Source of the DNA: Patescibacteria group bacterium
GTDB lineage: Bacteria > Patescibacteriota > Patescibacteriia > UBA9570
NCBI GenBank assembly: GCA_024277435.1
Contig: JAJRVJ010000024.1
Span: 276 to 64,275, forward strand
Direction: 5' to 3'
DNA: 64,000 bases
The notes under the pieces were generated by a model that did no database searches, was not told the origin of the DNA, and worked only from the letters and a program-made list of their open reading frames with translations. This document shows positions 1-64,000 of the stretch, in pieces (within the stretch, counting starts at the first letter, position 1; the number at the start of each line of letters is the position of its first letter). The position numbers were made by a program, and so were the translations under genes.

Positions 1-6
1 TGGCCA

Positions 7-699
7 TTATTGAGGAACTATGAGAGTTTGTAACATCTCACCCATCAAGCCACTAGTTTCAAAATCATCCCATGTATCAATATCAGACAATTCTGCATCG
101 GCTTGCATAATAAGAATCAAGCCATCATCTTCACCTAGTTGTTGTGGTGGGAATCCCACAACTAACAATATTGACGAAGCTTCTGTTGAATCCTCAGTTA
201 CCGGATACGCATTAAGCTCCAGAGCATATACATCTTGTCCTAAAAATTGACGTCTTCCAGACTGTACGACTTCACCGGCATAATCATAATCTTGCAAAAC
301 AGCATCTGCGGCAATAATCATAGCGTTATCCATACTCTTATCTAGTATTGCCTCAGCTCCATCATAACCAGGGATTAAAATACTCGTTAACAAGATACGT
401 TCAACAGGCTGATGGTCTTGCAAACTCGTAACATCAAGAAAGTACGTGAGCCCGGTAGAGCGTTGCTGGAATACTTTGGAAACTATCACTCCATCTTCCT
501 GCGCTGGGTATTCAATCGAAAAATTACGTGGGTGCGAAGCTGGTGATTGATATATTTCATGATTCTCATCAACTACCAGAATTTCTGAAAATATTTCAGG
601 CTGAGGAGTTACTTCTTCAACCGTCTTAGATTGTACGCAGCCGGTTAGAAAAAGTGCGCTAATAATAACGCTTGATAATACTATTTTTGATATATTCAT
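7..699 (-). CDS. hypothetical lipoprotein
   Basis: 230-aa ORF. N-terminus MNISKIVLSSVIISALFLTGC has a hydrophobic signal followed by an L-T-G-C lipobox. No recognisable catalytic motif. Confidence 0.5.
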   Translation of the reverse strand: MNISKIVLSSVIISALFLTGCVQSKTVEEVTPQPEIFSEILVVDENHEIYQSPASHPRNFSIEYPAQEDGVIVSKVFQQRSTGLTYFLDVTSLQDHQPVERILLTSILIPGYDGAEAILDKSMDNAMIIAADAVLQDYDYAGEVVQSGRRQFLGQDVYALELNAYPVTEDSTEASSILLVVGFPPQQLGEDDGLILIMQADAELSDIDTWDDFETSGLMGEMLQTLIVPQ

Positions 700-725
700 A
701 GACTAATCATAGCATAAAACTACCC

Positions 726-757
726 TTGACAAAAACAATACCATGCAGATGGATATA
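726..757 (+). promoter_or_regulatory. candidate sigma70-type promoter driving the GC-rich mini-gene
   Basis: Perfect TTGACA at 726-731 in AT-rich DNA immediately before the GC-rich block. The -10 is poor (GATATA/TGGATA about 17-20 nt downstream). An AGGAG motif lies upstream of the ATG at 780. Confidence 0.3.
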
Positions 758-779
758 CCACCCCAAGAGGAGATCTCCA

Positions 780-1053
780 ATGACCCCGATCGAGCAGATC
801 ACCGCCGAGAACGGCCACGACCGCGCCACCAGCGCGGAGCAGTGCTCCAGCGAAGAGATCAGTCAGCCCCAACACGGGCATCACCCTGGTCACCGATGGC
901 AATATCTCCGAAAATGGCAAGTTCATCACCGGAACCACCTACGTGGTGGCCTGGTGGAGCGGTGTGTGCGTGCACATCAGCTTCACACGCAACGCCGACA
1001 CCAAGGCCGTACTGGCCATCATCAAGGCCGGCGAGCCGAAGATGGCGGCCTAG
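780..1053 (+). pseudogene. GC-rich small foreign-like gene, apparently frameshifted near 866-880
   Basis: AGGAG plus ATG at 780 gives a protein-like MTPIEQITAENGHDRATSAEQCSSEEISQPQ. At the CCCC/GGG run (about 866-880) the protein-like reading moves to the +1 frame: ...NTGITLVTDGNISENGKFITGTTYVVAWWSGVCVHISFTRNADTKAVLAIIKAGEPKMAA, stopping at TAG 1051-1053. The other frames read His/Arg-rich junk typical of off-frame GC-rich DNA. Confidence 0.35.
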
Positions 1054-1079
1054 AGGCTGATCGAGTCTTACCTTCGACG

Positions 1080-1102
1080 CTACCAAATGAGGTAGTTTTT
1101 TT
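1080..1102 (+). terminator. candidate intrinsic terminator after the GC-rich mini-gene
   Basis: A ctacc-aaatga-ggtag hairpin followed by seven T. The stem is weak (5 bp). Confidence 0.35.
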
Positions 1103-1115
1103 ATTACCTATGCCA

Positions 1116-1691
1116 CTAACGCTGATACACAGCCATTAACTCGGCTTTGTCTAATACATGCCTTGCCATCGCCTCTTCAACTTCACTTATCGAGCTTCCA
1201 GATACATCTTCCACATCCAGCGCATATAGTTCGAAATAATATCGATGCTCTCCATCTGGCGGGCACGGACCACCCCAGGCTACTCTTCCAAAATCGTTCA
1301 TTACTTCAACGCCATTTTCTGGCACGCTATTCTCCTCCACTCCAGTAACAGAATCTGGGATATTTTTTACCACCCAATGTACCCACTCTTTATTTGGCGC
1401 ATCTGGATCGCGCATCACTAATACAAAACTTTGCGTACCTTCAGGAACATTACTCCAGTCCAGTTGCGGCGATACATCATTGCCATCACATGTAAATTGT
1501 TTCGGAATACTTTGCTCCGCTTGTATCGTTGGGCTGGTGAGTTGCATAGATGGTTGATAGTTATTACTTATCTCAAAAGCTTGGCGCCGAGCCAACGCAA
1601 CAAATACGGCCAATACCACTAACCCTAAAACACTGCCTATAGCCCTAGACGATACGGCTGGTCGCTGCTCAGCATTAGTATCATTACTCAT
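1116..1691 (-). CDS. YbhB/YbcL-type phosphatidylethanolamine-binding protein (PEBP) family protein
   Basis: The conserved core ...FVLVMRDPDAPN...WVHWVV...GGPCPPDGEHRYYFELYALD is typical of the bacterial PEBP/Raf-kinase-inhibitor-like family. The start is placed at the internal ATG (MSNDT...) so that it forms an ATGA overlap with the upstream gene's stop. Confidence 0.7.
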   Translation of the reverse strand: MSNDTNAEQRPAVSSRAIGSVLGLVVLAVFVALARRQAFEISNNYQPSMQLTSPTIQAEQSIPKQFTCDGNDVSPQLDWSNVPEGTQSFVLVMRDPDAPNKEWVHWVVKNIPDSVTGVEENSVPENGVEVMNDFGRVAWGGPCPPDGEHRYYFELYALDVEDVSGSSISEVEEAMARHVLDKAELMAVYQR

Positions 1692-2419
1692 ATTCCAACA
1701 ATTAAGTGCAGTACATACCCAATTATATACGATAGCCCTGCAGCTACACCTCCAATACCCGCCGTACCTAAGCCAGATAATAGCCAATGACTATCCGTAA
1801 AGCGGGATTTTACAGCCCCTACCGCAAACATAGCCAGCAATGTAAGTACAGACGCTACGTAAAATGTATTTACTTCCATAGTATCTAGAGATGATTGAAA
1901 TAGATAGGCTATCATTGGAATAAACCCAACAATATTAAAAGCCAAAAATGTTACTACAGCACTCTTCGTTGGAAAAATCGCTTCATCAAATACACCATGC
2001 TTATGCTTCATCATCATTTCCACCCATACATCATTATCGCTAGTAATTATCTTAGTAGCGCATTGTAAACACTCATCTTTAAAACCATTCCTTTTTAGAA
2101 TGTGCTCAATCGCATCCCGCTCCTTTTCTGGTGTAGCAGCAATGCTTTCATACTCCAGTCTACGCACTTTATCAATCCGTTCTAATTCCGCCTTATCACT
2201 AGAATATTTACCAGCGGCCATTGAAAAGCCATCGGCTATTAAATTCGCAAAGCCGAGAATAAGCACTACTGTTGTGGATAATTGTGCCCCCTGCACACCC
2301 GCAACAACAGCAAATGTAGTAACAGCGCCATCAATTCCTCCGTACACAAAATCACTTAACCCAACATAAACTGTTGCAATTACGTGCTTGTGATATGAAT
2401 TATCAGATGATTTTTTCAT
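1688..2419 (-). CDS. VIT1/CCC1-family (DUF125) iron/manganese transporter
   Basis: N-terminal YVGLSDFVYGGIDGAVTTFAVVAGV and the C-terminal TM bundle match the VIT1/CCC1 fold, with a central charged loop. The TGA stop overlaps the next gene's ATG (ATGA). Confidence 0.65.
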   Translation of the reverse strand: MKKSSDNSYHKHVIATVYVGLSDFVYGGIDGAVTTFAVVAGVQGAQLSTTVVLILGFANLIADGFSMAAGKYSSDKAELERIDKVRRLEYESIAATPEKERDAIEHILKRNGFKDECLQCATKIITSDNDVWVEMMMKHKHGVFDEAIFPTKSAVVTFLAFNIVGFIPMIAYLFQSSLDTMEVNTFYVASVLTLLAMFAVGAVKSRFTDSHWLLSGLGTAGIGGVAAGLSYIIGYVLHLIVGI

Positions 2420-2496
2420 AACTACCTATAGTATACAGAATAATTACATTTTGTTGAATTATACTCCGATCTGATGTACGCTGTATTATAGATATT

Positions 2497-3501
2497 ATGA
2501 AAGATATACTCAAACAAATTCCACTCATTAGCTCATTCGAGCGTCCATCCAGCGAGGAGCGAGAGCGCATTGAAGATAATATTCGTCAGCAATCGAAAGC
2601 AAACTTTAACTATTTTGTACTACTTATCATTTCAGCCGTTATTGTTGCACTTGGCTTAATTATCGATTCTGAAGCCACTATTATTGGTGGCATGTTAATT
2701 GCGCCACTATTCTGGCCAATTATTGCTCTTGCCCTAGGCATGATGGAAGGTAAAAAGATGATGCTAACTAACTCACTATCGGCCTTGGCTCGCTCGTTTA
2801 TAGTTATTTTCCTTATTGGTGCCTTAGTTGGATTAATTAGTCCATTCTCTAGCCTTAGTTCTGAAATTCTTGTACGCACAGAACCAACCATTTTTGAATT
2901 ACTTATTGCCATAGCTGCTGGATTAGGTGGTGGATTCACTACAATTTACTCCAAAAAATCTGGTGCTATATTTGGCGTAGCTGTAGCGGTAGCCTTAGTT
3001 CCACCAATTGCTGTAGCTGGCATTCTCATTAGTGATGGTGAAATGGAAAAAGCTATCGGAGCGTTATTGTTGTTTCTTACTAACTTCCTAGCCATTTTAC
3101 TAACATCAAGCTTCGTATTTTTAATAGGAAAATTCACTCGGGTAAACACAAAAACCGGTGAGGAGCGACGCAAAAAGGCCTTTAGTTGGGCTATTGGATC
3201 CTTTGTTATTATTCTTATCCCCATTCTTGCTCTATCATGGAATGCTATTAGCACAACTATTCGCCAAGAAAAAACCCAGGCCCTATTTGTTAAATCTTTC
3301 CCAGACAAAACCTTGAGCCAATTAGAAATTAATGAAGATCAATTTGATTATTCCATTAATGGAATCGTTCATCAAAGTGAAAATTTTGATTCTGATGAGC
3401 TTACCGCATTTACTCATCGCCTAAAGAAACTATTCAACAAGCCTGTGAAAGTAAATTTCAAGGTAATTGAATATGATATTGAAACAGTCTACGTCGATTA
3501 A
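2497..3501 (+). CDS. DUF389-family integral membrane protein
   Basis: Two internal repeats containing ...GGMLIAPLFWPIIALALG... and ...VAVALVPPIAVAGILIS..., as in the DUF389/TIGR00341 hydrophobic domain. Multiple TM helices. Confidence 0.55.
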   Translation: MKDILKQIPLISSFERPSSEERERIEDNIRQQSKANFNYFVLLIISAVIVALGLIIDSEATIIGGMLIAPLFWPIIALALGMMEGKKMMLTNSLSALARSFIVIFLIGALVGLISPFSSLSSEILVRTEPTIFELLIAIAAGLGGGFTTIYSKKSGAIFGVAVAVALVPPIAVAGILISDGEMEKAIGALLLFLTNFLAILLTSSFVFLIGKFTRVNTKTGEERRKKAFSWAIGSFVIILIPILALSWNAISTTIRQEKTQALFVKSFPDKTLSQLEINEDQFDYSINGIVHQSENFDSDELTAFTHRLKKLFNKPVKVNFKVIEYDIETVYVD

Positions 3502-3513
3502 CCTTTAGTGATT

Positions 3514-4473
3514 TTAGCCACGGTAAAATAGATGCCCTAGATAAATTACATACATAACAAGGAAGCCCACTCCTTGCCATCGTTCGATATGATGACGCTT
3601 CCCTATAAATAGGGTAGCAAATAAAAGAACTGAGGCACCAAAAATTAACAATAAATCTATATTCAACGCCGGGTCATACGCCAAAGAGCCTACCGCTGCA
3701 CTTGCGCCAAGAATTAAGAAAATATTAAAGATATTAGAACCAATTACACCACCAACGGCCATGTCCACATTTTTCTTACGGGCCGCAATAACGGTAGCAG
3801 CTAGCTCTGGAAGCGAGGTACCTGGACCAGTAACAATTAAACCAATCAACGTTTGGCTCACGCCCAATTGAGCAGCAATTACTGTTGCGCTATCAACGAT
3901 CCATTTACCACCAAGGAATAAGGCTCCTATCCCTAACACAATATAGACAATTGATCGACTATTCGATAAATCTTTAACTTCTTCCGGAACAGTATCATCA
4001 GCCTTTGCTTTACTGATACCAAATGTGTAATACATGAAAATACCAAAAAAAGATAGCAGCGCTATACCATCTGTCCATGATAATTGCGGAATTCCACCAC
4101 CTATTACCCATTGATCATTTGCTAATATGATAAGCACCATAATAGCCAACAAGCTCAAAGGAATTTCTTTCCATACCGTACCGCGACGCACACTTAACGG
4201 ATAAATTATTGCCGCAATACCGAGGCCTAGTAATATATTGGTAACTACCGAACCCACAATATTAGCGATTGCTAAATCAGACGCACCGCCTATAGACGCG
4301 AACAATGTAACAATAAATTCAGGAGCCGATGTACCAAAAGCAACAATTGTTAAACCAATAACTAAATTGCTTACATTAAAGCGTTTTGCTACAGCTGCTC
4401 CACCTTCAACTAGGAAATTAGCACCGCCGATAAGGATGATAAAACCGAGGACAAGAAAAATATATACAGACAT
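3514..4473 (-). CDS. Na+/Ca2+ exchanger (CaCA family, YrbG-like)
   Basis: Two alpha-repeat signatures GTSAPE (N-terminal half) and GTSLPELA (C-terminal half), with about 10 TM helices. Confidence 0.85.
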   Translation of the reverse strand: MSVYIFLVLGFIILIGGANFLVEGGAAVAKRFNVSNLVIGLTIVAFGTSAPEFIVTLFASIGGASDLAIANIVGSVVTNILLGLGIAAIIYPLSVRRGTVWKEIPLSLLAIMVLIILANDQWVIGGGIPQLSWTDGIALLSFFGIFMYYTFGISKAKADDTVPEEVKDLSNSRSIVYIVLGIGALFLGGKWIVDSATVIAAQLGVSQTLIGLIVTGPGTSLPELAATVIAARKKNVDMAVGGVIGSNIFNIFLILGASAAVGSLAYDPALNIDLLLIFGASVLLFATLFIGKRHHIERWQGVGFLVMYVIYLGHLFYRG

Positions 4474-4527
4474 ACAGGCAAGTATAGCACACTATTATTT
4501 AAGATCAACACTATAATCGCAAATGGT

Positions 4528-4556
4528 TTGCAATTTACCATACTCCCCTATATACT
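4528..4556 (+). promoter_or_regulatory. candidate sigma70 promoter for the metal ABC importer
   Basis: TTGCAA (4528-4533), a 17-nt spacer, then TATACT (4551-4556). The ATG at 4563 lies about 7 nt after the -10, so the transcript may be leaderless or start further upstream. Confidence 0.4.
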
Positions 4557-4562
4557 ACAGCC

Positions 4563-5303
4563 ATGCCAAAACACAAGGATAATCACTCAAATGAAGAAGC
4601 TCTAGTACATACCGATCATCTCAGTTTACGATATGGAGAGGTAGAAGTATTTTCAGACCTTTGCTTTACTATTAAACGGGGTTCGTTCACTAGTATTGTG
4701 GGCCCGAATGGAGCTGGAAAAACTCAATTAATGAAAACCATGCTTGGCTTAGTAGATGCATCGGAAGGTGTAATTATACGAAAATATGAACGCAGCGAAG
4801 TGGGTTACGTTCCACAAAAAATATTCATCGACCCAACCTTCCCTATAACGGTACGAGAATTTATGCAAGTATATTTACAACCAAAGAGCTTTTGGACTAA
4901 TACTTCATTGCCAGAATTTGATAACCAACTATCAATCGAACCGCTATTGCAAAAACAACTTGGCCGTTTATCAGGCGGACAATTGCAACGCGTGATATTA
5001 GCTGCAATATTAAGCACTAAACCATCAGTGTTATTTCTTGACGAGTTTTCAAGCGGCATTGATCCGCGTGGACAGGCCGAATTATATGGATATTTACATC
5101 GCTTGAACGAACGAGATGGGGTTACAATCATCATGATTTCACACGATATTGATATCACTACTCAATACGCCAACAGTGTACTGTGTTTGAATAAGCAAAT
5201 GGTATGCCAAGGGCAACCACATGATGTATTCACCGCAGAAAACTTTGAAAAAATGTACGGTATACCACTAACTAAGCTACAACGCCACAAACACCATGAT
5301 TGA
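4563..5303 (+). CDS. metal (Zn/Mn-type) ABC transporter ATP-binding protein, ZnuC-like
   Basis: Walker A GPNGAGKT, ABC signature LSGGQLQRV, Walker B LFLDEF. The small size and the ABC-3-type permease downstream indicate a ZnuC/MntA-like family. Confidence 0.85.
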   Translation: MPKHKDNHSNEEALVHTDHLSLRYGEVEVFSDLCFTIKRGSFTSIVGPNGAGKTQLMKTMLGLVDASEGVIIRKYERSEVGYVPQKIFIDPTFPITVREFMQVYLQPKSFWTNTSLPEFDNQLSIEPLLQKQLGRLSGGQLQRVILAAILSTKPSVLFLDEFSSGIDPRGQAELYGYLHRLNERDGVTIIMISHDIDITTQYANSVLCLNKQMVCQGQPHDVFTAENFEKMYGIPLTKLQRHKHHD

Positions 5304-6105
5304 TAACATCTTCACAGTTCTACAATTCCCCTTTATTCAAAGGGCATTATTGATTGGTTGTATTATTGGTGTTACCACCGCATTCCTTGGGTTATTTGTA
5401 ACCCTCCGCAACATGTCATTTTATTCCGATGCGATATCACATGCCGCTTTAGCTGGTATTGCAATTGGCCTACTACTTAATGTTGAACCATTTATTGCGG
5501 CAGTAGTATTTTGTTTACTTATTGGTTTAGGAACGGCCTTTGTAAAACAAAGGTCCAAAGTTTCCATTGATACATTAATGGGTGTGTTATTTGCTTCTGG
5601 CATATCACTAGGTATTGCCCTCATTAGTAAACAGCAGGGTTATCAAGGAGATTTATTCTCATTCCTATTCGGAGATATTCTGGCTACTAACTGGAATGAT
5701 ATTAGCATCGCCTTTGTGCTTGGATTAATTATTATTGTCTACCTACTGGGTAGTAGCAAACGACTACTCCTTACAACCTTCTCGCCAGACTTCAGCTTTG
5801 TACGTGGCGTATCTGCTCGCTTAACCGATTATATGTTCTTTGGTGCAACGGCGCTTACTATTGCATTGAGCATTAAGGTTATTGGAATTGTATTAGTAAC
5901 TGGTTTATTGATTATTCCTGCCGCCATTGGAAAAAATATGGCTCACTCATTCAAGCAAGCTGTATTATGGAGTATTCTCGCAAGTGTCTTCACTACAATC
6001 ATTGGAATTATCGCATCATACTATATCGATATTCCATCTGGTCCAGCTATCATTCTGTTAGGAACAATACTATTTGTTCTTACGTCACTATTCCAGCGTC
6101 GATAA
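5296..6105 (+). CDS. metal ABC transporter permease (ABC-3 family, ZnuB/MntB-like)
   Basis: About 8 TM helices with a typical ABC-3 permease profile. Overlaps the ATPase gene by 8 bp. No cognate substrate-binding protein gene is adjacent. Confidence 0.8.
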   Translation: MIDNIFTVLQFPFIQRALLIGCIIGVTTAFLGLFVTLRNMSFYSDAISHAALAGIAIGLLLNVEPFIAAVVFCLLIGLGTAFVKQRSKVSIDTLMGVLFASGISLGIALISKQQGYQGDLFSFLFGDILATNWNDISIAFVLGLIIIVYLLGSSKRLLLTTFSPDFSFVRGVSARLTDYMFFGATALTIALSIKVIGIVLVTGLLIIPAAIGKNMAHSFKQAVLWSILASVFTTIIGIIASYYIDIPSGPAIILLGTILFVLTSLFQRR

Positions 6106-6751
6106 GCGTTTGTGGAGTAACATCACCTAACTGCAAGGCGTCTTCTACTGAATAGTCGCCTATTTTAGTTCTGCGCAGTGCCGATAAATACGCACCGCAA
6201 CCAAGTACTTGACCAATATCATGCACTAATGAACGAATATACGTACCCTTACCACAATGCACGCGTATTGTAGCAATAGCATCTTTCACTGATAGTATTT
6301 CGATTTCATAAATAGAAACCACCCTATTAGGTAGCTTGATATCACCTACCCTACCTTCCCGTGCCAACTTATACAAACGCTGACCATTCACTTTAATTGC
6401 AGAGTATGCCGGAACGGTTTGTTCAATATCACCTGTAAACTGTGGCAATACTTCTTCGAGTTGTTCTTTGGTGATATTTGCAGGAAGTGCAGAAGTAGAA
6501 AGTTCACCCTCTGCATCATATGTAGTACTAGTAGCGCCAAATGTTATTTCCGCTATATATTCTTTATCCATTCCCATGAAGGAATCCTGTTGCCTTGTTT
6601 CACTTCTACCAACCAATATAATTAATAATCCAGTAGCTAATGGATCTAGTGTTCCTGAATGCCCTATTTTTTTGATGTTCAATTTTTTCCGCAATACAGC
6701 GATAACATCAAATGAAGTGTAATCAGTGGGCTTATCGATAAGTAACGGCAT
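6080..6751 (-). CDS. truB: tRNA pseudouridine(55) synthase
   Basis: N-terminal LIDKPTDYTSFDVIAVLRKKL...GHSGTLDPLATGLLI contains the catalytic-Asp motif of TruB. The length fits a TruB without a PUA extension. Confidence 0.9.
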   Translation of the reverse strand: MPLLIDKPTDYTSFDVIAVLRKKLNIKKIGHSGTLDPLATGLLIILVGRSETRQQDSFMGMDKEYIAEITFGATSTTYDAEGELSTSALPANITKEQLEEVLPQFTGDIEQTVPAYSAIKVNGQRLYKLAREGRVGDIKLPNRVVSIYEIEILSVKDAIATIRVHCGKGTYIRSLVHDIGQVLGCGAYLSALRRTKIGDYSVEDALQLGDVTPQTLIDAGIVT

Positions 6752-6758
6752 ACACTAA

Positions 6759-7178
6759 CTAGGCTGAAGTATAACCATGCTTAATTAACCACTCCCGAGC
6801 CTGTTTTTCTGTGGTAAAAGCCTTAAGTTTATTCTTAGCGTAAAACTGAAATAATTTAATATAAAGATCCCAACCTTTAGCCCATCCAAATATTGCAATT
6901 TTTTTAATGCGCTTCTCTTTTATCATTTGCACATATAACATCTTCGATTCATCACTAATATGTTCAGCATCGCCTACTTTTGATAAATCAAGCATGATAT
7001 ATACATCACCCTCTAGCTCACTAAGCATTAAGCGCAACGTATCATCAATCCATTGCGTCTCTATCGTATTCTCTTCTACGTCCAATGTAGCCCTACCAAA
7101 ACGTACAAGTAACAAATTATGTTCAAGTACATGTAAGGTAGTATCAGTTGGTTCATAATAATATTCTTTCTCAAGCAT
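6759..7178 (-). CDS. hypothetical protein (paralog A of a divergent pair; SpoIIAA/STAS-like fold suspected)
   Basis: Start placed at the internal MLEKEY. The stretch ...MLDLSKVGDAEHISDESKMLYVQMIKEKRIKKIAIFGWAKGW...KAFTTEKQAREWL aligns with paralog B (...LVELVEDDGLVSKEARNIYKEIMNDTRIMRMAIFGG...IKVFTT). Confidence 0.4.
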   Translation of the reverse strand: MLEKEYYYEPTDTTLHVLEHNLLLVRFGRATLDVEENTIETQWIDDTLRLMLSELEGDVYIMLDLSKVGDAEHISDESKMLYVQMIKEKRIKKIAIFGWAKGWDLYIKLFQFYAKNKLKAFTTEKQAREWLIKHGYTSA

Positions 7179-7244
7179 ACCGATACTATAACACATATCA
7201 TGGGGTACTTGAAAAAGTCCTAAAATTATGGTAAACTGTTCGTT

Positions 7245-7607
7245 ATGGATAAAGATTATCAAAAAGGATTCTTCCTTACGGAAGAAGAGGGAGGGGTGTT
7301 GCGCTTTGAATTTACACGTGGATCAAAAACCAAAGAAGATAGCTCGTTAGTAGCACAACATGCCCAAAAAGAAATTGAAGCCTTGCTTGAAAAATATGGT
7401 GATCATGAAGCGTTATTACTGGTTGAATTAGTTGAAGATGATGGCTTGGTAAGTAAAGAAGCTCGCAATATTTATAAAGAAATTATGAACGATACACGCA
7501 TTATGCGTATGGCAATTTTTGGAGGACTTAAAAAATATCGTATAATTGCTAAGGCATTATTGCCTACTATGATGAGGCATCCAATTAAGGTGTTTACCAC
7601 TAACTAA
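7245..7607 (+). CDS. hypothetical protein (paralog B of the divergent pair)
   Basis: 120 aa, sharing a core with the divergently transcribed upstream gene. The two are separated by about 66 bp of AT-rich DNA. Confidence 0.4.
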   Translation: MDKDYQKGFFLTEEEGGVLRFEFTRGSKTKEDSSLVAQHAQKEIEALLEKYGDHEALLLVELVEDDGLVSKEARNIYKEIMNDTRIMRMAIFGGLKKYRIIAKALLPTMMRHPIKVFTTN

Positions 7608-7644
7608 AGCTCAAGCCATGCAATGGCTAGCGCATTCATAAATT

Positions 7645-8283
7645 ATGACCACTATTGCAATCGTTGGAAATGGCACTCCGGTACCCAACGGCCAACAACT
7701 TGCAGAATATAATTACATCATTGCGGCGGACGGCGGTGCCAATTTTTGTGTTATGCATAATATTGTTCCACATTGGATTATTGGCGATGGTGATTCATTG
7801 GATCCTGAAATCGATACCATACTACAAGATATTCCTCATCATATCGATAAAGATCAAACAACAACCGATTTACAAAAAGCGCTCCATTATACTCGTACGC
7901 TAACAAATGATGCAGATGCAAGTATTGATTTATGGTGCGTAACTAGTGAGCACAGGGCCGATCATACCCAAGCTGCTTTTCACGCTCTGCGCTTTGATGC
8001 ACGCGTCCGGGCTATGTATACACCCGATATGATTATTTGGCACTGTAAAGAATCTTGGTCTATCAAAGTCACCGTAGGAACAGCCCTATCAATTATTCCC
8101 TGCACTAAAGAAGCAGTAGTAAATGTTGATGGATGTCAATGGTCTGGCGGCGCAATCACCCTAAACGAAGATTATTCTGGAGTTTCAAATATAACAACCG
8201 AGCCATCAGTTTCTGTATCCGTTGAAAGTGGTGAAGTGTATATTTGTATGGACCGTAACATTGAACATACTGATGGAAACTAG
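7645..8283 (+). CDS. thiamine pyrophosphokinase (thiamine diphosphokinase)
   Basis: IIAADGGAN...IIGDGDSL (the GDxDS motif) and HHIDKDQTTTDLQKAL (the DQDxTD motif) are both characteristic of TPK. Confidence 0.7.
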   Translation: MTTIAIVGNGTPVPNGQQLAEYNYIIAADGGANFCVMHNIVPHWIIGDGDSLDPEIDTILQDIPHHIDKDQTTTDLQKALHYTRTLTNDADASIDLWCVTSEHRADHTQAAFHALRFDARVRAMYTPDMIIWHCKESWSIKVTVGTALSIIPCTKEAVVNVDGCQWSGGAITLNEDYSGVSNITTEPSVSVSVESGEVYICMDRNIEHTDGN

Positions 8284-8328
8284 CTTTTCGAATCAGAAAA
8301 AGATTAATGTACCACGCACCTTGCGCGA

Positions 8329-8596
8329 TATGGGGTATCATCCAATTTTTGATAGACGCTCGGAAAAAGAAAGCTGGGTGCGCAATCTTGGTCGCGGGCA
8401 CTACCCCCGCTTCCATTTATATATTAAAGGAACCTCAAATAACGTAACGTTAAGTTTGCATATGGATCAAAAAAAATCTGCGATAGAAATAAAAGGGGTT
8501 AAACGTCATGCAGGAGAATATGATGGCCTAGTTGTTGAAGAAGAAATGGAACGCATCAAGCGCTGGATTTATTACGCTTATACAAAAGCTCGTTAG
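8329..8596 (+). CDS. hypothetical small protein
   Basis: ORF following TPK, with the start placed at the internal ATG 8329 (MGYHPIFDRR...). No recognised motif. Confidence 0.3.
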
Positions 8597-8671
8597 GAAA
8601 ATTGTCTAAACAACCCGCCTACTATATACTGTAGCGATAAGAAATATACATAAATATAAACAAGTATACCT

Positions 8672-9319
8672 ATGAAACTATTTCTCGACACCGCCGAAGT
8701 AGAAGAAATCAAATTAGCCGCCGCTACCGGACTTATTGATGGCATTACTACTAACCCATCACTTATTGCAAAATCAGGACGTAATTTTGAAGAAGTTGTT
8801 AAAGAAATCACTACTATTGTTGATGGGCCAATCTCCGCAGAAGTAATTAGCACCGAAACTGATGCTATGTTGAAAGAGGGTCGTGCACTTGCCAAGATTC
8901 ATGAAAATATCACCGTAAAACTTCCAATGATAGAAGCTTCTATGCCGGTAGTTAAGCAACTTACAGCTGAAGGTATTAAAACGAACGTTACTCTAGTATT
9001 CTCTGTAAATCAGGCATTACTGGCTGCCAAAGCTGGTGCTACATTTGTTTCACCATTTGTAGGACGTTTAGACGACATCGGTGAAAATGGCATGAACTTA
9101 GTTGGTGACATTGTTCACCTATTTAACAACTATGGTTTCAAAACACAAATCTTGGCAGCATCAATTCGCCATCCGCATCATATTTATCAAGCAGCCGAAG
9201 CTGGCTCTCATATAGCCACTCTGCCGTATGGTATTTTTGAGAAACTCTTCAATCACCCACTTACCGATAAGGGGTTAGCGCAATTCCTTGAAGATTGGAA
9301 ATCTGTACCTAAAACGTAA
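8672..9319 (+). CDS. fructose-6-phosphate aldolase / Fsa-TalC-type transaldolase
   Basis: 215 aa: [14 protein letters not shown]...[11 protein letters not shown]...VKLP...TNVTLVFS...[13 protein letters not shown]. This is the canonical short transaldolase/Fsa family. Confidence 0.9.
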
Positions 9320-9328
9320 GCTATCGCC

Positions 9329-12300
9329 CTAAACTTCACCGCCAAGCTTATTTCCTGATACAATATATTCTTTAGCAGCTACTGAAGGATCCTGCTCTTC
9401 AACGACACTTCTCACAAGACGAGAGTTATCCTCAATAGCATTTAGTGCGCCACCACGATTCGCAAGATAGGCATAATTTGCATACGATACATCACTTAGG
9501 CTTAAACGATCCATATTTGGCAATAAGGTAAACTGCGTCCCACGCATATCAGCGTACGCTCCTTTAAATTGCTGCATAGTTTCGCTGCGTAAAAACGCTA
9601 TGGTATTTCCCTCTAACAGCAACGCGTCAGCCATTATTTCATCTTCGGTTCTTTCAATTCTCCCCTCCTTGGCTAACTGTAAACAAATCTGCACAAATGC
9701 ACCTTGGGTTTCTAGCTTTCCACGACCAGTTGCATTTTGTACAGCTAAATTATCAACATCTAACTCAACCGCCATATCCATCAAACCAACTTGCACTGCA
9801 CCAACCATGGTTTTTTCTGGACCACCATTATATGAGTTAGCAACCGCTAATATTTTAGCATCTTCACTATCCGCCAACGGATCACCAAAAGCACTTAAAT
9901 ACGTATCGATCACCACGCGATTTTCATGTAAGATGTGTGCTGCCACTTCCGTGTTTAACACTGGATCGGCTCGCAATTCAGTTTCCAGTTCATCAAACGA
10001 CATGCGACGTCCCAGCACCTCCTCCGTACTATTACGCTCACCATTTTCTTCAATTAAGTTAAAAGCGCGCACCTGAAATAATCCAGCTGAAGAAATACCC
10101 TCAACGGTTTCTAATTTACCTACAACCTTACCTAAGGCCTCATCGATTGGTGCAGCTACTACATCATTATATGTATCAATAATATCAGCCCCTAAACCTA
10201 CTTGATGCATAGCATCCGTAGCGCGGTGACTTTGAATACCTAATTCACCAAGTGCAATTGCCTTATCTAGTGCAGCAGCGGCCATTGGAGAATCATGAAT
10301 AGCCCAGGCAATATCTTTAGCCATTTGCCGACTAAACCATAAGTACTCCACTGTTTCAATTGTTATATCCATTGCCGCCACTAAACCAATATCACCAGCC
10401 TGTACATCTATACCAGCTTTATCTATAATCATCTGTGCTACGTGCTCACTCATATTCTCATATGGTTCAGCTACATTATCACGTACCCAAGCAATTGCCT
10501 GGCTACCATAGGTTTTATCAGCAACTTCACGCATACCCTCGTTGGCATATACTAAGGCAAGTGCTGCGCGTTCTGCTTCTCCGTACTCAGGATTACGATC
10601 AATTGCTCCATCAATTAACCAGCGCACTTCCGCATCAAGGGTTTCTTCAACCACACCATCTGCAGTGCGAATTGGCATAGTATCCGGCAAGTACACCCGG
10701 GCTTCCAAACGCTGATCTGTAATAACTCTATCAATGCTCGCTAAATCATCATTTGTATACTCAAGTACATCATCAGCTCGCAAACTATATTCAGTTGTTG
10801 TATATGGTGGCACATATTCACTGCCAGGCATCTGCACTTCCCGTGTAGTAACCAGCGGCGTACGCTCGGCTAACATACCACGAATTTGCCCCCACTCTTC
10901 CGTTGAATACCGAGAACGATCAAAGTATCTGGCAGATACTTCATTCATCGTTTCACCGGGTCGCACTAAATGCAGGTCGGGATTATCTGTAGCCACAGCC
11001 ATCTTCCGCTCTTCTAGAGCATAAATATCTTCAATGTTGGCCCGTAACGTTTCTGCATCATATATATGCACCAACTCACCTGGCCGAATGTGATCGGGAT
11101 CTACATAACCATCAGCGCGCATAGCATATACAGCTGCCATCCATAAATCACGTGGAAAATTCTGTTGTTCAAAAATCTTAGCCATTGTATCCCCTGCCTC
11201 TACTACATGAAATGTATCAACGGCATAATCACCACCTTCACCATGAAAGGCTAACGATTCATTCACAACTCCTGCGTTACCCTCCACGATTTCCACTGGA
11301 GTATACGTTCCTTTACGCACCATCATCGTTACTAAGCTATCGGCTACATTTCCACCATATCTGTGGTTAATCGCAATGTCATGCACTACTACTTCATCAC
11401 CTTGCTGCAGAGTCATAGTCTCCCAATCCTCTTGATTAGTAACCACGTTACCATTCACCTCAATGCCTAACTCTTCAAACAACCAACCACGTTGTGATAA
11501 ATCATCTCCATATACATCATACTCACGAGCTAAGTGCCGAGCCAATGTTGTATCTCGCACTACATCACTTACTAAATCCTTATCTCCATATAAATTAATC
11601 ACATGGTAATTCTCCGATCCACCCAAATCTTCATTGCGATCGATATACCCACGAATCTTCGTGTATTCATATTGAGCTGTGGCTTGCCGTAATGGCACGC
11701 GCGCTTCTTTGATCCATTCACCAACAGATTCACGATACTCGGCATCGCCATTCTCCAAACGCATGATTGGTCGTGTATCAGATCTATCATGATCGAAATA
11801 CTCACTTAGTGAAGCATATGATCTACCTCCAACCGATTCAGCGCCAGCTTCCCACATCGGAGCATGTACAACCACGCCAGATATATCACCTTTAGCATCA
11901 CGCAATGAAAAACCAAGGCTTGCCGCTAATTCCGAATCAAAATAATTTAATTGGCCAGCCGCAAATTTAGAACAATATTCGCCAGCCTTCACATTACTTA
12001 CAGGATTCTCCTGCATAAATCTCGCTAACGCTTGGTTGCGTTGCGACCACTGTTCTGGCTCAAAAGTTTCAGTCTCTACCTGAACTGGATCACCCTCTAC
12101 TTGAAAGACGCGTATAATTGGCCGCTGTTCACGAGCCATAAATTCATCTAAATCCATCGTAGAAATGCGCGAATCTTTCACGTTAAGCACAGTTGCAAAA
12201 CCATCAGCATCAACCTCTAACCGAACAACGTTCGAGTAATATACCGGCATTCTACCATCAGCCTTACCATGGCGCTCACCAAATACTAAACGGTACGTAC

Positions 12301-14056
12301 CTTGTGGTAAATCATGTAGATCTCCACGATCCACTAATGGTAAATACCCTTCAGGTCGTTCGCCTCTATCCACAGAACGCGCATCGCTACGCAATTCTTG
12401 AGCATCTTCTTCATCTATATCAAAGGGATCAACTTCAGCTTCATCTATGTACTCACCTGTTAACCCTGGAATACTCAATACTGTCTCACCCGGTATTATC
12501 AGTGTAGAATTACTCATGTCATTATCACGCTGAATTAATGCAACGGCTCCCGGAATAGAAAGTGTGAAATCTTGCTCTCGTATCTGATACATCGACAAAT
12601 TATCCCGAGCAATTCCCCATAATGTATCTCCACCTTGCACAATATATTCAACTGTTGCAACTCCTTGTGCATTCTCAACAAATCCTAATGTTGGATCTAC
12701 ATCCACTTGCGACTCCTCAGGAATTTCGTCTAGTTCAGCAAACTCTATTTCAATTTCATCTACCGGTACAGATACGGCCGCCTCAATTGCTACTTGCGTT
12801 TCGGCGCGCGCTCCACCAATAACATCAAGTAGTGCTCGGCTACTATGCATGGCTAATGCTACTTGCGGCTCGGTTGGCAATTGTTCGAATAGATCTTGAT
12901 CTACCGTTACCACTGATGGATCAATTCTACCACCAGAAGCATGCTCCAATACTACGCCAATACTACTACGCACCCGAGTAACTTCCTCAATAGCCATATC
13001 CACATTACCTAAAATACTCAACGCCGTAATATTTACATTATATTGATTATATAAATGTCCAGCTTGTTGAGCGACGCTACGAATTTGTTTTTTATGTAAA
13101 TCTAAAATGCGCGTTTTTAATAAATATGCCACTTCCTTACGCCTGCTTAATAACTCTCGCTCCGCGATTGTTTCTACTTGATCATATAACCACGCCTCAT
13201 CTAAACCTTTCGCTGTTAATTCAGATTGATATTTTTCTAATAATGAGGCAGTTAGACCATCTACATCGAATAGTTCATTTGTTGCAGATTCTTGATCTTC
13301 AGAAATTAATGTCTCTACCAAAATATCTACATTCGCAACAGCAGCACGAGTTTCACGAAAATTATCTGTCATCAACATCGAAGCCATCGCCTCTTTTACT
13401 CCACGCCCGAATGCACGCATGCGCTCTACTCCCGTGCGTTGTTCAGCAGAAAGTTCAGTAAGTTGTTGTGTGTAATTTGATTCCAACGATGCCTTGGCCG
13501 ACATCGCTCGAGATACAACATACGATTCCAAACCAAAGGTACTAAGGCTAGCAACCGATCGAATCAACGAATGATTGCGGGCCTTACGTTTTTGATACAC
13601 ATCAACATGCTTTTTAATCATACCGCGCACGGCTGGAGCATATCCTCTTCCTAAACGATCCCACTTGCGCATCATACTAGGCCGTGATGGATCGTATACT
13701 GTTGTATCTAAATATGTTTCTAAGTCACCTAAAATCTTTTCTTTAGCCTGCTCTGATAAATTTGTTGCACCAATTAAATTACTAGCATATACAACTCCCT
13801 CTCTAATTTTTTTCTGTCTAAACTCCTCTCGTGCCTCAGCAGTTTCACCTGGTAAGTCATTTTCCATAGTATCACCCAATGCTTCAAAATGCGTGCGTAC
13901 CTGATCTGCAAAATTCATGGCCTGTCGCTCAATACGACGAACTCCACCATGAGCGTTATAGCTTTTTTCTAGCTCCGCATACTCAATAGCTTTTACCGCA
14001 AAATCTGCAAACGTATAACGAGCCGCCATGGCTGCACTAAATTCAAGTGGTCGCAA
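9329..14056 (-). CDS. giant (1575 aa) LysM-domain protein with a C-terminal lytic-transglycosylase-like region
   Basis: LysM-like segments (ATVEYIVQGGDTLWGIARDNLSMY and DTFHVVEAGDTMAKIFEQQNFP). C-terminal ...ILAVANSYNGGPEKTMVGAVQVGLMDM resembles an SLT-domain AYNAG motif. No signal peptide. The first codon is TTG. Confidence 0.65.
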   Translation of the reverse strand: MRPLEFSAAMAARYTFADFAVKAIEYAELEKSYNAHGGVRRIERQAMNFADQVRTHFEALGDTMENDLPGETAEAREEFRQKKIREGVVYASNLIGATNLSEQAKEKILGDLETYLDTTVYDPSRPSMMRKWDRLGRGYAPAVRGMIKKHVDVYQKRKARNHSLIRSVASLSTFGLESYVVSRAMSAKASLESNYTQQLTELSAEQRTGVERMRAFGRGVKEAMASMLMTDNFRETRAAVANVDILVETLISEDQESATNELFDVDGLTASLLEKYQSELTAKGLDEAWLYDQVETIAERELLSRRKEVAYLLKTRILDLHKKQIRSVAQQAGHLYNQYNVNITALSILGNVDMAIEEVTRVRSSIGVVLEHASGGRIDPSVVTVDQDLFEQLPTEPQVALAMHSSRALLDVIGGARAETQVAIEAAVSVPVDEIEIEFAELDEIPEESQVDVDPTLGFVENAQGVATVEYIVQGGDTLWGIARDNLSMYQIREQDFTLSIPGAVALIQRDNDMSNSTLIIPGETVLSIPGLTGEYIDEAEVDPFDIDEEDAQELRSDARSVDRGERPEGYLPLVDRGDLHDLPQGTYRLVFGERHGKADGRMPVYYSNVVRLEVDADGFATVLNVKDSRISTMDLDEFMAREQRPIIRVFQVEGDPVQVETETFEPEQWSQRNQALARFMQENPVSNVKAGEYCSKFAAGQLNYFDSELAASLGFSLRDAKGDISGVVVHAPMWEAGAESVGGRSYASLSEYFDHDRSDTRPIMRLENGDAEYRESVGEWIKEARVPLRQATAQYEYTKIRGYIDRNEDLGGSENYHVINLYGDKDLVSDVVRDTTLARHLAREYDVYGDDLSQRGWLFEELGIEVNGNVVTNQEDWETMTLQQGDEVVVHDIAINHRYGGNVADSLVTMMVRKGTYTPVEIVEGNAGVVNESLAFHGEGGDYAVDTFHVVEAGDTMAKIFEQQNFPRDLWMAAVYAMRADGYVDPDHIRPGELVHIYDAETLRANIEDIYALEERKMAVATDNPDLHLVRPGETMNEVSARYFDRSRYSTEEWGQIRGMLAERTPLVTTREVQMPGSEYVPPYTTTEYSLRADDVLEYTNDDLASIDRVITDQRLEARVYLPDTMPIRTADGVVEETLDAEVRWLIDGAIDRNPEYGEAERAALALVYANEGMREVADKTYGSQAIAWVRDNVAEPYENMSEHVAQMIIDKAGIDVQAGDIGLVAAMDITIETVEYLWFSRQMAKDIAWAIHDSPMAAAALDKAIALGELGIQSHRATDAMHQVGLGADIIDTYNDVVAAPIDEALGKVVGKLETVEGISSAGLFQVRAFNLIEENGERNSTEEVLGRRMSFDELETELRADPVLNTEVAAHILHENRVVIDTYLSAFGDPLADSEDAKILAVANSYNGGPEKTMVGAVQVGLMDMAVELDVDNLAVQNATGRGKLETQGAFVQICLQLAKEGRIERTEDEIMADALLLEGNTIAFLRSETMQQFKGAYADMRGTQFTLLPNMDRLSLSDVSYANYAYLANRGGALNAIEDNSRLVRSVVEEQDPSVAAKEYIVSGNKLGGEV

Positions 14057-14065
14057 CGCTGCTCG

Positions 14066-14578
14066 CTAACCTAAGTCCACTGCAGCACCTACTGTTACTG
14101 AAGATCGCACCGATTGCATAGCTCTATCAATTCGAGCGAAATATGTACTTGGCACTTCTCCAGTACGTGGATCACGCGCTCCTTCATAACGCTCTACATA
14201 TTCATCTGCTACAGCCTCTAGTGTTGCATCAGTTCTCTCGAGTAGCGATTTCTTAAACCTACTATAACGCTTCTTAACACCTAAAATCATAGAAGCAAAT
14301 CTATTCCTCTCTTGCTTTGCCTGCTCCCTTTGTTGCTCTTGCTCTACAACTTGTGTTGGAATTTCAACTTGCGCATCAACAGTCTCTGTAGCAATTTCAG
14401 CTTGTGCATCCATAAGTTCAGTAGCACCTTCCGCCATGGCATCTAAAGCTTGTTGAGCACGTATGAGTTCATCACCAGTTAAATGCTCAGCGCCCTCTCG
14501 CTGTATAGGAGTAGCATCAGCGCTACCACGACCTGGACGGCGCGGTGCTGGAGAATTGGTTGTTGGTTCTACTCTCAT
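14066..14578 (-). CDS. acidic hypothetical protein, in frame with the giant gene and separated from it by a single TAG
   Basis: Same reading frame as 9329-14056. A TAG at 14066-14068, then three sense codons (RAA), then the TTG start of the giant ORF. This is either an N-terminal extension or a separate upstream gene. Confidence 0.45.
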   Translation of the reverse strand: MRVEPTTNSPAPRRPGRGSADATPIQREGAEHLTGDELIRAQQALDAMAEGATELMDAQAEIATETVDAQVEIPTQVVEQEQQREQAKQERNRFASMILGVKKRYSRFKKSLLERTDATLEAVADEYVERYEGARDPRTGEVPSTYFARIDRAMQSVRSSVTVGAAVDLG

Positions 14579-14604
14579 GTATATAATTTATATTACCAAT
14601 CGCA

Positions 14605-14955
14605 TTAATCCTCTTTTGCGTACTTTTCAATAGCCTGCTTTACATAAGCTTCAATTAACTGCTTTTCTTCCTGCTTTAATGATTCAACTTGTTTTGTTAA
14701 TTCACCCTCAAGCCGTTTAAGATCATCCAAGAATGTTTTACTAGATTCAATGTAGCCAGCATGCTCTTTCTCGAGAATTTCCATTAATACATCAACCTGA
14801 CTTGATTCCATAACTGGTAATAAGTGAATCCAAGCTTCTTTTTGTTCCTGCGGCATTACCGACTGTGTAAGTAGAAATGCTAAACGCCGAGCTTTAGCAG
14901 CATCACTAGCTTGTTGCGGATTGTTTGATTGCGTTTCAGCTGTCATAAGAGTCAA
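14605..14955 (-). CDS. hypothetical coiled-coil protein
   Basis: 116 aa, Glu/Lys-rich C-terminal half. First gene of the minus-strand block leading into the giant gene. Confidence 0.4.
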   Translation of the reverse strand: MTLMTAETQSNNPQQASDAAKARRLAFLLTQSVMPQEQKEAWIHLLPVMESSQVDVLMEILEKEHAGYIESSKTFLDDLKRLEGELTKQVESLKQEEKQLIEAYVKQAIEKYAKED

Positions 14956-15057
14956 AAAAATAAATGACTAAATACTGTAATATATAATAACATTTTTGTC
15001 AAGGGTTTTCAAGTAGATCCAATTCATAAATTAAATCTACTTGAAATAAAAAACCTA

Positions 15058-15087
15058 TTGGTTAATGCTCAAAAAAAATGGTATATT
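15058..15087 (+). promoter_or_regulatory. candidate extended -10 promoter for the HlyD/ABC operon
   Basis: TTGGTT (15058-15063), an 18-nt spacer, then TGgTATATT (15079-15087). Lies in the 165-bp divergent intergenic region. Confidence 0.35.
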
Positions 15088-15120
15088 TAACTTCTGAAGA
15101 ATCATTATCCATAAACATTT

Positions 15121-16107
15121 ATGTCTTTACCAAAACCAAAAAAAAAACAATTTTATAAACGCTGGTGGTTCTGGACACTACTAGTACTAGGTACCATTAT
15201 TGTAGTAGCTGTTGTTGCCGGCCTTAGCGCTTATCAAGAATCTCAACGCGAAGCCTACGCCTATTTAGAAGAAACTGTTTCTGTAGAAAAACGCGTCCTG
15301 AATAAAACAATTAGCACGGATGGCGAAATTACTCCTGAACAACACACTCAACTATATACAAGCCTACCTAATAGCAAAATTACCGAAGTAAATGTAACTG
15401 TTGGTGATGAAGTAACTGTTGGTGATGTTCTTATAAAGACCGATGGTGGCCCTGCGCCAGATGAAGAAATTGAAGCACCGTTCGATGGCAGAGTTCTAGC
15501 GGTACACACATTTGTTGGTGATGTGCCTTCGCTTGCAATTCCGGTAATAGAAATTGGCTATCGCACAAACCATATTGAATTTCTTGCATCAGAATCTGAA
15601 GTAATCGACCTCAATGAAGGTCAGCACGTTACAATCACTATTCCATCATATGAAAATGGTGATGATGAGTACGATGGGAAAGTAACATTTGTGGATGTAC
15701 AAAAACAAACTATAGCATCTTCAGCTGCAAGTGGTGCGGTTGCAGAATCTGGTTACGTTATACATGTAAATGCAGATGATCTTCCAGAAGCTGTGCGTAA
15801 TATTATTGGTATTAGCGTTGATGTAGTGGTAGATATTTACGAAACCGAATCCGTGTTATCTATTGAGCCAAGCGCTATTCAGTATGATGATAACGATGAA
15901 GCCTTTGTGTATATACCGCCAGTAGTGGATGATACATTTATTGCTGAGGCAACTGTCGCAGAAGATGTAACCGATGTATTACAACAAAAAGAGGTAGAGG
16001 TTGGATTTAAAGGTGATGAATACTATGAAATCACTGACGGCCTACGAGATAACGAAAATGTACTACTATATATTCCGTCAAATAGTGGGGCTGGAGGATT
16101 ATTCTAG
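15121..16107 (+). CDS. HlyD-family periplasmic adaptor (membrane fusion) protein, MacA/YknX-like
   Basis: N-terminal TM anchor, then lipoyl/barrel-sandwich-like repeats (VTVGDEVTVGDVL...APFDGRVLAV). Upstream of the ABC ATPase and FtsX-type permease. Confidence 0.75.
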   Translation: MSLPKPKKKQFYKRWWFWTLLVLGTIIVVAVVAGLSAYQESQREAYAYLEETVSVEKRVLNKTISTDGEITPEQHTQLYTSLPNSKITEVNVTVGDEVTVGDVLIKTDGGPAPDEEIEAPFDGRVLAVHTFVGDVPSLAIPVIEIGYRTNHIEFLASESEVIDLNEGQHVTITIPSYENGDDEYDGKVTFVDVQKQTIASSAASGAVAESGYVIHVNADDLPEAVRNIIGISVDVVVDIYETESVLSIEPSAIQYDDNDEAFVYIPPVVDDTFIAEATVAEDVTDVLQQKEVEVGFKGDEYYEITDGLRDNENVLLYIPSNSGAGGLF

Positions 16108-16114
16108 AAACACT

Positions 16115-16816
16115 ATGACTAAACACACAACAAAGGAACAAGACGATCCATTAATTGAAGTGCATAAACTTACTAAAACCTACTGGAATGGTGATATACC
16201 AATCCGTGCGGTGCGCGGTGTAAACCTCACTATTAAAGAAGGTGATTTTATAGCCTTGATGGGGCCATCAGGTTCAGGCAAATCCACATTTATGAATTTG
16301 TTAGCCTTTTTAGATGCGCCAAGTTCTGGGCGCTATATATTTAGTGGTAGCGACATTAAAGATTTTGATGATGACTATCTAGCTGAACTGCGTAATGCGG
16401 TAATAGGATTTGTATTTCAGCAATTTCATTTACTACCACGTACTAGCGCTCTAGATAATGTTGCTCTACCTATGCTGTATGCTGGTATTCGTAAACGTAG
16501 AGCTCGTGAACATGCTTACGAGATGTTAAAGAAAGTAGGCTTAGAAGATCGTATTTATCATAAGCCAAACGAACTATCTGGCGGTCAGCAACAGCGTGTT
16601 TCCATTGCTCGCGCCTTAATAAATGAACCAAAAGTGATTTTCTGTGATGAACCAACTGGAAACCTTGATTCAAAAACATCTATTGAAATTATGGATATCT
16701 TAAAAAAGCTTCATAAAGAAGGTAAAACGCTTATTATGGTTACACATGAACCTCACATAGCTAAATACGCCAGCCGCACCATTTATATGAAAGACGGTAG
16801 CATATCACAATCATGA
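16115..16816 (+). CDS. ABC transporter ATP-binding protein, MacB/LolD/YknY-like
   Basis: Walker A GPSGSGKST, Q-loop, signature LSGGQQQRVSIARAL, Walker B VIFCDEPTGNLD. Start placed at the internal ATG 16115. Confidence 0.9.
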   Translation: MTKHTTKEQDDPLIEVHKLTKTYWNGDIPIRAVRGVNLTIKEGDFIALMGPSGSGKSTFMNLLAFLDAPSSGRYIFSGSDIKDFDDDYLAELRNAVIGFVFQQFHLLPRTSALDNVALPMLYAGIRKRRAREHAYEMLKKVGLEDRIYHKPNELSGGQQQRVSIARALINEPKVIFCDEPTGNLDSKTSIEIMDILKKLHKEGKTLIMVTHEPHIAKYASRTIYMKDGSISQS

Positions 16817-18054
16817 TGCTCGTAACACACTTTCAAACCGCTATTAAACAATTACTTGCCAATAAGGGTAAAGCCGCCCTTACTATGCTTGGCGTTGTTA
16901 TTGGGATTGGTTCCGTAATTTATATTATGACACTTGGTGAGGTTGCAAAAAAGTTCTTGCTCGATCAAATTAGTCAATTTGGAACAAATGTTATTGAAGT
17001 AGCCGTAGCCGGCGAATTTGGGCCATTTGGCGGCAGCGAAGATGTAACACTTACCGTAAGTGATGTTGACGAACTAAAATCCTCTACTCTACTGCCGGAA
17101 CTTACTAAAATATCCGCTGGCTATTCGGTAACAAAAAATATTGAAATTGATGGTAAAAAATTTACAACGAGTATTCTTGGTGACACGATTGACGTTTTTG
17201 AACTTAATCATCTTAACCTGATGGGCGGACGATTCTATACTGAGAGTGAAGAAAAAAACGCTGAACGTGTTGTTGTTATTGGTGATGTATTTGCAGAAGA
17301 TCAATTTGGATCAATTAAAGACGCGATTAACGAACATATAACCATTGATGGAACTAAATTTGCAATCATAGGGGTAGTTGAAGATATTTCTGGCGCTAGT
17401 CCATTCGCCCAAAATATTAGCTACGCTCCACGCAATACCATTCATCGCTTATTTGCTCCTGCTGAAGAAATGAATGACGTAGGTTACATGCTTATCGAAT
17501 TCGAACAAGGTACAAATTCTACAAGTTTTGAACAGCGCCTTAAATATGAATTAAACCGAATTAAAGGTATTGATGAAGACGAAGGTGATGCATTCCTTAT
17601 CGTGAGTAGGCAGCAATTTTTAGAAATCTTCGATACCATCCTACTCGGCATTCAAGCTTTTGTTTCCGCTATTGCCGGCATCTCCTTAGTAGTTGGTGGC
17701 ATTGGCATTATGAACATCATGCTTGTAACAGTAAAAGAACGTACGAAAGAAATAGGCTTACGTAAAGCCGTTGGTGCAAAAAACAGCTCTGTACTCATTC
17801 AGTTCCTCATTGAATCTATTGCCCTTACTACATTAGGCGGACTCATTGGTATTGCCGCCGGACTAGGGCTATCATATTTATCTGTATTCGCTGCAAATAC
17901 ACTGCAACCAGGCTGGGGTATTCAATTTGTATTTGTACCATCTTCCATCGCTCTTGCATGTGGTGTTGCGATAACTACCGGAATCATCTTTGGTCTCTAC
18001 CCGGCCATCAAAGCCTCGCGCTTACATCCCATTGAATCATTGCGTTACGAATAA
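16813..18054 (+). CDS. ABC transporter permease, FtsX/MacB-type (YknZ-like)
   Basis: N-terminal TM helix, a large extracytoplasmic domain, and three C-terminal TM helices with the FtsX-like profile. ATGA overlap with the ATPase gene. Confidence 0.85.
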   Translation: MMLVTHFQTAIKQLLANKGKAALTMLGVVIGIGSVIYIMTLGEVAKKFLLDQISQFGTNVIEVAVAGEFGPFGGSEDVTLTVSDVDELKSSTLLPELTKISAGYSVTKNIEIDGKKFTTSILGDTIDVFELNHLNLMGGRFYTESEEKNAERVVVIGDVFAEDQFGSIKDAINEHITIDGTKFAIIGVVEDISGASPFAQNISYAPRNTIHRLFAPAEEMNDVGYMLIEFEQGTNSTSFEQRLKYELNRIKGIDEDEGDAFLIVSRQQFLEIFDTILLGIQAFVSAIAGISLVVGGIGIMNIMLVTVKERTKEIGLRKAVGAKNSSVLIQFLIESIALTTLGGLIGIAAGLGLSYLSVFAANTLQPGWGIQFVFVPSSIALACGVAITTGIIFGLYPAIKASRLHPIESLRYE

Positions 18055-18075
18055 TACATATGTAAGTTTATTATT

Positions 18076-18636
18076 ATGAAAATTTATACAAGAAAAGGTG
18101 ATAAAGGAAAAACCTGCCTCTACGGTGGTAAAGAATTCCCCAAACACAACTTACGCATTGAAGCGTACGGCACCATTGATGAACTCAATGCTATGCTAGG
18201 TACTGCCCACGCAGCTCTACCAGTAGATCTCAAGCTACCTCTCGAGGTAGGCCCTATGTTTGAAATAATTCAAAAAGATTTATTTGATGTCGGTTCACAT
18301 CTAGCCACTCCCTACGAAAAAGATGCCGCGCCAAAAAGCTTACCAAAGATTCGACCAGACGCCGTTACCTGGATGGAAAATACTATTGATCGGATGGATG
18401 ATAAACTTCCAGAGTTGAAAACATTTATTATCCCTGGTGGCAGCCAGACTGGTAGCTTAGTTCATGTTGCCCGAACAATTTGTCGCCGCGCTGAACGCCG
18501 CACTTCTGAACTAGCCGACTCTGTCTATGTAGATCCGTACATCATAAAATACCTGAATCGCCTATCAGACTTCCTATTTAATCTAGCAAGAATTTTGAAT
18601 CAGGCTGAGAGTAAGCCAGAATTACATTGGAAGTAG
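18076..18636 (+). CDS. ATP:cob(I)alamin adenosyltransferase, PduO-type
   Basis: MKIYTRKGDKGKTCLYGG... is the N-terminal signature of the PduO/MMAB family. 186 aa. Confidence 0.8.
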   Translation: MKIYTRKGDKGKTCLYGGKEFPKHNLRIEAYGTIDELNAMLGTAHAALPVDLKLPLEVGPMFEIIQKDLFDVGSHLATPYEKDAAPKSLPKIRPDAVTWMENTIDRMDDKLPELKTFIIPGGSQTGSLVHVARTICRRAERRTSELADSVYVDPYIIKYLNRLSDFLFNLARILNQAESKPELHWK

Positions 18637-18680
18637 AGACGCCCCGTCGGGACGTCTCTACTTCTTACGATTATTTTTTC
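18633..18680. terminator. GC-rich hairpin terminator between convergent genes
   Basis: gtagagacgc-cccgtcggg-acgtctctac (9 + 3 bp stem) starts at the TAG of the upstream gene and is followed by a T-rich tract (...ttattttttcttt). Confidence 0.5.
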
Positions 18681-19579
18681 TTTACTGCGTGACCACCCCA
18701 TTGATTGCGAAGCGCAGCCACAACTTTAGCGGCAAATGATTCGTTACCACGTGTACGATACCGCATAGCTAGCGCCATATATATTGATGGTAGTGGAACC
18801 TCGTGTTCAATACCGGCTTGTATTGTCCATTCTCCAGTAGAGCCGCCGCCAACCTCGTCACCTATTTTTTGAAGTTTAGGATCTTCACTAAACGCAGCGC
18901 GAGCCCATTCCATAAGTTGCGAACGAATAATGCTACCGTGATTCCATAAATCTGCTACCTCTTCTAAATTCACATCAAAATCGGATTTATCGAGCAAGTC
19001 AAAACCTTCACCCATTGATTGTACAAACGCATATTCAATACCATTGTGTACCATCTTTACAAAATGGCCAGCCCCAACTTCTCCTACACGTTTATAACCA
19101 TCCTCCATGGCTAACTCTTTAAAGATTGGTTCAATATAATTGAATACCTCTTGATCTGCTCCAGCCATAATACATGCACCAGTCTCAGCACCTTCAATTC
19201 CACCACTCGTTCCAACATCTGCAAAATCAATTCCTAACTCTTTAAGCTTAGCGGCATTCTCTAAACTTTCTTTATAGTGAGAATTTCCACCATCAACTAC
19301 AATATCACCCTTAGAAAGCAACGTAGCTAAACCAGGCTCATTAAATAGTGTTTCCGTAACCGGATCACCATGAGGAATCATTAACCACGCTACTTTGCGA
19401 TCGGCCTCTAACTTCTGAACAAACTCTTCTAATGAGTACGCACCCACTAAACCATCAGCCTCTAATTCTTTTGTAGCCCCCTCTGAGTGGTTATACCCTA
19501 CAACGCGATGCCCTTTATCCAACAGGAGCTTCGCCATCGCCGCACCCATGCGACCTAAACCAATAAATCCTACTTCCAT
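18671..19579 (-). CDS. gnd: 6-phosphogluconate dehydrogenase (decarboxylating), short YqeC/Gnd-like form
   Basis: MEVGFIGLGRMGAAMAKLL (Rossmann GxGxxG) plus the 6PGDH C-terminal domain. Start set at MEVGFIGLG rather than the upstream extension. Confidence 0.85.
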   Translation of the reverse strand: MEVGFIGLGRMGAAMAKLLLDKGHRVVGYNHSEGATKELEADGLVGAYSLEEFVQKLEADRKVAWLMIPHGDPVTETLFNEPGLATLLSKGDIVVDGGNSHYKESLENAAKLKELGIDFADVGTSGGIEGAETGACIMAGADQEVFNYIEPIFKELAMEDGYKRVGEVGAGHFVKMVHNGIEYAFVQSMGEGFDLLDKSDFDVNLEEVADLWNHGSIIRSQLMEWARAAFSEDPKLQKIGDEVGGGSTGEWTIQAGIEHEVPLPSIYMALAMRYRTRGNESFAAKVVAALRNQWGGHAVKKK

Positions 19580-19648
19580 AATTCGTTGCGAATTAATAAT
19601 AAATACTATAAGCTGTAGTAAGTATAGCAAGTAATAATTATTCTGTGT

Positions 19649-20302
19649 ATGAACACATTTTTTGATATCAGTATGCCGCTAGTTCCTAACATGGTTACAT
19701 GGCCTGGAGAACCCAGTCCTACTCGTGTTGTAAATGGAACCGTGATCACAGATGGTAATGGCTCAGAAACCTCTACGCTAACTATAGGATCACATACAGG
19801 AACGCACATTGATGCTCCTCGTCATTTTGTAGCTGATATGGAAGATGGGGTTGATAGTATTTCCTTAGAACATCTTAATGGCATGTGTCATGTGGTAGAA
19901 ATTCTAGGACCAGAACAACGCGACGAACACGTGATTACCGTTGAAGATCTAAAAAAGATCACTATTACACATCCTAAAATTATTTTTAAAACAGCTAATA
20001 GTAAGAGAAAACTACTAGATACCACTGAATTTGATGAATCATATGTCTGCCTAGGTACTAAGGCAGCTGAATATTTAGTTGAACAAGGCGTACATTTTGT
20101 TGGTGTAGATTATTTATCGGTTGAACGCAAAGGTAGCCCTGGACATCCAGTACATGTAACGCTATTAAAAAATCGCACCGTAATTTTAGAAGGTGCATAT
20201 GTGCAAGATGTACCACCTGGCGACTATTGGCTCACCGCCCTACCATTACGTTTAATTGGTAGCGATGGATCTCCAACTCGTGCTATACTACGATCTGTAT
20301 AA
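19649..20302 (+). CDS. cyclase-family protein / kynurenine formamidase-like hydrolase
   Basis: ...IGSHTGTHIDAPRHF... is the metal-binding motif of the putative-cyclase/arylformamidase family. Confidence 0.7.
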   Translation: MNTFFDISMPLVPNMVTWPGEPSPTRVVNGTVITDGNGSETSTLTIGSHTGTHIDAPRHFVADMEDGVDSISLEHLNGMCHVVEILGPEQRDEHVITVEDLKKITITHPKIIFKTANSKRKLLDTTEFDESYVCLGTKAAEYLVEQGVHFVGVDYLSVERKGSPGHPVHVTLLKNRTVILEGAYVQDVPPGDYWLTALPLRLIGSDGSPTRAILRSV

Positions 20303-20330
20303 TAGTAACTCTGTCTAATGAAAAACTGAT

Positions 20331-21314
20331 ATGACGCCAAAGAAATCAACTCAAGAATATGTACTGGGAATAGACTCAGGAGGCACAAAAACAGCGGCTG
20401 CCGTAGCTGATGCTAATGATGTACTTGGTCAAGGCGAAAACGGCCCTGGTAATATTGCCACAACCCCACCGGCCGACTTAATAAAACACCTACAGAAAGC
20501 TGTTGAAAAAGCCCTTCATCAGGCTAAGCTTCCGGCAACTACTAAATTCAAGTATATTGCCGTAGGAATGGCCGGAATAGACGATGAAAAAAACCAGCGT
20601 AAAGCTGAGCAAACGGTAAGCACTGCGCTGCGTAAATGGAAAACAAGTCGCACTACCCTAGCTGTACTGAACGATATTCACGTAGTGCGTCGTAGTGGAA
20701 CCGATTATCCATATGGAATTGCATTAATTGCTGGAACCGGATCTCATGGCCTAGGTATTAATCCGCAAGGTGAGGTAGCCCGAGTATCTGGAGTAGAATA
20801 CTTATTAGGTGATGAAGGTAGTGGATATGAGATGGGTGTAAAAGCATTGCGCGCAGCTATACGTAGCGCGGATGGTCGAATTCGAAAAACACATTTAGAA
20901 GAAGCTGTACTAGAATACTATACCGTAGATTCAGTGCGCGAACTTATTCCAGTAGTCTATAAAAATCCTGGTCGCAATAAAGCCCTTATCGCAGAACTCG
21001 CTAAGGTAGTAGAAGATGTAGCTGCCGATCATAATGATTGGCGCGCCAAACAAATTATTCAAGAAGGGCTTGATGAACTAGTGCTAGATGTTGCTACTTT
21101 AGTAAAACGACTAAAATTAAAAAATCTACCGTTCGATATAGTAGTGGCCGGTGGCATCTTTAAAATGAAACGCCTACCATTTCTACTTCGCTTTAAAAGA
21201 AATGTTAAACGCATAGCTCCAAAAGCTACCGTGGTAATGCCAAAGCGAGCTCCTGTGTGGGGTGCGGTTCGATTAGCGCAAGATCAGCTCCGTAAAAGTG
21301 ATGGGGCTCAATAA
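20331..21314 (+). CDS. BadF/BadG/BcrA/BcrD-type ATPase, N-acetylglucosamine kinase-like
   Basis: YVLGIDSGGTKTAAAV is the N-terminal phosphate-1 motif of the BadF/ROK-like sugar kinase fold, followed by LIAGTGS. Confidence 0.7.
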   Translation: MTPKKSTQEYVLGIDSGGTKTAAAVADANDVLGQGENGPGNIATTPPADLIKHLQKAVEKALHQAKLPATTKFKYIAVGMAGIDDEKNQRKAEQTVSTALRKWKTSRTTLAVLNDIHVVRRSGTDYPYGIALIAGTGSHGLGINPQGEVARVSGVEYLLGDEGSGYEMGVKALRAAIRSADGRIRKTHLEEAVLEYYTVDSVRELIPVVYKNPGRNKALIAELAKVVEDVAADHNDWRAKQIIQEGLDELVLDVATLVKRLKLKNLPFDIVVAGGIFKMKRLPFLLRFKRNVKRIAPKATVVMPKRAPVWGAVRLAQDQLRKSDGAQ

Positions 21315-22644
21315 TGCTATGAAATACATCCTAAATCTCACCTACCTCACTATTGTTCTTCTGCCAGCTGTGTTCTGGTGGGAAAATAAAAAAGAACTTT
21401 TTCAACTAGACCTTACTGTAGAAGTATACTTAAATTTATTTGGACAACTCGCTGGGCTCATTGGATTATCCATGATGTTTATGCAAATGGTAATTGCCGC
21501 CCGCAAGCACTGGATTGAGCGTTGGTATGGGCAAGATCGCCTCATGCGTTATCATCGCACCGCTGGACTAGTAACACTTCTTCTACTTCTCATTCATCCT
21601 AGTAGCTTCTATATTGCCTATTGGCTAGATAGCTATGAAGCATTCATGTCATTTCTATTACCATCGTTAGATTGGAAATCACTAGGAGTTGTATCATTAA
21701 ATTTACTTATTCTTACCATCATTCTTGCGTTATGGAGTGCTAAATTCAAAATAAAATATCACTGGTGGAAACGCATTCATTACATTACTTACCTCGCAAT
21801 GCTAGGCGGATATCTACATTCACTATTTCTGGGTTCAGATCTATTAATGGCTGGAAACATGCGTAATTATTGGTACTTCCTAGGAGGTATTGTAGTTCTG
21901 TCATTCCTCCATCTACGAATATGGAAACCATTGCTGGCAAAAATGCGTCCATATTCTATAGAATCAATTCGTAAAGAAGCAAATGGTGTACGCACTTTTA
22001 TCATTAATAAAAGTAACACGCATTCACTTAATTATGCGCCAGGCCAGTTTCTGTATATTAAATTTATCTCAAAAGATGTAACAACCGAATGGCATCCGTT
22101 CACTATTTCCAGCTCACCTACCGATGATACTCTTATGGTATCTATTAAAGCATCCGGTGATTGGACAAGCACTCTAGACTCAGTGATGCCTGGCGATCGA
22201 GTGCAACTCATGGCTCCATACGGAACATTCAATTTTGAACGACGCACAAGTAATACCGATATTGTATTTATCGCTGGCGGTATTGGTATCACCCCATTCC
22301 GTAGCATGCTACGCTATATTGCCGATAAAAAATTACCACATACCATACACTTACTGTATGGTAACCAAACGCGAGACGATATCGCTTTTCACGATGAACT
22401 TGATGCGCTAGACAAACAATTTGATGCTATTACTGTTACGCACGTACTTTCTAAGGATAAAACCTGGGATGGTGCAAAGGGACGCATTGATACACAGTGC
22501 CTAGAAAAATATGTGAGTGATATAGATAAAAAAGATTATTTTATCTGTGGACCCCCTGCAATGATGAAGGCTGTTAAACAAAGTTTGCGAGATTTAGGTG
22601 TTTCAAAAAATCAAATTCATACTGAAGAATTTTCTCTAAAATAA
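21298..22644 (+). CDS. ferric reductase / NADPH-oxidase (NOX/FRE) family flavocytochrome
   Basis: Six TM helices with paired His residues (heme ligands). The FAD motif HPFTISS and the NAD(P) motif GGIGITP (GxGxxP) follow. 448 aa. Confidence 0.75.
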   Translation: MMGLNNAMKYILNLTYLTIVLLPAVFWWENKKELFQLDLTVEVYLNLFGQLAGLIGLSMMFMQMVIAARKHWIERWYGQDRLMRYHRTAGLVTLLLLLIHPSSFYIAYWLDSYEAFMSFLLPSLDWKSLGVVSLNLLILTIILALWSAKFKIKYHWWKRIHYITYLAMLGGYLHSLFLGSDLLMAGNMRNYWYFLGGIVVLSFLHLRIWKPLLAKMRPYSIESIRKEANGVRTFIINKSNTHSLNYAPGQFLYIKFISKDVTTEWHPFTISSSPTDDTLMVSIKASGDWTSTLDSVMPGDRVQLMAPYGTFNFERRTSNTDIVFIAGGIGITPFRSMLRYIADKKLPHTIHLLYGNQTRDDIAFHDELDALDKQFDAITVTHVLSKDKTWDGAKGRIDTQCLEKYVSDIDKKDYFICGPPAMMKAVKQSLRDLGVSKNQIHTEEFSLK

Positions 22645-23048
22645 TGGGCAAACATCACGACCAACACGGCATCATTAAACTACTAAAAGAACGCGGTGAA
22701 CGCATCACACAGCCACGCGTACAGGTGATTGAATATTTATGCGATCATGATACTCCGGTAAGTGTGAAAAACCTGGAAAAAGCTTTGCCAAAAATTAACA
22801 TGGTAACGCTCTATCGTATTCTTGAGTATCTTGTTGAACACGACGTAGTAAAAGAACTTACACATGATCCCAAAGAAAAGTATTTTGAAATTGCTGACCC
22901 CTACCACGACCATCATCATCATATGATTTGTCGACGCTGTAACAAAATTCGCGATATTGACTGCAAAGTAGAAGTGCCCATTGTAAGAGACTTTATACCA
23001 GAAATGCATGTTGTTACCATATATGGACATTGCAAAAAATGTACGTAA
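22644..23048 (+). CDS. fur: Fur-family metal-responsive transcriptional regulator
   Basis: Winged-helix N-terminal part (ITQPRVQVIEYL), an HHHH box, and a CRRC...CKKC structural zinc site. Start overlaps the upstream stop (TAATG). Confidence 0.85.
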   Translation: MGKHHDQHGIIKLLKERGERITQPRVQVIEYLCDHDTPVSVKNLEKALPKINMVTLYRILEYLVEHDVVKELTHDPKEKYFEIADPYHDHHHHMICRRCNKIRDIDCKVEVPIVRDFIPEMHVVTIYGHCKKCT

Positions 23049-23450
23049 TTGATACAGTCAATACATACTATTCATTATCATATCTTTATGACAGAACGCG
23101 AACATAACATAGATCCGGAAGCTCAGCAGGTCAAAACTACACCTACTACACCCACAGCAACAGTAGTGCCAAAATCTGAAGGAGAACTAAGTAGCGGAGC
23201 AACCGCTGGTATCGCTACTGGAATTGGTGTTGGTAACGTATGTTGTGGTCCAATGTGCTACTGCATGCCATCGTTAGCATCAACTATTGTTGGTGTAATA
23301 CTCTATTTTGTATGGAAAGATAAAAAGCCTAAAACAGCTAAAACCATCCTAATAGTAACACTGATTACTGCTGGAATAGCTTTATTTAGCATGGGCGTAC
23401 TCTTCATGCTTGGCATGGCTGGCGCAATACTTGATAGCACTAATTACTAG
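23049..23450 (+). CDS. small Cys-cluster membrane protein (hypothetical)
   Basis: GNVCCGPMCYCMPSL Cys cluster followed by two TM helices. Abuts the fur stop. An alternative start MTEREHN exists at about 23091. Confidence 0.4.
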   Translation: MIQSIHTIHYHIFMTEREHNIDPEAQQVKTTPTTPTATVVPKSEGELSSGATAGIATGIGVGNVCCGPMCYCMPSLASTIVGVILYFVWKDKKPKTAKTILIVTLITAGIALFSMGVLFMLGMAGAILDSTNY

Positions 23451-23456
23451 TACAGC

Positions 23457-23807
23457 GTGAAGCCATTACATCATTACGTATGGATCTGTCATCGCAGACC
23501 AGATCGTTCATTTTTTTACCATGGAACCCAATACCCAGTATGCTCACGTTGCACAGGAACATGGCTTGGATATGGTATTGGAGTACTTATCATACTATTC
23601 TGGATAGCACCTATATGGATGGGATTACTATTAAGTATCCCTGCGGTAATTGATGGCGGTACACAATTTTTTCGTTGGCGATCTAGTAATAATCGCTTAC
23701 GATTAATCACCGGAACACTCCTTGGCGTATCTGAAGTAATACTATTTACACACATAGCCATCTGGGCAACACAAGCCGGATATTATATTGGCACCCTAGT
23801 GCGGTAA
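23457..23807 (+). CDS. DUF2085-like membrane protein (hypothetical)
   Basis: CHRRPDRSF...PVCSRCTGTWLGY followed by TM helices resembles the conserved CxRCTG motif of the DUF2085 family. Confidence 0.4.
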   Translation: MKPLHHYVWICHRRPDRSFFYHGTQYPVCSRCTGTWLGYGIGVLIILFWIAPIWMGLLLSIPAVIDGGTQFFRWRSSNNRLRLITGTLLGVSEVILFTHIAIWATQAGYYIGTLVR

Positions 23808-24578
23808 TGAACCTCCAAAAATTTCCCAGGTCGTAAGACAAATATCAATAAATAGTGCGAAAAATACAAGTAGTAATTCAATATGCAATCCCTCTCGCTC
23901 AGTAATAAGCGATAATACAAATTGCATCTCTTCTGTTGCAGTATCCCATTTTGAATTAACAAGTTTTATTCTACTACTCACCTCAAGATCCTCGTGAAGA
24001 TCCTTATATAGTCGCTCTATACGATCATTTTCCCAAACATCATCTGGAGTTTCTTCAAATCCAAATTCATAAAATGAATGAGCGCGATCACGTAATACTT
24101 GCCCCAATTGCATCATTAAACGCTTGCGCTTCATTTTTAGCTTCCCCGTTTTCTCAATTGGACGCAATATTCGATTAAGATCATATAACTGAACATCCAC
24201 CTCACCTTCCATACGCTCCAATACAACTGATTGTGCAAATGGATACGATAATGATACAACATCTCCAATAGAGATTTCTTCTAAACTGACATAATCGTAA
24301 CGAATTTTATCCTCTTTTCCCATCTCTAATCGAGCCTCTTGAGTAATTTGAGAATCAAACGGGCTTTTTACATACTTTTCTATACTCTTTAAAAATGCTC
24401 CTTGCTTTACTAATGGCACATTCCAAAATACAACAACCCCAAACCTAAAGACTACCGCATAACTTGCGCTACCATATTTATATACCAATACACTACCGTC
24501 GCGCTCAGCATCCGGCAGCATTGTATCGCGCAATTCTCGTGTATAGATTCGTAATGATATGGCTCGTGCGTAAATCAT
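23796..24578 (-). CDS. RMD1/DUF155-family protein
   Basis: ...YAVVFRFGVVVFWNV... matches the conserved F-x-Y/F-G-x-V-V-F-W-N core of the DUF155 (Rmd1/Sif2) family. C-terminal TM helix. Confidence 0.6.
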   Translation of the reverse strand: MIYARAISLRIYTRELRDTMLPDAERDGSVLVYKYGSASYAVVFRFGVVVFWNVPLVKQGAFLKSIEKYVKSPFDSQITQEARLEMGKEDKIRYDYVSLEEISIGDVVSLSYPFAQSVVLERMEGEVDVQLYDLNRILRPIEKTGKLKMKRKRLMMQLGQVLRDRAHSFYEFGFEETPDDVWENDRIERLYKDLHEDLEVSSRIKLVNSKWDTATEEMQFVLSLITEREGLHIELLLVFFALFIDICLTTWEIFGGSLPH

Positions 24579-24681
24579 ATACCTCCTTATAAATATTCAA
24601 AGCCTATTACTAGGTGCTTAAGTATACAAATCACTATTTAATTATGCAAGCCTTGTTGAACACATATGATGTTCATGGCAT

Positions 24682-25758
24682 TTAGCACTGACGCAGAGCC
24701 CATTTTGCATGATCACGAATAAGCTCGTCATCATCACTTGCCAATAACTCTAAGCTTGGCACAGCCTCTCTACTTCCCCAGTTACCTAGCGCAACTGCTA
24801 CGTTACGTAATAAGCCACGTCGTTTCGATCGCATAATTGGAGTACCTTTAAATCGCTCAAAAAAATCCTCTTCTGTAAGTTGCGCTAAATCAATTAGCTT
24901 TGGCGCCTGTCGTTCAAGATCTGCCTCAAGAAAATCTGATTGATGTGATTTTGATTTTTTCGTACTATTCCACGGACATACTTCCTGACAAATATCACAA
25001 CCGTAAATACGATTTTTCATTAACGGGCGAATCTCTTCTGGAATGGATGATTTATTTTCAATAGTTAAATACGAAATACATTTCCTCGCATCAATAACAT
25101 AAGGTTGTATAATTGCCTTTGTTGGACACATATCAATACATTTAGTGCATGTACGACATCCACCCGAACTAGTTACACCATCTGGTGTTGTACGCATTCG
25201 TCCAGCATATATTGGTTCACACTCTTGATCTATTACTATTTCCGATAAAAACAGATACGATCCTAATGCAGAATTAATAAGCATAGAGTTCTTCCCAATA
25301 AATCCTAAACCAGCACGCTGTGCTAATGTGCGCTCTAATATAGGACCAGTATCAACATACGCTTTTGCTTCAATAGAATAACCCATTTCTTCTTCAATAC
25401 GTTTAATAATGCCGATTAATTTCTTTTTAATAATCTTATGATAATCACGACCCCATGCATAACGTGCAAAAATACCCCTTGATGAGTCATTAAGTACGCC
25501 TTCAGGTAAATCCTCTGTATAATATGAATACGCTAATGTAATAACGCTTTTTGCAGACGGCATAATAGTACGTACATCCATACGCTTCTCTTTTCGCCCG
25601 TCACTATGTATCCACTCCATAGACCCATAATACTCATGCTCCACCCAATCGGCATAATGATTAAATGTAAGAGTTGGCTCGGCTAACATAATGCCAACCA
25701 AACTAAAGCCAAATTCCTGTTTAGCGATAGTAGAAATTGTTTGTGATAGAGAAGACAT
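24682..25758 (-). CDS. queG: epoxyqueuosine reductase
   Basis: GLGFIGKNSMLI, two 4Fe-4S ferredoxin motifs (CRTCTKCIDMCP and CDICQEVCP) and a C-terminal HEAT-like tail, as in QueG. Confidence 0.88.
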   Translation of the reverse strand: MSSLSQTISTIAKQEFGFSLVGIMLAEPTLTFNHYADWVEHEYYGSMEWIHSDGRKEKRMDVRTIMPSAKSVITLAYSYYTEDLPEGVLNDSSRGIFARYAWGRDYHKIIKKKLIGIIKRIEEEMGYSIEAKAYVDTGPILERTLAQRAGLGFIGKNSMLINSALGSYLFLSEIVIDQECEPIYAGRMRTTPDGVTSSGGCRTCTKCIDMCPTKAIIQPYVIDARKCISYLTIENKSSIPEEIRPLMKNRIYGCDICQEVCPWNSTKKSKSHQSDFLEADLERQAPKLIDLAQLTEEDFFERFKGTPIMRSKRRGLLRNVAVALGNWGSREAVPSLELLASDDDELIRDHAKWALRQC

Positions 25759-25779
25759 TATTTGTTATAATACCACAAG

Positions 25780-26727
25780 ATGAAATCTTTTACGTTACAA
25801 TCTACACACATTACAACATTCCGTAGAAAACTTTTATTGTGGTATAGAACTAATGGCCGAGATTTACCTTGGCGAAAAACCCATGATCCGTATAAAATAC
25901 TCGTCTCAGAAATTATGTTACAACAAACCCAGGTAGATCGAGTTAAAGAAAAATACCACTCATGGCTTACACGCTTCCCCACTGTGCAAGATCTTGCAAA
26001 AACCTCCCCTAAGGCTGTATTGCTAGAGTGGTCTGGCTTAGGATATAACCGCAGAGCGTTATCGCTTCATACAGCAGCACAACAAATAGTGAATGACTAT
26101 AATGGTATATTCCCAAATACTGTAGAAGAACTGATGAAACTGAAGGGTGTGGGGCGCTATACTGCCAGCGCAATAGCATCTTTCGCTTTTCACAAACCAA
26201 CACCAATCGTAGATACTAATGTAAAACGAGTACTTGGGAGAATGTTCCTTGGTTATAAAACTCTAGCTCGTTACATTGATACCGATGAACCATTTTGGGT
26301 GCTGAAGGAACGCATACTGCCGAAGAGTAAAAACGCCTACGACTTCAATCAAGGCATCATGGATTTTGGCGCGATGACCTGTACCGCTCGTCAACCAAAG
26401 TGCGGTGAGTGCCCAATGCAAAAAATATGCAAATCATATCCAGGCATTCTGAAGGCAGATAATGAACTACTTCGGGTAAAGAAAAAACGCAAAGAACCAC
26501 TATATTATGGCAAACCTCGCAGAATATGGCGCGGTAATATTCTTACGCTCCTAAAAGGAGTTAATACATCACTTACTGTATTATATATTGGAAAACATAT
26601 TCAAGCGGATTGGGATGCAACAAGAACAAAGTGGCTAAAAGAAATACTTAACACTCTTGAGAAAGACAATATGATTGATATTCAGAAAAAAACTGACGAT
26701 AACTGGCTAGTAAGGCTTCCGAAATAA
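25780..26727 (+). CDS. mutY: A/G-specific adenine DNA glycosylase (HhH-GPD, 4Fe-4S), MutY-like
   Basis: LLLWYRTNGRDLPWRKTHDPYKILVSEIMLQQTQVDRV, the HhH motif LKGVGRYTASAI, and the Cys cluster C..ARQPKCGECPMQKIC. Short for MutY, so the NUDIX-like C-terminal domain may be reduced. Confidence 0.8.
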   Translation: MKSFTLQSTHITTFRRKLLLWYRTNGRDLPWRKTHDPYKILVSEIMLQQTQVDRVKEKYHSWLTRFPTVQDLAKTSPKAVLLEWSGLGYNRRALSLHTAAQQIVNDYNGIFPNTVEELMKLKGVGRYTASAIASFAFHKPTPIVDTNVKRVLGRMFLGYKTLARYIDTDEPFWVLKERILPKSKNAYDFNQGIMDFGAMTCTARQPKCGECPMQKICKSYPGILKADNELLRVKKKRKEPLYYGKPRRIWRGNILTLLKGVNTSLTVLYIGKHIQADWDATRTKWLKEILNTLEKDNMIDIQKKTDDNWLVRLPK

Positions 26728-26734
26728 AAGCCAA

Positions 26735-29206
26735 TTAATCGCAACTTGCCCAATGATCGGTTAGGGGCACATTTCCATCATTATCAGAAACGGAATAAGC
26801 ACGTTGTGTACAACCACTTTGACCATCAATACCTTCAACTCTTACTTGATAGTATCCTGGGCTCATTAAGCCAAATGGAATTTCAACACTAATTTCTGTA
26901 CTGGAATTTACATACGTAGCATTAGCTTTGTACGATCCAAAATATGCCACTGCACCGTACTCAAAGTTTTTACCAAAAATCTGTAAGGCTTTCGTATCAC
27001 TGCTGCTACCAGCTACTTTATTACTAGCTGGGCTCACACTACTTACTTCAGGGCCAGGCTCTGTATATGGAATAGCGTCTTTCTTTGTGAGATTAATCTT
27101 ACGGATTAAATCGTTTTGACTATCTGATACCAGTAACCGATTCCCTTTACGTACAATACCAACTGGTTGATCAAATTGTGCGTTATCACGATCTCCATTT
27201 ACATATCCACGATTACCTTCACCAGCTACAAGCTTCACTGCCTCATCACTCATATCCACTACACGTACACGATGCGTTCCAGATTCTGAAAAGAATATAT
27301 TTCCTTTATTATAATATACCTCAACCGGAAGATTAAGAATTGCATCCTCTAAACGACCATCTAAATACCCTGCACGGTTATCGCTACCTACTACTGTGGT
27401 CACCTTACCATCTCGAATACGAACCTTACGAATTGCGTGATTATTACGATCAGCTACATAAAGAAACTTACTATTCTTATCGATATCGATAGAAATAGGA
27501 ACGTTAAACTTAGCTGACTTTCTTTTACCATTGCTAAATCCTTTACTGCCCGGCTTACCAGCAATTAACTTTGTTTTACCTTTATTACTACCCTTTAACT
27601 TAACGCGCCGGATAACCTGATTACCGGTATCAGCCACATACGCATACTTACCTTTTTTATCTACAGTAATTCCCGCTGGCCTACTAAAGTAGGCGCAACC
27701 ACTTACATTAAAATCAAACTGACTTTTACAAGCCTTACCCTCTCTATAACCATTATCCGCGCCACCGCCAGCATTTACACCACCAGAACCTGTAAGATAA
27801 TATACTTTTTTATTCTTAATATCTATCTCACGAATACGATGATTATTACGATCCACTACATATAATTTTTTTTCATTTGGAGACAAATCAAGTTCCATCG
27901 GATCAGAAAATCTTCCGTCTTTACCCTTCCACCCTTTTTCATCATGCTTCTGATAATTATCCACGGTATTACCAACAATATCTTTCACGCGCTTTTTGCC
28001 TGTAGCAATCATACGTACCCGATTATTTTCGGTTAGGTAGATTTTGCTTTTATTTTTTGTGATAACTAAATCCTTTGGTCGACCGGGTAAACCACCTATG
28101 CCGCTCGTGCTATGAAAACGATCTTTACCAGCCCATTTTGTATAATCAGTTGCATCATTAATATTTACCTTATAAATCTTACTAATGCCTGTAACCAGCA
28201 AATAGAGATGATTGCCATAACGCGTTACTGCCCGAGGAAATGGAATATCTAATCCGTCTCCACTGCTAATAAATAAATACACTTCGCAGCCAGACACAGC
28301 AATAGCACCTTCTTCGGTAGTCTCTGGTACATTAGAGCCATCTAAATCTACTACACGAATTTTACCGTTATCGGCTGTATTCGTGATATAGGTATCTGGA
28401 TTTTCATCATTACCTGGGTCACCAGTTGCATCGGTAATATACAAATCATCCTCGCTTAAACTACTTCCCTCAACTACCGTAATACCCCACGGGCGATTAA
28501 GGCGAGCGGAAGAGCACGATCCATTATTTTTACCTTGATCTCCAGCCATACCTGCTACAACCGTTTTTGCTCCATTACTAAGTTTAACGCGAACAATAGT
28601 ATAACTACCTGCATTTACAACATAGGCATATTCACCATCTGTTCGTACATACAATTTCTTTGGTCCATTCAAACTTGATGTAATTTTAATCTTATTACTA
28701 CCATCTCTATTTACACGATATAAATCCCCAGCTCCGGAATCGGTAAAATATACTTTATTATCTCGCACAAACACACCCTCTGGTCGTTCAAGATCACTTA
28801 CTAACGTAGTTGTTTTACTACCATTGTATTTCTTAATTTTTCCATTAGCTGCATCAGCTATATATACATTTCCATCGCTATCGGTAGCAACATCTGTAGG
28901 ATGTCCTAAACGCGTATTCGATCCCTTACCATTAAGATCACCAAAGCTACCATTGCCTACAACAGTAGATACCTTGCCGTTTGAATTAATTTTACGAATA
29001 ACATTATTAAAGGTATCGGCAATATAAAAATTACCTTTTCCATCGGAATGTAATCCTTGTGGAAAATCAAAAAACGCCTCGGTTCTAGTACCACCATCAC
29101 CAGCGCGTTGTTTACCTACATAATTAGATGTGTCTCCAAAGGCCGCGAATACTGCAGCTGGAATAAATAGCGCCAAAATGGCTAGTAGAATATAGTTTTT
29201 TTTCAT
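26735..29206 (-). CDS. secreted NHL-repeat beta-propeller protein with a C-terminal Ig-like (IPT/TIG-like) domain
   Basis: Signal peptide MKKNYILLAILALFIPAAVFA. Many repeats of ...G.F..P.G...D..GN.YVAD..N..IR (the NHL pattern). 823 aa. Confidence 0.7.
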   Translation of the reverse strand: MKKNYILLAILALFIPAAVFAAFGDTSNYVGKQRAGDGGTRTEAFFDFPQGLHSDGKGNFYIADTFNNVIRKINSNGKVSTVVGNGSFGDLNGKGSNTRLGHPTDVATDSDGNVYIADAANGKIKKYNGSKTTTLVSDLERPEGVFVRDNKVYFTDSGAGDLYRVNRDGSNKIKITSSLNGPKKLYVRTDGEYAYVVNAGSYTIVRVKLSNGAKTVVAGMAGDQGKNNGSCSSARLNRPWGITVVEGSSLSEDDLYITDATGDPGNDENPDTYITNTADNGKIRVVDLDGSNVPETTEEGAIAVSGCEVYLFISSGDGLDIPFPRAVTRYGNHLYLLVTGISKIYKVNINDATDYTKWAGKDRFHSTSGIGGLPGRPKDLVITKNKSKIYLTENNRVRMIATGKKRVKDIVGNTVDNYQKHDEKGWKGKDGRFSDPMELDLSPNEKKLYVVDRNNHRIREIDIKNKKVYYLTGSGGVNAGGGADNGYREGKACKSQFDFNVSGCAYFSRPAGITVDKKGKYAYVADTGNQVIRRVKLKGSNKGKTKLIAGKPGSKGFSNGKRKSAKFNVPISIDIDKNSKFLYVADRNNHAIRKVRIRDGKVTTVVGSDNRAGYLDGRLEDAILNLPVEVYYNKGNIFFSESGTHRVRVVDMSDEAVKLVAGEGNRGYVNGDRDNAQFDQPVGIVRKGNRLLVSDSQNDLIRKINLTKKDAIPYTEPGPEVSSVSPASNKVAGSSSDTKALQIFGKNFEYGAVAYFGSYKANATYVNSSTEISVEIPFGLMSPGYYQVRVEGIDGQSGCTQRAYSVSDNDGNVPLTDHWASCD

Positions 29207-29355
29207 AGATATGCATTATAGCATATTCTAAGACCTCACCCATAATCTCGACCCATCCCCTTACAGGAGAGGGATTATTGACGCATATTCCCCGTCTCCT
29301 GAAAGGAGAAGGGGTTAGGGGAAAAGGTCGAGACTAGGGATTGGGTGAGGTTTTT

Positions 29356-29411
29356 TTAGAAAAGCAAAAGGCCCGTGAACCTTAATGGTGGAATACACCA
29401 GTTCACGGGCC
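29356..29411 (-). terminator. intrinsic terminator for the GC-rich island transcript (minus strand)
   Basis: Perfect 11-bp stem ggcccgtgaac / gttcacgggcc (29370-29380 / 29401-29411) with a 20-nt loop. An A-run lies on the plus strand just before it, so a U-run follows the hairpin on the minus-strand RNA. Confidence 0.5.
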
Positions 29412-29561
29412 AGATTGTTTGCCGCCGACTCCCGCTGCAAGAGCAAGGCCGGTCAGGCTGGGACCGCGTTTACGCGACCCCACGGGGTTTGGGTTGGGAG
29501 CTCTACTCAGCTCAACCAACCGATGTGCGTTTTACTTCCGGGAGGTAGCCGGAAGGGGGCT

Positions 29562-30116
29562 CTAGAACAACCAGAGGAGGAAGTCCTTGAACTCCTCCCC
29601 CATCGACACCGTGCTCTCCGCGTGCCAGAAGCCCGCGGGGTAGCCGAACGTGAGGTAGAACCCGAGGATGACGCCGCACGTCATGACGACGTACCAGAAC
29701 CGGCGCATGCCGATCCCGTTCACGAGCTTCACGTTCTGCAAGAACACGAAGCTCAGCGACAGGCCGATGACGACCACCGTGAAGCGGGCGTCCATCAGCC
29801 GGGCCGGAGCGTTCGGCGCGATCCAGTCCACCGGGCCAGACATAACGTCCAGCCCCCAGGCGAACAGGAACCACAGCACCGAAAAGATCGGCGCTGCGAT
29901 AATCACCGAGATCACCGCCCAGGCCAGCCGCTTGCCGAATCCCGGCAACTTCGCCTTGGGGTTGTACTTGGCCAGGAGCGACTGCTCCTCAGGACTCGTC
30001 TCCAGCTTCTGGCCGGTGACGACCCTCACCACCACCATGGTGGCGATGAGGCCAAGAGCCAGGAGCGCAGCGATGAAGCTACCGGCGATGATCCAGTTCA
30101 GGGTTGTGGTAGGCAT
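29562..30116 (-). CDS. GC-rich island gene: polytopic membrane protein (hypothetical)
   Basis: GGAG plus ATG at 30116 (MPTTTLNWIIAG...). About 5 TM helices, Trp-rich. Visibly much higher GC than the surrounding genes. Confidence 0.5.
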   Translation of the reverse strand: MPTTTLNWIIAGSFIAALLALGLIATMVVVRVVTGQKLETSPEEQSLLAKYNPKAKLPGFGKRLAWAVISVIIAAPIFSVLWFLFAWGLDVMSGPVDWIAPNAPARLMDARFTVVVIGLSLSFVFLQNVKLVNGIGMRRFWYVVMTCGVILGFYLTFGYPAGFWHAESTVSMGEEFKDFLLWLF

Positions 30117-30274
30117 TTTAAGCTCCGGTGAGTGATTGAGAGAAGAACAGAAAGTTAGTAGAGATGACCTCAATCCGCTGGCTCGTTGCCGTGCGGAGAA
30201 ATCTTTCTCTTTCATAAAGCGATGGGTCGCGGCGAGAGGAACGAATCCATCCTCGCCGCGACCCGGATTGGTGA

Positions 30275-31981
30275 CTACGGCCCACCGAAGGGACCGCCGC
30301 CACCGAAGCCAGCGCCAGCCGCCGCGCTAGCGATGGCAGGGTTGAGACCCATGCCACCAAGCGCGGTGATGACGTTGTCGATGCCGGCGTCACCCATGGC
30401 TAGCAACGTCGTAACGTTGGCCACCGCGCGAGCGATGGTAGCCTCGTCGATGTTGGCATCTCGGAGGCTCTGCACCATGTTGTGGATGTGGAACCGTCGG
30501 CTCAAGACATTCTTGTCCGCCTCGGAGGACGGCTCGGGGTCCTTCAGCCGGTTCTCGTCCCGCGGCACGTAGAGCCCGCAGCTCTCCGTCAACTGCGCCT
30601 CGAAGGCATTCAGCAACGGGAGAACACGAGCTTCCGCACGACGCGCCTGCATTTTCGGATGGCGCGAAGTGGCCGCCCGAAACTGACCAGGCTGAGCCAG
30701 CTCTGCGATCGGCATCATGGCCCCGACGAGGTCGAAGCCGACCACATGGCACAGGCCACCGGCCAATGCGTCCAACGCGTCGTCGAGGACTCGCACCCAG
30801 GATGGGTTGTTCCACATGAGGAACACGTTGATGACGCGCCAGTTGAATCCACCCTTGACGGTGACGTCAACCGTGCCGGCCATGTACGGCCCCTTCTCGT
30901 AGTCCCAGTCCGTGATGGGCTGGAGCAAGAAGTACTCGATGCCGAGGGCAGCGAGCGTGGGGCTGTGAGCCGCGAAGAACTCGAACATGGAGTCGTTCAA
31001 CGTCATGATCCGCGTGTAGAACGGGATGCCGGGGAAGGCGAACCCGGGGCCAACCCAGAGGTTCCGGTTAAGGAAGGGCCGGGGGTCAGCCCGGTTCTCC
31101 AGATCCACCTGCATCCAGGTCCAGACCTCCTCGAGGTTTCCGGTGATCGTCCACCACAGCCCAGGCCACAACGGCAAGGGCTCGTTAGGCAGCGGAACGC
31201 CGGTGAGGTTCGCGATGGCGTGGGAGGGGTTACCACCCGCGCCGAACATCTTGGCGACGCCGGGCTTGTCCACCGCGGCGTACCAGACGTTGCGATCCGC
31301 CATCCACATGTTGATCGAGATCCAGGTGAGGAGCACGACCAAGACGATTCCGACGGTAACGATGACCACTACGCCCTGCATCACCACGCTGAACCAGCCA
31401 CTGAGGCTGGTCTGTGCCCAACCAACACCCTGCAATCCCCACCAAAGGAGAACGCCCGCCACAGCGGAGCGCAAGCCCCAGTAGAAGGCGCCGGGCCGCA
31501 CCACGAAGTGGACGAACCGGCTGGCGAGGATGTAGCCGAACATGATGGCGGCCAGGATGAGCCACGTCTTCCCAGCCATGGCCGGGTCGTAGATGGCTCC
31601 AGCCTTCACGGGCAGCACGTGGATGAGCTTCATCATCCAGTGGTCCGCGCCCCAAGGAAGCGTCTTCGGCTTCACGAAGGGGAGGAAGTAGATGAAGGTG
31701 ATCGCCATGCCCTGCAAGAGGGCGACGGGGCTCCACGGCTGGCCGACGACGAGCGTGTTATCACGCCGGCGGGTGAAGTAACCGGTGAGCGCCCAAACAG
31801 CCGCGGCCATGAGGGCCGGGACGAAATGATCCATGTTGATGGGGTTGGGGTTGGGGTTAGAAAAGTTGAGGCTGTCGATCACGTCCTTGGCGAAGAACGC
31901 CAGGACGAAGATCCAGATAAGATTGAGGAAGGACATGAAACGCCGGAAGTTTCCGAAGTGCATTAGAATCTCCTGATGCAC
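30275..31981 (-). CDS. GC-rich island gene: 568-aa polytopic membrane protein with a soluble C-terminal domain and Gly-rich tail (hypothetical)
   Basis: A 1.7-kb open frame in GC-rich DNA. Seven or more N-terminal TM helices, a Trp-rich soluble region, and a tail ending ...AGAGFGGGGPFGGP. No family recognised. Confidence 0.55.
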   Translation of the reverse strand: MHQEILMHFGNFRRFMSFLNLIWIFVLAFFAKDVIDSLNFSNPNPNPINMDHFVPALMAAAVWALTGYFTRRRDNTLVVGQPWSPVALLQGMAITFIYFLPFVKPKTLPWGADHWMMKLIHVLPVKAGAIYDPAMAGKTWLILAAIMFGYILASRFVHFVVRPGAFYWGLRSAVAGVLLWWGLQGVGWAQTSLSGWFSVVMQGVVVIVTVGIVLVVLLTWISINMWMADRNVWYAAVDKPGVAKMFGAGGNPSHAIANLTGVPLPNEPLPLWPGLWWTITGNLEEVWTWMQVDLENRADPRPFLNRNLWVGPGFAFPGIPFYTRIMTLNDSMFEFFAAHSPTLAALGIEYFLLQPITDWDYEKGPYMAGTVDVTVKGGFNWRVINVFLMWNNPSWVRVLDDALDALAGGLCHVVGFDLVGAMMPIAELAQPGQFRAATSRHPKMQARRAEARVLPLLNAFEAQLTESCGLYVPRDENRLKDPEPSSEADKNVLSRRFHIHNMVQSLRDANIDEATIARAVANVTTLLAMGDAGIDNVITALGGMGLNPAIASAAAGAGFGGGGPFGGP

Positions 31982-32602
31982 GAGAACTTTTTGGGTAAAC
32001 CCAGGATAGTAAATTTCCCCGAACCAACGCTTCCGCGCCAGCCCGGTTAACTACCCCTCGATCTTGTTGACCTACCCACCACTGGGCAAGAGTCATAATT
32101 TTCCATTGCACCCTTGCGGATGGTAGGCAGATCGATGTATGGGGCCTAATAAAACCACATGCATCGATCTGCCTGTTATAGGTAACAGATCTATTGTTAT
32201 TTCGTATGTAAGTTGTCAAAGATCACCCGTACTACAATTCCGTCCATTACTGCGCGTCCCCCGTAGGGGATCAATTGCTTGTAGAGGTACAAACGTTTTG
32301 CGCCTCTACTTCAATTGATACATTAATTATACGCTGGCTATTTGGTACTATATATATGTGTTTGGTGTATATTTGAAAGAGTGCATTCCTTCAAATAACA
32401 CCTGTTGATTATACGCCGCTCTGTTATTACCTTCGATAGCTATACAGTGCATAACGTATATATTGCATCATCAATAAGATGACTAATCAGTTTAGACCTA
32501 GTAGCTCAAACCCACAATATATAAAAGGTGCACAACTGAAAAGTAAAACATTATAATTAAAAAATAACTATTTGTCAATAATCTCTATCACAATCAATAT
32601 TA

Positions 32603-32640
32603 CAAAACTCCCTAGATTTTATACCTAGGGAGTTTTGCGC
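32603..32640 (-). terminator. candidate intrinsic terminator downstream of lgt
   Basis: Perfect 12-bp inverted repeat aaaactccctag / ctagggagtttt with a 9-nt loop, 18 bp after the lgt stop. The U-tract is partly inside the stem. Confidence 0.45.
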
Positions 32641-32657
32641 CAAAGATTATGCTAAAA

Positions 32658-33428
32658 TCAGCTCTTTTTCAGCAATTTACGAATATTCGAGCGCTGACCA
32701 AATAATACAATACTACCAATAATCATCAATATTGCAGACCATTGCGCTGCCGTTAACCCATAAAACGTAGCATCTAATATACGAGAAAAATCAGCTATTA
32801 AGCGAAAAATACCATACCACAGCAAAAATATAATGCTAAAAAATGGTGGCTTTGGCGTATATTTTTTCTTTAAAAACATGAATACTGAAAACATCGCCAA
32901 GCCATTAAGCGATAAATACAAGCCATGATTATGGCGAATTAATCCATCTAAATGATACTCTTCACCAAGTATAAAATCAGTTTCTATTCCAGGATGATCA
33001 AATATAAAGAAACATCCTAAGCGGCCAATAAATAATCCCAACGGCAAGTACATTACAATTACTTCTGCATAGCGCCAGAATGACAAACCTTTTTTCTTCA
33101 AATAAATATACGCTGCTAATACAGCGCCAATAAACCCACCAGTAATAGACATGCCACCCTCCCAAACACGAAGCACTCCTAGCCAGTCACCAATATATAA
33201 TTGCAACTCGGTAATCACAAAATACAATCGTGCACCAATTAATGCTCCTAAGATAATCCAAAACGCAACATCAAATACTACCTCTCCATTCAACTTTTGA
33301 CGGACTGCTTCTTTTTTAGAAAACACTAATGCCGTAACAATTCCTGCTGCCACGAATAACCCCCACACCTGCAGCGTAACAAAACCTAATGGAATTTCAG
33401 ACCAATAAATATCTGGGATCATACTCAA
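32658..33428 (-). CDS. lgt: prolipoprotein diacylglyceryl transferase
   Basis: Seven-TM Lgt profile: ...GLFVAAGIV..., GARLYFV and the FIGRLGCF region. ATGA-type overlap with the upstream DsbA-like gene. Confidence 0.8.
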   Translation of the reverse strand: MSMIPDIYWSEIPLGFVTLQVWGLFVAAGIVTALVFSKKEAVRQKLNGEVVFDVAFWIILGALIGARLYFVITELQLYIGDWLGVLRVWEGGMSITGGFIGAVLAAYIYLKKKGLSFWRYAEVIVMYLPLGLFIGRLGCFFIFDHPGIETDFILGEEYHLDGLIRHNHGLYLSLNGLAMFSVFMFLKKKYTPKPPFFSIIFLLWYGIFRLIADFSRILDATFYGLTAAQWSAILMIIGSIVLFGQRSNIRKLLKKS

Positions 33429-34195
33429 TTAACAATTATACTTTCTAAATATTCAGTGTTTACATAACCATCAATCAATTCAAGTTCTTCGCCTTCGCGC
33501 CAAATAACTAAGTTCGGTTGGCTCGTAATTCCCAACTCTAACGCTTCAGCTACATCATTCTCAACGCGCTGTTCTATTGTTGGATTATCTAAACAAGCAC
33601 CAAACACATCTATGTCTAACTCTAGTTCCGTTGCGATATCTAAATATACTGCTGTACTTAACTCTGATTGTTTTTCAAATAGTTTATCGCTATATTCCAA
33701 GAACGTATCTTGCTCCCCCGCACACTCGGCAGCAATAGCCGCTGATTTTGCTTGCGGATGAATTTGTGTAAGTGGATAATGTTTAACAATATAACGCACT
33801 GTATCATTGCGCGTAGCTACAAACTCTCGCAATGTAGGAAAAAATTTCTTACAGAATAAACATTCATAATCAACATAGCGCACTAACGTTACAGAATAGT
33901 CTTCAACTGCTCCTGAAATATGTGTATCATCTGTAATGGTAATATCCCCTTCCGTTGTTTGCGTAAGTGTACTTCTTGGTTCTTCCAATAAATCGTGTGA
34001 GCTTTCTAATGGCGTTACTTCAAGTGGTTGAATATCTGCACCAGATAATGTATATGAAAAAAATGCTATTCCACTCATCGTCATGATACTAATTCCGGCA
34101 ACCACACCTATCACAAATGTAAGTCGTGGATTTGTATGCTCTGAAAAATACAGTTCTTCCACGCCATCCTGTATATTATCCTTATTCCTATCCAT
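33425..34195 (-). CDS. membrane-anchored DsbA/BdbD-like thiol:disulfide oxidoreductase (paralog 1)
   Basis: N-terminal TM helix, then a thioredoxin fold with active site YECLFCKKF (CxxC) and a DsbA-like helical insert. Confidence 0.75.
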   Translation of the reverse strand: MDRNKDNIQDGVEELYFSEHTNPRLTFVIGVVAGISIMTMSGIAFFSYTLSGADIQPLEVTPLESSHDLLEEPRSTLTQTTEGDITITDDTHISGAVEDYSVTLVRYVDYECLFCKKFFPTLREFVATRNDTVRYIVKHYPLTQIHPQAKSAAIAAECAGEQDTFLEYSDKLFEKQSELSTAVYLDIATELELDIDVFGACLDNPTIEQRVENDVAEALELGITSQPNLVIWREGEELELIDGYVNTEYLESIIVN

Positions 34196-34201
34196 GATGC
34201 A

Positions 34202-34558
34202 CTAACGTAACTTATCTCTATCTAGTGGGCGTAAACGAATAAGTTCACGATTTAAGAAATAACTTAACACCGTTCGGATAACAACCAACATACCTAATAA
34301 ACCAATTTCATAATAATCTGGAACAACAATGGTTTGAATAAGATCAGCTGCGATAAAAAATTCTAAACCAAGCACAATATTTCTACCAAATTCTAAACGA
34401 ATATGATCAACGTTTAAGCCGCGCCCTTTATGGGCTTTACCAAACATCTCTAATACAAAATGAAAGGTTGAAAATGTAGCGCCATATATAACAATGGCTG
34501 CACCAATAAAGCCGAGTATTAAGGCCATTACATCAATAAGTTGGGCTAAAATTTGCAT
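34202..34558 (-). CDS. DUF1622-family small membrane protein
   Basis: 118 aa with 3 TM helices. RLEFGRNIVLGLEFFIAADLIQTI matches the conserved DUF1622 core. Confidence 0.5.
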   Translation of the reverse strand: MQILAQLIDVMALILGFIGAAIVIYGATFSTFHFVLEMFGKAHKGRGLNVDHIRLEFGRNIVLGLEFFIAADLIQTIVVPDYYEIGLLGMLVVIRTVLSYFLNRELIRLRPLDRDKLR

Positions 34559-34594
34559 ATACTGAGTATATAGGAAATATCCTATTGATTCAAC

Positions 34595-35779
34595 CTAATT
34601 ATTCAATAGCTCAGGCCACACCTTTTCTAAACGCTCAATTGCCTCTTCAATACGATCGACCGGATTATTGGCAAATGATAATCGAATATATCCCTCACCA
34701 AATCTACCAAATGACGTACCAGGTAATACAGCAATATTCGCTTTATCAAAGCAAAAATCATATATTTCCTGACTACTACGTCCGGTGCCAGTAATATCTG
34801 GGAATAAATAAATTGCTGCCGATGGTAAATGACACGCTACTCCATCTAAATTTTCTAATCCTGCATACAATACATCCCGGCGCTTTTTAAACTCTTCGCG
34901 CATCTTCGCCACTTCTTCATCTACCGCTGGATTATTAATTGCTTCTAAGGCCCCCCACTGCGTAAAGTTTGGTGCGCACGATACAGAATTATTCATAAGG
35001 TTCGCTATCACATCTGCCATCTCTGTATTAGGGCATAAGCCATACCCCACACGCCACCCACTCATTGAATAGGTTTTGGTATAGGCATCAAGTACGATGG
35101 TACGCTCCCGAGCATCGGGAATAGATAAAATACTTTCAAACTCACCTTCAAATACTAAGTCAGAATATACTTCGTCAGAAAAAATCCACGCATCATGTTT
35201 CTTAGCTACCTCCGTAATAGCCTCCAACGACTCATGCGTAAGTACGCCGCCAGTTGGATTTTGTGGTGAATTTACAATAATCAGTTTTGTTTTATCATTT
35301 GCAAGCTGCTTGAGTTCTTCAATATCAAAATTAAAGCCGCTCTCCCCTTTCATTTCCAATGGCACAGCCTTAGCACCAACAAATTCAATAACAGATTCAT
35401 AGGTTGGAAAACCTGGATTCGGATAAATCACCTCATCACCAGGATTCACTGTTGCGAGAATTGTGTAAAAAATCATTGGCTTACCACCCGGTGTAATAAC
35501 CATCTCTTCGGGTTTAGCATCAACATTACGAGATTTCGACATTTTCTCTGCCAAAGCTTCGCGTAATTCCCGTAAACCAGCTGATGGCAAATACTTGGTT
35601 TTATTTTCACGTAACGCCTTAATAGCTCCCTCTGTAATAGCTTGCGGCGTAGAAAAATCGGTATCACCAATTTCCATGTGAATCATGTCACGTCCGGCAC
35701 GTTCAGCTTCTTTAGCACGAGCTAATACGTGAAAAGCTTGTTCGGTACCTAGGCGAGAAATGCGATCTGCAAATTTCAT
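34595..35779 (-). CDS. class I/II pyridoxal-phosphate aminotransferase (aspartate aminotransferase-like)
   Basis: NPQNPTG, the PLP-lysine region YTKTYSMSGWRVGY, and LPGTSFG, as in AspAT-family enzymes. Confidence 0.85.
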   Translation of the reverse strand: MKFADRISRLGTEQAFHVLARAKEAERAGRDMIHMEIGDTDFSTPQAITEGAIKALRENKTKYLPSAGLRELREALAEKMSKSRNVDAKPEEMVITPGGKPMIFYTILATVNPGDEVIYPNPGFPTYESVIEFVGAKAVPLEMKGESGFNFDIEELKQLANDKTKLIIVNSPQNPTGGVLTHESLEAITEVAKKHDAWIFSDEVYSDLVFEGEFESILSIPDARERTIVLDAYTKTYSMSGWRVGYGLCPNTEMADVIANLMNNSVSCAPNFTQWGALEAINNPAVDEEVAKMREEFKKRRDVLYAGLENLDGVACHLPSAAIYLFPDITGTGRSSQEIYDFCFDKANIAVLPGTSFGRFGEGYIRLSFANNPVDRIEEAIERLEKVWPELLNN

Positions 35780-35828
35780 AATGTAAATAAATGATGTCTA
35801 TTAAAACTGGATATATTATAGCACTTCA

Positions 35829-37148
35829 TTAACGTACTAACAACATTATTATGTCCCCAACATTTGTGCCAGTTGGCCCTGTGTATAATAAGCAACCTAA
35901 TTGCTGTAAACAATGATATGAATTGTTAGAATATAAATATTCATGATAATTAATTCCATCAACAACACACTGTTCCGCTACACCACCATCTGCTATAGCA
36001 CCCGCTACTGGCGTAGGGGTAACGCCATCAACACCATCTGTGGCTAGAGATAATATAGTCATTCGCTTATTCAATAATGGAACCGCTGCTAATACAAGCT
36101 CCTGATTACGTCCGCCAGATCCATTACCTAATACCGTAACGGTAGTTTCTCCTCCAGCAATAATAATGGCCGGTTTTTTAACTGGACGGTTATGATCATA
36201 CACCTCCTGCGCAATCGACGTTAACACTTGCGCAACATCCTTAGCTTCCCCACGAATGGTTGATGTAAGCAATAATGGATTCAATTTATGCTGCTTGGCA
36301 GCATAAGAAATTTCTTCCAATGCAATATGATTATTCCCTACAATATAATTATGAACTTGCTTAGAATCTAACCGCTTTGGTGTCTCATGCTCGCTAATAA
36401 TTTTCTTAATTTTCTTTGAACCAACCTTATACCGCTCCAACACTTCTAATGCATCAGCTCGGGCAGAAGAATCCATCACAGTAGGCCCCGATGCTATTAC
36501 ATCTAGCGCATCACCTAGCACATCGGACATAATTAAGCTTACCACAGTAGCTGGAGCAGCCGCCTCAGCCAATCGACCACCTTTGATGGCAGAAATATGC
36601 TTGCGTACAGCATTAAGTTCAAAAATATCAGCTGACCGTTTCATTAAGCGCTCGGTAAGACTCGCCTTCTCTTGTAACGTAATGCCTTGTATTGGTAATG
36701 GTAATAAACTCGATCCACCGCCACTCATAAGGCAAATTACTAAATCATCGCTCGTTGCAGTTTGTACAAGCTCTACTATATTATTCGCTCCACGTACACC
36801 GGAGGCATTCGGATACGGATGACTAGCTTTATTTACAATAATACTACCGATCTTTTTTTTCGGAACAGCGGGCACATTAATATAGCCAGCAGTAATTCGG
36901 CTACCCAATAACTCATGCAACGCCACTGCCATTCCGTAGCTGGCCTTACCCGCGCCAACAACATAGATGTTTTTATAATTACTCAAATTATATGCATCAC
37001 CTTGTACGGTAAGGACATTACGCTTTAATTGAACAGCCTTCTTAATAAGTTGATCTGGCTGAATGCACTTCAATACAGATTCAGCAATGTCGATAAGAAT
37101 ACGACCATGTGTAAACTGCTTATATAAATTGGCCTTATTTTTTAACAC
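35829..37148 (-). CDS. glycerate 2-kinase (MOFRL family)
   Basis: ...YVVGAGKASYGMA..., ...CLMSGGGSSLL... and the C-terminal MOFRL domain, typical of GckA/TtuD-type glycerate kinases. Confidence 0.75.
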   Translation of the reverse strand: MLKNKANLYKQFTHGRILIDIAESVLKCIQPDQLIKKAVQLKRNVLTVQGDAYNLSNYKNIYVVGAGKASYGMAVALHELLGSRITAGYINVPAVPKKKIGSIIVNKASHPYPNASGVRGANNIVELVQTATSDDLVICLMSGGGSSLLPLPIQGITLQEKASLTERLMKRSADIFELNAVRKHISAIKGGRLAEAAAPATVVSLIMSDVLGDALDVIASGPTVMDSSARADALEVLERYKVGSKKIKKIISEHETPKRLDSKQVHNYIVGNNHIALEEISYAAKQHKLNPLLLTSTIRGEAKDVAQVLTSIAQEVYDHNRPVKKPAIIIAGGETTVTVLGNGSGGRNQELVLAAVPLLNKRMTILSLATDGVDGVTPTPVAGAIADGGVAEQCVVDGINYHEYLYSNNSYHCLQQLGCLLYTGPTGTNVGDIIMLLVR

Positions 37149-38142
37149 GATCTAATACATCAGGATTAACTAATGTTGGAAGTTCTTTATTTTGAATATA
37201 TGCCAGTACATTACCACCAGATAACTTTGCCATAGCTGTTCGCGTTTCTTTAGTGGCGGAACCAATATGCGGAACCAACACAGCGTTGTTAAGCTTTGCT
37301 AGACCTGGGGCCATCTTTGGTTCATTTTCATACACATCAAGAGCCGCTCCTGCAATGGACTTCTTACGCAATGCTACTACGAGAGCTTTTTCATCAATAA
37401 CAGGTCCTCGAGAAGTATTGATAAGAAACGCATCTTTATTCATCATGTTCAATTCCTTCTTACCAATCATATGATGTGTACTATCATTAAGTGGTACATG
37501 TAAGGTTACAAAATCTGCTTGCTGTAATAGTGTTGGTAAAGATACCCTTCGGGCATGTAATGAACTTTCTAATTCCCTTACAACCTGATGTGTATAATAA
37601 ATCACATTCATACCAAATCCATGATAGGCAATTTCTGCCACACGCGAACCAATATGTCCTAAACCAATCACACCAAGGGTTTTGCCAGTAACCTGACTTC
37701 CTATGTACATCATTGGTCCCCAGCCAGGATATTTACCTGCACGCATAATACCTTCCGTTTCTACAACTCGGCGTGCAATCGTAAGAATCAGCGTCATGGC
37801 TAATTCCGCTGTTGTATCAGTGAGAACACCAGGGGTATTGGTAACCATAATCCCCCGCTCGGTTGCAGCATCTATATCAATATTATTAAAACCAGCTCCA
37901 TAGTTGGCAATTAATTTGAGCTTAGGAGCAGCATCCATTACCTTGGCATCAATTTTATCAGTAAGAATTGGTAATAGTATTTCAGCGTCCTTTACTCCTG
38001 CTAATAATTCCTTGCGCGTAATCCAAGAATCGGTTTTGCGCAAACGCACATTTGCCAACGCTTTAAACATATCAATACCTTCCTGTGGTATCGGGCGGGT
38101 GATAAATACTTTTGGTTTAATGCGCTTAATCTTCTTGGCCAT
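37135..38142 (-). CDS. D-isomer-specific 2-hydroxyacid dehydrogenase (glyoxylate/hydroxypyruvate reductase-like)
   Basis: NAD-binding GVIGLGHIGSRVA, plus the catalytic Arg/Glu/His region (...TSRGPVIDE...HIGSAT). Confidence 0.85.
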   Translation of the reverse strand: MAKKIKRIKPKVFITRPIPQEGIDMFKALANVRLRKTDSWITRKELLAGVKDAEILLPILTDKIDAKVMDAAPKLKLIANYGAGFNNIDIDAATERGIMVTNTPGVLTDTTAELAMTLILTIARRVVETEGIMRAGKYPGWGPMMYIGSQVTGKTLGVIGLGHIGSRVAEIAYHGFGMNVIYYTHQVVRELESSLHARRVSLPTLLQQADFVTLHVPLNDSTHHMIGKKELNMMNKDAFLINTSRGPVIDEKALVVALRKKSIAGAALDVYENEPKMAPGLAKLNNAVLVPHIGSATKETRTAMAKLSGGNVLAYIQNKELPTLVNPDVLDRVKK

Positions 38143-39382
38143 AGTGCTTGCTAATTAATAATTGTAAATTAATGGTTTTGTCTGCAAAATTATGAATAAT
38201 TGCCTCCTCAAGTATCGTTTCCGAAAAATAGGCATTAAAGATGCTATTCCATAAATCTTCTTTATAATGATACACTAAATTAATCTCTCGAGATAGGATA
38301 TTATCAGCAAAATTTAATGTTACCAACTCATCACCTACAAAGCTTGCAACATCTGTACTATTATTCCAAAAAGTGAACTGACTATAATCTGGGTGTTGTT
38401 GCAATAATGCAAAAAACGTTTTGCGGGCCTTATGCCAGTGCAGCACTTCCGGCATAACATGTGGCTGAAATACGCAAGGATTAGGATTAGGCTTCTTTAA
38501 ATGATACTGCTGCACAATCGGTAATACATCAACATTAGTAGAACATATATTTATATCCCCCCTTAATATTTCTATAAACACATTACCAAAATCATCATAG
38601 CGATGAATATTTCTCTGAAAAAATTCTGCATAGAATTTTACTTCATAGATATAATGTAAAATCATCATTACAAACACATGAAGATATTCCGAATGATTTA
38701 TTTGGTCTGGCGCTGGATAAGAAAACACCACGCCAACTTCCTTAAGATGACTAAAATGATGTTTTTTCTTCTTAGCAAATGGCTCCGCTAATTTCCACCA
38801 CTTAGATGGATTAAGCATAAGGAATTTTACCTGGCGAATTTCAAATGAATCAGCTGTGAGCGAACCATAATTCCGTAAATACCGCTCCATCCACTCTTCT
38901 GTTTCTGCAAAACGCAGTGCCGCCATAATTTCAAATACCGATTCTTTCTCCAAGCACTCATCTATTGATGCGTATCCAAGATGCTGCAACACAGTAGTTG
39001 GAGGAATAGCCCGCAAAAATGTATGTAGCACTTCTGGTTTTAAAAAATAACCGGTAGTAGTATCAGGAGGCACAATTTGCATTAACATGTGCGTGAGCGA
39101 CTGCCAACCCTCAGTAGTACCTAGACTAATACCAGTCAACAAATCGTTCGTAGCAATATTTAATTGCTGCACACAACGTTGTATTGCAGACTCCACTGCC
39201 TGCACTGTAAGATCCTTCGGCTTTAAGCTCTGTAAAGCTACATCCCACCGTTGAACATGTGATTCTACTAATTTTTCAAGCGTTCCCTTGTGCCCTGGAA
39301 TAGATTCAAGTCGTTCAATATACTCATCAAAATGCGTTGCGTCTAATTGAGCGCGTAATGTTTCAATGGCAGACAATGACAT
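38126..39382 (-). CDS. hypothetical soluble protein (418 aa)
   Basis: Long ORF in the operon context, with no motif I can assign. Confidence 0.4.
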   Translation of the reverse strand: MSLSAIETLRAQLDATHFDEYIERLESIPGHKGTLEKLVESHVQRWDVALQSLKPKDLTVQAVESAIQRCVQQLNIATNDLLTGISLGTTEGWQSLTHMLMQIVPPDTTTGYFLKPEVLHTFLRAIPPTTVLQHLGYASIDECLEKESVFEIMAALRFAETEEWMERYLRNYGSLTADSFEIRQVKFLMLNPSKWWKLAEPFAKKKKHHFSHLKEVGVVFSYPAPDQINHSEYLHVFVMMILHYIYEVKFYAEFFQRNIHRYDDFGNVFIEILRGDINICSTNVDVLPIVQQYHLKKPNPNPCVFQPHVMPEVLHWHKARKTFFALLQQHPDYSQFTFWNNSTDVASFVGDELVTLNFADNILSREINLVYHYKEDLWNSIFNAYFSETILEEAIIHNFADKTINLQLLISKHYGQED

Positions 39383-39384
39383 AA

Positions 39385-40167
39385 CTACTGCAATAGTAAA
39401 TTAGTAATTTTCTTGTGCAACTTTGGATTAGCCATAATGACCTTCTGATTCATTTGCCGCCATGACCAGCGTTTGCCATAGATATCAGTAATTTTTCCAC
39501 CAGCCTCTCGATAAATAAGTCCACCAGCAGCAATGTCCCACGGATACGCACCGCTAATAATATAGGCGTCAATTTTTCCAGTAGCCAAGGCTAAAATATT
39601 CTGAGCCGCCGATCCAAACAATTTATAATATGTAGTATAGAGAGCTAGCAATGAGCGCCAATGAGCAAATTTTTCCACCATACTACGGGCTCGAATATTG
39701 CTAATTGCTATTACCATTTCTTCCAGTGAGGTTTCTGTACTAGCATGTACACGCTTTCCATTTAGATATGCGCCTTGTCCTCGTCGCGCATACAAAAATT
39801 GATCATGTAATGGATCATAAATTGCTCCCCGCTCAATAACATTTCCCTTGGCTAACGCTACAATTACTCCAAATAATGGAATTTGTTTCGCAAAATTATT
39901 TGTTCCATCCAGTGGATCAATAATCCATGTGTATGGACTACTCCCCTTGAGCTCACCCGCTTCCTCACTGAGGATATTGTGATAAGGAAATTTTTTACGA
40001 ATAGCGGATATCAGTATTTCTTCTGCTTGAAAATCTGCCTCAGTAACAATATCGTGCTGAGAGGTTTTAGGGGTACCGGTTTTAATTACACCAAAATTAT
40101 CCCGCAAACTACTGCCGGCATCGCGAACAATTTTTTCTATGAAATGGTCGAGCGCAGCTTTGCGCAT
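39385..40167 (-). CDS. inositol monophosphatase / FBPase-family phosphatase (SuhB-like)
   Basis: WIIDPLDGTNNF is the hallmark IMPase metal-binding motif. ...EEAGE... lies upstream of it. Confidence 0.85.
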   Translation of the reverse strand: MRKAALDHFIEKIVRDAGSSLRDNFGVIKTGTPKTSQHDIVTEADFQAEEILISAIRKKFPYHNILSEEAGELKGSSPYTWIIDPLDGTNNFAKQIPLFGVIVALAKGNVIERGAIYDPLHDQFLYARRGQGAYLNGKRVHASTETSLEEMVIAISNIRARSMVEKFAHWRSLLALYTTYYKLFGSAAQNILALATGKIDAYIISGAYPWDIAAGGLIYREAGGKITDIYGKRWSWRQMNQKVIMANPKLHKKITNLLLQ

Positions 40168-40179
40168 GTAATTACGATG

Positions 40180-41169
40180 TTACGATTTACGTTTCAACAC
40201 TTTGCGAATAGCCTCTACAACATCAGCAGACTTCATATTATATTTTGTAAGAATTTCATCAGCTGTTCCAGATTCACCATAGGTATCTTGCATGCCTACA
40301 AATTCCATTGGCACAGGATATTCTCGAGCTAATCCTTCAGCCACTGCACCACCAAGACCACCAATTACAGTAGCTTCTTCAGCGGTAACAACTGCTCCAG
40401 TTTTACGTGCCGAAGTAGCAATAGTGTTAATATCAAGTGGCTTAATTGTAGAAGAGTCAATAACCTCCACGCTAATTTCACCCTCTAATGCTTTGGCGGC
40501 CTGTAGAGATTCATATACTAATGGACCACATGCTACAACCGTAACATCTGTTCCTTCATAATACACTTCAGCTTTACCAATTTCAAATGGAGTTTCGTCT
40601 GTTGTAAACGAAGGATACTTATCACGACCAAACCGAATATACACAAGTTGTGGGGTATCAAGAGTTGCGATCGTAGCTTTGAATGCACCGCGTGTATCGG
40701 ATGGTACTAATACTGTACAACCAGCAATTGTGCGCATGGTTGCGATATCTTCAACCGCTTGGTGAGTTGCTCCATCAGGACCCACGGAAACACCGGCATG
40801 AGCACCCGCTACAACTCCATGAAGTGCGTTATAGCCAAAGGTTGTGCGAATCTGCTCCCAACACCGTCCTGGTGAAAAGGCAGCATATGAAGCCATATAA
40901 GGAACCTTTCCGGCGGCAGCCAACCCAGCACCCACAGTAATAAGATTTTGTTCAGCTACGCCAACTTGCACGAAGCGCTCTGGAAATTCGTCACGAAAAT
41001 AATTTGATCGAGTAGATTCTGTTAAATCAGCGCACAGCACAACTACGCGCTCATCACGCTTTCCCAACTCAACAAGACCTTTGCCGTACCCATCACGGGT
41101 TCCAGACAATTCAAGGCTATCACGATCGAATAAATTATCTACTAAATTTGCGGATTGAACGAGAGACAT
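40180..41169 (-). CDS. transketolase, C-terminal subunit (split transketolase)
   Basis: Pyrimidine-binding and C-terminal transketolase domains as a separate 329-aa gene. Adjacent to the N-terminal subunit gene. Confidence 0.9.
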   Translation of the reverse strand: MSLVQSANLVDNLFDRDSLELSGTRDGYGKGLVELGKRDERVVVLCADLTESTRSNYFRDEFPERFVQVGVAEQNLITVGAGLAAAGKVPYMASYAAFSPGRCWEQIRTTFGYNALHGVVAGAHAGVSVGPDGATHQAVEDIATMRTIAGCTVLVPSDTRGAFKATIATLDTPQLVYIRFGRDKYPSFTTDETPFEIGKAEVYYEGTDVTVVACGPLVYESLQAAKALEGEISVEVIDSSTIKPLDINTIATSARKTGAVVTAEEATVIGGLGGAVAEGLAREYPVPMEFVGMQDTYGESGTADEILTKYNMKSADVVEAIRKVLKRKS

Positions 41170-41189
41170 AATTATTACTATTTGATGAG

Positions 41190-42050
41190 TTAGGTCATTT
41201 GGTCAGCTTCGATCTGTTTACGCACTTCCGCAAGATCAGCTAAGGCTTGAGAAAGTTCTTCTTCGGTTTTTGGTGGTTTTCCATGCCATTCATATTCATT
41301 TTCCATATACTTCACACCCTTACCTGGAACTACGTCAGCCAAAATTAATGTTGGACGATCATGTTGATTTTTTGACCGCTCCATTGCATCCACAATCGCT
41401 TCCATATTGTGACCATCCACTTCAATAACATGCCAATTGAATTGGCGATATTTATCGCCCAATGGTTCAAGTGGAAGAATATCTTCAGTATTTCCATCAA
41501 TTTGAATGTAATTACGATCCATAATCACTGTAAGATTGTCCAGTTTTTTGGCAGCGGCAAACATTACACCTTCCCATGTATTACCTTCTTGTTGCTCACC
41601 ATCACTTGTAAGACACCAGACATGTTGATTGGTACCGTCCATTTTTAATGCTAATGCCATACCCGCAGCTTGCGATGTTCCAGAACCAAGTGGACCACTA
41701 GTATTTTCTAATCCAGGCAATGCTGTACGATGCGGATGCCCTTGTAAGCGGCTACCTAATTTACGCAATGTCATCAACTCTTCAACTGGAAAATATCCAG
41801 TCCGAGCCATGCACGAATATAGAACAGGACAAATATGTCCATTCGAAAGCACAATGCGATCACGTTCAGCCCATTCTGGATTATCCGGTTGAATATTAGC
41901 TACATTAAAATAGAGTGCTGTAAAAATATCAGCCATGCCAAGTGGACCGGCTGAATGACCAGATTCTGCTTCATGCAACATCTTCACAATATCCTCTCGG
42001 ACATCAGTTGCTTTTAAGCGTAATTCTTTAACGTTGGTAATCTTGTCCAT
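41190..42050 (-). CDS. transketolase, N-terminal (TPP-binding) subunit
   Basis: ...GHSAGPLGMADI...SNGH... TPP-binding motifs in a 286-aa protein. A split tkt of this kind is common in archaea and in reduced bacterial genomes. Confidence 0.9.
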   Translation of the reverse strand: MDKITNVKELRLKATDVREDIVKMLHEAESGHSAGPLGMADIFTALYFNVANIQPDNPEWAERDRIVLSNGHICPVLYSCMARTGYFPVEELMTLRKLGSRLQGHPHRTALPGLENTSGPLGSGTSQAAGMALALKMDGTNQHVWCLTSDGEQQEGNTWEGVMFAAAKKLDNLTVIMDRNYIQIDGNTEDILPLEPLGDKYRQFNWHVIEVDGHNMEAIVDAMERSKNQHDRPTLILADVVPGKGVKYMENEYEWHGKPPKTEEELSQALADLAEVRKQIEADQMT

Positions 42051-42055
42051 TAGTA

Positions 42056-42682
42056 TTATTGTAGGGATTTAATTGCCTCTTCAAGGTTATCGGCTTTAAA
42101 TAAATAACTATTAGCACATACTGTACTTGCACCAGCCTCTTTAATTGTTTCGATTGTTTTACCATTTACACCACCATCTACCATAATATCTAATTCCGGT
42201 TTTAATTCACGTAGATATTTAATTTTTTCAAGGACGTCTGAATTAAATGCCTGAGCAGCAAATCCTGGTTCAACCCCCATGATAAGAACGCTATCAAGAT
42301 CATCTAACACCTCTTTTACATCATATGTTGGGGTATGAGGATTAATGGCAATGCCCACTTTTTTACCCATACCTTTAATAAGCTTTATAATTTGCTCCAA
42401 ATTTTCAGCTGCCTCGCGATGCACATACATTAATGTTACCTGAGGAAGATCCCATTTCTTCAAATACAACTGCGGCCGTGCAATCATAAGATGTAACGAC
42501 ATTGTTAAATCTCCTAAATCAAGCTTTGAAATTGCTTCGGGATCGTTAATTGTTGTATTAGGAACGAACTCCCCGTCCATTACGTCTAAGCTCACTTCTC
42601 GAACCAATCCCTTTACGAGATCAATCTTACGTTGGAGCTCATTGATATCTTGCTCTAGTAAAGCTGGTTGAACTTCTATCAT
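42056..42682 (-). CDS. rpe: ribulose-phosphate 3-epimerase
   Basis: DVMDGEFVPN, IMGVEPGFAAQAF and MVDGGVN match the Rpe TIM-barrel signatures. Confidence 0.85.
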   Translation of the reverse strand: MIEVQPALLEQDINELQRKIDLVKGLVREVSLDVMDGEFVPNTTINDPEAISKLDLGDLTMSLHLMIARPQLYLKKWDLPQVTLMYVHREAAENLEQIIKLIKGMGKKVGIAINPHTPTYDVKEVLDDLDSVLIMGVEPGFAAQAFNSDVLEKIKYLRELKPELDIMVDGGVNGKTIETIKEAGASTVCANSYLFKADNLEEAIKSLQ

Positions 42683-42687
42683 ATATA

Positions 42688-43128
42688 TTATTCTTTGCCT
42701 CTTATTTTATCTAATCTACGAGCATGGCGTTCTTCTCCAGAAAATTCTGTTGTAAGCCAAGTGTATAGTATTGTTTTTGCATCTTCTGCTGTCATCCAAT
42801 CACCGGATAATCCTACTACGTTTGCATCATTATGTTCACGAGAATGCTTTGCAGATTCTTCATTATGAACAGCCACCGCTAGAACACCCGTTACTTTATT
42901 TGCAGCGATAATAACACCTGCGGCCGATCGACAGGCTAATACACCTTTATGTTCAGTTGGATTTTCAGCAACCTTCTCAGCCACTGAAAAGGCAAAATCT
43001 GGATAATCATCAGCTGGATCCATTTTATGTGCCCCAAGATCCTCGTATGGCATTTTCCACTCCTCGAGCCATGTGATAATTTGTTGCTTAAGTTCAAATC
43101 CCCCGTGATCTGCTCCTAAATAAATCAT
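42688..43128 (-). CDS. rpiB: ribose-5-phosphate isomerase B (RpiB/LacAB family)
   Basis: MIYLGADHGGFELK...ACRSAAGV...HN... in 146 aa is typical of RpiB. Confidence 0.85.
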   Translation of the reverse strand: MIYLGADHGGFELKQQIITWLEEWKMPYEDLGAHKMDPADDYPDFAFSVAEKVAENPTEHKGVLACRSAAGVIIAANKVTGVLAVAVHNEESAKHSREHNDANVVGLSGDWMTAEDAKTILYTWLTTEFSGEERHARRLDKIRGKE

Positions 43129-43133
43129 GCGTG

Positions 43134-43400
43134 TTATTCGATAGAATCTATATCAGTTTCATCAACGGTGGTTGTATTTGATTCCTCGAGGCTCTCGCTT
43201 GCATCTACTTGCTGATCTATCTGGCAATCATTCTCGTAGCAGTATGCCAGGGCGGATTCATAAAATCGAATCTGCTGACTAGACAACTGAACTTGAACGA
43301 TTAATCCAGACATAAGCAGACAAACACAGAGCGTCAATATGACCAATATGATCTTATTGCCAACTGAGTGATGAGCATACGAAGAAACCGACCGTCTCAT
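43134..43400 (-). CDS. small membrane-anchored hypothetical protein
   Basis: 88 aa with one TM helix and an acidic C-terminus. Sits between rpiB and the DsbA paralog. Confidence 0.3.
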   Translation of the reverse strand: MRRSVSSYAHHSVGNKIILVILTLCVCLLMSGLIVQVQLSSQQIRFYESALAYCYENDCQIDQQVDASESLEESNTTTVDETDIDSIE

Positions 43401-43452
43401 AAGACCAGTATATCACACTCATATCTGGCCGACAAGAGATTTTTAGCTAATT

Positions 43453-44145
43453 TTAGTAGGATTCCAAGGCAGCCTCTATGATAGTTCCCCAACTATCCAC
43501 AGTAAGTAGCCCTTCAACCTTCTGACCATTTATAAAATAGGTAGGAGTTGATGTAACACCACTTAATAAGCCTTCGTTATAGTCTTGCTCAACCTCATCA
43601 GCAAATTGCTCACTATCCAGGCAAGTTTCGAAACGCGTAGTATCCAAGCCAGCTTCAGCTGCTAATGATGAAAATATACCAAATTGCGATAATTGATTTT
43701 GATTTTCGAATAATAAATCATGGTATTCCCAAAACGATCCTTGCTCATCAGCACATTCAGCAGCCATAGCTGCCGGACGAGCATACGGATGAATGGAATC
43801 TAATGGAAAATCACGGTACACAAATAGTATTTTGTTGGGATACTTCAATAATACCTGATTCATAATTGGAGCGGCTTGCTGACAAAATGGACATTGAAAA
43901 TCTTCAAATGCAATAATTTCTACCGGAGCCCCAGGAATACCAATGTACGGATCATCATTGCGTCCAGGAGTAAACCCTGTAACACTATCATTTGCTGTAT
44001 AATTAGATGTTTCGCCAGTACGAATTTTCTGAACTTCGCTATACACCATAGCAAGAAAGGCTACACCAATTAACAAGACCCCTAACACAACAATTAGAGC
44101 AAGTATTTTCCAAAAACTTTTGTACCACGGTCTATAAATACTCAT
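43453..44145 (-). CDS. membrane-anchored DsbA/BdbD-like thiol:disulfide oxidoreductase (paralog 2)
   Basis: TM anchor plus FEDFQCPFCQQAAP, a CPFC active site in a thioredoxin fold. ATGA overlap with paralog 3. Confidence 0.75.
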   Translation of the reverse strand: MSIYRPWYKSFWKILALIVVLGVLLIGVAFLAMVYSEVQKIRTGETSNYTANDSVTGFTPGRNDDPYIGIPGAPVEIIAFEDFQCPFCQQAAPIMNQVLLKYPNKILFVYRDFPLDSIHPYARPAAMAAECADEQGSFWEYHDLLFENQNQLSQFGIFSSLAAEAGLDTTRFETCLDSEQFADEVEQDYNEGLLSGVTSTPTYFINGQKVEGLLTVDSWGTIIEAALESY

Positions 44146-44969
44146 TCTTCTAATACGCTATCAATTAACTTCATCATACCATTAATTGGTACAGCACCGG
44201 AAAATGTAATCTGCTGACCATCTGGAGCAATTAATATACTGGTTGGTGTACCACTTACGCCAACCCGTAAACCATCTTCAAATTGGCTATCTACCAATTC
44301 AATATACTTTTCACTATCTAAACATTCACGAAACGCCACTGTATCAACATCATGTTCAGCCGCTAAATCCTGCAAAGCATCAGCTGTATCATGCGAATCT
44401 TGTTCAAATAGATCGCTGAGATACGCCCAAAAGGCATCATTACCAGCTACCTCAGCTACACATTCTGCTCCCTGCGCCCTAAGCACGGCATTTGGATGAC
44501 TACCCTTGAGAGGAAAATGACGATACACCCAACTTACCTTTCCATTATATTGCTCTACAACAGCTTCCATAATTGGATGAAAACTTTTACAAAACGGACA
44601 TTCTAAATCTGAGTACTCAACAATTGTTACAGGCGCATTAGACGGCCCTAGACGATGATCGGTATCCGTTAACTCAACAGGAGCCTTTGGAGCTTTCGTA
44701 GGTAAATCTACATCAACATCTGTATCAGTATCATCCACAGCGTTTAATTGCGTAGGATCTTGTACAACAGCTAGCGCATCAAGTGTAATATCGGTTTTCA
44801 CTATGCGATAACCAGTAAACAACATCGATACGGTTACAAAAAACATAATGCTAATAGTAAACAAAAAACCACCGGCAAATCCGATGCGAACTGCTGTGGT
44901 TAGTGTCATTTTTGGTGATTGGGAATTCTGCGTGCTATTCATAATATATATCAATAGACATAATACCAT
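44142..44969 (-). CDS. membrane-anchored DsbA/BdbD-like thiol:disulfide oxidoreductase (paralog 3)
   Basis: TM anchor plus YSDLECPFCKSFHP. The true start is probably an internal ATG (MNSTQ... or MTLTT...), which would remove the 35-bp overlap with the M56 gene. Confidence 0.7.
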   Translation of the reverse strand: MVLCLLIYIMNSTQNSQSPKMTLTTAVRIGFAGGFLFTISIMFFVTVSMLFTGYRIVKTDITLDALAVVQDPTQLNAVDDTDTDVDVDLPTKAPKAPVELTDTDHRLGPSNAPVTIVEYSDLECPFCKSFHPIMEAVVEQYNGKVSWVYRHFPLKGSHPNAVLRAQGAECVAEVAGNDAFWAYLSDLFEQDSHDTADALQDLAAEHDVDTVAFRECLDSEKYIELVDSQFEDGLRVGVSGTPTSILIAPDGQQITFSGAVPINGMMKLIDSVLEE

Positions 44970-45921
44970 GTTCTGTACTAGGAATGGAAATAGTTGTCAT
45001 ATTTATCTCTGTAGATTGCATAGTGGGCGGCATACTTATTACATCAACACACATTGGCTGCTCTTGAATACATGTTGATAATACCTCTTGAGAGTTATCA
45101 CTTTGAGCAGCCGCTGTATAGGTTGCTCCCAATACTAAGGCAAGAGTAATTACCACTCCTAGTAAAGGGGTAAATCGTGGCCGCGGCACCGACTCCCCTA
45201 TTAATCGATTTATTCTCAACTGGGTTGGTGAAAAAAATGTAGCGGCCAACCCTGCGCTATTTTGTGAAAACTCCAGCACCTTACCTAGCGCTCGACTAAG
45301 CATAGCATCATCACCAACGGATTCATCTGCGGCAATTTCTGCCAACGACTCGATATGATTCACTATTGTTTTCGTTCCAGGAAATAACGGCTGAATACTC
45401 CGTAATAATAATCTATGAATTGGATCAAAGCCTTTGGCATGAGCCAATTCATGACGTAACACTGCCCATAACTCAAATCCAGATAATACCTCTTCTAATG
45501 TTGTACTTACATAAATACGCGGCTTCCATATACCAATGCATACCGCTATGGGTTTATCGAACTGTGTGCGATGAATTTGAATTCCACCAATAACCGTTGT
45601 GCGAATACTATTTGAACGAAGTTCTTTCTCCAAACGACGAGTAACTAACAGTGCTCGAATAATTCTACCAAGAATAATTATTACAACAGCGAGTATTGCC
45701 AATACCGTTAACCCTATCATTATAAACGTCGCCGGATTAATTGTGGTAAGTGATTGCGAGCACCCACACGTATCCACCACATGCCCAACCGCTGCTGTAG
45801 TTGCCCTATTAAATACTATGCCAAGCATTTCAAATGCAACGCTAAATACTGCAGTTACAGTAAGCACAACAACTGCTACGCTAGAATACACAAAGGTAAT
45901 AAATTTACCCCGATTCGACAT
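44935..45921 (-). CDS. BlaR1/MecR1-type M56 peptidase-family membrane signal transducer, lacking a penicillin-binding sensor domain
   Basis: Four TM helices plus the M56 zinc motif HELAHAKGFDP (HExxH) in the cytoplasmic loop. The C-terminal extracytoplasmic part is short and contains Cys pairs (CIQEQPMC). An N-terminal CGC is also present. Confidence 0.7.
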   Translation of the reverse strand: MSNRGKFITFVYSSVAVVVLTVTAVFSVAFEMLGIVFNRATTAAVGHVVDTCGCSQSLTTINPATFIMIGLTVLAILAVVIIILGRIIRALLVTRRLEKELRSNSIRTTVIGGIQIHRTQFDKPIAVCIGIWKPRIYVSTTLEEVLSGFELWAVLRHELAHAKGFDPIHRLLLRSIQPLFPGTKTIVNHIESLAEIAADESVGDDAMLSRALGKVLEFSQNSAGLAATFFSPTQLRINRLIGESVPRPRFTPLLGVVITLALVLGATYTAAAQSDNSQEVLSTCIQEQPMCVDVISMPPTMQSTEINMTTISIPSTEHGIMSIDIYYE

Positions 45922-45925
45922 GAGT

Positions 45926-46309
45926 TTATTTACAATCGCTTAATCGTTTCTTAAGCTGATCAATTGCCGAAGGATCAATATCCTCAACAATATCAACAAA
46001 TTGCGCCACAGCTAAATCGCCATAGTTTTTAATCAATTGTTCAATAATTGATTTTGATGTTTGTAATTTTAATTGATCCTCGCTATTTACTGGCGAATAC
46101 TCGTATGCCTTTCCAATCTTCTTGCGCTTCAATACCCCCTTCTTGGCCAAACGATCCATAGTGGTCATTACTGTTGTGTAAGCAATTTTTCCACCCCTCT
46201 TCTCCAGCACCTCATTAAAAACACACCGCACAGTAGCACAACCGCGGTGCCACACTACGTCCATTACCATTTGTTCAAGTTGCCCTAGTGGTTTAAGAGA
46301 TTTTCGCAT
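45926..46309 (-). CDS. BlaI/MecI/CopY-family winged-helix transcriptional repressor
   Basis: 127 aa: ...LGQLEQMVMDVVWHRGCATVRCVFNEVLEKRGGKIAYTTVMTTMDRLAKKGVL... is the penicillinase-repressor fold. Immediately upstream of the M56 gene. Confidence 0.8.
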   Translation of the reverse strand: MRKSLKPLGQLEQMVMDVVWHRGCATVRCVFNEVLEKRGGKIAYTTVMTTMDRLAKKGVLKRKKIGKAYEYSPVNSEDQLKLQTSKSIIEQLIKNYGDLAVAQFVDIVEDIDPSAIDQLKKRLSDCK

Positions 46310-46344
46310 AAATAAAAATACTTTCTACTACAAAGTGTAGTATA

Positions 46345-47265
46345 CTATTCCATTTCCGTCAAAAGCTGTTGAGCCGTTATAAGCAACTGTTTTACTTTTG
46401 CACGTTTTAAACCTGTGATACGAACTACTTTTTCTAGCGGTATTTCCGCCAATTGCTGTACCAATATAATATTTTTATCAAACAAGCTTTTTTTGGCGGA
46501 TTTATTTAAGCCAGACAGAACGGTGATAGGATACAATCCCTTAGCTTCAACATGTTCATTTAAGCCCTTCCCTCTTGGATGATGCCAAGCTAATACTTTC
46601 ATACCCATACAATCTGCGTAACTTATTGCATCGACCGTAATTTTAGTATTTGTTACTAGCCATGGAACATGGTTCTTATGTGATATACTCTCTTGTTTAT
46701 TCCATGTATGTTGGACATCTAAGAAACGAGCGTACACATAGAGTGCTACTCGAATATTCGTTTTTGCTCCTGAATAGTGATGATGCTTGCACTCAATCAT
46801 GTAGTGAGAATTTCCACGCTCTGCTACTACATCTATCTCATGACGCACACATTTACCATTCACAAACTGGTTGGTTTTTGTTTTATATCCATACGCGTTA
46901 AACACGTGGGCGATATATTGCTCGAATGGAAATCCACTAGGACCGAGATCAACGATCGCGCGCTTCAAATTATAACGAGCGGCTGCAACCAGATCATTTT
47001 TTTTAACCAATGCGCTTTCAGTAGCCGCATGCAGCTTATCGGTTGAAACAAGATTATTTTCATCATGCGTAACCATGCGTAATACCTCTTGAGCCAAACT
47101 ATGCTCGATACCGGCCAACCGCATCGACTGCAAATACTTTTTCCTCACAAATACCTCTGTATCACCAGTAGTTTTTTTAATACGATGTTTTTTACCACTC
47201 TTACGACCACCTTTTTTATGATGCTTTTTATGGCTGCGCTTTTTCGTCATGTATTCAGTATACAC
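46345..47265 (-). CDS. Mrr-like restriction endonuclease-fold protein with a basic N-terminal tail
   Basis: GFPFEQYIAHVFNAYGYKTKTNQ...RHEIDVVAE resembles the Mrr_cat (PD-(D/E)xK) N-terminal core. Lys/His-rich N-terminus. Confidence 0.45.
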   Translation of the reverse strand: MYTEYMTKKRSHKKHHKKGGRKSGKKHRIKKTTGDTEVFVRKKYLQSMRLAGIEHSLAQEVLRMVTHDENNLVSTDKLHAATESALVKKNDLVAAARYNLKRAIVDLGPSGFPFEQYIAHVFNAYGYKTKTNQFVNGKCVRHEIDVVAERGNSHYMIECKHHHYSGAKTNIRVALYVYARFLDVQHTWNKQESISHKNHVPWLVTNTKITVDAISYADCMGMKVLAWHHPRGKGLNEHVEAKGLYPITVLSGLNKSAKKSLFDKNIILVQQLAEIPLEKVVRITGLKRAKVKQLLITAQQLLTEME

Positions 47266-47272
47266 AAAAAAT

Positions 47273-47296
47273 AACGGCAGCCCTAGAGCTGCCGTT
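47273..47296 (-). terminator. candidate intrinsic terminator (minus strand) upstream of the Mrr-like gene
   Basis: Perfect 9-bp stem aacggcagc / gctgccgtt with a 6-nt loop. An A7 run on the plus strand just before it gives a U-run on the minus-strand RNA. Confidence 0.4.
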
Positions 47297-47533
47297 CATA
47301 TATAGTTGGGCGCTTAACAAGCGCAACCGTCTCCACCTAATACCATAAGTGTATAAATTATTTATTAGTAAAGAGAATATGCAAGGAGTACTAACAAGCG
47401 CACTCTCCGCCTTCGCAACAACCACCTTCTCCGCCTACATAAGCATTGTAAAGTTTAATAGTAATATTGTACGTTAATTTATTAAGTACTACGCAATGTA
47501 GTATAACAGATTTTATTACTTTGTCAATAACTT

Positions 47534-48028
47534 TTATTGAGAATTAAGTAAGTTTTTGGACTTACTAAACCATCCATCCACAGAGAGCCATTTTTGCGAA
47601 GTAATAATCAATACAATAGCCAAAGCCAGCAGCACTAGGTCTCTCCAGAGTAACTGACCAAACGTATCTCCAAAATGCAAGGCATCTCCAAAACATCCGC
47701 AATCCTCTAATGTACGTCCTCTAGTCATGTTCACAACAATTCCGATAATGAAACTAACCGTAGATAAACTAATTACTACAGAACTAAACCGCACAAATGC
47801 ACCAATAATGAGTAGTAAGCCAAATATCACCTCTACCCATGGTAATGCTGTCATGTACCATGTTAATAGTGGATCGGGAATAATATCCCAACTACGTCCA
47901 ATGGCAATGAAATCAGCAATTGGCTCCATGAGCTTGGCGCCACCAGCTAGCACAAATACCCCGCCAAGCACTACTCGGGATACAAGTACAAAATATTTGT
48001 TATTAATTAACTTCTTCAATGCTTCCAT
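47534..48028 (-). CDS. DoxX/MauE-family membrane protein with a CGCFG motif
   Basis: Four TM helices and the DoxX-like profile (VSRVVLGGVFVLAGGAKL...). A conserved Cys pair EDCGCFG lies in the last loop. Overlaps the end of the upstream DsbA paralog. Confidence 0.65.
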   Translation of the reverse strand: MEALKKLINNKYFVLVSRVVLGGVFVLAGGAKLMEPIADFIAIGRSWDIIPDPLLTWYMTALPWVEVIFGLLLIIGAFVRFSSVVISLSTVSFIIGIVVNMTRGRTLEDCGCFGDALHFGDTFGQLLWRDLVLLALAIVLIITSQKWLSVDGWFSKSKNLLNSQ

Positions 48029-48821
48029 CTTCTTTTATCTCTTCAGTAAGATTAGTATCCTCTTCAACTCCATTAACACCATCAATTCCAGATTGCTCAC
48101 GAGCTTTTTTAAGCTGATCTTTAATTTCCTTCTGCAAGCTACTGTACGCTCCTACACCAGCATAGCGCTCTCCATTAATAAATAACGTTGACGTGGATTG
48201 CACCTCAGCTGCATCACCCTCATTCACATCTTCTTGTACTATTGCTCGCTGCTCGTGCTTATCTAAGCATGCTTCAAATGCATCGGTATCATATTCTAAC
48301 TCTGCCACATATCCCTTAAACAAGTCTTCAGTCTGCTTTGATGTCGCCTGGCTAGCCCATACATCCTGTTCTTCAAATAATTTATCATGATATGTCCAGA
48401 ACGCATCGTTACCTTCATTAGCGAATACACATTGCCCTGCTTCTGCAGCAATAAATGCATATTTGTGTATATTCACTGGTAATGGAAAATCGTTATATAC
48501 CACTGAAATATCATCGCCAAACTCTTCAACAGCTTGCCTTAACTGCGGGGCCATTTTTAAACAAGCTGGACATTCAAAATCGCTGTATTCTTCAATAACA
48601 ACTAATGGATCACTACCGCCTTTTGTAGGATCATCACTTACACCTTGTGTAGGAGTACCATCTGGGCTTACCGCCGCTTTAATAACCCACACCAATACAA
48701 TAACTACTATAATAACAATACCTACCACGACAGCTTTTTGAGTACTTTCAGTAGTATCAGTTTTTTTAGGCTTGTTCGTAGCTTGCTTACCACCTTTTTT
48801 ACTTAGTGATTTTTCTCCCAT
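48003..48821 (-). CDS. membrane-anchored DsbA/BdbD-like thiol:disulfide oxidoreductase (paralog 4)
   Basis: Basic N-terminus, a TM helix, then YSDFECPACLKMAP (CPAC) in a DsbA-like thioredoxin fold. Confidence 0.7.
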   Translation of the reverse strand: MGEKSLSKKGGKQATNKPKKTDTTESTQKAVVVGIVIIVVIVLVWVIKAAVSPDGTPTQGVSDDPTKGGSDPLVVIEEYSDFECPACLKMAPQLRQAVEEFGDDISVVYNDFPLPVNIHKYAFIAAEAGQCVFANEGNDAFWTYHDKLFEEQDVWASQATSKQTEDLFKGYVAELEYDTDAFEACLDKHEQRAIVQEDVNEGDAAEVQSTSTLFINGERYAGVGAYSSLQKEIKDQLKKAREQSGIDGVNGVEEDTNLTEEIKEDGSIEEVN

Positions 48822-48833
48822 AGGTAAAATAAT

Positions 48834-49823
48834 TTATGAATAGAATTTTTTAGCTTCCTCTAATGTAATTTGTGTAATTGCTGGTGCTTGTCCGGCGCAG
48901 CCAAAAGCAATCATACGTGCTTTCACAACCTCCATAAGTGCATCACGGGCTGGACCAAGATACTTGCGTGGATCAAACTCTTCAGGCTTTTCCTTTAATA
49001 CCTTGCGAATAGCGCCGGTCATAGCTATACGACCATCTGTATCAACATTAATTTTGGTAACACCATGTCCACACGTCTGCTGCAACTGCTCGATATCAAC
49101 ACCCTTAGCACCCGGCATGTTGCCGCCATTCTCATTCACTATCGCTACTAATTCTTCTGGCACCGAAGATGAACCGTGCATTACTAATGGTGTATTGGGT
49201 AATTTTTGATGAATCTCTTCTAATAAATCATGACGTAACTCACATTCGCCTTCAAATTTATTGGCTCCATGAGAAGTTCCAATAGCAATAGCTAACGAAT
49301 CTGCATTCGTTTCTTGTATAAACTGCACTGCCTGATCTGGATCGGTATAATGAATTTCATTAATACCTGCATCATCCTCTACTCCGCCAATAGTTCCTAA
49401 TTCGGCTTCCACAGAAACACCAAATGGATGCGCATATTCTACAACCGATTTGGTAACGGCTACGTTTTCTTCGTATGATAATGCACGCGTACCCTCTGGA
49501 TTTAATGATCCATCTATCATTACAGAAGTAAACCCAAGATCGATGGCATTTTTTACAACATCTAAATCACTTCCATGATCTAAATGCAATACAATAGGAA
49601 TTTCTGGATATTCTTCCACTGCAGCATGAACGATATTACGTAGATACGTCATACGAGAATACTTAAGAGCACCTCGTGATACTTGAATAAATACGGGAGA
49701 TTTCGTATCGGCGGCCGCGTCTACGATAGCCTGCACTTGTTCCATGTTATTTGCATTAAAAGCGCCAATGGCATATCCATTAGCGAAGGCGTGTTCGAGA
49801 AGAGGTTTTGCGGGTACGAGCAT
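48834..49823 (-). CDS. fba: class II fructose-bisphosphate aldolase
   Basis: ...NGYAIGAFNANNMEQVQAIVDAA...PVFIQVSRGALKY...HLDHG... are the canonical FbaA class II motifs. Confidence 0.9.
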   Translation of the reverse strand: MLVPAKPLLEHAFANGYAIGAFNANNMEQVQAIVDAAADTKSPVFIQVSRGALKYSRMTYLRNIVHAAVEEYPEIPIVLHLDHGSDLDVVKNAIDLGFTSVMIDGSLNPEGTRALSYEENVAVTKSVVEYAHPFGVSVEAELGTIGGVEDDAGINEIHYTDPDQAVQFIQETNADSLAIAIGTSHGANKFEGECELRHDLLEEIHQKLPNTPLVMHGSSSVPEELVAIVNENGGNMPGAKGVDIEQLQQTCGHGVTKINVDTDGRIAMTGAIRKVLKEKPEEFDPRKYLGPARDALMEVVKARMIAFGCAGQAPAITQITLEEAKKFYS

Positions 49824-49993
49824 ATAATATTATTTAAAACAATAATTACTACGGAAGATAGTATACCGCAATGTTAATAATGATGTCTACTAGCTTCTGT
49901 TTACTACATACCAGGCTTATGATTATACACTGAGCAGGTGGAAATAGTGAAGAATAAGCATAGTATTATAACCGCAACGATTGCGACCAATAT

Positions 49994-50902
49994 TTATTCC
50001 TGTATTTCATACCCTTCATTATCAATACGCAACGATATAGTGCCTAAATAATCATTACGTATCACCTGAGTGTGTGCAGACAACATCTCCAGCACCTCTT
50101 CATGAGGATGACCGTATCGATTATCTTCTGCCACCTGAATCACTGCTAGCTCTGGCTGTGCGGCAGAAATAAATTTCGGCAGCGAAGATGACTTACTGCC
50201 ATGATGCGCAACTTTCAGAATATCAATATCCGAAATGACATCAGCATCTAGCAACTCTTGTTCAATGTCGGACCCTATATCTCCTGTTAACAAAATGGTA
50301 GTTTCTTTAATACCGCTATATGTATATTCCATCACAAGCGAAGTATCATTGCGTGGTAATTTCTCAACCCGAGTATCTATAAACGGATACAACACCTGTA
50401 GTGATTCTGTTTAGCTAAGCGCGATCACATCACCCGAGCGTAAATCATGAACCTGCACCTCTTGCTCAGAAAGCTGATCGATAAAATGTTGATGCACAGC
50501 GCTTTGTACAGACAAATCTACCAATCCAACATTCTCAACCTGGTAGTATGCAAATATATTTGCGAGACCCGTGATGTGATCGGCGTCGGGATGGCTCACA
50601 AATACAAATTCCAACGTACGATCCCAAAACGGCATCACCTCACCCAATCTACGAATCACTTGATCATCCGGTCCACCATCAATCAAGATATCGGTTCCAT
50701 CTTGGGTACGAATATATATTGCATCGCCCTGACCAACGTCTAAAAAATGTACTTCCGCATATGAAGTAGGTGTATTCAACCATCGGTAGTGCGCAAAAAG
50801 CGCAGCACCAATTATTACTACTGAAAGAAATATGTATTTTTTAAATGAATACTCCATATAATATATACGCCAATTAATCCGTACGCGCCCAGCGTGAACC
50901 AT
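49994..50902 (-). pseudogene. comEC: ComEC C-terminal metallo-beta-lactamase-fold domain, split by an in-frame TAA and out of frame with the ComEC membrane ORF
   Basis: 50411-50902 (…HFLDVGQGDAIYIRTQDGTDILIDGG…HPDADH…) and 49994-50395 (…VAHHGSKSS…) are the two halves of a lactamase_B domain. They share one frame and are separated by TAA at 50411-50413 plus five codons. The upstream piece overlaps the ComEC membrane ORF by 85 bp in a different frame. Confidence 0.5.
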
Positions 50903-52260
50903 GCCGGAACAACTAGGTCGTTAAATACACTAAATTCAAAACTCCCAAACAACTCAATAAGCATAAGCATAATATGTATGGGAAAATTAATGATAAATGC
51001 AATGTACACCCCTAGTGGCGGCAATGCTTGAGATAACAATACAGCAAACGTTCCACCAAATAGCATAAGGTTAGACACTGGCACAACCACTAAATTTGCC
51101 AGCGGACTTACCGCCGAGAACATCCCAAATGTAGCAATCACTAGTGGCGTAGTAGGAATGCTGGCTGCTAATGTTGTGCTTAATGTTTCTCGTAAGGTAA
51201 ACGCTTTAGGAATCCACCAGCATATCTTGTCGCACATTGGTTGAAAATACACCAAGCCAATCGTTGCTAAAAACGACAACTGAAATCCAGCATCATACAA
51301 CACAATATACGGATTATGCATTGTCATAGCCGCCGCCACAATAATGAGGCTGTAGTGCATCACCGGTTTTCGCCCCAATGACTTTGCCAGCAACGGTAAG
51401 CACCCCATTATACTGGCTCGCACAACTGAAGCCGCTAACCCAGTAATGATACAAAACCCTGCGAGCACAAGCCCTACAATAATTACTAACTGGCGCTGAT
51501 TCCACCAGCGCTGCCCAACACTAGCTAGCAACTGCGCAATGATCATTACGTGCATACCAGATACTACTAGCACATGAATAGTTCCCGTATCTCGAAACTG
51601 CGCTACGATATCTTCAGGGATATCATCTTGAATGCCAAGAATAACACCTAGCAATAAACTGGCAATTGGCTCCGGCCACAACACCCTAATCTCGGCTCGT
51701 ACCCAGTCGCGCAATTGATAAAGTTTTGTATACACCGCATTACCACTTCCCTTCCCGATAACTTTCAATCTGGCTTGCTGACAAATGGTGAATACTCCAT
51801 GGCGCGCCAAATATTTATCATACGCAAATGTATCAAAGGGTTCAGGCTGTAGTAGCGTACACGAAACATCAACTTCGTCCCCGTATTGATATATAGGATA
51901 CCGACTAGTTTTTACATACACCTTTCCAGCCAGCGCATCGGTTTCAATATACAATTTCTGCGCATCTGCTGTGGTAATTGGAGGTTTACTTACTAGGCCG
52001 GTAAATTGAATGGTTTCATTGTACGGTATTGTTGAAGTATCTGGCGCAAACGTGTGAAAGCGTAATACGCCCAACCACCACGCACCGCACATGAATATAA
52101 TAAATACAGTTCCTACGATTACCGAAATGCGCATTTTAAAAAAGCGATACGTAGCAATAGTTATTATTCCAATAACAACAATACTATAGAATGGAGCCTG
52201 AGCGGTTCCAGCAATAAATGAAATGAGTGCCCACAGGACAATTTGAGATTTATGCAACAC
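50818..52260 (-). CDS. comEC: ComEC/Rec2 competence membrane channel (N-terminal DUF4131 and competence domain)
   Basis: 480 aa, polytopic. The conserved competence-domain region ...IHVLVVSGMHVMII...LSFLAT... is present. Confidence 0.8.
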   Translation of the reverse strand: MLHKSQIVLWALISFIAGTAQAPFYSIVVIGIITIATYRFFKMRISVIVGTVFIIFMCGAWWLGVLRFHTFAPDTSTIPYNETIQFTGLVSKPPITTADAQKLYIETDALAGKVYVKTSRYPIYQYGDEVDVSCTLLQPEPFDTFAYDKYLARHGVFTICQQARLKVIGKGSGNAVYTKLYQLRDWVRAEIRVLWPEPIASLLLGVILGIQDDIPEDIVAQFRDTGTIHVLVVSGMHVMIIAQLLASVGQRWWNQRQLVIIVGLVLAGFCIITGLAASVVRASIMGCLPLLAKSLGRKPVMHYSLIIVAAAMTMHNPYIVLYDAGFQLSFLATIGLVYFQPMCDKICWWIPKAFTLRETLSTTLAASIPTTPLVIATFGMFSAVSPLANLVVVPVSNLMLFGGTFAVLLSQALPPLGVYIAFIINFPIHIMLMLIELFGSFEFSVFNDLVVPAWFTLGAYGLIGVYIIWSIHLKNTYFFQ

Positions 52261-52321
52261 AAAAACGCTTCCATCTGTATAACGGCCATCGGCCTAAAGG
52301 GAAGCGCTCAATAGCTGTATA

Positions 52322-54154
52322 TTACTCTACTGTAACCGATTTTGCAAGGTTACGTGGCTGATCAATATCACGATCTAATTTAGCAGCAACATAATAAGCA
52401 AACAGCTGCATTGGAATAACACTTAATATTGGAGTAAGCATTTCAAGGGTTTTTGGAATATAGATAACATCGTCGGCAATAGAATCTATTGCTGTATCAC
52501 CCTCTGTGGCTACAGCAATAATTTTACCGCTCCGCGCCTTAAGTTCTTGAATGCTGCTTAAGGTTTTTTCATACACGCTATCCTGCGGAACTAATGCAAC
52601 CGTTGGAAAATCCTCATCAATTAATGCAATCGGACCATGTTTCATATCACCAGCTCCATAGCCTTCGGCATGAATGTACGAAATCTCTTTTAGTTTAAGC
52701 GCCCCTTCCATAGCAATAGGATAATTATATTTGCGACCAATAAAGAAAAAGTCTCGACTGTCAGCATAGCGCTCCGCGATTTCTTTAATAGCATCAGTCT
52801 GTTTGAGAATTGTTTCAATTTTTTCTGGGAGCTCCATCAATTCTTTAGCAATGCGTTGACCAGTAACTACGCTCATACCACGTTGCCGTCCCATAAATAA
52901 TGTAATAAGCGCTAATACTGTAACTTGAGAAATAAACGCCTTGGTTGAAGCTACGCCAATTTCTGGACCAGCATGAGAATACGCACCCGCATCCACATCG
53001 CGTGCAATAGTACTACCAACTACATTTACCACGCCTAATACTAAAGCACCTTTTAACTTAGCTTCACGTACTGCCGCGATGGTATCGGCAGTTTCTCCAC
53101 TTTGCGAAATTGCTAATACCGCTGTGCGCTCATCAATTACTGGTTTACGATAACGAAACTCTGTAGCCGACTCTACTTCCACCGGAATACCAGCATATTC
53201 TTCCAACATGTATTCACCAACCATACCTGCGTACATCGCTGTACCCATAGCAACAATAATCAGGCGATCAATATTTTTTAAGCGATCGGCGTGTTCAATG
53301 AAACCACGTAAATGTGCTAAACCTTCTTCTGGACGAAGTCGGCCACGGATGGCGTCGTGTACTACATCACCCTGCTCCATAATTTCTTTCAACATGAAAT
53401 GCGGATAACCTTGCTTCTGTACCTTACTTACATCCCAATCAACTTGCTCAATTGTATGATCCACTTCTTCCAACGTTAAATTCGTAATTGTGTAGCCCTC
53501 TGGGGTAAGTGTACAAATTTCTCCATCTTGTAAATACACTACCTCACGTGTGTGCGGCATAATTGCAGAAACATCCGACGCAACAATATATTCTCCATCA
53601 TTCACAATACCTAATACAAGTGGGCTACCTAAACGAGCAGCCACAATTTTCTTTGGCTCTTTTGTTGATACTACTGCAATGCCGTACGCCCCAACTACAT
53701 CCTTTAATGCGGCTGCTACAGCTTTTTCTAGATTCACCTCCTTATGATACTCCTCTATTAAGTGCGCTAATACTTCTGTATCGGTTTCAGAATAAAATTC
53801 ATGACCCTTCTCTTCGAGAGCTTTTTTAAGGGTGAGATAATTTTCAATAATACCATTATGGTTAATATAAATCTCTTCAGCGCTATCGGTATGCGGATGA
53901 GCATTTTCATCGGTTGGCGCCCCATGAGTTGCCCAACGAATATGACCAATACCAACCGAACCAGCTAAATCTTTATCAGTAATTTCATTTTGTAAATTCA
54001 CCAACTTACCAGCCTTCTTGTGCATTTTAACGGATTTACCATTCAGTATAGCCAAACCAGCCGAGTCGTATCCACGGTATTCCATACGCTTAAGGCCATC
54101 CATAATAATGGGTTTAGCGTCTTTTTGGCCGATATATCCAATAATTCCACACAT
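52322..54154 (-). CDS. glmS: glutamine--fructose-6-phosphate aminotransferase (isomerizing)
   Basis: N-terminal MCGIIGYIG (Ntn Cys), a glutaminase domain and two SIS domains. 610 aa. Confidence 0.95.
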   Translation of the reverse strand: MCGIIGYIGQKDAKPIIMDGLKRMEYRGYDSAGLAILNGKSVKMHKKAGKLVNLQNEITDKDLAGSVGIGHIRWATHGAPTDENAHPHTDSAEEIYINHNGIIENYLTLKKALEEKGHEFYSETDTEVLAHLIEEYHKEVNLEKAVAAALKDVVGAYGIAVVSTKEPKKIVAARLGSPLVLGIVNDGEYIVASDVSAIMPHTREVVYLQDGEICTLTPEGYTITNLTLEEVDHTIEQVDWDVSKVQKQGYPHFMLKEIMEQGDVVHDAIRGRLRPEEGLAHLRGFIEHADRLKNIDRLIIVAMGTAMYAGMVGEYMLEEYAGIPVEVESATEFRYRKPVIDERTAVLAISQSGETADTIAAVREAKLKGALVLGVVNVVGSTIARDVDAGAYSHAGPEIGVASTKAFISQVTVLALITLFMGRQRGMSVVTGQRIAKELMELPEKIETILKQTDAIKEIAERYADSRDFFFIGRKYNYPIAMEGALKLKEISYIHAEGYGAGDMKHGPIALIDEDFPTVALVPQDSVYEKTLSSIQELKARSGKIIAVATEGDTAIDSIADDVIYIPKTLEMLTPILSVIPMQLFAYYVAAKLDRDIDQPRNLAKSVTVE

Positions 54155-54184
54155 AGGATCCTAATAATAGTGAGCTATCGGTAA

Positions 54185-55309
54185 CTAGTCAACCTCGTTA
54201 CTTACCTTCGCATCAATAGTGTTCTTCAAATAGCTTTCTACAAACCCATCAAGCTTGCCATCCAGTACAGCATCGGGGTCGGATTCTTCATAATTCGTGC
54301 GATGGTCCTTCACCATTTTGTAGGGATGCAACACATAAGAACGAATTTGATTCCCCCATTCGGCTGATGTAAATTCGCCACGTAATCCCTCTTTTTTGGC
54401 AGCTTGTTCTTCCAGATATTTTTGATGTAAACGCGCTTTTAAAATTTTCATAGCTGACGCCTTATTTTGATGTTGCGATTTTTCATTTTGACAAGTTACC
54501 GTAATGTTGGTTGGGAGATGTACAATTCGTACCGCTGAATCGGTAGTATTTACACTTTGCCCACCATGACCACCAGATCGAAATACATCAATGCGTAAAT
54601 CCTCTTGCTTAATTTCTACTGGACTGGCTTCACCTAAATCTGGTAACACCTCCATAAGCGCGAACGATGTTTGCCGTAATGCGTCGGAATTAAACGGCGA
54701 TTGCCGAACCAACCGATGCACACCATGTTCGGATTTTAAATATCCATAAGCATAACGGCCATCAATTTCTAATACGGCCGATTTAATCCCAGCTTCTTGA
54801 CCGCGTGAGATATCAACTGTGCGCGCAGTAAACCCCTTGCGCTCTGCATACCGCAACACCATCCGTAAGAGCATTTCTGCCCAATCTTGCGCATCAACTC
54901 CTCCAGCTCCAGCATGAATTGCTAAAATCACCGAAGCTGTATCGTATTCGCCGCCTAATAATATATGAAATTCTAACTCACTAAATTGTTCTTTTATGTC
55001 TGCTAATTTAGTTTTTAATTCTACAGCTAAATCGGCATCATGATCTTGCGCATTTAATTCTGCCAACTCTTTTGTGGATACTAAATCTTGCTGCAACCCA
55101 TTCCACGTATCTAGTTCACTCTGCAAACTACTCACCTCTTTACTCACAAGTTGAGCATGTTCTTGGTTATTCCAAAAATCTGGCCCTTGCATCTCCACTT
55201 CAAGCGCATGAACCTTAGCTTGCATACCAGATACATTAAGCTGCTTTCCTATGTGTTCGATTTGTTTCTGTAACGAATCAATTTCCTGAATCATTTCTTG
55301 CATATACAT
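54185..55309 (-). CDS. prfB: peptide chain release factor 2
   Basis: SPF tripeptide (RQSPFNSDALRQTSF) and GGQ (SGGHGGQSVNTT). A single uninterrupted 374-aa ORF with no programmed +1 frameshift site. Confidence 0.9.
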   Translation of the reverse strand: MYMQEMIQEIDSLQKQIEHIGKQLNVSGMQAKVHALEVEMQGPDFWNNQEHAQLVSKEVSSLQSELDTWNGLQQDLVSTKELAELNAQDHDADLAVELKTKLADIKEQFSELEFHILLGGEYDTASVILAIHAGAGGVDAQDWAEMLLRMVLRYAERKGFTARTVDISRGQEAGIKSAVLEIDGRYAYGYLKSEHGVHRLVRQSPFNSDALRQTSFALMEVLPDLGEASPVEIKQEDLRIDVFRSGGHGGQSVNTTDSAVRIVHLPTNITVTCQNEKSQHQNKASAMKILKARLHQKYLEEQAAKKEGLRGEFTSAEWGNQIRSYVLHPYKMVKDHRTNYEESDPDAVLDGKLDGFVESYLKNTIDAKVSNEVD

Positions 55310-55363
55310 AACGATAGCATAGGTTGAAAAAATCGAAAAATGTGCTATAATTAATGCCTTGAT

Positions 55364-57370
55364 ATGAGCCGAACACCTCGCATTATCCTTATCATTATAG
55401 GTACTCTCGTAGTTGGGACATTTATTGTATTTGGCATAATGCGCTTCTCTAGTCCAACTGACGATGAAGAGCTCACCGAAGCAGAAATTAATCAGTTAAA
55501 AATCGACAGCATCGTACATAGCGCCTATGAACGGCTGTTATTTTACCGCATTCCAAGCGGTAATAACGTACAACACACCGAACTCTATATTAGTGATTTT
55601 CTTACCGCTGACACAGCCAGCATTGATGAGCAATTTAGTGAACTCTATAGTAACTTCGTACCAGAACATGATACATGGTTTAGCGTTCAAGATTCTAAAC
55701 TGTATAAGCACAATTTATCTACCGTGACAGAAATCAAAACTCTTGAGAATACTGTAGCTGCTACAAATGATAGTAATCGTCAATCTAGCTTAGCTGTTGA
55801 TGCAGCTATACAGCAATTAGCATGGGCAACCGGTAGCGAAACAAACCAAGAAATTGTGGTAATGGATATTGTCACCGGCAATGAAACAATAGTATATGGT
55901 CAAGATGACGTGGATACCTATAGCAATATTACCTGGTCGGAAAATGGTGAAGAAATTGCATTTATCAATGAGATCGGCAATGTTGTAACTATAACCACAA
56001 TTGGCGCGCAATTAGAGAATCCATTTACAATTCCGTTCTCAGAAATAAATCACCTCACATGGCTGGATGCAAATACATTTGGTGCTGTACTTACGAGTAG
56101 TGAAACGAACCTTAACCCCTTCAACCCGAAGGTAGTGGTATTCGATCGCACAGGAATCATTATTGAAGAACATGACGTACTTGAAAACGCTGGCCTGCCA
56201 CGATTAATCTGGTCTCCTGATGATCAATACTTTATGTTTTACCATCCATGGAAAAACCAGTTCCTTATATATGATCGATTTGATGAATTACGACAAATTG
56301 TACTCACCGAAGAAAGTGGCAAACTTATACCATTAGGCTGGACCAACGGCCTCCCCAGCAACACTGAACCAATAAGCATTAATACCATCGATCTCAATTC
56401 TCTCAATATTAATGCCCTTATTGCAGGCACTGAAAAATTTGAGGTGTCCGCCGAGGAATGGGAAGTATATAATGAAACCACACGCGGTATTATTAATCGG
56501 TTTGATGTGAGTTATGAAACCTATCGCTTCTCCACCGATGACGATGGCATACATATTAGCTATGCTCTTCCAAATGATGCGGAAAACCCTGAATACAAAT
56601 TCATTCGCACAATCATACAAAGCTTAGCCATGATGCCAACAGTTCCAGCAGTTACTGTGGAGATGGTATACAACGAAAACGCCAATACACTAAAAGCTGA
56701 AAAAGTAACGAGAGAAACAGTTGCTACCCTCATTGAAGAATTTACAGACGTTACACTTGATGAAGTGTTCATCACAAATAAAGATAATCCATATGGAAAA
56801 TTAACAAACAAACCAGATAATAAATATTTTACCCATCTTGGCGACGTAGTATATGGCACAGGAAAAGGATATAATCCGGTACCAGCTCTGGCTGCTCTTA
56901 GTGCAACCATGAACGGTGATCCGATAATTCGCTATGAAAATTTCGCTTTCATCTATCCAGCTCTTTGGGAATTTAAAGATCGCTCAGATACCATTGGTGA
57001 CCCCTATTCCATTGGTGACCTCCTATTTTATAATACGAGCACCATCTTTTTATCTCAATCCGCTTGGCAGGGCTTTAGCGTAACTCTACAACAATATCGT
57101 ATTCCAGAAGGCATTACGATAGATAACTGGATAGAGATTAATCGAGCCGACCGCACAAGTGAAGATATACCATTCCCTACGCAACCGGAGATAAACGGAA
57201 AACATCTTGTTGCTGAAAATGAATACACCGAAGAGTATGTACTCACTGGAAATGGTAAAATCTACACAATAATCATGGAACACCTGCCAAGTCTATCTGA
57301 AGAAGAGCGCGCTCAACTACAAATGCTCGTAACTACATTTAGTGATGCCGGCCAATTCATTAGAGATTAA
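55364..57370 (+). CDS. membrane-anchored large hypothetical protein, possibly a beta-propeller (TolB/PD40-like) ectodomain
   Basis: N-terminal TM helix (IILIIIGTLVVGTFIVFGI). Repeated ...W(S/T)..G..I.F... segments suggest propeller blades. No catalytic motif. Confidence 0.45.
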   Translation: MSRTPRIILIIIGTLVVGTFIVFGIMRFSSPTDDEELTEAEINQLKIDSIVHSAYERLLFYRIPSGNNVQHTELYISDFLTADTASIDEQFSELYSNFVPEHDTWFSVQDSKLYKHNLSTVTEIKTLENTVAATNDSNRQSSLAVDAAIQQLAWATGSETNQEIVVMDIVTGNETIVYGQDDVDTYSNITWSENGEEIAFINEIGNVVTITTIGAQLENPFTIPFSEINHLTWLDANTFGAVLTSSETNLNPFNPKVVVFDRTGIIIEEHDVLENAGLPRLIWSPDDQYFMFYHPWKNQFLIYDRFDELRQIVLTEESGKLIPLGWTNGLPSNTEPISINTIDLNSLNINALIAGTEKFEVSAEEWEVYNETTRGIINRFDVSYETYRFSTDDDGIHISYALPNDAENPEYKFIRTIIQSLAMMPTVPAVTVEMVYNENANTLKAEKVTRETVATLIEEFTDVTLDEVFITNKDNPYGKLTNKPDNKYFTHLGDVVYGTGKGYNPVPALAALSATMNGDPIIRYENFAFIYPALWEFKDRSDTIGDPYSIGDLLFYNTSTIFLSQSAWQGFSVTLQQYRIPEGITIDNWIEINRADRTSEDIPFPTQPEINGKHLVAENEYTEEYVLTGNGKIYTIIMEHLPSLSEEERAQLQMLVTTFSDAGQFIRD

Positions 57371-57384
57371 TAACGTATAATGTA

Positions 57385-57729
57385 ATGTACAGTATAGTTA
57401 AAGAATTTGATTTCGCAGCCGCACACTTCCTTACAAAATATAAAGGAAAGTGCGAAAACCTCCACGGCCATACCTATAAATTACTTGTAACCATTACCGG
57501 TGAACTTAATGAGGATGATATGGTAATGGATTTTGGCGACATTAAATATATTGTAAAACAGCACGTACTTAGTAAACTTGATCATTCCAGTTTAAATGAT
57601 CACTTCGAAAATCCATCCTGCGAACTTGTAGCAAAATGGATTTATAAAACATTACAACCACACCTTCCCGTAACAGAAGTGCAGTTATGGGAGACTCCTA
57701 CATCATCAGTTATTTATAATGAAGCATAA
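57385..57729 (+). CDS. queD: 6-pyruvoyl-tetrahydropterin synthase family protein (QueD/PTPS)
   Basis: 114 aa with the CENLHGHTY (CxxxHGH) zinc motif. Sits in a folate cluster that has no folB, so a PTPS-III-like dihydroneopterin-aldolase-bypass role is possible. Confidence 0.75.
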   Translation: MYSIVKEFDFAAAHFLTKYKGKCENLHGHTYKLLVTITGELNEDDMVMDFGDIKYIVKQHVLSKLDHSSLNDHFENPSCELVAKWIYKTLQPHLPVTEVQLWETPTSSVIYNEA

Positions 57730-58147
57730 TTATTACCTAAGCCTAGGTAGCAATCTAGGAGATCGAGCAGACTATTTTAAGCAGGCCCACCAAGGCCTAG
57801 CTAAACTTGGTGTTATAGATCAAGAATCTACGGTAGTGGAAACTGAGCCATTTGGTGTTGCTGATCATGTATTCTTGAATCAAGTGATTAAGCTCACTAG
57901 CGAGCTTGAACCAACTATACTATTAGACGCTATTAAGGACTTAGAGAAAGCTATCGGTAGGCAGCCGCGCGAGCATTGGGGTAACCGGGAAATTGATATC
58001 GATATTATCTTGTGGGATAAAAAAAAACTTGATACAGTAACGCCGCAAGGTAACCAATTAAGAATTCCTCATCCAGGATTACTCAGCCGACAATTCTTAT
58101 TAGATGCCTTAAAAGAACTGGGTGTGGAACTAAATGAAATATTATGA
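57719..58147 (+). CDS. folK: 2-amino-4-hydroxy-6-hydroxymethyldihydropteridine pyrophosphokinase (HPPK)
   Basis: ...YLSLGSNLGDR...EPFGV...WGNREIDIDIILWD... are conserved HPPK motifs. Confidence 0.85.
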   Translation: MKHNYYLSLGSNLGDRADYFKQAHQGLAKLGVIDQESTVVETEPFGVADHVFLNQVIKLTSELEPTILLDAIKDLEKAIGRQPREHWGNREIDIDIILWDKKKLDTVTPQGNQLRIPHPGLLSRQFLLDALKELGVELNEIL

Positions 58148-58725
58148 ACCAAGATACCAAGCACAACGAAATCAAAAAAAGGATCCAACAACTCATTCAA
58201 CAGATTGATCCCAATCCAGAACGAGAGGGCTTACAAGATACTCCAGATCGCGTAGCCCGCAGCTACGAAACTCTGTTTGGTGGCTATACCATGAACCCAG
58301 AAGAGCAGCTCACATTCTTTGATAGCGAACAGTATGATGAAATGATTACCTGTAGGGATATTGATTTTTATTCAACGTGCGAGCATCATATGCTACCATT
58401 TCATGGCAAGGCCCATATTGGCTATATTCCTAATGAAAAAATAGTTGGCTTATCAAAACTACCGCGTATGGTGGAAGTATTTGCTCGGCGTTTACAAAAC
58501 CAAGAACGGCTAACATCACAAATCACCGACTTCTTACAAACCGCTTTAGATGCTCGTGGTATTGGTGTAGTTATTGAGGCAACTCACCTCTGCATGCAAG
58601 CTCGTGGGGTAGAAAAACAAAATACCATTGTTACTACTTCAGCATTTCGAGGATTGTTTAAGAAAAATTCAAATACGCGCAGCGAATTCTTGTCGATCAT
58701 TCATGGCAAGACAATCAATCAATAA
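58144..58725 (+). CDS. folE: GTP cyclohydrolase I
   Basis: ...DTPDRVARSYETLFGGY...FYSTCEHHMLPFHGKAHIGYIP... is the FolE type I active site (the CEHH motif). Confidence 0.9.
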   Translation: MNQDTKHNEIKKRIQQLIQQIDPNPEREGLQDTPDRVARSYETLFGGYTMNPEEQLTFFDSEQYDEMITCRDIDFYSTCEHHMLPFHGKAHIGYIPNEKIVGLSKLPRMVEVFARRLQNQERLTSQITDFLQTALDARGIGVVIEATHLCMQARGVEKQNTIVTTSAFRGLFKKNSNTRSEFLSIIHGKTINQ

Positions 58726-59848
58726 TCCAATCCAGCCCACGTTCGATCTATCAACGCTTGATGGACAACAGTATGCGCATATCATCCGTACACCACACGG
58801 ATATATTATTGGTATAGAGCCAGAAGTTACTGTGGGCTCTTGGCAAGCAGCACAAAAATATATTGGAAAACGCTGGTTACTTGGTTATATAGGTTATGAA
58901 CAAGGCTATCGCTTTATGCAGCCGCCACGCGCATCGGTGCTACATTCTACTAAACATGATGCCGTGCGGTTACCAAACGTACATTTTGGAGTATATAAAA
59001 AAGTTATTCAAGCCAAAGCATTACTGCTACCAAAAACAATCGCTGCGCCAAAGCTACAATGGAAATCCTCCATAACACCTACTCAGTACAACGCTGCCTT
59101 CAAGAACATTATGAAGCACATTAAGCTTGGCAACATCTATCAAGCTAATCTCAGCTATCGAATGTCTACTAACTATACTGAAAGACCATTGGATATATTT
59201 ACCTATTTACATGCACAACAGGCCGCTCCCTACTCTGCGTACATCCAAACTCCATCATTCAATATTATGAGCAGTTCCCCGGAATTATTATTTAGCGTGA
59301 AAAATACCACCGTTGAAAGCCATCCTATGAAGGGTACCCTAGCCCGAACAACACCTGTAAACAGGGTGCGAGAAAAAAATCTACTACGAGATAGTGTGAA
59401 AGAAAAATCGGAGTTGGATATGATTATTGATGTACACCGTAATGATTTAGCGCGCATTGCCAAGCCTGGTTCGGTTAAAGTAAAAAACCGCCGCCGGATA
59501 CGTGGCTTGAAATCTGTATGGCAAGCCGATGCAGTTATTCAAGCCAAACTTGTTTCACAGTACTCTGTAAGCAATGTAGTAGAAACAATGGTGCCAGGCG
59601 GGTCCATTACTGGTGCACCAAAATTACGAGCCATGGAGATACTGCACGAACTAGAGCCAGTACGAAGAAATGTATACTGCGGTTCGATTGGATATATTGC
59701 ACCAAATGGTGATGCGCAATTTAACGTGGCTATTCGCACAGCCTATCAAAAAAATAAGCAACTCCACTATCATGTTGGTGGAGGAATTGTATTTGATTCC
59801 AATGTAAAAAATGAATTTGCTGAAACACAGAATAAAGCCTATCTATAA
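58703..59848 (+). CDS. pabB: aminodeoxychorismate synthase component I (chorismate-binding enzyme)
   Basis: The C-terminal chorismate-binding domain ...PGGSITGAPKLRAMEILHELEPVRRNVYCGSIGYI.... Start placed at the internal ATG 58703. No glutamine amidotransferase partner in the window. Confidence 0.75.
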   Translation: MARQSINNPIQPTFDLSTLDGQQYAHIIRTPHGYIIGIEPEVTVGSWQAAQKYIGKRWLLGYIGYEQGYRFMQPPRASVLHSTKHDAVRLPNVHFGVYKKVIQAKALLLPKTIAAPKLQWKSSITPTQYNAAFKNIMKHIKLGNIYQANLSYRMSTNYTERPLDIFTYLHAQQAAPYSAYIQTPSFNIMSSSPELLFSVKNTTVESHPMKGTLARTTPVNRVREKNLLRDSVKEKSELDMIIDVHRNDLARIAKPGSVKVKNRRRIRGLKSVWQADAVIQAKLVSQYSVSNVVETMVPGGSITGAPKLRAMEILHELEPVRRNVYCGSIGYIAPNGDAQFNVAIRTAYQKNKQLHYHVGGGIVFDSNVKNEFAETQNKAYL

Positions 59849-59872
59849 ATAGCCGTATGCTATACTCTCTCT

Positions 59873-60652
59873 ATGACAATATCTATTAATGGAACATTTG
59901 TTGATTCAATACAGCTCACTGGTAATGAGCCAGAATTTGCTGCCGGCTACGGTGTATTTGAAACACTGCGCACGTACGCAGAAAAACCATTCGAACTTCC
60001 AGCTCACCTACGTCGTCTATACAGCTCTGCGGATGATATAAAACTTGCTATTAACTCTTCAAATGAAGATATCACGCAATGGGTAGAACAACATTGTGAA
60101 ACGCAAGTTGATAAAAAAATAAAAATCATTGCTGCTCCTGAAAAAATATATGTACTCTCAGAACCTCTTGCTATTGATGAAGCTGTGTATACAAACGGAG
60201 TTGGCGTACGGCTCTATCATTTAGAACGGCGGTCACCATCGATAAAAAGTTTATCATATCGGGAAGAATACTTAGCAAATCACATTGCTAAAACCGAAGG
60301 TTATCACGATGCCTTATTAATTGATGAAAAAAAAGAAGTGCGTGAAGGAGCGCACTCCAATTTCTTTTTTGTGAGGGATAATGTGATTCATACCAGCAAA
60401 CATAGAATCCTCCAGGGTATCACCCGGCGTGTTACGTTGGCCATTGCCGAACCCCACTATCAACTAGAACTCAACCGGATGTTTTTAGACACCGTAATGT
60501 TAGCCGATGAATGCTTTCTTACGCAATCTACCTACGGCGTTGTACCAGTAACCCGCATAGATAATCATACAATTGGCAATGGTGCGCCAGGAAGCATTAC
60601 ACAAAACGTGATGGACTTATTTAACGACTATGTCGCACAAAGCAATAATTAA
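59873..60652 (+). CDS. pabC: aminodeoxychorismate lyase / class IV aminotransferase-fold protein
   Basis: Fold-type IV PLP enzyme (...GYGVFETLRTY...). Called PabC because it lies between pabB and folP. Confidence 0.7.
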   Translation: MTISINGTFVDSIQLTGNEPEFAAGYGVFETLRTYAEKPFELPAHLRRLYSSADDIKLAINSSNEDITQWVEQHCETQVDKKIKIIAAPEKIYVLSEPLAIDEAVYTNGVGVRLYHLERRSPSIKSLSYREEYLANHIAKTEGYHDALLIDEKKEVREGAHSNFFFVRDNVIHTSKHRILQGITRRVTLAIAEPHYQLELNRMFLDTVMLADECFLTQSTYGVVPVTRIDNHTIGNGAPGSITQNVMDLFNDYVAQSNN

Positions 60653-61481
60653 CACCATCAAGCGCAATTCCCCTGTTCTTATGGGTGTGTTGAATGTTAC
60701 ACCCGATTCATTTTCGGATGGTGGAAAATATACTTCTACCAAAGCGGCTGTGCAGCAAGCTATATCCATGACAGAATCTGGCGCATACATTATTGATATT
60801 GGTGGTGAATCTTCCCGGCCTGGTGCTAAGCCGGTTTCGGAAGAAGAGGAAATGAAACGAGCACTTCCGGTGATTAAAGCGTTGATTAATCGTAGAGACG
60901 CGATTAATCGCGTCTCTACGTCGAAACAATGGTATATTTCTATAGATACATACAAGCCAGCCGTGGCTGAAGCTGCTCTGCTGGCTGGTGCGAATATCGT
61001 AAACGATATTACTGGTTTACAGAATGCACAAATGCGTAGCGTAGTTGCTAAATACAATTGCCCGGTTGTGTTAATGCATATGTTAGGTACACCACAAACT
61101 ATGCAAAAACAACCAAGGTACACTAACGTTGTTCAAGATATAACCAACTTCTTTAAACAACAAATACTATTAGCAAAGCAAGCTGGCATCAAGCGCGAAC
61201 AAATTATTCTTGATCCAGGAATTGGCTTTGGAAAAACCCTGAATCATAATTTAAAAATTCTACGTAACATCTCTCAATTCGAGAAACTCAAACTTCCGAT
61301 ATTAATTGGTGCCTCGCGTAAATCGATGATTGAAAAAATCACTGGTGCAAAAACTGAAGATCGCCTACCTGGAACACTGGCGCTTCATTTATGGGCTACC
61401 CAACAAGGCGCTGATATATTACGTGTACATGATGTAGCCGAACATACCCAGGCGCTAAAGATTCAGGAAAAATTACATTAA
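60630..61481 (+). CDS. folP: dihydropteroate synthase
   Basis: VLMGVLNVTPDSFSDGG...IIDIGGESSRPGA...DTYK... are the canonical DHPS motifs. Confidence 0.9.
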   Translation: MSHKAIINTIKRNSPVLMGVLNVTPDSFSDGGKYTSTKAAVQQAISMTESGAYIIDIGGESSRPGAKPVSEEEEMKRALPVIKALINRRDAINRVSTSKQWYISIDTYKPAVAEAALLAGANIVNDITGLQNAQMRSVVAKYNCPVVLMHMLGTPQTMQKQPRYTNVVQDITNFFKQQILLAKQAGIKREQIILDPGIGFGKTLNHNLKILRNISQFEKLKLPILIGASRKSMIEKITGAKTEDRLPGTLALHLWATQQGADILRVHDVAEHTQALKIQEKLH

Positions 61482-61550
61482 GTTCTTCGACCTCCTCCCT
61501 CAAGCCTTCTCCTGTAAGGAGAGGAAGGAGCGTAGCGGAGGGAGAGGTTA

Positions 61551-62405
61551 CTACTTATCAACCGTAGACCTTTTCATAATCCACATAAATACCTGATGTG
61601 GCAATACTTTGGATAATAGTATTGTCATCATTGCATCAGTACCAGCAGCATAGCGCATTTTTGAACTTGAACTTATAGCAGCATTATAAATAGCCTTCGC
61701 TACTACGTTGGACTGGCTACCATTCTTGCCTGCTACTACGTATTGCTTCCACATTTTTTCTAATATACTTTTATACACGCTCATAAACTTCTCACGTGTA
61801 CCGGTTTTCATAGAACGGCCGTAAAAATCTGTATCAATTGCTCCAGGCTCAACCACTTTTACTTTTATGTTGAATGGTTGCAGTTCATAAAATAATCCTT
61901 CCGAAAAACCTTCCACCGCAAACTTAGTGCTGTTATACACGCTATAATATGGAACAGTAAATTTTCCTCCCATAGAAGAAATATTTACAATCGTTCCCCC
62001 ACCCTGTTCGCGCATAAGTGGTGCTACTTCTCGGCAGGTGTGCATTACACCAAATACGTTTACATCATATTGTTGACGTACTTCTTCTGGTGTGAAAATT
62101 TCAAATGCGCCATACAAGCCGTAGCCTGCATTATTAATAAGTACATCAATGCGGCCAAATCTTTCCTGCACGTCTTTTACGGCGGCGGCGATAGTTTCGG
62201 GTTTAGTAACATCTAAACTTACAAGATAGAATTTATCAGCATCGAATTGATCGCGATATTTATCTGGATTGCGCATAGTGGCTACTACTTGCCAACCTCT
62301 AGACGTAAATAACTCTGCGGTAACTTTACCAATACCAGTTCCTGCGCCAGTGATTAACACAACTTTTTTCTTCTCTGTACTTTCTACGGTAGTCTCATTC
62401 TCCAT
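61551..62405 (-). CDS. short-chain dehydrogenase/reductase (SDR) family oxidoreductase
   Basis: VVLITGAGTGIGK (TGxxxGxG), NNAG, and the catalytic S...YxxxK (SSMGG...YNSTKFAV). Confidence 0.85.
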   Translation of the reverse strand: MENETTVESTEKKKVVLITGAGTGIGKVTAELFTSRGWQVVATMRNPDKYRDQFDADKFYLVSLDVTKPETIAAAVKDVQERFGRIDVLINNAGYGLYGAFEIFTPEEVRQQYDVNVFGVMHTCREVAPLMREQGGGTIVNISSMGGKFTVPYYSVYNSTKFAVEGFSEGLFYELQPFNIKVKVVEPGAIDTDFYGRSMKTGTREKFMSVYKSILEKMWKQYVVAGKNGSQSNVVAKAIYNAAISSSSKMRYAAGTDAMMTILLSKVLPHQVFMWIMKRSTVDK

Positions 62406-62472
62406 AGGTATTTTTATATATATTTGATGAATATTAATTACCTAAATACTATATCACAAAATATATTTTACC

Positions 62473-62501
62473 TTGACTAGTTATCAATAATTCCTTAATG
62501 T
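62473..62501 (+). promoter_or_regulatory. candidate sigma70 promoter reading into GC-rich cassette 1
   Basis: TTGACT (62473-62478), a 17-nt spacer, then TAATGT (62496-62501). The module cttgacta...aatgtt recurs at 62905-62936. Confidence 0.4.
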
Positions 62502-62741
62502 TTCATCACACTATTCTAGTGCAGAACCACAGCTAGAGGTGGACATGAACTCTAAAGTCAACACTTCCTCCAACCGGCGCGGCTCCAAGGGCTGGCGCCG
62601 GCGAGCAAGAGCTGTGCAAGTGCACTGAGTGCGGCAAGCACTTCAAGCCCTACGTCGGCTCCAGCAGACAGGGAGGCTGGGGACTCTAGGAGCCTGGAAG
62701 TTCTGCACTAAAACAAGCTCACGTACAAACCATCGCACGTG

Positions 62742-62824
62742 AGCAGGAGGAACAACGACCCCAACGACATCAGCCCATTCAAGCTGATGTCGTTGGGGTC
62801 GTGTTTCATTTACACGATTTTTTA
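62742..62824. repeat. 83-bp direct repeat copy 1 (AGGAGG + perfect 18-bp hairpin + T-run)
   Basis: agcaggaggaacaacGACCCCAACGACATCAGCccattcaaGCTGATGTCGTTGGGGTCgtgtttcatttacacgatttttta. Identical to 63372-63454 except for 3 nt inside the 3' stem arm. Confidence 0.85.
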
Positions 62825-62906
62825 TGCCTTTATCTAAGAATAAATCAATGATCTATCCTTACAATATATAATTACCGAATAATAAATAATACAACAACTA
62901 TATTTC

Positions 62907-62934
62907 TTGACTAAGTACAATATTGCATTACAAT
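62907..62934 (+). promoter_or_regulatory. candidate sigma70 promoter reading into GC-rich cassette 2
   Basis: TTGACT (62907-62912), a 16-nt spacer, then TACAAT (62929-62934). A similar module lies upstream of cassette 1. Confidence 0.35.
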
Positions 62935-62974
62935 GTTCTCACCCAATCATTGGGAGTAACCCAGGAGACATCGT

Positions 62975-63365
62975 GCAACGACCACCTATCACCCTGTCCA
63001 ACGTTCCGCTGATTACCGGGCACTCCTGCCCCAGCTGCCAGCGGACCACGAACGAGACGCTCAGCCTGTTCGGTACCGCAGACGACAAGCTCGCCGAACT
63101 GTTCACCTGCAACCACTGCGGCGCTCTCTACCGGCATACCATGCCGGCGAACTGGAAACCGCGCGTGGACACGATGCCCACGGCGCCGGACGACCGCACC
63201 TGCGGCCACACCAACTGCGGCGTACGACCACGGTCTCGGTACATCATCGGGCGTCATACCACCATGGGCTTCAAGGCGCTGATGTGCTGCAGTGCGTGCC
63301 AGCGGTACTCGATCCTGCCGCGCAAGCTACCGGACACCATGCCGCTGCTGGAACCTCGGCGCTGA
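62975..63365 (+). CDS. GC-rich small protein with two CxxC pairs (zinc-ribbon-like), hypothetical
   Basis: GGAG then GTG at 62975 (the ORF track gives an ATG at 62907 in AT-rich DNA). CPSC...x24...CNHC, and a second cluster CGHTNC...CCSAC. Visibly GC-rich. Followed 7 bp later by 83-bp repeat copy 2. Confidence 0.4.
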
Positions 63366-63371
63366 TCTCCC

Positions 63372-63454
63372 AGCAGGAGGAACAACGACCCCAACGACAT
63401 CAGCCCATTCAAGCTGATGTCCGCGGGGTCGTGTTTCATTTACACGATTTTTTA
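63372..63454. repeat. 83-bp direct repeat copy 2
   Basis: Same sequence as 62742-62824 with cgtt changed to ccgc in the 3' stem arm, which weakens the hairpin in this copy. Confidence 0.85.
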
Positions 63455-63501
63455 CTTAATACAATCCAAACAATGGTTCAAATTCGGGTTTCAAAAACAA
63501 G

Positions 63502-63529
63502 TTGACAAACTCTACTAGATAAGTAATAT
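63502..63529 (+). promoter_or_regulatory. candidate sigma70 promoter for the response-regulator gene
   Basis: TTGACA (63502-63507), a 16-nt spacer, then TAATAT (63524-63529), about 10 nt before the ATG at 63539. Confidence 0.4.
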
Positions 63530-63538
63530 GGATTCAAT

Positions 63539-63919
63539 ATGAACAATGATAACGAGCCAAAAACCATCGTCCTCATTGAGGATGATCAATTCCTAGCTAA
63601 GGTGTGTAACGACTACCTCCTCGAAACAGGTTATCACGTTGTCATGGCTAATCACGGAGATGATGCTGTAGACATAGTTGAAGAACATCAGCCAGATATG
63701 ATCCTATTAGATTTAATACTGCCCGGAAGAAATGGATTTGAAATACTAGAAGAAATTCGCCTACACGAAGAAATTTACGATACGAATGTAATTATTTTAT
63801 CGAACCTATCTCAGCCGGAAGATATTTCACGCGCTAAAAAACTTGGCGTAATTGAATTTTTTATAAAAGCTAATACACAACTCCGTACGGTTGTGGAGCA
63901 TGTAAATAAGGTACTCTAA
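63539..63919 (+). CDS. stand-alone response-regulator receiver domain protein (CheY-like)
   Basis: IVLIEDDQFL (acidic pocket), the phospho-acceptor Asp in MILLDLILPG, and the conserved T/S and K (KANTQ). No output domain. Confidence 0.85.
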   Translation: MNNDNEPKTIVLIEDDQFLAKVCNDYLLETGYHVVMANHGDDAVDIVEEHQPDMILLDLILPGRNGFEILEEIRLHEEIYDTNVIILSNLSQPEDISRAKKLGVIEFFIKANTQLRTVVEHVNKVL

Positions 63920-64000
63920 GACGATTGTACTTTATAGCGTAGTAAGCGTTTCTTTTTCGATTTATTACCAGCCTTATCTTTTACAATCATGTACAACTTG

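Follow-up and report, generated by a model that had tools for sequence, protein, structure and literature searches.

The window, which is the whole 64-kb stretch of DNA analysed here, contains GC-rich segments at three loci (Table 1). Background 300-nt windows had a mean GC of 0.401 (sd 0.032, maximum 0.507). The initial annotation had pointed to high-GC segments at these loci, and they are real: their GC is 54-62% against a background of 40.1 ± 3.2%, and the computed profile is far from uniform, with the units at z 4.4-7.0 over the 300-nt background. Its three cases hold as a count of loci, which carry four transcription units, since two units (3a and 3b) stand in tandem at locus 3. GC3 was 0.76-0.92 in the units and 0.24-0.33 in the neighbouring host genes, and the marked third-position periodicity means that the units are genuine coding sequences. 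Third-base usage follows the order C > G >> T > A, and the transcribed non-coding parts are also GC-rich (UTRs of 48-57% GC). Such codons and GC-rich UTRs would equally fit an ordinary gene of a 62-65% GC organism. None of the ~65 window ORFs scanned is an integrase, a transposase or a phage gene, the neighbours being all housekeeping, and no tRNA was found in the window. A ComEC competence channel is encoded in the window.

Table 1. Features of the GC-rich units in the window; promoters, starts and terminators are predictions from consensus scans and direct reading, and GC z is relative to the window background.
Feature	Position	Strand	Description
Unit 1, -35-like box	726-731	+	CTTGACA, without a convincing -10; 27% GC in the 60 nt upstream
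Unit 1, coding region	780-1053	+	GC 0.624 (62%), GC z 7.0; ATG at 780, GAGGAG ribosome-binding site, stop TAG at 1051-1053
Unit 1, terminator-like site	1079-1103	+	weak 6-bp hairpin and T7; z -1.4
Island 2, GC-rich segment	29345-32190	-	GC 0.606, GC z 6.4
Island 2, intrinsic terminator	29370-29411	-	GGCCCGTGAAC...GTTCACGGGCC then TTTTGCTTTT (29369-29358)
Island 2, 3' UTR	29412-29561	-	long and structured; 57% GC and mean z -2.5 over 29345-29561 including the terminator
Island 2, small partner gene	29562-30116	-	184 aa, ~4 transmembrane segments, GC3 0.92
Island 2, spacer hairpin	30224-30264	-	perfect 13-bp GC stem between the big and partner genes
Island 2, big gene	30275-31963	-	562 aa; polytopic N-terminal half, soluble C-terminal half, Gly-rich tail; GC3 0.85
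Island 2, leader hairpin B	32058-32135	-	nested 3-helix stem-loop, TCGATCT / GCCTACC / GCAAGGGT ...
Island 2, leader hairpin A	32125-32174	-	3' arm CATCGATCTGCCT doubles as 5' arm of hairpin B
Island 2, proximal box	32214-32219	-	CTTTGACAA, common to window, L001 and L005; poor -10
Island 2, AT-rich stretch	32220-32549		contains ATGCAC boxes
Island 2, distal promoter	32550-32578	-	TTGACA-17-TATAAT, perfect; just downstream of lgt, ~590 nt upstream of the big gene
Unit 3a, promoter	62473-62501	+	TTGACT-17-TAATGT, in 15% GC DNA
Unit 3a, GC-rich segment	62505-62824	+	GC 0.541, GC z 4.4
Unit 3a, coding region	62545-62689	+	ATG at 62545; +1 break at ~62597-62600; stop TAG at 62687-62689
83-nt element, copy 1	62742-62824	+	19-25-bp hairpin, then U-rich tail; unit 3a terminator; -45.7 kcal/mol, z -9.5
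Unit 3b, promoter	62907-62934	+	TTGACT-16-TACAAT (10/12), in 20% GC DNA
Unit 3b, GC-rich segment	62940-63454	+	GC 0.614, GC z 6.7
Unit 3b, coding region	62973-63365	+	GTG start after AGGAGA; 130 aa; orphan; GC3 0.82
83-nt element, copy 2	63372-63454	+	96% identical to copy 1; -36.1 kcal/mol

The GC switch coincides with the predicted transcription start and lies within ~30 nt of sigma-70-like promoters. Over the 60 nt preceding the predicted -35 boxes GC is 15-27%. It rises to 47-57% over the first 30 nt past the promoter core, reaching 63-68% by +96, which confirms the sharp AT-to-GC jump described earlier. High GC stops at the predicted hairpin terminators, and the promoter spacers beside and between units have 15-22% GC. 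The proposed common architecture, a promoter in AT-rich DNA followed by a GC-rich unit and a hairpin terminator, recurs in two relatives, L001 (15875-16190) and L005 (5255-6590 and 8580-9100). Its elements were only partly as the initial annotation had them. Predicted promoter quality in the consensus scan differs from unit to unit; host-type promoters are predicted at 3a, 3b and the distal site of island 2, and unit 1 has a good -35 without a good -10. Likewise, 3a and 3b end in a strong 3' hairpin, while that of unit 1 is weak and island 2 has its own 11-bp stem and T-run. The cttgact...aatgtt module, to be looked for before each GC outlier according to the initial annotation, was found only at 62473 and 62907, and the 83-nt hairpin, to be looked for after them, has only two copies, both at locus 3. 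CTTGACW is present at four sites in the window where 12.7 are expected, three of them upstream of small GC-rich units.

The proteins of the small units 1, 3a and 3b have no homologues among the 1.8-5.8 billion proteins searched. The unit 1 reading frame breaks by +1 at ~860-870, where the GC3 phase switches at a CCCC run (867-870). With the frame restored, the product is a 90-aa orphan protein with GC3 of 0.90 and 0.86 in its two halves; the deposited annotation of this unit is a frameshifted 119-aa ORF (P0008). Unit 3a, the second frame-broken unit of the three, gives after restoration a ~47-aa orphan with a CxCxxC motif. The breaks in both units could be consensus errors. The unit 3b protein is Cys-rich and zinc-ribbon-like, with several CxxC pairs.

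Unit 3b is flanked by the two copies of the 83-nt element as direct repeats, whose differences cluster at GTCCGCGGGG versus GTCGTTGGGG. With its almost perfect hairpin and U-tract, the element looks terminator-like. Because 3b is bracketed by these repeats, it looks like a cassette inserted by recombination at the terminator element, as far as the sequence indicates. Locus 3 resembles integron cassettes in its tandem unrelated small ORFs, each with a near-identical ~80-nt palindromic element, and in the position of 3b between two copies. Unlike integron cassettes, each unit has its own predicted promoter and the element has only two copies. There was no integron integrase domain in the window ORFs scanned, and we saw by eye no attC-like unpaired bases or core sites in the element. 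The small units differ between the window and L001, where the small unit occupies another site. Units 1, 3a and 3b are best read as orphan, moron-like, fast-turnover cassettes and could be recent acquisitions.

Morons carry a promoter and a terminator of their own and a GC content unlike that of their neighbours, as in HK97 gene 15 (Cumby et al. 2012, PMC3594210). The GC-rich units have this GC contrast and, by prediction, promoters and terminators of this kind. Similar to morons, many of which are small ORFs without a known function and which at times lie in tandem, they are clustered (3a/3b here, two units in L005). Nevertheless, we consider it very unlikely that they are morons of a phage or were left behind by an integrative element with its own promoters. 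The units lie outside any phage or prophage, and the absence of phage, integrase and transposase genes from the ~65 window ORFs scanned, with neighbours that are all housekeeping, speaks against the moron-delivering phage or integrative element that was first suggested. The GC-rich proteins and the unknown neighbours matched no PHROG family, and 50,697 phage records and IMG/VR gave neither DNA nor protein matches to the units. The largest unit is also syntenic across genera. It differs from a moron by its conserved position in divergent genomes, where a moron is an extra insertion, by a composition at equilibrium instead of a decaying donor signature, and by a hyper-structured mRNA.

This largest unit, island 2, is an operon of a 562-aa membrane protein gene (the big gene) and a small membrane partner gene. 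Since both are on the minus strand, the promoter lies at ~32.2-32.6 kb and the terminator at the low-coordinate end. As it encodes a polytopic membrane protein with a small membrane partner, the operon probably has an envelope function. The partner has positional equivalents in L001, L004, L005 and L006, with sequence similarity nearly gone. The operon is reminiscent of SPFH/stomatin and NfeD operons, with a membrane-anchored protein, a beta-then-long-helix C-terminal region and a small membrane partner. An SPFH/Band 7 identity of the big protein was considered and rejected: Band_7 (PF01145) matched one of the six family members at E 0.002, below the Pfam threshold, and did not match the window protein, and PDB profile searches were insignificant (E 0.27 or worse). 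The AlphaFold models were too poor for structural comparison.

The region upstream of the big gene is conserved. The distal promoter has counterparts in L001 (TTGACA-17-TATTCT) and L005 (TTGACA-17-TATTAT). The leader contains two hairpins, and because the arm CATCGATCTGCCT is used by both, the two folds are mutually exclusive. Judged by eye, the arms of hairpin A appear to covary between the window and L001. Hairpin B is kept in the window, L001, L003 and L004, with 92% of cells paired in these four sequences compared to 34-50% with the partners slid; it has only two compensatory pairs, and with four sequences its covariation is without statistical support. With a conserved 5' leader whose two exclusive hairpins share an arm before a membrane-protein operon, the locus resembles riboswitch or attenuator leaders, but here no terminator U-tract follows either hairpin, and Rfam gave no family at gathering score, its hits being at chance level and well under the threshold. 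The window and L003/L004, with proteins that are 36-38% identical, hardly differ in the leader hairpin and the terminator, so the non-coding ends of the operon are more conserved than its protein. L004 has the terminator in nearly identical form, in L003 it covaries, and a 27-nt palindromic element is common to the window and L003. Conservation covers the AT-rich promoter region, the leader and the terminator jointly with the GC-rich body.

Among 1.84 billion representative proteins, just six are true members of the big-protein family, and the comparisons rest on these six sequences, three of them from 2.6-3.4-kb contigs. No member was found in phage, plasmid, viral or JGI collections. AT-rich flanks or contig ends are seen in five of the six, the exception being L006 with high GC over its whole length, and none comes from a GC-rich genome. 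The big protein founds a membrane-protein family that is new and very rare and has a structured leader that is conserved. The gene order DsbA-like, lgt, GC-rich big gene and small membrane gene is shared by the window, L001 (JAUYKW010000021) and L005 (GCA_054403235.1), the latter two being independent assemblies of genomes with 35-45% GC, in which the operon also has 60% GC. Island 2 is therefore not extra DNA. Identity of L001 and L005 to the window is 61% and 53% for Lgt, and 31% and 26% for the big protein.

These comparisons also bear on the origin of the contig, which was assembled from a metagenome and into which GC-rich fragments of another organism could have been stitched. If the reading frames of units 1 and 3a are broken by consensus errors, this would fit such an artefact. 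For the main locus, the homologous GC-rich operon at the DsbA-lgt junction of two independent assemblies is strong indirect evidence against the co-assembled contaminants proposed initially. The AT-rich edges are found on L003 and L004 as well, and the palindromic element shared with L003 points the same way. In addition, the units start just past a promoter, have a correctly spaced ribosome-binding site and end at a terminator, and such exact units are not expected from random chimeric joins. Altogether, an assembly or binning artefact is highly improbable.

The composition of the big gene persists throughout the family. GC3 is 0.70-0.85 in all six members, and just 3-11% of codons end in A. 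Identity at four-fold sites matches the composition expectation (e.g. 0.34 observed and 0.33 expected), which means that synonymous sites are saturated between members. The ongoing or recent process first suggested therefore does not hold for the main locus. In the classical amelioration picture, acquired islands with atypical GC drift toward the host composition. The units resemble horizontally acquired islands as sharp compositional outliers with non-host codon usage and orphan ORFs. Unlike such islands, they have boundaries that are predicted transcript boundaries, and no donor was found for them. As to mobility hallmarks, the window showed no tRNA and the ORFs scanned no integrase, and 3b has flanking direct repeats in the 83-nt pair. 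The syntenic locus of island 2, with saturated synonymous sites and unchanged GC3, is not what amelioration predicts. The amino-acid composition of the big protein is only mildly shifted (FYMINK 0.19-0.25 across the family, GC1 0.59). These values are intermediate and not typical of a 65% GC organism.

In the big-protein tree, L001, L005 and L006 form one group and the window, L003 and L004 another, in conflict with the flanking genes. Either alleles were exchanged or rates differ greatly, and allele exchange leaves scope for a horizontal gene pool. An unsampled GC-rich pool could have replaced alleles in situ repeatedly at the lgt locus and inserted small cassettes elsewhere. Its sources would be GC-rich relatives, a plasmid or virus of the lineage, or a physically associated GC-rich bacterium, and high GC would be a donor signature without time to decay. 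This would agree with the incongruent phylogeny, with codons and UTRs that resemble true high-GC DNA, with orphan small units that differ between the window and L001 and of which two are decaying, with direct repeats around 3b like those of a Campbell-type or cassette insertion, and with the competence channel. A MopE-type metal-binding motif in the third gene of the L005 island, from a family common in GC-rich bacteria, also favours a pool. However, searches of 1.8-5.8 billion proteins gave no homologue of any window unit in GC-rich genomes, phages, plasmids or viral contigs, and no donor was found for the foreign DNA assumed at the outset. A gene pool is further at odds with the conservation of the AT-rich promoter region, leader and terminator alongside the body, with GC edges at transcript ends instead of arbitrary recombination points, and with the amino-acid composition, shifted only halfway. 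It also leaves the excess sense-biased mRNA structure unexplained. We regard this explanation as possible but rather unlikely.

The excess structure concerns the whole ~2.8-kb operon transcript, which in computed folds is base-paired well beyond what composition or codon usage predicts, and the same was observed across orthologues. Mean MFE per 120 nt was -42 to -54 kcal/mol for the operon and -21 to -29 in host genes. With host genes and shuffles as the reference, the mean z against dinucleotide shuffles was -1.2 to -2.9 for big genes, partner genes (-2.6 to -2.9 for that of the window) and UTRs in five of six assemblies; the L001 big gene gave -0.6, and host genes gave -0.6 to +0.06. Gene-level z against synonymous-codon shuffles was -2.7 to -6.7, and the sense strand was more structured than the antisense in all five genes tested. 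High GC by itself is insufficient for this signal, since unit 3b, the L005 MopE-like gene and an L001 77-aa gene are GC-rich without a structure excess. Units 1 and 3a had too few folding windows for a significant result.

High-GC3 gene classes within a genome are known, for example in grasses (PMC2895627). As in such classes and under mRNA-structure selection, a subset of genes here has raised GC3 and folds better than synonymous shuffles; it differs in the extreme size of the contrast (GC3 0.85 vs 0.25, with z of -1.5 to -3 along entire transcripts), in comprising few bacterial transcription units and in extending into UTRs. A local GC-biased DNA process could also be considered, namely gBGC at recombination hotspots, at which natural transformation would exchange fast-evolving envelope genes, or an AT-to-GC bias of mutation or repair that is coupled to transcription. 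The high equilibrium GC3 in every lineage despite saturation, the GC enrichment of UTRs and spacers, the fast protein divergence and the signs of allele exchange are compatible with it, and boundaries at the transcription unit are what a transcription-coupled process expects. Nevertheless, it would need a shift of 50-60 GC3 points, and we know of no bacterial gBGC effect near this size. The adjacent and intervening promoter spacers of 15-22% GC would have to resist it, and neither the structure beyond composition-matched shuffles nor the sense-over-antisense bias would be explained. Such a process is improbable.

We tentatively favour, with confidence a little short of even, the reading that the GC-rich segments are the organism's own autonomous transcription units, whose composition belongs to the transcript and is not a fresh import. 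In each unit, a sigma-70-type promoter in extremely AT-rich DNA would give a GC-rich transcript ending at a hairpin terminator. The largest unit (29.35-32.6 kb, minus strand) would be an ancient lineage-specific operon downstream of the DsbA-like gene and lgt, with a conserved regulatory region and a leader of two mutually exclusive hairpins in its upstream part. Its GC richness may be an equilibrium maintained by RNA-level selection, and the outcome would be a very stable, RNase-resistant and/or translation-gated mRNA. We infer here both the cause of high GC, selection on mRNA structure or stability, and its physiological purpose. The three small units would follow the same architecture, with 3b inserted via recombination at the 83-nt element, and may in this way be linked to the big operon. 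It is conceivable, if rather doubtful, that these units represent a previously undescribed bacterial gene class, in which selection keeps the entire transcript GC-rich and densely paired in an AT-rich genome. Such compositionally insulated mRNAs would be unusually long-lived or translation-gated; the class would have its conserved founder in the lgt-adjacent operon, with the small cassettes as later additions.

Atypical GC is routinely taken as recent transfer or contamination, and such segments are often filtered from metagenome bins. Here, a GC3 of ~0.8 in a genome of GC3 ~0.25 outlasts synonymous saturation at a syntenic locus, where its edges match the predicted transcript ends and the mRNA has excess structure. 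If the proposed reading is true, selection can set composition gene by gene in bacteria, and calls of horizontal transfer or contamination based on composition would mislabel such genes. The organism would then allow the control of stability and translation by mRNA GC and structure to be tested in a natural setting.

Background windows of 300 nt, taken without the flagged loci, had a GC content of 0.401 ± 0.032 (maximum 0.507), and the mean of the whole window is 41%. The initial annotation had described high-GC segments in AT-rich DNA at three loci, and the computed z-scores of 4.4-7.0 bear this out. All three loci are GC outliers, but they hold four transcription units, the third locus being a tandem of units 3a and 3b. 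The GC excess sits mainly at codon third positions (GC3 0.76-0.92 versus 0.24-0.33 in adjoining genes), and the segments are therefore true coding sequences and not merely GC-rich DNA. On the plus strand of the middle locus there are also long antisense ORFs of 494 and 248 aa, which are by-products of the codon bias there.

Features of the four GC-rich transcription units (window coordinates)
Unit	Feature	Position	Strand	GC	z	Remark
1	GC-rich segment	780-1053		62%	7.0	
1	CTTGACA box	725-731	plus			without good -10
1	ATG	780	plus			preceded by GAGGAG ribosome-binding site
1	stop	1051-1053	plus			
1	weak hairpin + T7	1079-1103	plus			
2	GC-rich segment	29345-32190		61%	6.4	
2	distal promoter, perfect TTGACA-17-TATAAT	32578-32550	minus			directly past lgt; consensus
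2	AT-rich stretch with ATGCAC boxes	330 nt, 3' of distal promoter	minus			
2	CTTTGACAA box	~32219	minus			
2	structured leader	~230 nt	minus			
2	big gene, 562 aa	31963 to 30275	minus			
2	spacer with perfect 13-bp hairpin	between 562-aa and 184-aa genes	minus			
2	184-aa membrane-protein gene (partner)	30116-29562	minus			
2	3' UTR, GC-rich, 150 nt	3' of 184-aa gene	minus			
2	terminator, 11-bp stem + T-run	29411-29370	minus			
3a	GC-rich segment	62505-62824		54%	4.4	
3a	promoter TTGACT-17-TAATGT	62473	plus			consensus
3b	GC-rich segment	62940-63454		61%	6.7	
3b	promoter TTGACT-16-TACAAT	62907	plus			consensus

The change in composition coincides with the predicted transcription start. Over the 60 nt preceding the -35, GC content is 15-27%; it reaches 47-57% just past the promoter core and 63-68% by +96, and comparable units of two related assemblies showed a matching profile. 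The non-coding transcribed parts have 48-57% GC (host non-coding DNA, 36%), and the spacers upstream of and between units 3a and 3b have 16-22%. CTTGACW occurs four times in the 64 kb, where 12.7 occurrences are expected, and three of the four precede the small units. DGR-like adenine depletion was rejected, since the coding-strand A/T skew is inconsistent between the units.

Outside the units the DNA is that of an ordinary chromosome, with genes for pentose-phosphate enzymes, fructose-bisphosphate aldolase, the folate pathway, GlmS, ComEC, a release factor, TruB and Fur, as well as a MacB/HlyD pump, several DsbA-like proteins, Lgt and QueG. The closest named match is a Saccharibacteria MAG at 23-36% identity; exact look-ups with the window proteins gave no match, and the window has no tRNA genes. 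Transketolase is split into two genes, one for the N-terminal part (41190-42050) and one for the pyrimidine-binding and C-terminal part (40180-41169), and at least four DsbA-like thioredoxin genes are dispersed (33425-34195, 43453-44969, 48003-48821). An ORF of 1575 aa with a TTG start (9329-14056) has only a weak LysM match; its R/(R+K) of 0.71 is relatively high for the genome and its GC3 of 0.31 is host-like. At the equivalent junction, the related contig L001 carries a small GC-rich unit instead (L001 15875-16190). A perfect 27-nt palindrome, TAGAGACGCGATTAATCGCGTCTCTAC, lies in frame within the dihydropteroate synthase (Pterin_bind) ORF (60893-60921 in 60630-61481). The identical 27-mer starts the related contig L003 (1-27) and a variant, GTAGAGACGC...GCGTCTCTAC, starts L004 (2-30). 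It looks like a REP/RPE-type element common to these genomes and able to insert into coding sequence.

We then compared the main locus, unit 2, with related assemblies. L001 (JAUYKW010000021) was found by a search with the neighbouring NHL-repeat protein; it is an independent MAG contig of ~35% GC, syntenic with window 7.7-33.6 kb at 48-71% protein identity. Between its lgt and NHL genes, at the matching position, it holds a 2.4-kb island of 60% GC, whose genes encode a protein of 519 aa homologous to the big protein (31% identity, E 9e-45; Lgt, 61%) and a small membrane protein. In L005 (GCA_054403235.1), with flanks of 40-46% GC, a DsbA-like gene and lgt are followed by an island of 60-70% GC. 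It is made up of the big gene (26% identity; Lgt, 53%), the gene for a 236-aa membrane protein and a second unit for two proteins, one with a MopE motif and one lipoprotein-like. The L003 and L004 contigs are short (58-59% GC) and have AT-rich ends, and L006 has 60% GC without an AT-rich end. A homologous GC-rich island beside lgt in the independent L001, and also in L005, rejects the co-assembly of contaminant fragments that had been proposed for this locus.

Recent foreign origin was not supported either. For any two members, third-base identity at four-fold sites of identical amino acids equals the composition expectation (e.g. 0.34 versus 0.33), which means that synonymous sites have fully turned over. 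Yet GC3 is 0.70-0.85 and A-ending codons make up 3-11% in all six family members, and an undecayed donor signature thus cannot explain the composition. The high GC is a local equilibrium at the lgt-adjacent locus. Amino-acid usage in the family is shifted in part only (GARP 0.29-0.36, FYMINK 0.19-0.25, GC1 0.59); by known composition trends such usage is intermediate and not what a gene native to an organism of 65% GC would show.

The suggested phage moron fared no better at this locus, as the ~65 window ORFs scanned include no integrase, transposase or phage genes and BLAST searches of phages and plasmids with DNA and protein from the island gave no match. Relatives of the big protein were absent from phage, plasmid, IMG/VR, JGI metagenome and GTDB genome collections and from any GC-rich genome. 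Scans of viral, JGI metagenome and GTDB genome collections yielded no match to the family, to the leader motif or to the 83-nt element that ends units 3a and 3b. In the literature we found neither a description of the phenomenon nor papers that cite the related accessions. The initial interpretation is supported in part: the architecture of promoter, GC jump and hairpin stands, and for the main locus an origin as recent foreign or phage-moron DNA is not supported. Beside the island of L004, a partial ORF (3250-3420) resembles by eye a REP-associated (RAYT) or IS200-type tyrosine transposase, with no Pfam hit at E <= 0.001.

Folding in 120-nt windows per gene set the lgt-adjacent operon apart, with a mean MFE of -42 to -54 kcal/mol versus -21 to -29 in host genes, with AT-rich host genes and shuffled sequences as the yardsticks. 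Against dinucleotide shuffles, the big and partner genes, the leader and the 3' UTR of the window, L003, L004, L005 and L006 had mean z-scores of -1.2 to -2.9, and L001 had -0.6 (big gene) and -1.5 (partner gene); nine host genes lay between -0.6 and +0.06. Synonymous-codon shuffles, which preserve the protein, codon usage and the period-3 GC pattern, gave gene-level z-scores of -2.7 to -6.7 for the operon versus -2.0 to +1.0 for host genes. The sense strand was more structured than the antisense strand in all five genes tested. Since three GC-rich genes showed no structure excess (3b, 0.04; L005 MopE-like, +0.41; L001 77-aa, +0.45), the signal is not made by high GC alone.

Conservation is higher at the non-coding ends than in the protein: the 78-nt nested leader hairpin (32135-32058) and the stem of the terminator are almost the same in the window and L003/L004, at protein identities of only 36-38%. 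The 3' arm of an upstream leader hairpin (32174-32125) is the 5' arm of the nested one, CATCGATCTGCCT, and with this common arm the two folds are mutually exclusive. The leader region (32058-32174, minus strand) is conserved in L001, L003 and L004. The arms of the upstream hairpin covary by eye between the window and L001; a covariation test on four sequences was not significant, with 92% of cells paired versus 34-50% with slid partners and only two compensatory pairs. No window sequence matched Rfam at the gathering score, and the leader, with chance-level hits only, belongs to no Rfam family. The leader is a candidate new cis-regulatory RNA.

Upstream, the layout of the AT-rich gap between lgt and the operon is kept in three genomes (window 32220-32600, minus strand; L001 1100-1420; L005 1958-2240). 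It opens with a near-perfect sigma-70 promoter and has two to three same-strand (TT)ATGCAC boxes per genome, which may be operator or protein-binding sites. Downstream, a GC-rich multi-hairpin of ~117 nt (29234-29350; minus strand, -60.9 kcal/mol, z -7.0) lies between the terminator and the NHL-repeat gene start. It holds small CCTGAAAGG-type hairpins, resembling hairpins that L003, L004 and L005 have at their island ends, and may act as an insulator or be a REP-like element.

When 1.84 billion representative proteins were searched exhaustively with HMMER, only six proved to be true relatives of the big protein, L003, L004, L005 and L006 being contigs of such relatives; a seventh hit, a repeat protein at E 3e-5, was judged spurious. 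A word-indexed search had given no match and Pfam no hit. A weak, sub-threshold SPFH hint was not confirmed. The AlphaFold models were poor (pLDDT 52 full-length, 50 for the C-terminal half), so a fold search would be meaningless. The DsbA-like and Lgt neighbours and, in L005, the lipoprotein-like and metal-binding secreted proteins suggest an envelope role.

In layout and base composition the small units 1, 3a and 3b are like the main unit. We found no homologues and no family assignment for them, and searches of the GC-rich proteins against Pfam, PHROGs and PADLOC yielded only a MopE-type motif in one L005 gene. The unit 3b protein (130 aa) is Cys-rich and zinc-ribbon-like. Units 1 (~867-870, a CCCC run) and 3a (~62597-62600) each contain a +1 reading-frame break, visible as a GC3 phase switch, and the public annotation of the source contig gives the frameshifted product of unit 1 (P0008). 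In unit 1 the break falls within CCC-C, which is known as a slippery motif, but nothing similar is present in unit 3a; programmed +1 frameshifting was rejected and the breaks are treated as indels or assembly errors.

The 83-nt element ends both 3a and 3b with a 19-25-bp hairpin and a U-rich tail (copies 96% identical, -45.7 and -36.1 kcal/mol). As a closing hairpin common to all loci it holds for these two units, but not for unit 1 or unit 2, which have their own terminators. Units 3a and 3b align in this terminator only and their promoters share just consensus-level boxes, which rules out the proposed shared promoter module. Together, unit 3b and one copy of the element make up 630 bp and are bracketed by the two direct repeats. 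The four differences between the repeats form a cluster, and such an arrangement is the trace that recombinational insertion at the element would leave. Comparable small units at other places in L001 and L005 indicate that small units turn over. L005 has further GC-rich units at 5255-6590 (a MopE-type metal-binding protein and a 162-aa protein with a lipobox-like N-terminus) and 8580-9100 (an orphan of 138 aa, separate from the first unit and encoded on the other strand), and each has its own TTGAC-type box and hairpins. The small units may be recent imports, decaying genes or genes laden with assembly errors. Within the window they come closest to phage morons as defined in PMC3594210, but without phage context.

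For the main unit, we tentatively favour a resident, ancient envelope operon specific to the lineage, in which selection on RNA maintains high GC and dense pairing over the whole transcript, a reading that compares only six sequences and to which we give slightly less than an even chance. The tool results show the structural and comparative facts; that selection is the cause, and what the transcript does for the cell, we infer from them. Against this reading, the big-protein tree is discordant with the flanking genes: L001 clusters with L005 and L006, and L003 and L004 group with the window, which means that alleles were exchanged or that rates differ. This keeps two alternatives alive: a horizontal pool of GC-rich genes with allele exchange at the main locus, which we consider rather unlikely, and a local GC-biased DNA process, which is improbable. 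If selection on RNA does maintain the entire unit 2 transcript, the likeliest consequence would be a very stable mRNA and/or gated translation, with regulation possibly exerted through the leader switch and the ATGCAC-box region. Taken together, the four units are probably a variant of the known compositional island or moron-like unit, with a minor but real chance that they represent a new class, GC-rich genes selected at the transcript level.

Follow-up and report, generated by a model that had tools for sequence, protein, structure and literature searches.

Given that a flavocytochrome of the NOX/FRE family, a Fur-family regulator, a small Cys-cluster membrane protein and a DUF2085 membrane protein are encoded in the same direction on the + strand at 21.3-23.8 kb of a 64,000-nt stretch of DNA (hereafter the window) from a Patescibacteria group bacterium, an uncultivated member of the candidate phyla radiation (CPR), the question arises as to whether these four genes serve one purpose and which purpose this could be. 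An earlier note on this DNA had proposed a single Fur-autoregulated operon for reductive metal acquisition or superoxide generation.

The gene run and its layout

All four open reading frames are present, and Pfam assignments together with sequence motifs agree with the gene identities given in the earlier note. The close-packed co-directional run starts earlier than the NOX gene, with a cyclase gene (19649) and then a BadF/G-type kinase gene (20331). The features of the region are as follows:

19580..19648, no strand: intergenic, candidate promoter region for the cyclase-kinase-NOX-fur-small-DUF2085 genes, a role suggested by sequence and gene spacing
19649..20302, + strand: putative cyclase (PF04199; Pfam E = 7.5e-25), a conserved backbone gene
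20331..21314, + strand: BadF/BadG/BcrA/BcrD-type ATPase, N-acetylglucosamine kinase-like (Pfam E = 2e-34), a backbone gene
21319..22644, + strand: SpNOX-type NAD(P)H-dependent flavocytochrome b of the NOX/FRE family (Pfam, PDB match to SpNOX, motifs)
22644..23048, + strand: Fur-family metal-dependent regulator of apparently mixed subtype (Pfam FUR, best PDB match 2FE3, aligned relatives)
23049..23087, no strand: 39-bp spacer between fur and the small gene, with one Fur-box-like match inside
23088..23450, + strand: small membrane protein of 120 aa, the DUF2085 partner (aligned relatives)
23457..23807, + strand: DUF2085 membrane protein (Pfam 98.6 bits, alignment, AlphaFold2 model)
23796..24578, - strand: DUF155 protein (RMND1/Sif2-like), convergent, outside the co-directional run and marking its end

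The region 19580..19648 is the sole sizeable intergenic stretch 5' of the run, and the cyclase gene, which is also found upstream in the relatives L011/L012 and L126, probably opens the transcription unit within the window. The kinase, whose match to the NCBIfam NagK-like model lies under the cut-off, sits 5' of a variable slot in the syntenic relatives L001-L006, L011/L012 and L126, and its stop is separated by 4 nt from the probable NOX start at 21319. In-frame starts are also present upstream, namely GTG 21298, where the reading frame opens, and ATG 21301, the database gene call. ATG 21319 is probably the real start (MKYILNL..., 441 aa), as the relatives begin with MK... and have 442 aa. 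A promoter-bearing spacer found upstream of NOX in relatives is missing in the window, which suggests that transcription of all four genes probably continues from the cyclase and kinase genes upstream. The relatives' conserved upstream element, TTATAAT, looks like a -10 box and is also present in L006, whose locus has no fur gene.

The last base of the NOX stop codon is also the first base of the fur start codon (TAATG), and the DUF2085 gene follows the small gene after 6 bp, both as previously described. The direct abutment of fur and the small gene did not stand, since the most probable start of the latter is ATG 23088, in agreement with the database gene call P0121 and with relatives of 107-135 aa, which puts it 39 bp away. 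The DUF155 gene, found in some relatives only, overlaps the 3' end of the DUF2085 gene by 12 bp.

The flavocytochrome and the Fur-family regulator

The NOX protein contains a Ferric_reduct domain (residues 52-170) followed by FAD_binding_8 and NAD_binding_1 domains, and it aligns full-length with Streptococcus pneumoniae NOX (SpNOX; PDB 8QT6/8QQ7) with E = 1.8e-22 over residues 42-433. We compared it with the criteria for bacterial NOX of Hajjar et al. 2017, which comprise the FAD motif H[PSA]F[TS][LIMV], two His-x12-14-His pairs on separate transmembrane helices, a C-terminal dehydrogenase domain placed after about six such helices, and NAD(P)H-dependent reduction of O2 to superoxide or H2O2 (PMC5676040). 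All of the sequence motifs are present, with HPFTI at 265 (447-aa numbering) and GIGITP at 327, and the longer strings HPFTISS and GGIGITP reported earlier were both recovered. The two heme-ligand pairs are H85-x13-H99 and H160-x12-H173, with the four His being invariant across 17 homologues, and a hydropathy scan gave five clear segments to which the His-bearing helix 157-177 adds a sixth.

Like SpNOX (PDB 8QQ7, 8QT6; Hajjar et al. 2017; Dubach et al. 2024), the enzyme is thus a single chain in which the ferric-reductase transmembrane domain precedes the domains that bind FAD and NAD(P)H. It also shares with SpNOX a similar size, the HPF[TS] and GxGxxP motifs, a conserved C-terminal aromatic residue, and His-x13-His and His-x12-His heme ligands. 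It differs in being distant in sequence, in its CPR host, and in having a translationally coupled Fur-family gene downstream as well as an adjoining DUF2085 pair; the literature searched returned nothing on a linkage of NOX to either. Judging from the homology to SpNOX, the enzyme may possibly generate superoxide.

The regulator matches Pfam FUR (PF01475; 66.7 bits, cut-off 23.1), and its best PDB match is Bacillus subtilis PerR (2FE3, E = 1.9e-12). The aligned relatives all retain E82, H91, H93, D104 and two CxxC pairs, the latter (C96, C99, C130 and C133) corresponding to the structural Zn site. D104 aligns with PerR D104 and is invariant in five relatives; PerR has Asp at this position, whereas iron-sensing Fur has Glu (PMC4866751, PMC8638967). 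The invariant R58 aligns with PerR Asn61 in the DNA-recognition helix, where Asn is a criterion for PerR (PMC8638967), and the assignment as PerR was dropped on account of this Arg. Also, H35 was aligned with PerR His37 by HMMER, in an alignment that needs gaps there, and this column is Gln in three of the five relatives (L001, L003 and L005); with the Arg at the Asn61 position, this leaves peroxide sensing by the regulator putative. The iron-sensing Fur subtype was rejected given Asp instead of Glu at 104 and the Fur box not found, and so was Zur, as the position of PerR Asp85 is occupied by Glu82 and not by the Cys (S-donor) ligand that replaces it in Zur (PMC4866751). The regulator therefore appears, by residue comparison, to be of mixed subtype, with an Asp104 as in PerR and, in the DNA-recognition helix, an Arg as in Fur.

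Similarly, the regulator resembles B. subtilis PerR and B. licheniformis PerR3 (BL00950) in the Fur fold, the two structural CxxC pairs and the conserved His91, His93 and Asp104, and PerR3 in particular in having Glu in place of Asp85. It departs from them in the Arg for canonical Asn61, in the variation of the His37 equivalent among relatives and in an invariant HxHHHH run, and all NCBIfam PerR and Fur models are far under their cut-offs.

A palindromic Fur box upstream of NOX had been named in the earlier note as a check of its proposal, but neither an intergenic region nor a Fur-box-like palindrome exists there. Across the whole window, the Fur-box pattern gave 9 matches against 9.5 expected, which is chance level. 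PerR-box matches in the window are also at chance level; the best one in 19580..19648 reaches 11/14, and a comparison of this region with L126 found no conserved operator. The spacer 23049..23087 contains a single Fur-box-like match with 3 mismatches at 23066-23080, which does not count as evidence of an operator, as conservation of the site does not extend to L001 or L002 and the window counts are at chance.

These observations bear on Fur-regulated reductive iron acquisition, in which the regulator would sense Fe(II), the NOX/FRE enzyme would reduce extracellular Fe(III) in scarcity and the two small proteins would form or aid an Fe(II) entry route, a reading that we consider distinctly unlikely. 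The family of the enzyme, the Fur-type Arg of the regulator and the direct reduction of ferric iron measured for SpNOX (PMC11564096) are in keeping with it, and so is the lack of a known iron permease nearby: as had been stated, no Feo, EfeU or FTR1 family occurs among Pfam-annotated genes at ~16.8-29.2 kb (about 6 kb around), and Feo and EfeU/FTR1 permease genes were also not found at the loci of syntenic relatives. Against it stand the Asp at the position separating PerR from Fur and the missing Fur box in the window. Reductive iron uptake in fungi and plants combines an FRE/FRO reductase with an Ftr1 or IRT permease. The window resembles these systems in its NOX/FRE-family reductase, here next to a metal-sensing-type regulator, but its cluster lacks permease, ferroxidase and Fur box, its regulator has the PerR-type Asp, and the bacterial homologue SpNOX reduces ferric iron poorly (PMC11564096).

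The DUF2085 protein and its small partner

Both membrane proteins, called unassigned components in the earlier note, are uncharacterised. The DUF2085 protein matches PF09858 (98.6 bits, cut-off 25), and the small protein has nothing above cut-off in Pfam or NCBIfam. The CxRCTG motif noticed earlier in the DUF2085 protein is present as CSRCTG and belongs to an N-terminal CHRRPDRSF...PVCSRCTG knuckle, which is accompanied by three helices. In the family alignment, the motifs CHRRPDRSF...PVCxRCTG and IDGxTQ...RESNNxLR are conserved, as are the polar residues D66, Q70, S77, N79 and R82 in the membrane-spanning part, and these residues could be accommodated by the Fe(II) entry route described above. 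The AlphaFold2 model has a pLDDT of 90, and the protein is without a relative among solved structures. The Cys3His knuckle probably binds metal and, judged from the Arg-rich N-terminus, the conserved site probably faces the cytoplasm; distant DUF2085 partners carry cytoplasmic domains. Searches of PADLOC (anti-phage defence) and PHROGs (phage families) gave no matches for either protein, and the literature searched contains only three incidental mentions of DUF2085 and no functional work.

The N-terminal tail of the small protein is disordered; further features are the GNVCCGPMCYC cluster, the ILYFVWKDxKPKTAK motif and a second hydrophobic helix, and its predicted model has a pLDDT of 61. Its family is very narrow; in the alignment C52, C53 and C57 are invariant and a fourth Cys is common. 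Membership in PLDc_N (PF13396), LITAF-like (PF10601) and zinc-ribbon families was rejected, as no match was above cut-off, and PLDc_N was reached weakly and only by distant relatives. Many DUF2085 genes are preceded by a gene for a small protein with two CxxC knuckles flanking a hydrophobic Cys-/Gly-rich segment, as in LITAF/SIMPLE-like membrane-inserted zinc ribbons (PF10601), and the CCGPxCYC segment of the window resembles this hydrophobic segment. However, the PF10601 match of these DUF2085 partners stays under the threshold (best E = 6e-4, 3 of 12 members) and an hhalign profile comparison with the window family gave 8% probability, so that the predicted link is one of resemblance, not membership.

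Within the close family, the DUF2085 gene lies directly 3' of the small gene in 9 of 10 distinct loci (in L125, within ~110 bp), and in the lineage both genes are jointly present or jointly absent at every slot or site examined. Two samples extend this pairing. When loci were chosen by the small protein, DUF2085 was adjacent in 15 of the 29 metagenome loci with enough downstream sequence, and when chosen by DUF2085, a small Cys-rich membrane protein was adjacent in 13 of 15 DUF2085 clusters. DUF2085 thus usually sits with a small Cys-rich or zinc-ribbon membrane protein, a pairing of which no description was found in the papers searched. Among the loci sampled from other organisms, such pairs occur with zinc-ribbon, FHA or kinase fusions and on virus-like contigs, and no iron genes were seen in the neighbours examined, which speaks against iron acquisition.

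Linkage across relatives and the favoured reading

The linkage expected to be kept in relatives was upheld in part. The translational coupling of NOX and fur holds, with a gap of at most 3 nt or a 1-nt overlap in all six distinct NOX-Fur loci (the window, L001, L002, L003, L005 and L126), but the four genes do not persist as one unit. NOX and Fur occur without the other two genes in L003 and L005, NOX occurs alone in L006, and the small protein and DUF2085 are found without NOX and Fur in L011/L012 and L007-L009/L013. The slot lies between the BadF/G-type kinase gene and queG in a conserved Kerfeldbacteria-like (Patescibacteria) backbone, and its variable content comprises a 55-aa Cys-rich gene, a DUF6498 gene and the genes for NOX, Fur, the small protein, DUF2085 and DUF155. 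In other lineages, 80 diverse NOX loci were examined, and not one has a Fur, DUF2085 or small-protein gene adjacent to it; eight NOX loci of other Patescibacteria are without all three partner genes; the NOX-Fur linkage is phylogenetically narrow.

One possible explanation is chance juxtaposition, with unrelated modules side by side since the kinase-queG interval is a recombination-prone slot that collects accessory genes. The differing slot content among relatives, the occurrence of each module without the other, the 80 sampled NOX loci without the small protein-DUF2085 module and the distant loci of that pair without NOX would all agree with this. We nevertheless hold it to be unlikely, given that, of 8 distinct contexts of the Cys-cluster pair, 6 have a NOX gene at most 2 kb away, that these 6 contexts span two NOX clades (29-31% identical, with small proteins ~53% identical) and show two gene orders, the second being divergent and with MsrB, and that in the four loci with all four genes these are co-directional and closely spaced. 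All loci in which NOX is linked to the small protein-DUF2085 pair come from a single broad lineage of CPR bacteria, and part of the linkage may therefore reflect common descent.

The Cys-cluster form is found next to Fur in one clade and next to MsrB in the other. In two relatives, L125 and L010, the pair is near NOX and MsrB with no Fur, MsrB adjoining the pair in the former and lying in the same cluster in the latter, which points to redox stress and not to iron uptake. This companion, together with the absence of an adjacent Fur gene in the 80 diverse NOX loci, also weighs against iron acquisition.

In E. coli, the MsrPQ system consists of the heme-b membrane protein MsrQ and its periplasmic partner MsrP. 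By analogy, the exposed outer heme of NOX could pass electrons to a protein or thiol acceptor at the outer membrane surface instead of O2, with the Cys-cluster protein and DUF2085 as acceptor or relay, for envelope protein repair. The likeness is that a ferric-reductase-domain heme protein may feed a partner instead of O2, and the three invariant Cys with a common fourth in the small protein, as well as the nearby MsrB in L125 and L010, would suit this scheme. We regard it as very improbable, however, as the window NOX has its own dehydrogenase domain, no MsrP is present, the L125 MsrB is of the plain cytoplasmic type without signal peptide or membrane anchor, and MsrB was not found among the annotated genes within ~6 kb of the cluster in the window. 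Moreover, the topology of the Cys cluster hangs on the model of pLDDT 61, the conserved DUF2085 site is probably cytoplasmic, and so are the domains of distant partners.

The single Fur-autoregulated metal-acquisition operon is not sustained either, given the separable pairs, the missing Fur box, Asp104 and the 80 NOX loci without Fur. Beyond the observed gene identities, motifs, spacing and linkage patterns, we favour, with about an even chance of being right, a locus of two separable two-gene modules in a variable slot that would act as a redox/oxidative-stress cluster rather than in reductive iron uptake. In the first module, the SpNOX-type flavocytochrome would pass electrons from cytoplasmic NAD(P)H via FAD and two b hemes to an outside acceptor, most likely O2, and is translationally coupled to a Fur-family repressor whose metal site has the Asp of peroxide-sensitive PerR. 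This repressor may read Fe/Mn and peroxide status and feed back on transcription of the unit. The second module, the Cys-cluster protein with DUF2085, is the local form of the common DUF2085/small Cys-rich pair; it probably belongs to the same redox/oxidative-stress response and not to iron uptake, as it repeatedly lies beside NOX genes with Fur or MsrB in the lineage, and the two modules may be physically linked.

Respiratory chains and many biosynthetic pathways are missing from most CPR bacteria, and a two-heme flavocytochrome is thus physiologically notable there. The natural role and electron acceptor of bacterial NOX have yet to be settled, with the structural work on SpNOX leaving the physiological acceptor unsettled and a non-O2 acceptor that could not be excluded (PMC11564096). 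The NOX gene described here is coupled to a regulator with the PerR-type Asp and recurs beside a Cys-rich pair, with MsrB in relatives, which provides concrete candidate partners. It can be speculated, though we think it quite improbable, that DUF2085 and its small Cys-rich partner are a widespread membrane module for metal binding or thiol-redox relay that serves here as partner or acceptor of NOX under a peroxide-sensitive regulator; if true, this would be the first genomic handle on the purpose of bacterial NOX. The DUF2085/small Cys-rich pairing, seen in two independently chosen samples, offers a simple entry to the characterisation of DUF2085, and the two pairs together give testable clues to two poorly understood systems.

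Gene run and protein assignments

Six plus-strand genes, from a cyclase through a DUF2085 gene, lie in one direction with very short gaps in the window, and the four-gene arrangement described earlier at 21298-23807 was confirmed by Pfam matches and ORF positions, with corrected start codons.

Genes in and next to the run (window positions)
19649-20302, plus strand: cyclase
20331-21314, plus strand: BadF/G-type kinase
21298-22644, plus strand: ORF of the NOX/FRE flavocytochrome, likely start ATG 21319 (Pfam Ferric_reduct, FAD_binding_8, NAD_binding_1)
22644-23048, plus strand: Fur-family regulator (Pfam FUR)
23049-23450, plus strand: ORF of the small Cys-cluster membrane protein, most likely start ATG 23088 (no Pfam assignment)
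23457-23807, plus strand: DUF2085 membrane protein (Pfam DUF2085)
23796-24578, minus strand: convergent DUF155 gene, overlapping the last 12 bp of the DUF2085 gene

Because the NOX relatives open with MK... and measure 442 aa, the NOX gene likely starts at ATG 21319 (MKYILNL), 4 nt past the kinase stop. Its own stop shares one base with the fur start (TAATG), as the earlier note had it. The small gene most likely starts at ATG 23088, which would give a 120-aa protein identical to database entry P0121 (relatives measure 107-135 aa); with this start a 39-bp spacer follows fur, and the two genes do not abut as had been described. Neither Rfam nor a tRNA scan turned up RNA features in the window. 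Elsewhere in the window, a sharp 2.6-kb island of 62-64% GC (29350-32000) stands out from the 38-40% GC of the contig and could be of foreign origin or a chimera of the assembly. Its longest ORF (30275-31981, minus strand) encodes 568 aa with numerous hydrophobic segments and a C-terminus rich in Gly, and matched neither Pfam nor the phage collection, and tandem repeats are absent from the island region.

NOX from S. pneumoniae (SpNOX; PDB 8QT6/8QQ7) aligned to residues 42-433 of the flavocytochrome with E = 1.8e-22, and all sequence features defining bacterial NOX (PMC5676040) are present, namely HPFTI, GIGITP, H85-x13-H99 and H160-x12-H173, the four heme-motif histidines being kept in 17 of 17 homologues. 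The family comprises 3009 homologues at E <= 1e-10; the nearest relatives, an identical entry aside, share 50-54% identity, and the closest named one, from Candidatus Kerfeldbacteria, shares 44%. The protein thus joins an established enzyme family as a new member.

The best solved relative of the regulator is B. subtilis PerR (E = 1.9e-12), followed by the putative iron uptake regulator 3EYY (6.2e-10) and then by Fur proteins (~1e-9). PerR models also rank top in NCBIfam, yet every PerR and Fur model scores far under its cut-off. Compared with PerR, the regulator has E82 at the Asp85 position together with H91, H93, D104 and both CxxC pairs, all invariant in five relatives. Position 104 is Asp in PerR proteins and Glu in Fur proteins, and B. 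licheniformis PerR3 has the same combination of Glu85 and Asp104 as the window regulator (PMC4866751). In contrast, the canonical Asn61 of the PerR recognition helix is replaced by Arg, as in Fur (PMC8638967), and the PerR His37 column holds Gln in three of the five relatives. We therefore class the protein only within the Fur family, as a mixed subtype for which peroxide sensitivity is plausible.

Linkage of the two modules across relatives

In Kerfeldbacteria-like genomes of the candidate phyla radiation (CPR), these genes sit in a conserved backbone in the order MacB-type ABC transporter, cobalamin adenosyltransferase, kinase, a variable slot, queG and HhH-GPD glycosylase. The backbone is conserved across relatives, and the slot content differs.

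Gene content by locus (L numbers denote loci on other contigs)
Slot, all four genes: window, L001, L002, L126
Slot, NOX and fur only: L003 (fragment L004), L005
Slot, NOX only: L006
Same slot, small protein and DUF2085 only: L011/L012
Unrelated context, small protein and DUF2085 only: L007-L009/L013

The proposed linkage therefore holds as a whole set in three relatives (L001, L002 and L126), while in the other loci the NOX-fur module and the small protein-DUF2085 module occur apart. A further scan, in which the NOX alignment was run against a single genome of each species, gave 80 diverse NOX loci (8 of them from other Patescibacteria), with at least 1 kb of downstream sequence in 72 and at least 1 kb upstream in 73. 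None of the 80 has a DUF2085 or small-protein gene in its flanks and none has an adjacent fur gene, a Fur-family ORF lying more than 2.5 kb off in two. Given this survey and the differing slot contents, the pairing of NOX with Fur is lineage-specific, and the four genes are not conserved as a single unit.

The two modules could stand side by side by chance, a reading we consider unlikely. The Cys-cluster pair is found near NOX in six of eight distinct contexts, which differ in gene order (two orders) and in the NOX clade involved (two clades); this argues for a functional connection of the modules within the lineage. All these contigs, however, come from related CPR genomes, so inherited synteny may also explain the linkage. 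In L125 a minus-strand NOX gene is followed on the plus strand by genes for MsrB, the small protein and DUF2085, and in L010 NOX lies 1.8 kb from the pair, with MsrB and rhodanese genes further along. Their NOX proteins are 29-31% identical to that of the window and their small proteins about 53%. Genes of this second NOX clade (424 aa, HPFSV motif) are divergently oriented relative to those for MsrB, the small protein and DUF2085 (L125:5300-7733; L010:2903-8299), and the L010 cluster includes CAP-domain and rhodanese genes. The companions, a regulator with the PerR-type Asp and MsrB, lend the cluster a putative redox-stress flavour.

Upstream regions and regulation

The earlier note had envisaged a Fur box upstream of NOX, where the window has no intergenic DNA. 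Across the whole window, 7-1-7 patterns allowing up to 3 mismatches matched at chance level for both the PerR box (12 sites, 15.8 expected) and the Fur box (9 sites, 9.5 expected), and inverted repeats or palindromes were found neither upstream of NOX, nor in the fur-small gene spacer, nor at 19.58 kb, a region that shares no operator-like element with L126. The promoter scan returned 15 promoter-like sites against 20.9 expected from shuffled sequence, and the terminator scan, no better than shuffled sequence, found none on the plus strand.

In five relatives the kinase and NOX genes are separated by about 200-250 bp, which hold a conserved, divergently transcribed gene for a 55-aa Cys-rich protein as well as some 60 bp of promoter region. 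Both are absent from the window, which has lost them.

The 55-aa Cys-rich gene, divergent from NOX
L001:1592-1756, minus strand
L002:5773-5937, minus strand
L003:5089-5253, minus strand
L005:5807-5971, minus strand
L006:5791-5955, minus strand (no fur at this locus)

The encoded protein, with the pattern MSKVYVCTGSCHGQSD..NCG..SC....QPL..M.KCD.CG...E.H.C, has no match in Pfam, NCBIfam or PDB. At the same place L126 carries a DUF6498 membrane protein gene (L126:3565-4170).

The conserved spacer elements of the relatives read as back-to-back -10 boxes, TATAAT and, on the opposite strand, TGCTATACT. A conserved upstream element, ATTAATTATAAT, agrees with the PerR box at 11-12 of 14 positions; this match partly coincides with the -10 box and is still there in L006. 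As an operator it was rejected, given the -10 hexamer inside it and its retention at this fur-less locus; we treat it as a promoter element, the PerR-like match being weak evidence at best. The sequence AGTATAGCA, whose opposite strand is the extended -10 box TGCTATACT, recurs in divergent promoter regions (window 19625-19640; L001:1795-1805; aligned positions in L002-L006) and may be a common promoter form in the lineage.

Taken together, these data suggest a lineage-specific NOX-Fur pair placed beside the local form of a DUF2085 membrane pair that is itself widespread, a reading about as apt to be right as wrong. Both modules would probably be co-expressed, read through from the upstream cyclase-kinase genes in the window, and would together form a redox or oxidative-stress cluster. 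The Fur-autoregulated reductive or superoxide-generating module proposed earlier is partly supported: the gene identities stood, and the Fur box and the single conserved unit did not. Reductive iron uptake ranks below the redox-stress model and is distinctly unlikely. The electron acceptor is not readable from sequence; for SpNOX itself, direct ferric reductase activity is very low, and the published work leaves room for a physiological acceptor that is not O2 (PMC11564096). An MsrQ-like electron hand-off to a protein or thiol acceptor is a very improbable rival reading.

The DUF2085 membrane pair

The DUF2085 protein is assigned by Pfam, whereas the small Cys-cluster protein has no Pfam family. 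Its family is tiny, with about 20 sequences among 5.8 billion and only 3-4 clusters of full-length matches among 1.84 billion representatives; all members keep C52, C53 and C57, and most have a fourth Cys. Distant relatives have in common the C-terminal anchor alone (GIILYFVWKDxKPxxAK plus a second helix, with a weak PLDc_N match), and their N-termini are zinc ribbons, FHA domains or a Ser/Thr kinase. The kinase fusion to the ILYFVWKD anchor lies directly upstream of DUF2085 (L023:567-2206), and FHA-domain fusions occur without DUF2085 in L040-L044; these fusions hint that the anchor family may act in signalling. The small-protein/DUF2085 unit is tandemly duplicated as small, DUF2085, small, small, DUF2085 (L024:309-2250, L025:4851-6768); in L027 and L034, zinc-ribbon ILYF-anchor paralogues stand in arrays of 3-4, with no DUF2085.

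In the sample chosen by the small protein, 29 loci extend far enough downstream, and in 15 of them DUF2085 follows directly, sometimes in tandem duplicates. In the sample chosen by DUF2085, which came from virus-like contigs, an upstream gene overlaps DUF2085 in 12 of 15 sequence clusters and encodes a split zinc ribbon of 58-110 aa with a hydrophobic Cys-/Gly-rich core (CPKCG...GCCGALLLGPIGLLCGACGKGK...CxxCG); in another cluster an ILYF-type protein is encoded immediately downstream. The split ribbons weakly resemble LITAF-like membrane-inserted zinc ribbons, under threshold; homology of the window small protein to these LITAF-like partners was not demonstrable and was rejected (hhalign probability 8%). 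The IMG/VR contigs L135-L142, L144-L148, L150 and L152 (~2690-2960 each) have the small split zinc-ribbon gene overlapping and preceding DUF2085, and some neighbours look like prophage regulatory genes, e.g., a HEXXH peptidase-like ORF in L141. A defence or phage role for the pair was rejected, as neither DUF2085 nor the window small protein has a PADLOC or PHROG match.

The DUF2085 model (pLDDT 90) has an N-terminal beta-hairpin with C11, H12, C29 and C32 followed by three helices, and no resembling solved structure was found; the small-protein model (pLDDT 61, low confidence) was left out of fold search and topology. In the searched literature DUF2085 comes up in three papers, each time incidentally. 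That DUF2085 goes together with a small Cys-rich membrane protein is the broadest new result of this analysis.

Follow-up and report, generated by a model that had tools for sequence, protein, structure and literature searches.

We propose that a BlaI-like repressor and an M56 membrane protease of a small uncultured bacterium form an autoregulated pair acting as a proteolytic, thiol-based envelope sensor, with soft metal (copper) slightly ahead of disulfide status alone as its candidate stimulus (probability about 0.45). The host is a Kerfeldbacteria-like member of the CPR, and the window analysed here is the whole stretch of 64,000 nucleotides. The evidence comprises the gene identities, the predicted topology of the protease, the over-representation and positional conservation of a palindromic operator, the invariance of four cysteines and the synteny among related contigs.

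The original prediction described four co-oriented genes, blaI, the M56 gene and two dsbA genes, and this description held throughout. All of them were on the minus strand at the predicted coordinates (Table 1), and each matched its Pfam profile (Penicillinase_R, Peptidase_M56 with the HELAH motif, and Thioredoxin_4/DSBA). Reading of the sequence gave a 4-nt gap between blaI and the M56 gene and an 8-nt overlap (ATGAATAG) between the M56 gene and dsbA-like gene 1, and the two dsbA-like genes overlap by 4 nt (ATGA). The start of dsbA-like gene 1 is most likely 44942 (MNSTQ..., 266 aa), not the ORF-maximal 44969. Furthermore, the module is larger than first described, and a 17-bp operator adds further transcription units. 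The original prediction did not include this operator, the peptide genes, the role of MauE as a counterpart of DsbB or the large family marked by the cysteine motifs. A gene for a small membrane protein follows the dsbA genes and is conserved at this place in the related loci L004 and L010; its product is likely a Dsb substrate, and it is uncertain whether it is part of the module. At the same position, L015 has an ORF of 119 aa.

Table 1. Coordinates of the features of the module in the window
Feature	Position	Strand	Remarks
Operator O4	19604..19620	.	TACTATAAGCTGTAGTA; 69-nt divergent gap, gnd vs cyclase operon
Small membrane protein, 88 aa	43134..43400	-	Outward CYENDC pair; own promoter-like site
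dsbA-like gene 2 (CPFC)	43453..44145	-	Thioredoxin_4 1.6e-31, DSBA 7.8e-19
dsbA-like gene 1 (CPFC)	44142..44942	-	Thioredoxin_4 2e-26, DSBA 3.4e-18
M56 (BlaR1-type) membrane gluzincin protease, 328 aa	44935..45921	-	Pfam, topology, PDB profile, AF2
blaI-like repressor, 127 aa	45926..46309	-	Winged-helix Penicillinase_R family, Pfam PF03965
Operator O1	46326..46342	.	TACTACAAAGTGTAGTA; perfect 7+3+7 palindrome, TACTACA-N3-TGTAGTA
Intrinsic terminator of micro-ORF unit	47266..47296	-	10-bp stem, 6 GC pairs, T-run
Micro-ORF 2, MVLGGDGCAC-stop	47314..47346	-	ATG start; second copy
Micro-ORF 1, (I)KLYNAYVGGEGGCCEGGECAC-stop	47391..47459	-	Ends ...GGECAC; homologous to relatives' MKY...GGEG..C..CxC-stop genes
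Operator O2	47487..47503	.	TACTACGCAATGTAGTA; upstream of micro-ORF unit
fba-dsbA(CPAC, 48003-48821)-mauE(47534-48028) operon	47534..49823	-	Pfam
Operator O3	49847..49863	.	TACTACGGAAGATAGTA; 1 mismatch to core, fused to TATACT -10 upstream of fba

The M56 protein matched Peptidase_M56 (PF05569; 3.4e-10, 40 bits against a cutoff of 31) and also M48, and its gluzincin motifs, H157ELAH161 and E195IAAD199, do not vary within the family. Three TM segments were predicted (residues 15-33, 66-84 and 253-271). According to hydropathy and the positive-inside rule, the loop of residues 34-65 (1 K/R) and the C-terminal tail of residues 272-328 (0 K/R, 8 D/E) were placed outside, and the HELAH domain (residues 85-252, 22 K/R) was placed inside. 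In the profile search against PDB, BlaR1 (8EXP) was matched at 1.7e-8, with profile positions 67-285 corresponding to BlaR1 residues 106-332, TM2 lying at BlaR1 residues 106 onward and TM3 at the last TM of BlaR1. The AF2 model had a pLDDT of 83 and a pTM of 0.76, with low pLDDT in the 37 residues past C291, and the top five Foldseek hits were all BlaR1 (8EXP/8EXS first, probability 1.0), at TM-scores of only 0.36-0.40. No Pfam match to a transpeptidase/penicillin-binding (SxxK) domain was found in this protein, which has 57 residues after the last TM; the absence of such a sensor domain had been predicted.

Two cysteine motifs had also been claimed, and they were located at C52-G-C54 in the outer loop and at C284 and C291 (CIQEQPMC, Cx6C) on the outer tail. 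Both are extracytoplasmic by prediction, in agreement with the alignment to BlaR1 and with the AF2 model. In BlaR1, the signalling loop EL1 (residues 56-96) is followed by helix alpha3, which connects EL1 with the protease (PMC9834060). The CGC loop is the equivalent of EL1, and the Cx6C pair is on the helix that extends the last TM, where BlaR1 bears its sensor domain. Among 32 diverse homologues (20-39% identity), the four cysteines are as invariant as H157, E158, H161 and E195, and the other loop and tail residues vary freely. In addition, CxC was present in 123 of the 146 full-length top cluster representatives and both motifs in 112; both were missing in 16, CxC stood alone in 11 and the tail pair in 7. 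The two motifs were thus lost jointly more often than singly, a count uncorrected for phylogeny. A wider HMM search gave about 1,200 M56 cluster representatives at E<=1e-10, and the four cysteines mark a large M56 subfamily. Meanwhile, distant M56 proteins that share the operator differ in cysteine counts (1+1, 1+3), and CGC is missing from the high-GC actinobacterial relatives retrieved.

The repressor matched PF03965 at 1.1e-25 (90.7 bits, cutoff 22.6) over residues 8-124, and among solved structures it is closest to M. tuberculosis Rv1846c (2G9W, 1.7e-11) and MecI (1.6e-10). It scored 48 bits against TIGR02698 (CopY), under the cutoff of 121.95, and it lacks the CxCx4CxC tail of CopY, ending in ...RLSDCK with one Cys. 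The segment AVAQ103-F104VD aligns with LVLN-FVE of MecI, whose N101-F102 bond we take to be the cleavage site, and AQF or VQF is kept at this position in most relatives.

The palindrome TACTAC-N5-GTAGTA occurs at four sites in the window at no more than one mismatch, compared with 0.11 expected, and none of 100 shuffles reached four. All four copies are intergenic and at -10 boxes. A TACA/TGTA core is typical of operators of the BlaI/MecI/CopY family (PMC7253601), and we infer that the palindrome is bound by BlaI. A search for such sites upstream of blaI and of the dsbA genes had been suggested, and they were present at blaI and at fba-dsbA-mauE. O1 is in the 35-nt gap before blaI, 17 nt ahead of the ATG, and contains the -10 TACACT of the promoter TTGACG-17-TACACT (46362-46334). 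Its counterpart is directly upstream of blaI in nine loci, that is, L001, L004, L005, L009, L010, L012, L015 and the distant L013 and L014, the last two of which were found by protein similarity only. The best-scoring promoter of the region is the TG-extended TTGACA-16-TATACT at 47527-47500 on the minus strand (11/12), and O2 overlaps its -10. This type of promoter plus operator also follows mauE in L004, L009, L010, L012 and L015; the corresponding place in L001 has the operator and a -10, and no clear -35 was seen. The counterparts of O3 are better in L004 and L009 (TACTACAGC(T/G)TGTAGTT) and weaker in L001. Read on the minus strand, O4 comes directly after TGcTATACT. To its left is gnd (6-phosphogluconate dehydrogenase; ATG 19579, minus strand), and to its right, on the plus strand from 19649, is an operon of a cyclase, a BadF-type ATPase, a ferric-reductase/NOX-like protein and Fur.

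Four DsbA-like paralogues are encoded in the window, each with a domain over cutoff, a CxxC and a single N-terminal TM, and a redox role is predicted for them. The active sites of the tandem pair are DLECPFCK and DFQCPFCQ, so both of the CPFC motifs in the original prediction can be read in the translations; the two products are 37% identical and are therefore old paralogues. Gene 1 encodes a membrane anchor at TM 20-38 and a second Cys pair, and the anchor of gene 2 is at TM 14-32. The two further paralogues that had been listed were also found by domain and active site, DFECPACL at 48003-48821 and DYECLFCK at 33425-34195 (Pfam), and no operator was found at the latter. The genes fba, dsbA and mauE are spaced by a 12-nt gap and a 26-nt overlap. 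MauE scored 80.9 bits against PF07291 (cutoff 27), carries the active-site motif EDC110GC112FGD, and showed three clear TM segments, not four, in a crude hydropathy scan. MauE substitutes for DsbB and has its CXC-F-G motif in an outer loop between late TM helices (bioRxiv 10.64898/2026.03.05.709764).

Behind O2 is a unit of Cys-rich micro-ORFs. Micro-ORF 1 has ATT where ATG is expected, and thus its translation is uncertain. Its relatives are MYTFKSGDGCDCGGQCAC, MKYTKLGGEGDCGGACAC, MKYTQFGGEGDCGGTCAC, MKYLGGEGCACGGSCAC and MKYLGEGGCCGGGCSC, and second copies were found in L004 (MKYVGGEGSCAC) and L012 (MKYLGGDGTCGTC). The peptides have 10-22 aa and 2-4 Cys arranged as CxCx3CxC or CCx3-4CxC, and 10 of the 11 peptides from 7 loci end in CxC, the exception being the second copy in L012, which ends in CGTC. 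No Rfam family was matched in the region, and no such genes were found outside the Kerfeldbacteria-like clade. GC hairpins with T-runs equivalent to the terminator are present in L001, L004, L009, L010, L012 and L015.

Gene order, operator positions and peptide genes are kept in at least seven related contigs, at an M56 identity of only 34-42%. In every related contig extending past M56, the order blaI-M56-dsbA was found, as the proposed linkage would have it, and it recurs in a distant clade (L090, L091/L055). The two conditions named as refuting the original prediction, Cys pairs placed in the cytoplasm and a linkage not conserved in relatives, were thus both checked, and neither was found. 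L090 has an exact copy of the operator with a Cu-type P1B ATPase (HMBD domain; motifs YN and MSVSS) on one side and a DUF1573-DsbD_TM operon on the other; the metal of this ATPase is uncertain because it has CPD instead of CPC or CPH. The order in L091 is M56, operator, DsbA, CxxC membrane protein, YtkA and CDF, and nearby are a cupredoxin and an HMA-domain ORF cut by the contig end, which was taken as the start of CopA. In L018, the operator is ahead of DsbD_2/cupredoxin, HMA, cupredoxin and a P1B ATPase assigned by BLAST similarity to proteins of L077, L091 and L090, and blaI and M56 were not seen in the stretch covered. DsbD_2/cupredoxin genes also occur in L013 and L077, with an HMA domain in L013. 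Meanwhile, the regulon of the Kerfeldbacteria-like loci consists of dsbA, mauE, fba, gnd and the peptides, and neither these loci nor the window show a metal transporter or chaperone.

Based on these results, we suggest the following working model. At rest, a BlaI dimer would occupy the operators overlapping the -10 boxes of four transcription units. A thiol-reactive event on the outer face, for which we prefer soft-metal binding, for example of Cu(I), would shift the contact between loop and tail; metal binding would also stop the sensor cysteines from forming disulfides. The change might be relayed via TM2 to the cytoplasmic gluzincin site, and BlaI would then be cut, probably between Q103 and F104. 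Derepression would reach blaI-M56-dsbA-dsbA; fba-dsbA-mauE, giving more oxidative-folding capacity with MauE as a DsbB analogue; one or two CxC-rich micro-peptides, which by analogy may buffer metal or thiols in the cytoplasm; and gnd (NADPH supply) and/or the divergent cyclase/NOX/Fur operon. That BlaI is cleaved, what triggers the system and what the peptides do are here what we infer. The original prediction proposed a redox switch over oxidative folding, and it is partly supported. The regulatory link is supported, with the operator at two dsbA-containing operons, and the signal could be redox. The CxC micro-peptides, together with the Cu-type ATPase, cupredoxin, HMA and CDF genes of relatives, point to soft-metal stress at least as strongly; the metal is only slightly favoured, and this lean comes partly from distant members whose M56 cysteine counts differ, the metagenome loci having been chosen by the operator pattern itself.

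A somewhat unlikely alternative is disulfide-homeostasis feedback, in which DsbA and MauE oxidise the four cysteines; these would stay reduced when folding capacity drops or reductants enter, and the protease would be switched on to give more DsbA and MauE. Such an output makes a simple negative feedback loop, the partners that recur most regularly have a DsbA or thioredoxin fold (in the Kerfeldbacteria-like clade, L090, L091/L055 and L013/L111), and fba-dsbA-mauE carries an operator. In addition, the sensor motif D(T/A)CGC resembles the EDCGCFG of MauE and could therefore be read by DsbA. However, feedback of this kind does not account for gnd, for the signal-less cytoplasmic CxC peptides behind the strongest of the operator-controlled promoters, or for the genes near the operator in relatives that encode ATPase, CDF, cupredoxin and HMA proteins. 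Moreover, in one M56 group (L014, P0056) that shares these cysteines, no Dsb gene is nearby. Less probable still, the cysteines could be purely structural staples between loop and tail, with the pair sensing an envelope ligand, a misfolded protein or a peptide and dsbA being cargo. For most M56 proteins neither a sensor nor a signal has been identified (PMC13492132), the low-pLDDT tail past C291 could bind a partner, and the cysteine number varies among operator-sharing systems; yet invariance like that of zinc ligands amid freely varying residues, the position in exactly the two elements that carry the BlaR1 signal, and a thiol- or metal-centred regulon in unrelated lineages argue against mere staples.

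It is very improbable that the adjacency of blaI-M56 and dsbA is only synteny inherited within one clade and that the palindrome serves another regulator or is part of the promoter. The Kerfeldbacteria-like block is wholly syntenic and includes housekeeping fba, rpiB, rpe and tkt, and the left half-site overlaps the -10 TATACT, so the promoter may explain part of the conservation. However, the right half-site GTAGTA is as conserved as the left one and does not belong to a promoter, the site is upstream of blaI amid unrelated surroundings (L013, L014, L077), M56-DsbA adjacency recurs in L090/L091 with other flanks, and both the gene overlaps of 4-8 nt and the excess of sites in the window speak against this reading. 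A canonical beta-lactam-sensing BlaR1/BlaI resistance system has only the family names in its favour and a negligible probability: the domain test refuted a beta-lactam receptor, a beta-lactamase or PBP2a gene is absent from the operon, and BlaI scored far under the cutoffs of the NCBIfam BlaI/MecI models.

In a more speculative and rather improbable reading, the protease acts as a redox/metal decoy sensor, its CGC loop copying the MauE active site, and the DsbA pool therefore writes the sensor state, the CxC peptides being free equivalents of the CopY tail in a general thiol-stress regulon. If so, the peptides would be a ribosomally encoded thiol/metal buffer where no glutathione is made, and the regulon would be common to a large and so far undescribed branch of BlaR-like sensors with four cysteines. 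As for the thiol-based envelope sensor that we prefer, it gives a testable idea of the stimulus for one large group of non-antibiotic "BlaR" sensors.

Compared with BlaR1/BlaI and MecR1/MecI (Staphylococcus aureus, Bacillus licheniformis), the pair shares the order of repressor then protease, the Penicillinase_R winged helix, the M56 architecture of TM segments plus gluzincin with HExxH and ExxxD toward the cytoplasm, and autoregulation through a palindromic TACA/TGTA-core operator overlapping the promoter. However, it has no penicillin-binding domain, three instead of four predicted TM helices, CGC in the EL1-equivalent loop, Cx6C in the tail, half-sites TACTAC/GTAGTA around an odd 5-nt centre, and dsbA as cargo instead of beta-lactamase or PBP2a. 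The transpeptidase domain is present in only about 6% of M56 proteins. BlaIR (M. tuberculosis/M. abscessus), CenIR (C. difficile) and PvmSR (P. aeruginosa) likewise combine a short-tailed M56 with BlaI and have no expected role in beta-lactam resistance, but their descriptions mention neither an invariant four-Cys sensor nor a Dsb regulon.

PetR/PetP of Synechocystis is a copper-responsive system in which a sensor-less M56 degrades a BlaI-type repressor when a metal acts in the envelope (bioRxiv 10.1101/2020.07.31.226407). Both systems have candidate ligands in the outer loop before the helix leading to the protease. However, PetP differs in its four TM helices and in conserving Met instead of Cys, and PetR binds GAC-N5-GTC and controls petE/petJ, with neither Dsb genes nor micro-peptides. 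The copper response was demonstrated for PetR/PetP, whereas here it is a candidate, suggested by the CxC motifs and the copper genes of relatives. CopY/CopR of Firmicutes have the same fold as the repressor here and an operator of similar style, the cop box KACANNTGTM, and the micro-peptide CxC arrays resemble the CxCx4CxC tail of CopY, a Cu(I)/Zn ligand. In contrast, CxC is here in the partner protease and in free micro-peptides, not in the repressor, and inactivation would be by proteolysis, not metal binding.

A survey of MauE removed candidate phyla, and therefore the use of MauE by CPR is outside its coverage (bioRxiv 10.64898/2026.03.05.709764). Our locus resembles the DsbA-MauE pathway in its dsbA(CPAC)-mauE pair and the CXC-F-G loop of MauE, but here the pair is behind a BlaI-type operator. 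With aromatic N-terminal residues and the short length given above, the peptides, for which metal binding is putative, differ from Neurospora CuMT and mycobacterial MymT. These copper metallothioneins are short Gly/Cys-rich peptides with CxC. Copper and Dsb functions are also linked elsewhere, as in the Scs system and DsbC of E. coli, and thioredoxin-fold envelope proteins are induced by or needed under copper stress.

Judged by its domains and fold, the repressor-protease pair is a member of the BlaI/M56 family, and it is part of a real, conserved regulatory module. The original prediction had described a repressor and a HELAH-type M56 protease beside two co-oriented CPFC dsbA genes, all abutting or overlapping, and Pfam searches and reading of the junctions bore this out; nothing but the start of the first dsbA had to be corrected (to 44942). 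In gene order, there is a 4-nt gap between blaI and M56, an 8-nt overlap between M56 and dsbA, and a 4-nt overlap between the dsbA genes. The two extra DsbA genes that it had placed elsewhere in the window are also real, as judged by Pfam and their active sites, and the four DsbA proteins are old paralogues (pairwise identity 31-40%). The module region is gene-dense, with about 40% GC and nearly all transcription on the minus strand. A terminator-like hairpin within the first dsbA (44886-44870) was set aside because the scan gave 5 such sites vs 4.2 in shuffled sequence.

Features of the module and its putative regulon
Feature	Position	Strand	Remarks
blaI-like repressor	45926-46309	minus	Pfam Penicillinase_R 1.1e-25
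M56 protease	44935-45921	minus	Pfam Peptidase_M56 3.4e-10, over cutoff; HELAH; no transpeptidase domain
dsbA-like 1	44142-44942	minus	Thioredoxin_4/DSBA; CPFC
dsbA-like 2	43453-44145	minus	Thioredoxin_4/DSBA; CPFC
DsbA paralogue	48003-48821		CPAC active site
Fourth DsbA paralogue	33425-34195		CLFC active site
Operator before blaI	46326-46342		perfect palindrome TACTACA-AAG-TGTAGTA
Operator	49847-49863		before fba-dsbA(CPAC)-mauE
Operator	19604-19620		between gnd and cyclase / BadF-ATPase / NOX-like ferric reductase / Fur operon
Operator at the region's best promoter match	promoter 47527-47500		TTGACA-16-TATACT
Micro-ORF 1, upstream of micro-ORF 2	47391-47459	minus	ends in KLYNAYVGGEGGCCEGGECAC and stop; start ATT vs ATG in relatives
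Micro-ORF 2	47314-47346	minus	MVLGGDGCAC and stop

Two side observations concern these genes. BlaI itself has a C24-x4-C29 pair (GCATVRCV) in the first helices of its winged-helix domain, which is kept in the related contigs L004, L009, L012, and L015, half-kept in L001, and missing from distant members; the pair might serve as a further thiol switch on the cytoplasmic side. In addition, the fourth dsbA overlaps lgt, coding for prolipoprotein diacylglyceryl transferase (window 32658-34195). This Dsb-Lgt adjacency recurs in the distant locus L013, where lgt again lies within a thiol-redox cluster (CxxC membrane protein - Lgt - CcdA - Redoxin, 10007-12378).

Hydropathy gave three TM segments in the M56 protein (15-33, 66-84, and 253-271). 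The HELAH domain (168 residues) contains 22 K/R and was thus placed inside. Meanwhile, the loop with C52-G-C54 has 1 K/R in 32 residues, and the tail with C284 and C291 has 0 K/R and 8 acidic residues in 57. Hydropathy and K/R distribution therefore predict both cysteine groups to lie outside, in agreement with the extracytoplasmic location originally proposed. A profile of 32 homologues matched Staphylococcus aureus BlaR1 (8EXP) at 1.7e-8, with TM2 aligned to BlaR1 residues 106 onward and TM3 to the last TM of BlaR1. The AF2 model (pLDDT 83, pTM 0.76) had BlaR1 structures as its five best Foldseek matches (prob 1.0), although with TM-scores of only 0.36-0.40. BlaR1 was recovered by profile and fold search, whereas single-sequence phmmer against PDB did not recover it. 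In BlaR1, EL1 (residues 56-96) docks into the sensor domain, and the signal passes through helix alpha3 to the protease (PMC9834060). Since EL1 is the loop preceding the BlaR1 helix aligned with TM2, the CGC lies in the EL1-equivalent loop. In the model, the last TM extends as a helix (251-296) that bears the Cx6C, at the point where BlaR1 has its sensor.

Among 32 representatives with 20-39% identity, the invariant columns include all four cysteines, the zinc/catalytic residues H157, E158, H161, and E195, and D199. In the 146 full-length top cluster representatives, CxC was found in 123 (CGC in 97), the tail pair in 119, and both in 112; both motifs were absent from 16, and a single motif was absent from 11 and 7, an association that ignores phylogeny. 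On these alignments, the four cysteines define an M56 family. At E<=1e-3, the full HMM search gave 6,104 cluster representatives, a number that falls to 1,209 at E<=1e-10. A word-indexed homologue search with a wider alignment found mostly high-GC M56 proteins without CGC, and close relatives of the window protein are few. Furthermore, operator-sharing systems in other lineages have 1+1, 1+3, and 2+1 cysteines in outer loop and tail.

The putative BlaI operator before blaI lies in a 35-nt gap and includes the -10 box of a promoter, TTGACG-17-TACACT. Its core TACTAC-N5-GTAGTA, when up to one mismatch is allowed, occurs at four sites in 64 kb vs 0.11 expected, and no shuffle gave four. Each of the four lies between genes and touches or overlaps a -10-like hexamer (TATACT in three cases, TACACT before blaI). 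The fourth dsbA has no nearby operator at this threshold. MauE was recently shown to substitute for DsbB via a CXC-F-G loop, in a survey that excluded CPR bacteria (bioRxiv 10.64898/2026.03.05.709764), and the window MauE has such a loop (EDCGCFGD). The operator thus precedes three of the four DsbA genes as well as the gene for the likely re-oxidant of DsbA. The dsbA(CPAC) and mauE genes overlap by 26 nt (window 47534-48821), and they resemble an oxidative folding pair of the MauE type, without DsbB, in a CPR bacterium. CPR bacteria in general are not known to have quinones.

Some further features were noted around the operators. The operon divergent from gnd (window 18671-23807) encodes a kynurenine-formamidase-like cyclase, a BadF/BcrA-type ATPase, a transmembrane ferric-reductase/NOX-like flavocytochrome, a Fur-family regulator, and DUF2085. 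Transaldolase (8672) is preceded by a weaker match to the operator with 3 mismatches (8620-8636), and pentose-phosphate genes cluster near the regulon, including gnd, transaldolase, and rpiB-rpe-tkt downstream of the dsbA genes. In addition, many genes of the window and related loci, among them blaI, the Mrr-like gene, the micro-ORFs, and fba, have a -10-like box just 6-25 nt before ATG and no Shine-Dalgarno, which suggests that leaderless or short-leader mRNAs are frequent in the lineage, an impression from a handful of promoters rather than a count.

The linkage of blaI, M56, and dsbA, whose conservation the original prediction had named as a test, is found in the same order in the related contigs that reach far enough. 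Contigs of close M56 relatives include Candidatus Kerfeldbacteria MAG GCA_016182495.1; a scan of species-representative genomes found one Kerfeldbacteria MAG and nothing else, and the first metagenome protein scan gave no matches. The clade order is fba - dsbA - mauE, micro-ORF, Mrr-like, and blaI - M56, followed by dsbA (one or two) - small TM protein - rpiB - rpe - tkt. It holds where the contig is long enough: L010 is cut upstream, and L012 has another upstream gene and ends directly after M56. The operators keep the same three positions, and M56 identity among clade members is only 34-42%. The clade linkage alone could be inherited order because the housekeeping flanks are also syntenic. 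However, this objection is removed by the operators of the distant loci L013 and L014 and by metagenome operator loci with M56-DsbA. L013 and L014, reached through protein similarity alone, have an operator before blaI in unrelated surroundings, and L013 has a second copy directly after M56. Scanning metagenomes for the operator together with its usual flanks yielded 120 loci, and both blaI and M56 are encoded in 7 of them. DsbA follows M56 behind an operator in L091 and L055; it also follows M56 in L090, with no operator within one mismatch between the two genes. The linkage is not universal: an unknown gene follows M56 in the group of L014 (P0056), and FtsX/ABC exporters do so in L038 and L106.

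Two kinds of proteins without a Pfam family were also seen at the distant loci. A small membrane protein with a membrane-embedded G-C-x-x-C-G (L013 9512-10000, L090 11607-12092, and L091 1585-2118) follows a DsbA/thioredoxin gene behind the operator in several lineages, and in L025, L122, and L057 the operator is followed directly by a 484-aa relative. The small protein is a candidate metal carrier or a candidate new interaction partner for DsbA-like proteins. In L013, the second operator is directly followed by two proteins (7160-8419) ending in MVGGC, one with CEYCCG...ACGCAHSQ and the other with HECESC. Homologues stand behind two operators in L111, and the L013 proteins look like Cys-rich exported proteins.

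The best promoter match appears to drive a unit of about 200 nt, with a good terminator predicted at 47296-47266. This micro-ORF unit is present at the same place in every related locus. The peptides of the related loci are MYTFKSGDGCDCGGQCAC; MKYTKLGGEGDCGGACAC and MKYVGGEGSCAC; MKYTQFGGEGDCGGTCAC; MKYLGGEGCACGGSCAC and MKYLGGDGTCGTC; and MKYLGEGGCCGGGCSC. Reading frames are preserved, synonymous changes are among the differences, and a signal sequence is missing from the peptides. The cysteine arrays in them (CxCx3CxC or CCx3-4CxC) are similar to the CxCx4CxC tail with which CopY binds Cu(I)/Zn(II), and also to small copper metallothioneins. No such peptides were found outside the related clade, and no GGEG...CxC micro-ORFs lie beside operators in the 120 metagenome loci. 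A known RNA was rejected, since no Rfam family reached the gathering threshold and E<=1 gave only chance matches. A Cys-sensing leader or attenuator is also unlikely because in every locus the Mrr-like gene downstream is served by a -10 box of its own, the ORFs occur in duplicate, and terminator and ORFs do not overlap.

The Mrr-like gene (window 46345-47250, minus) has no operator at its -10 box and lies between the micro-ORF unit and blaI in L001, L004, L009, L010, L012, and L015, with 49-63% identity across loci; its position is kept in L012 despite the different upstream context. Its product has an Mrr_cat nuclease fold and an AF1548-like C-terminus; in our reading of the alignment, the N-terminus may be ATP-cone-like, and the window protein has an additional, very basic 20-residue N-terminal extension.

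As for the signal, we tentatively propose that the pair senses a soft metal (copper), with a probability of roughly 0.45. The CxC-rich micro-peptides and the family precedents CopY and PetR/PetP point to this. L090 contains an exact operator with a P1B ATPase on one side and a DUF1573-DsbD_TM operon on the other; features of this ATPase are a heavy-metal-binding domain, an N-terminus rich in His and Met, and YN and MSVSS motifs, but CPD in TM4. M56 is followed in L091 by DsbA - CxxC membrane protein - YtkA - CDF - DsrE, with a cupredoxin and an HMA-domain ORF (cut by the contig end) 6 kb further. In L018, the operator is followed by DsbD_2/cupredoxin - HMA - cupredoxin - P1B ATPase (an assignment from BLAST similarity), and L013 and L077 have DsbD_2/cupredoxin genes, with an HMA domain in L013. 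Moreover, gnd fits an NADPH need under thiol-oxidising or metal stress. However, no metal gene was seen in the window or close relatives, and the metal genes come from distant members, in part chosen by the operator pattern itself.

A pure sensor of disulfide status would agree with Dsb genes as the commonest cargo, with the likeness of the sensor loop to the MauE active site, and with simple feedback logic; we consider it less likely than the metal sensor. The metal and redox readings converge chemically because thiol-bound metal also blocks thiol oxidation. That the cysteines are structural and some other signal is sensed seems unlikely.

Separately, a sharp GC island was seen at window 29300-32000 (58-65% GC vs 38-40% nearby), with long ORFs on both strands, including one at 30275-31981 (minus) for a membrane-like, Trp-rich protein of 568 aa with a Gly-rich C-terminus. 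The island had no Pfam, PHROG, or Rfam match, tandem repeat, or plasmid match; its origin may lie in a foreign insertion or in a chimeric assembly.

Our results offer a chemically simple candidate sensor for one large M56 branch, namely four invariant, outward cysteines at the two signal-carrying positions of BlaR1. The locus also comes with a defined operator and an inferred regulon, both open to reconstruction in a model host. It ties regulated proteolysis to the control of oxidative protein folding via DsbA and MauE, a route recognised only recently, in CPR bacteria, a group with hardly any studies of its envelope biology, and it brings to light a conserved family of unannotated micro-peptide genes. 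In a literature search of incomplete coverage, neither a four-Cys M56 branch nor a DsbA/MauE regulon under BlaI control was found to be described, and the same holds for these micro-peptides.

In comparison with known systems, only about 6% of BlaR-like M56 proteins carry the beta-lactam-binding (transpeptidase) domain (PMC13492132, a 2026 survey). Most BlaIR systems are sensor-less, with PvmSR as another example, and few of the signals to which these respond are known (PMC13492132). Unlike beta-lactam receptors of the BlaR1 type, the window M56 protein is missing the defining sensor domain. Unlike CopY, the window repressor is missing the CxCx4CxC tail, and its score is below the CopY model cutoff. 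PetR/PetP is likewise a sensor-less BlaIR-type pair; it responds to copper and is the one with a known metal trigger.
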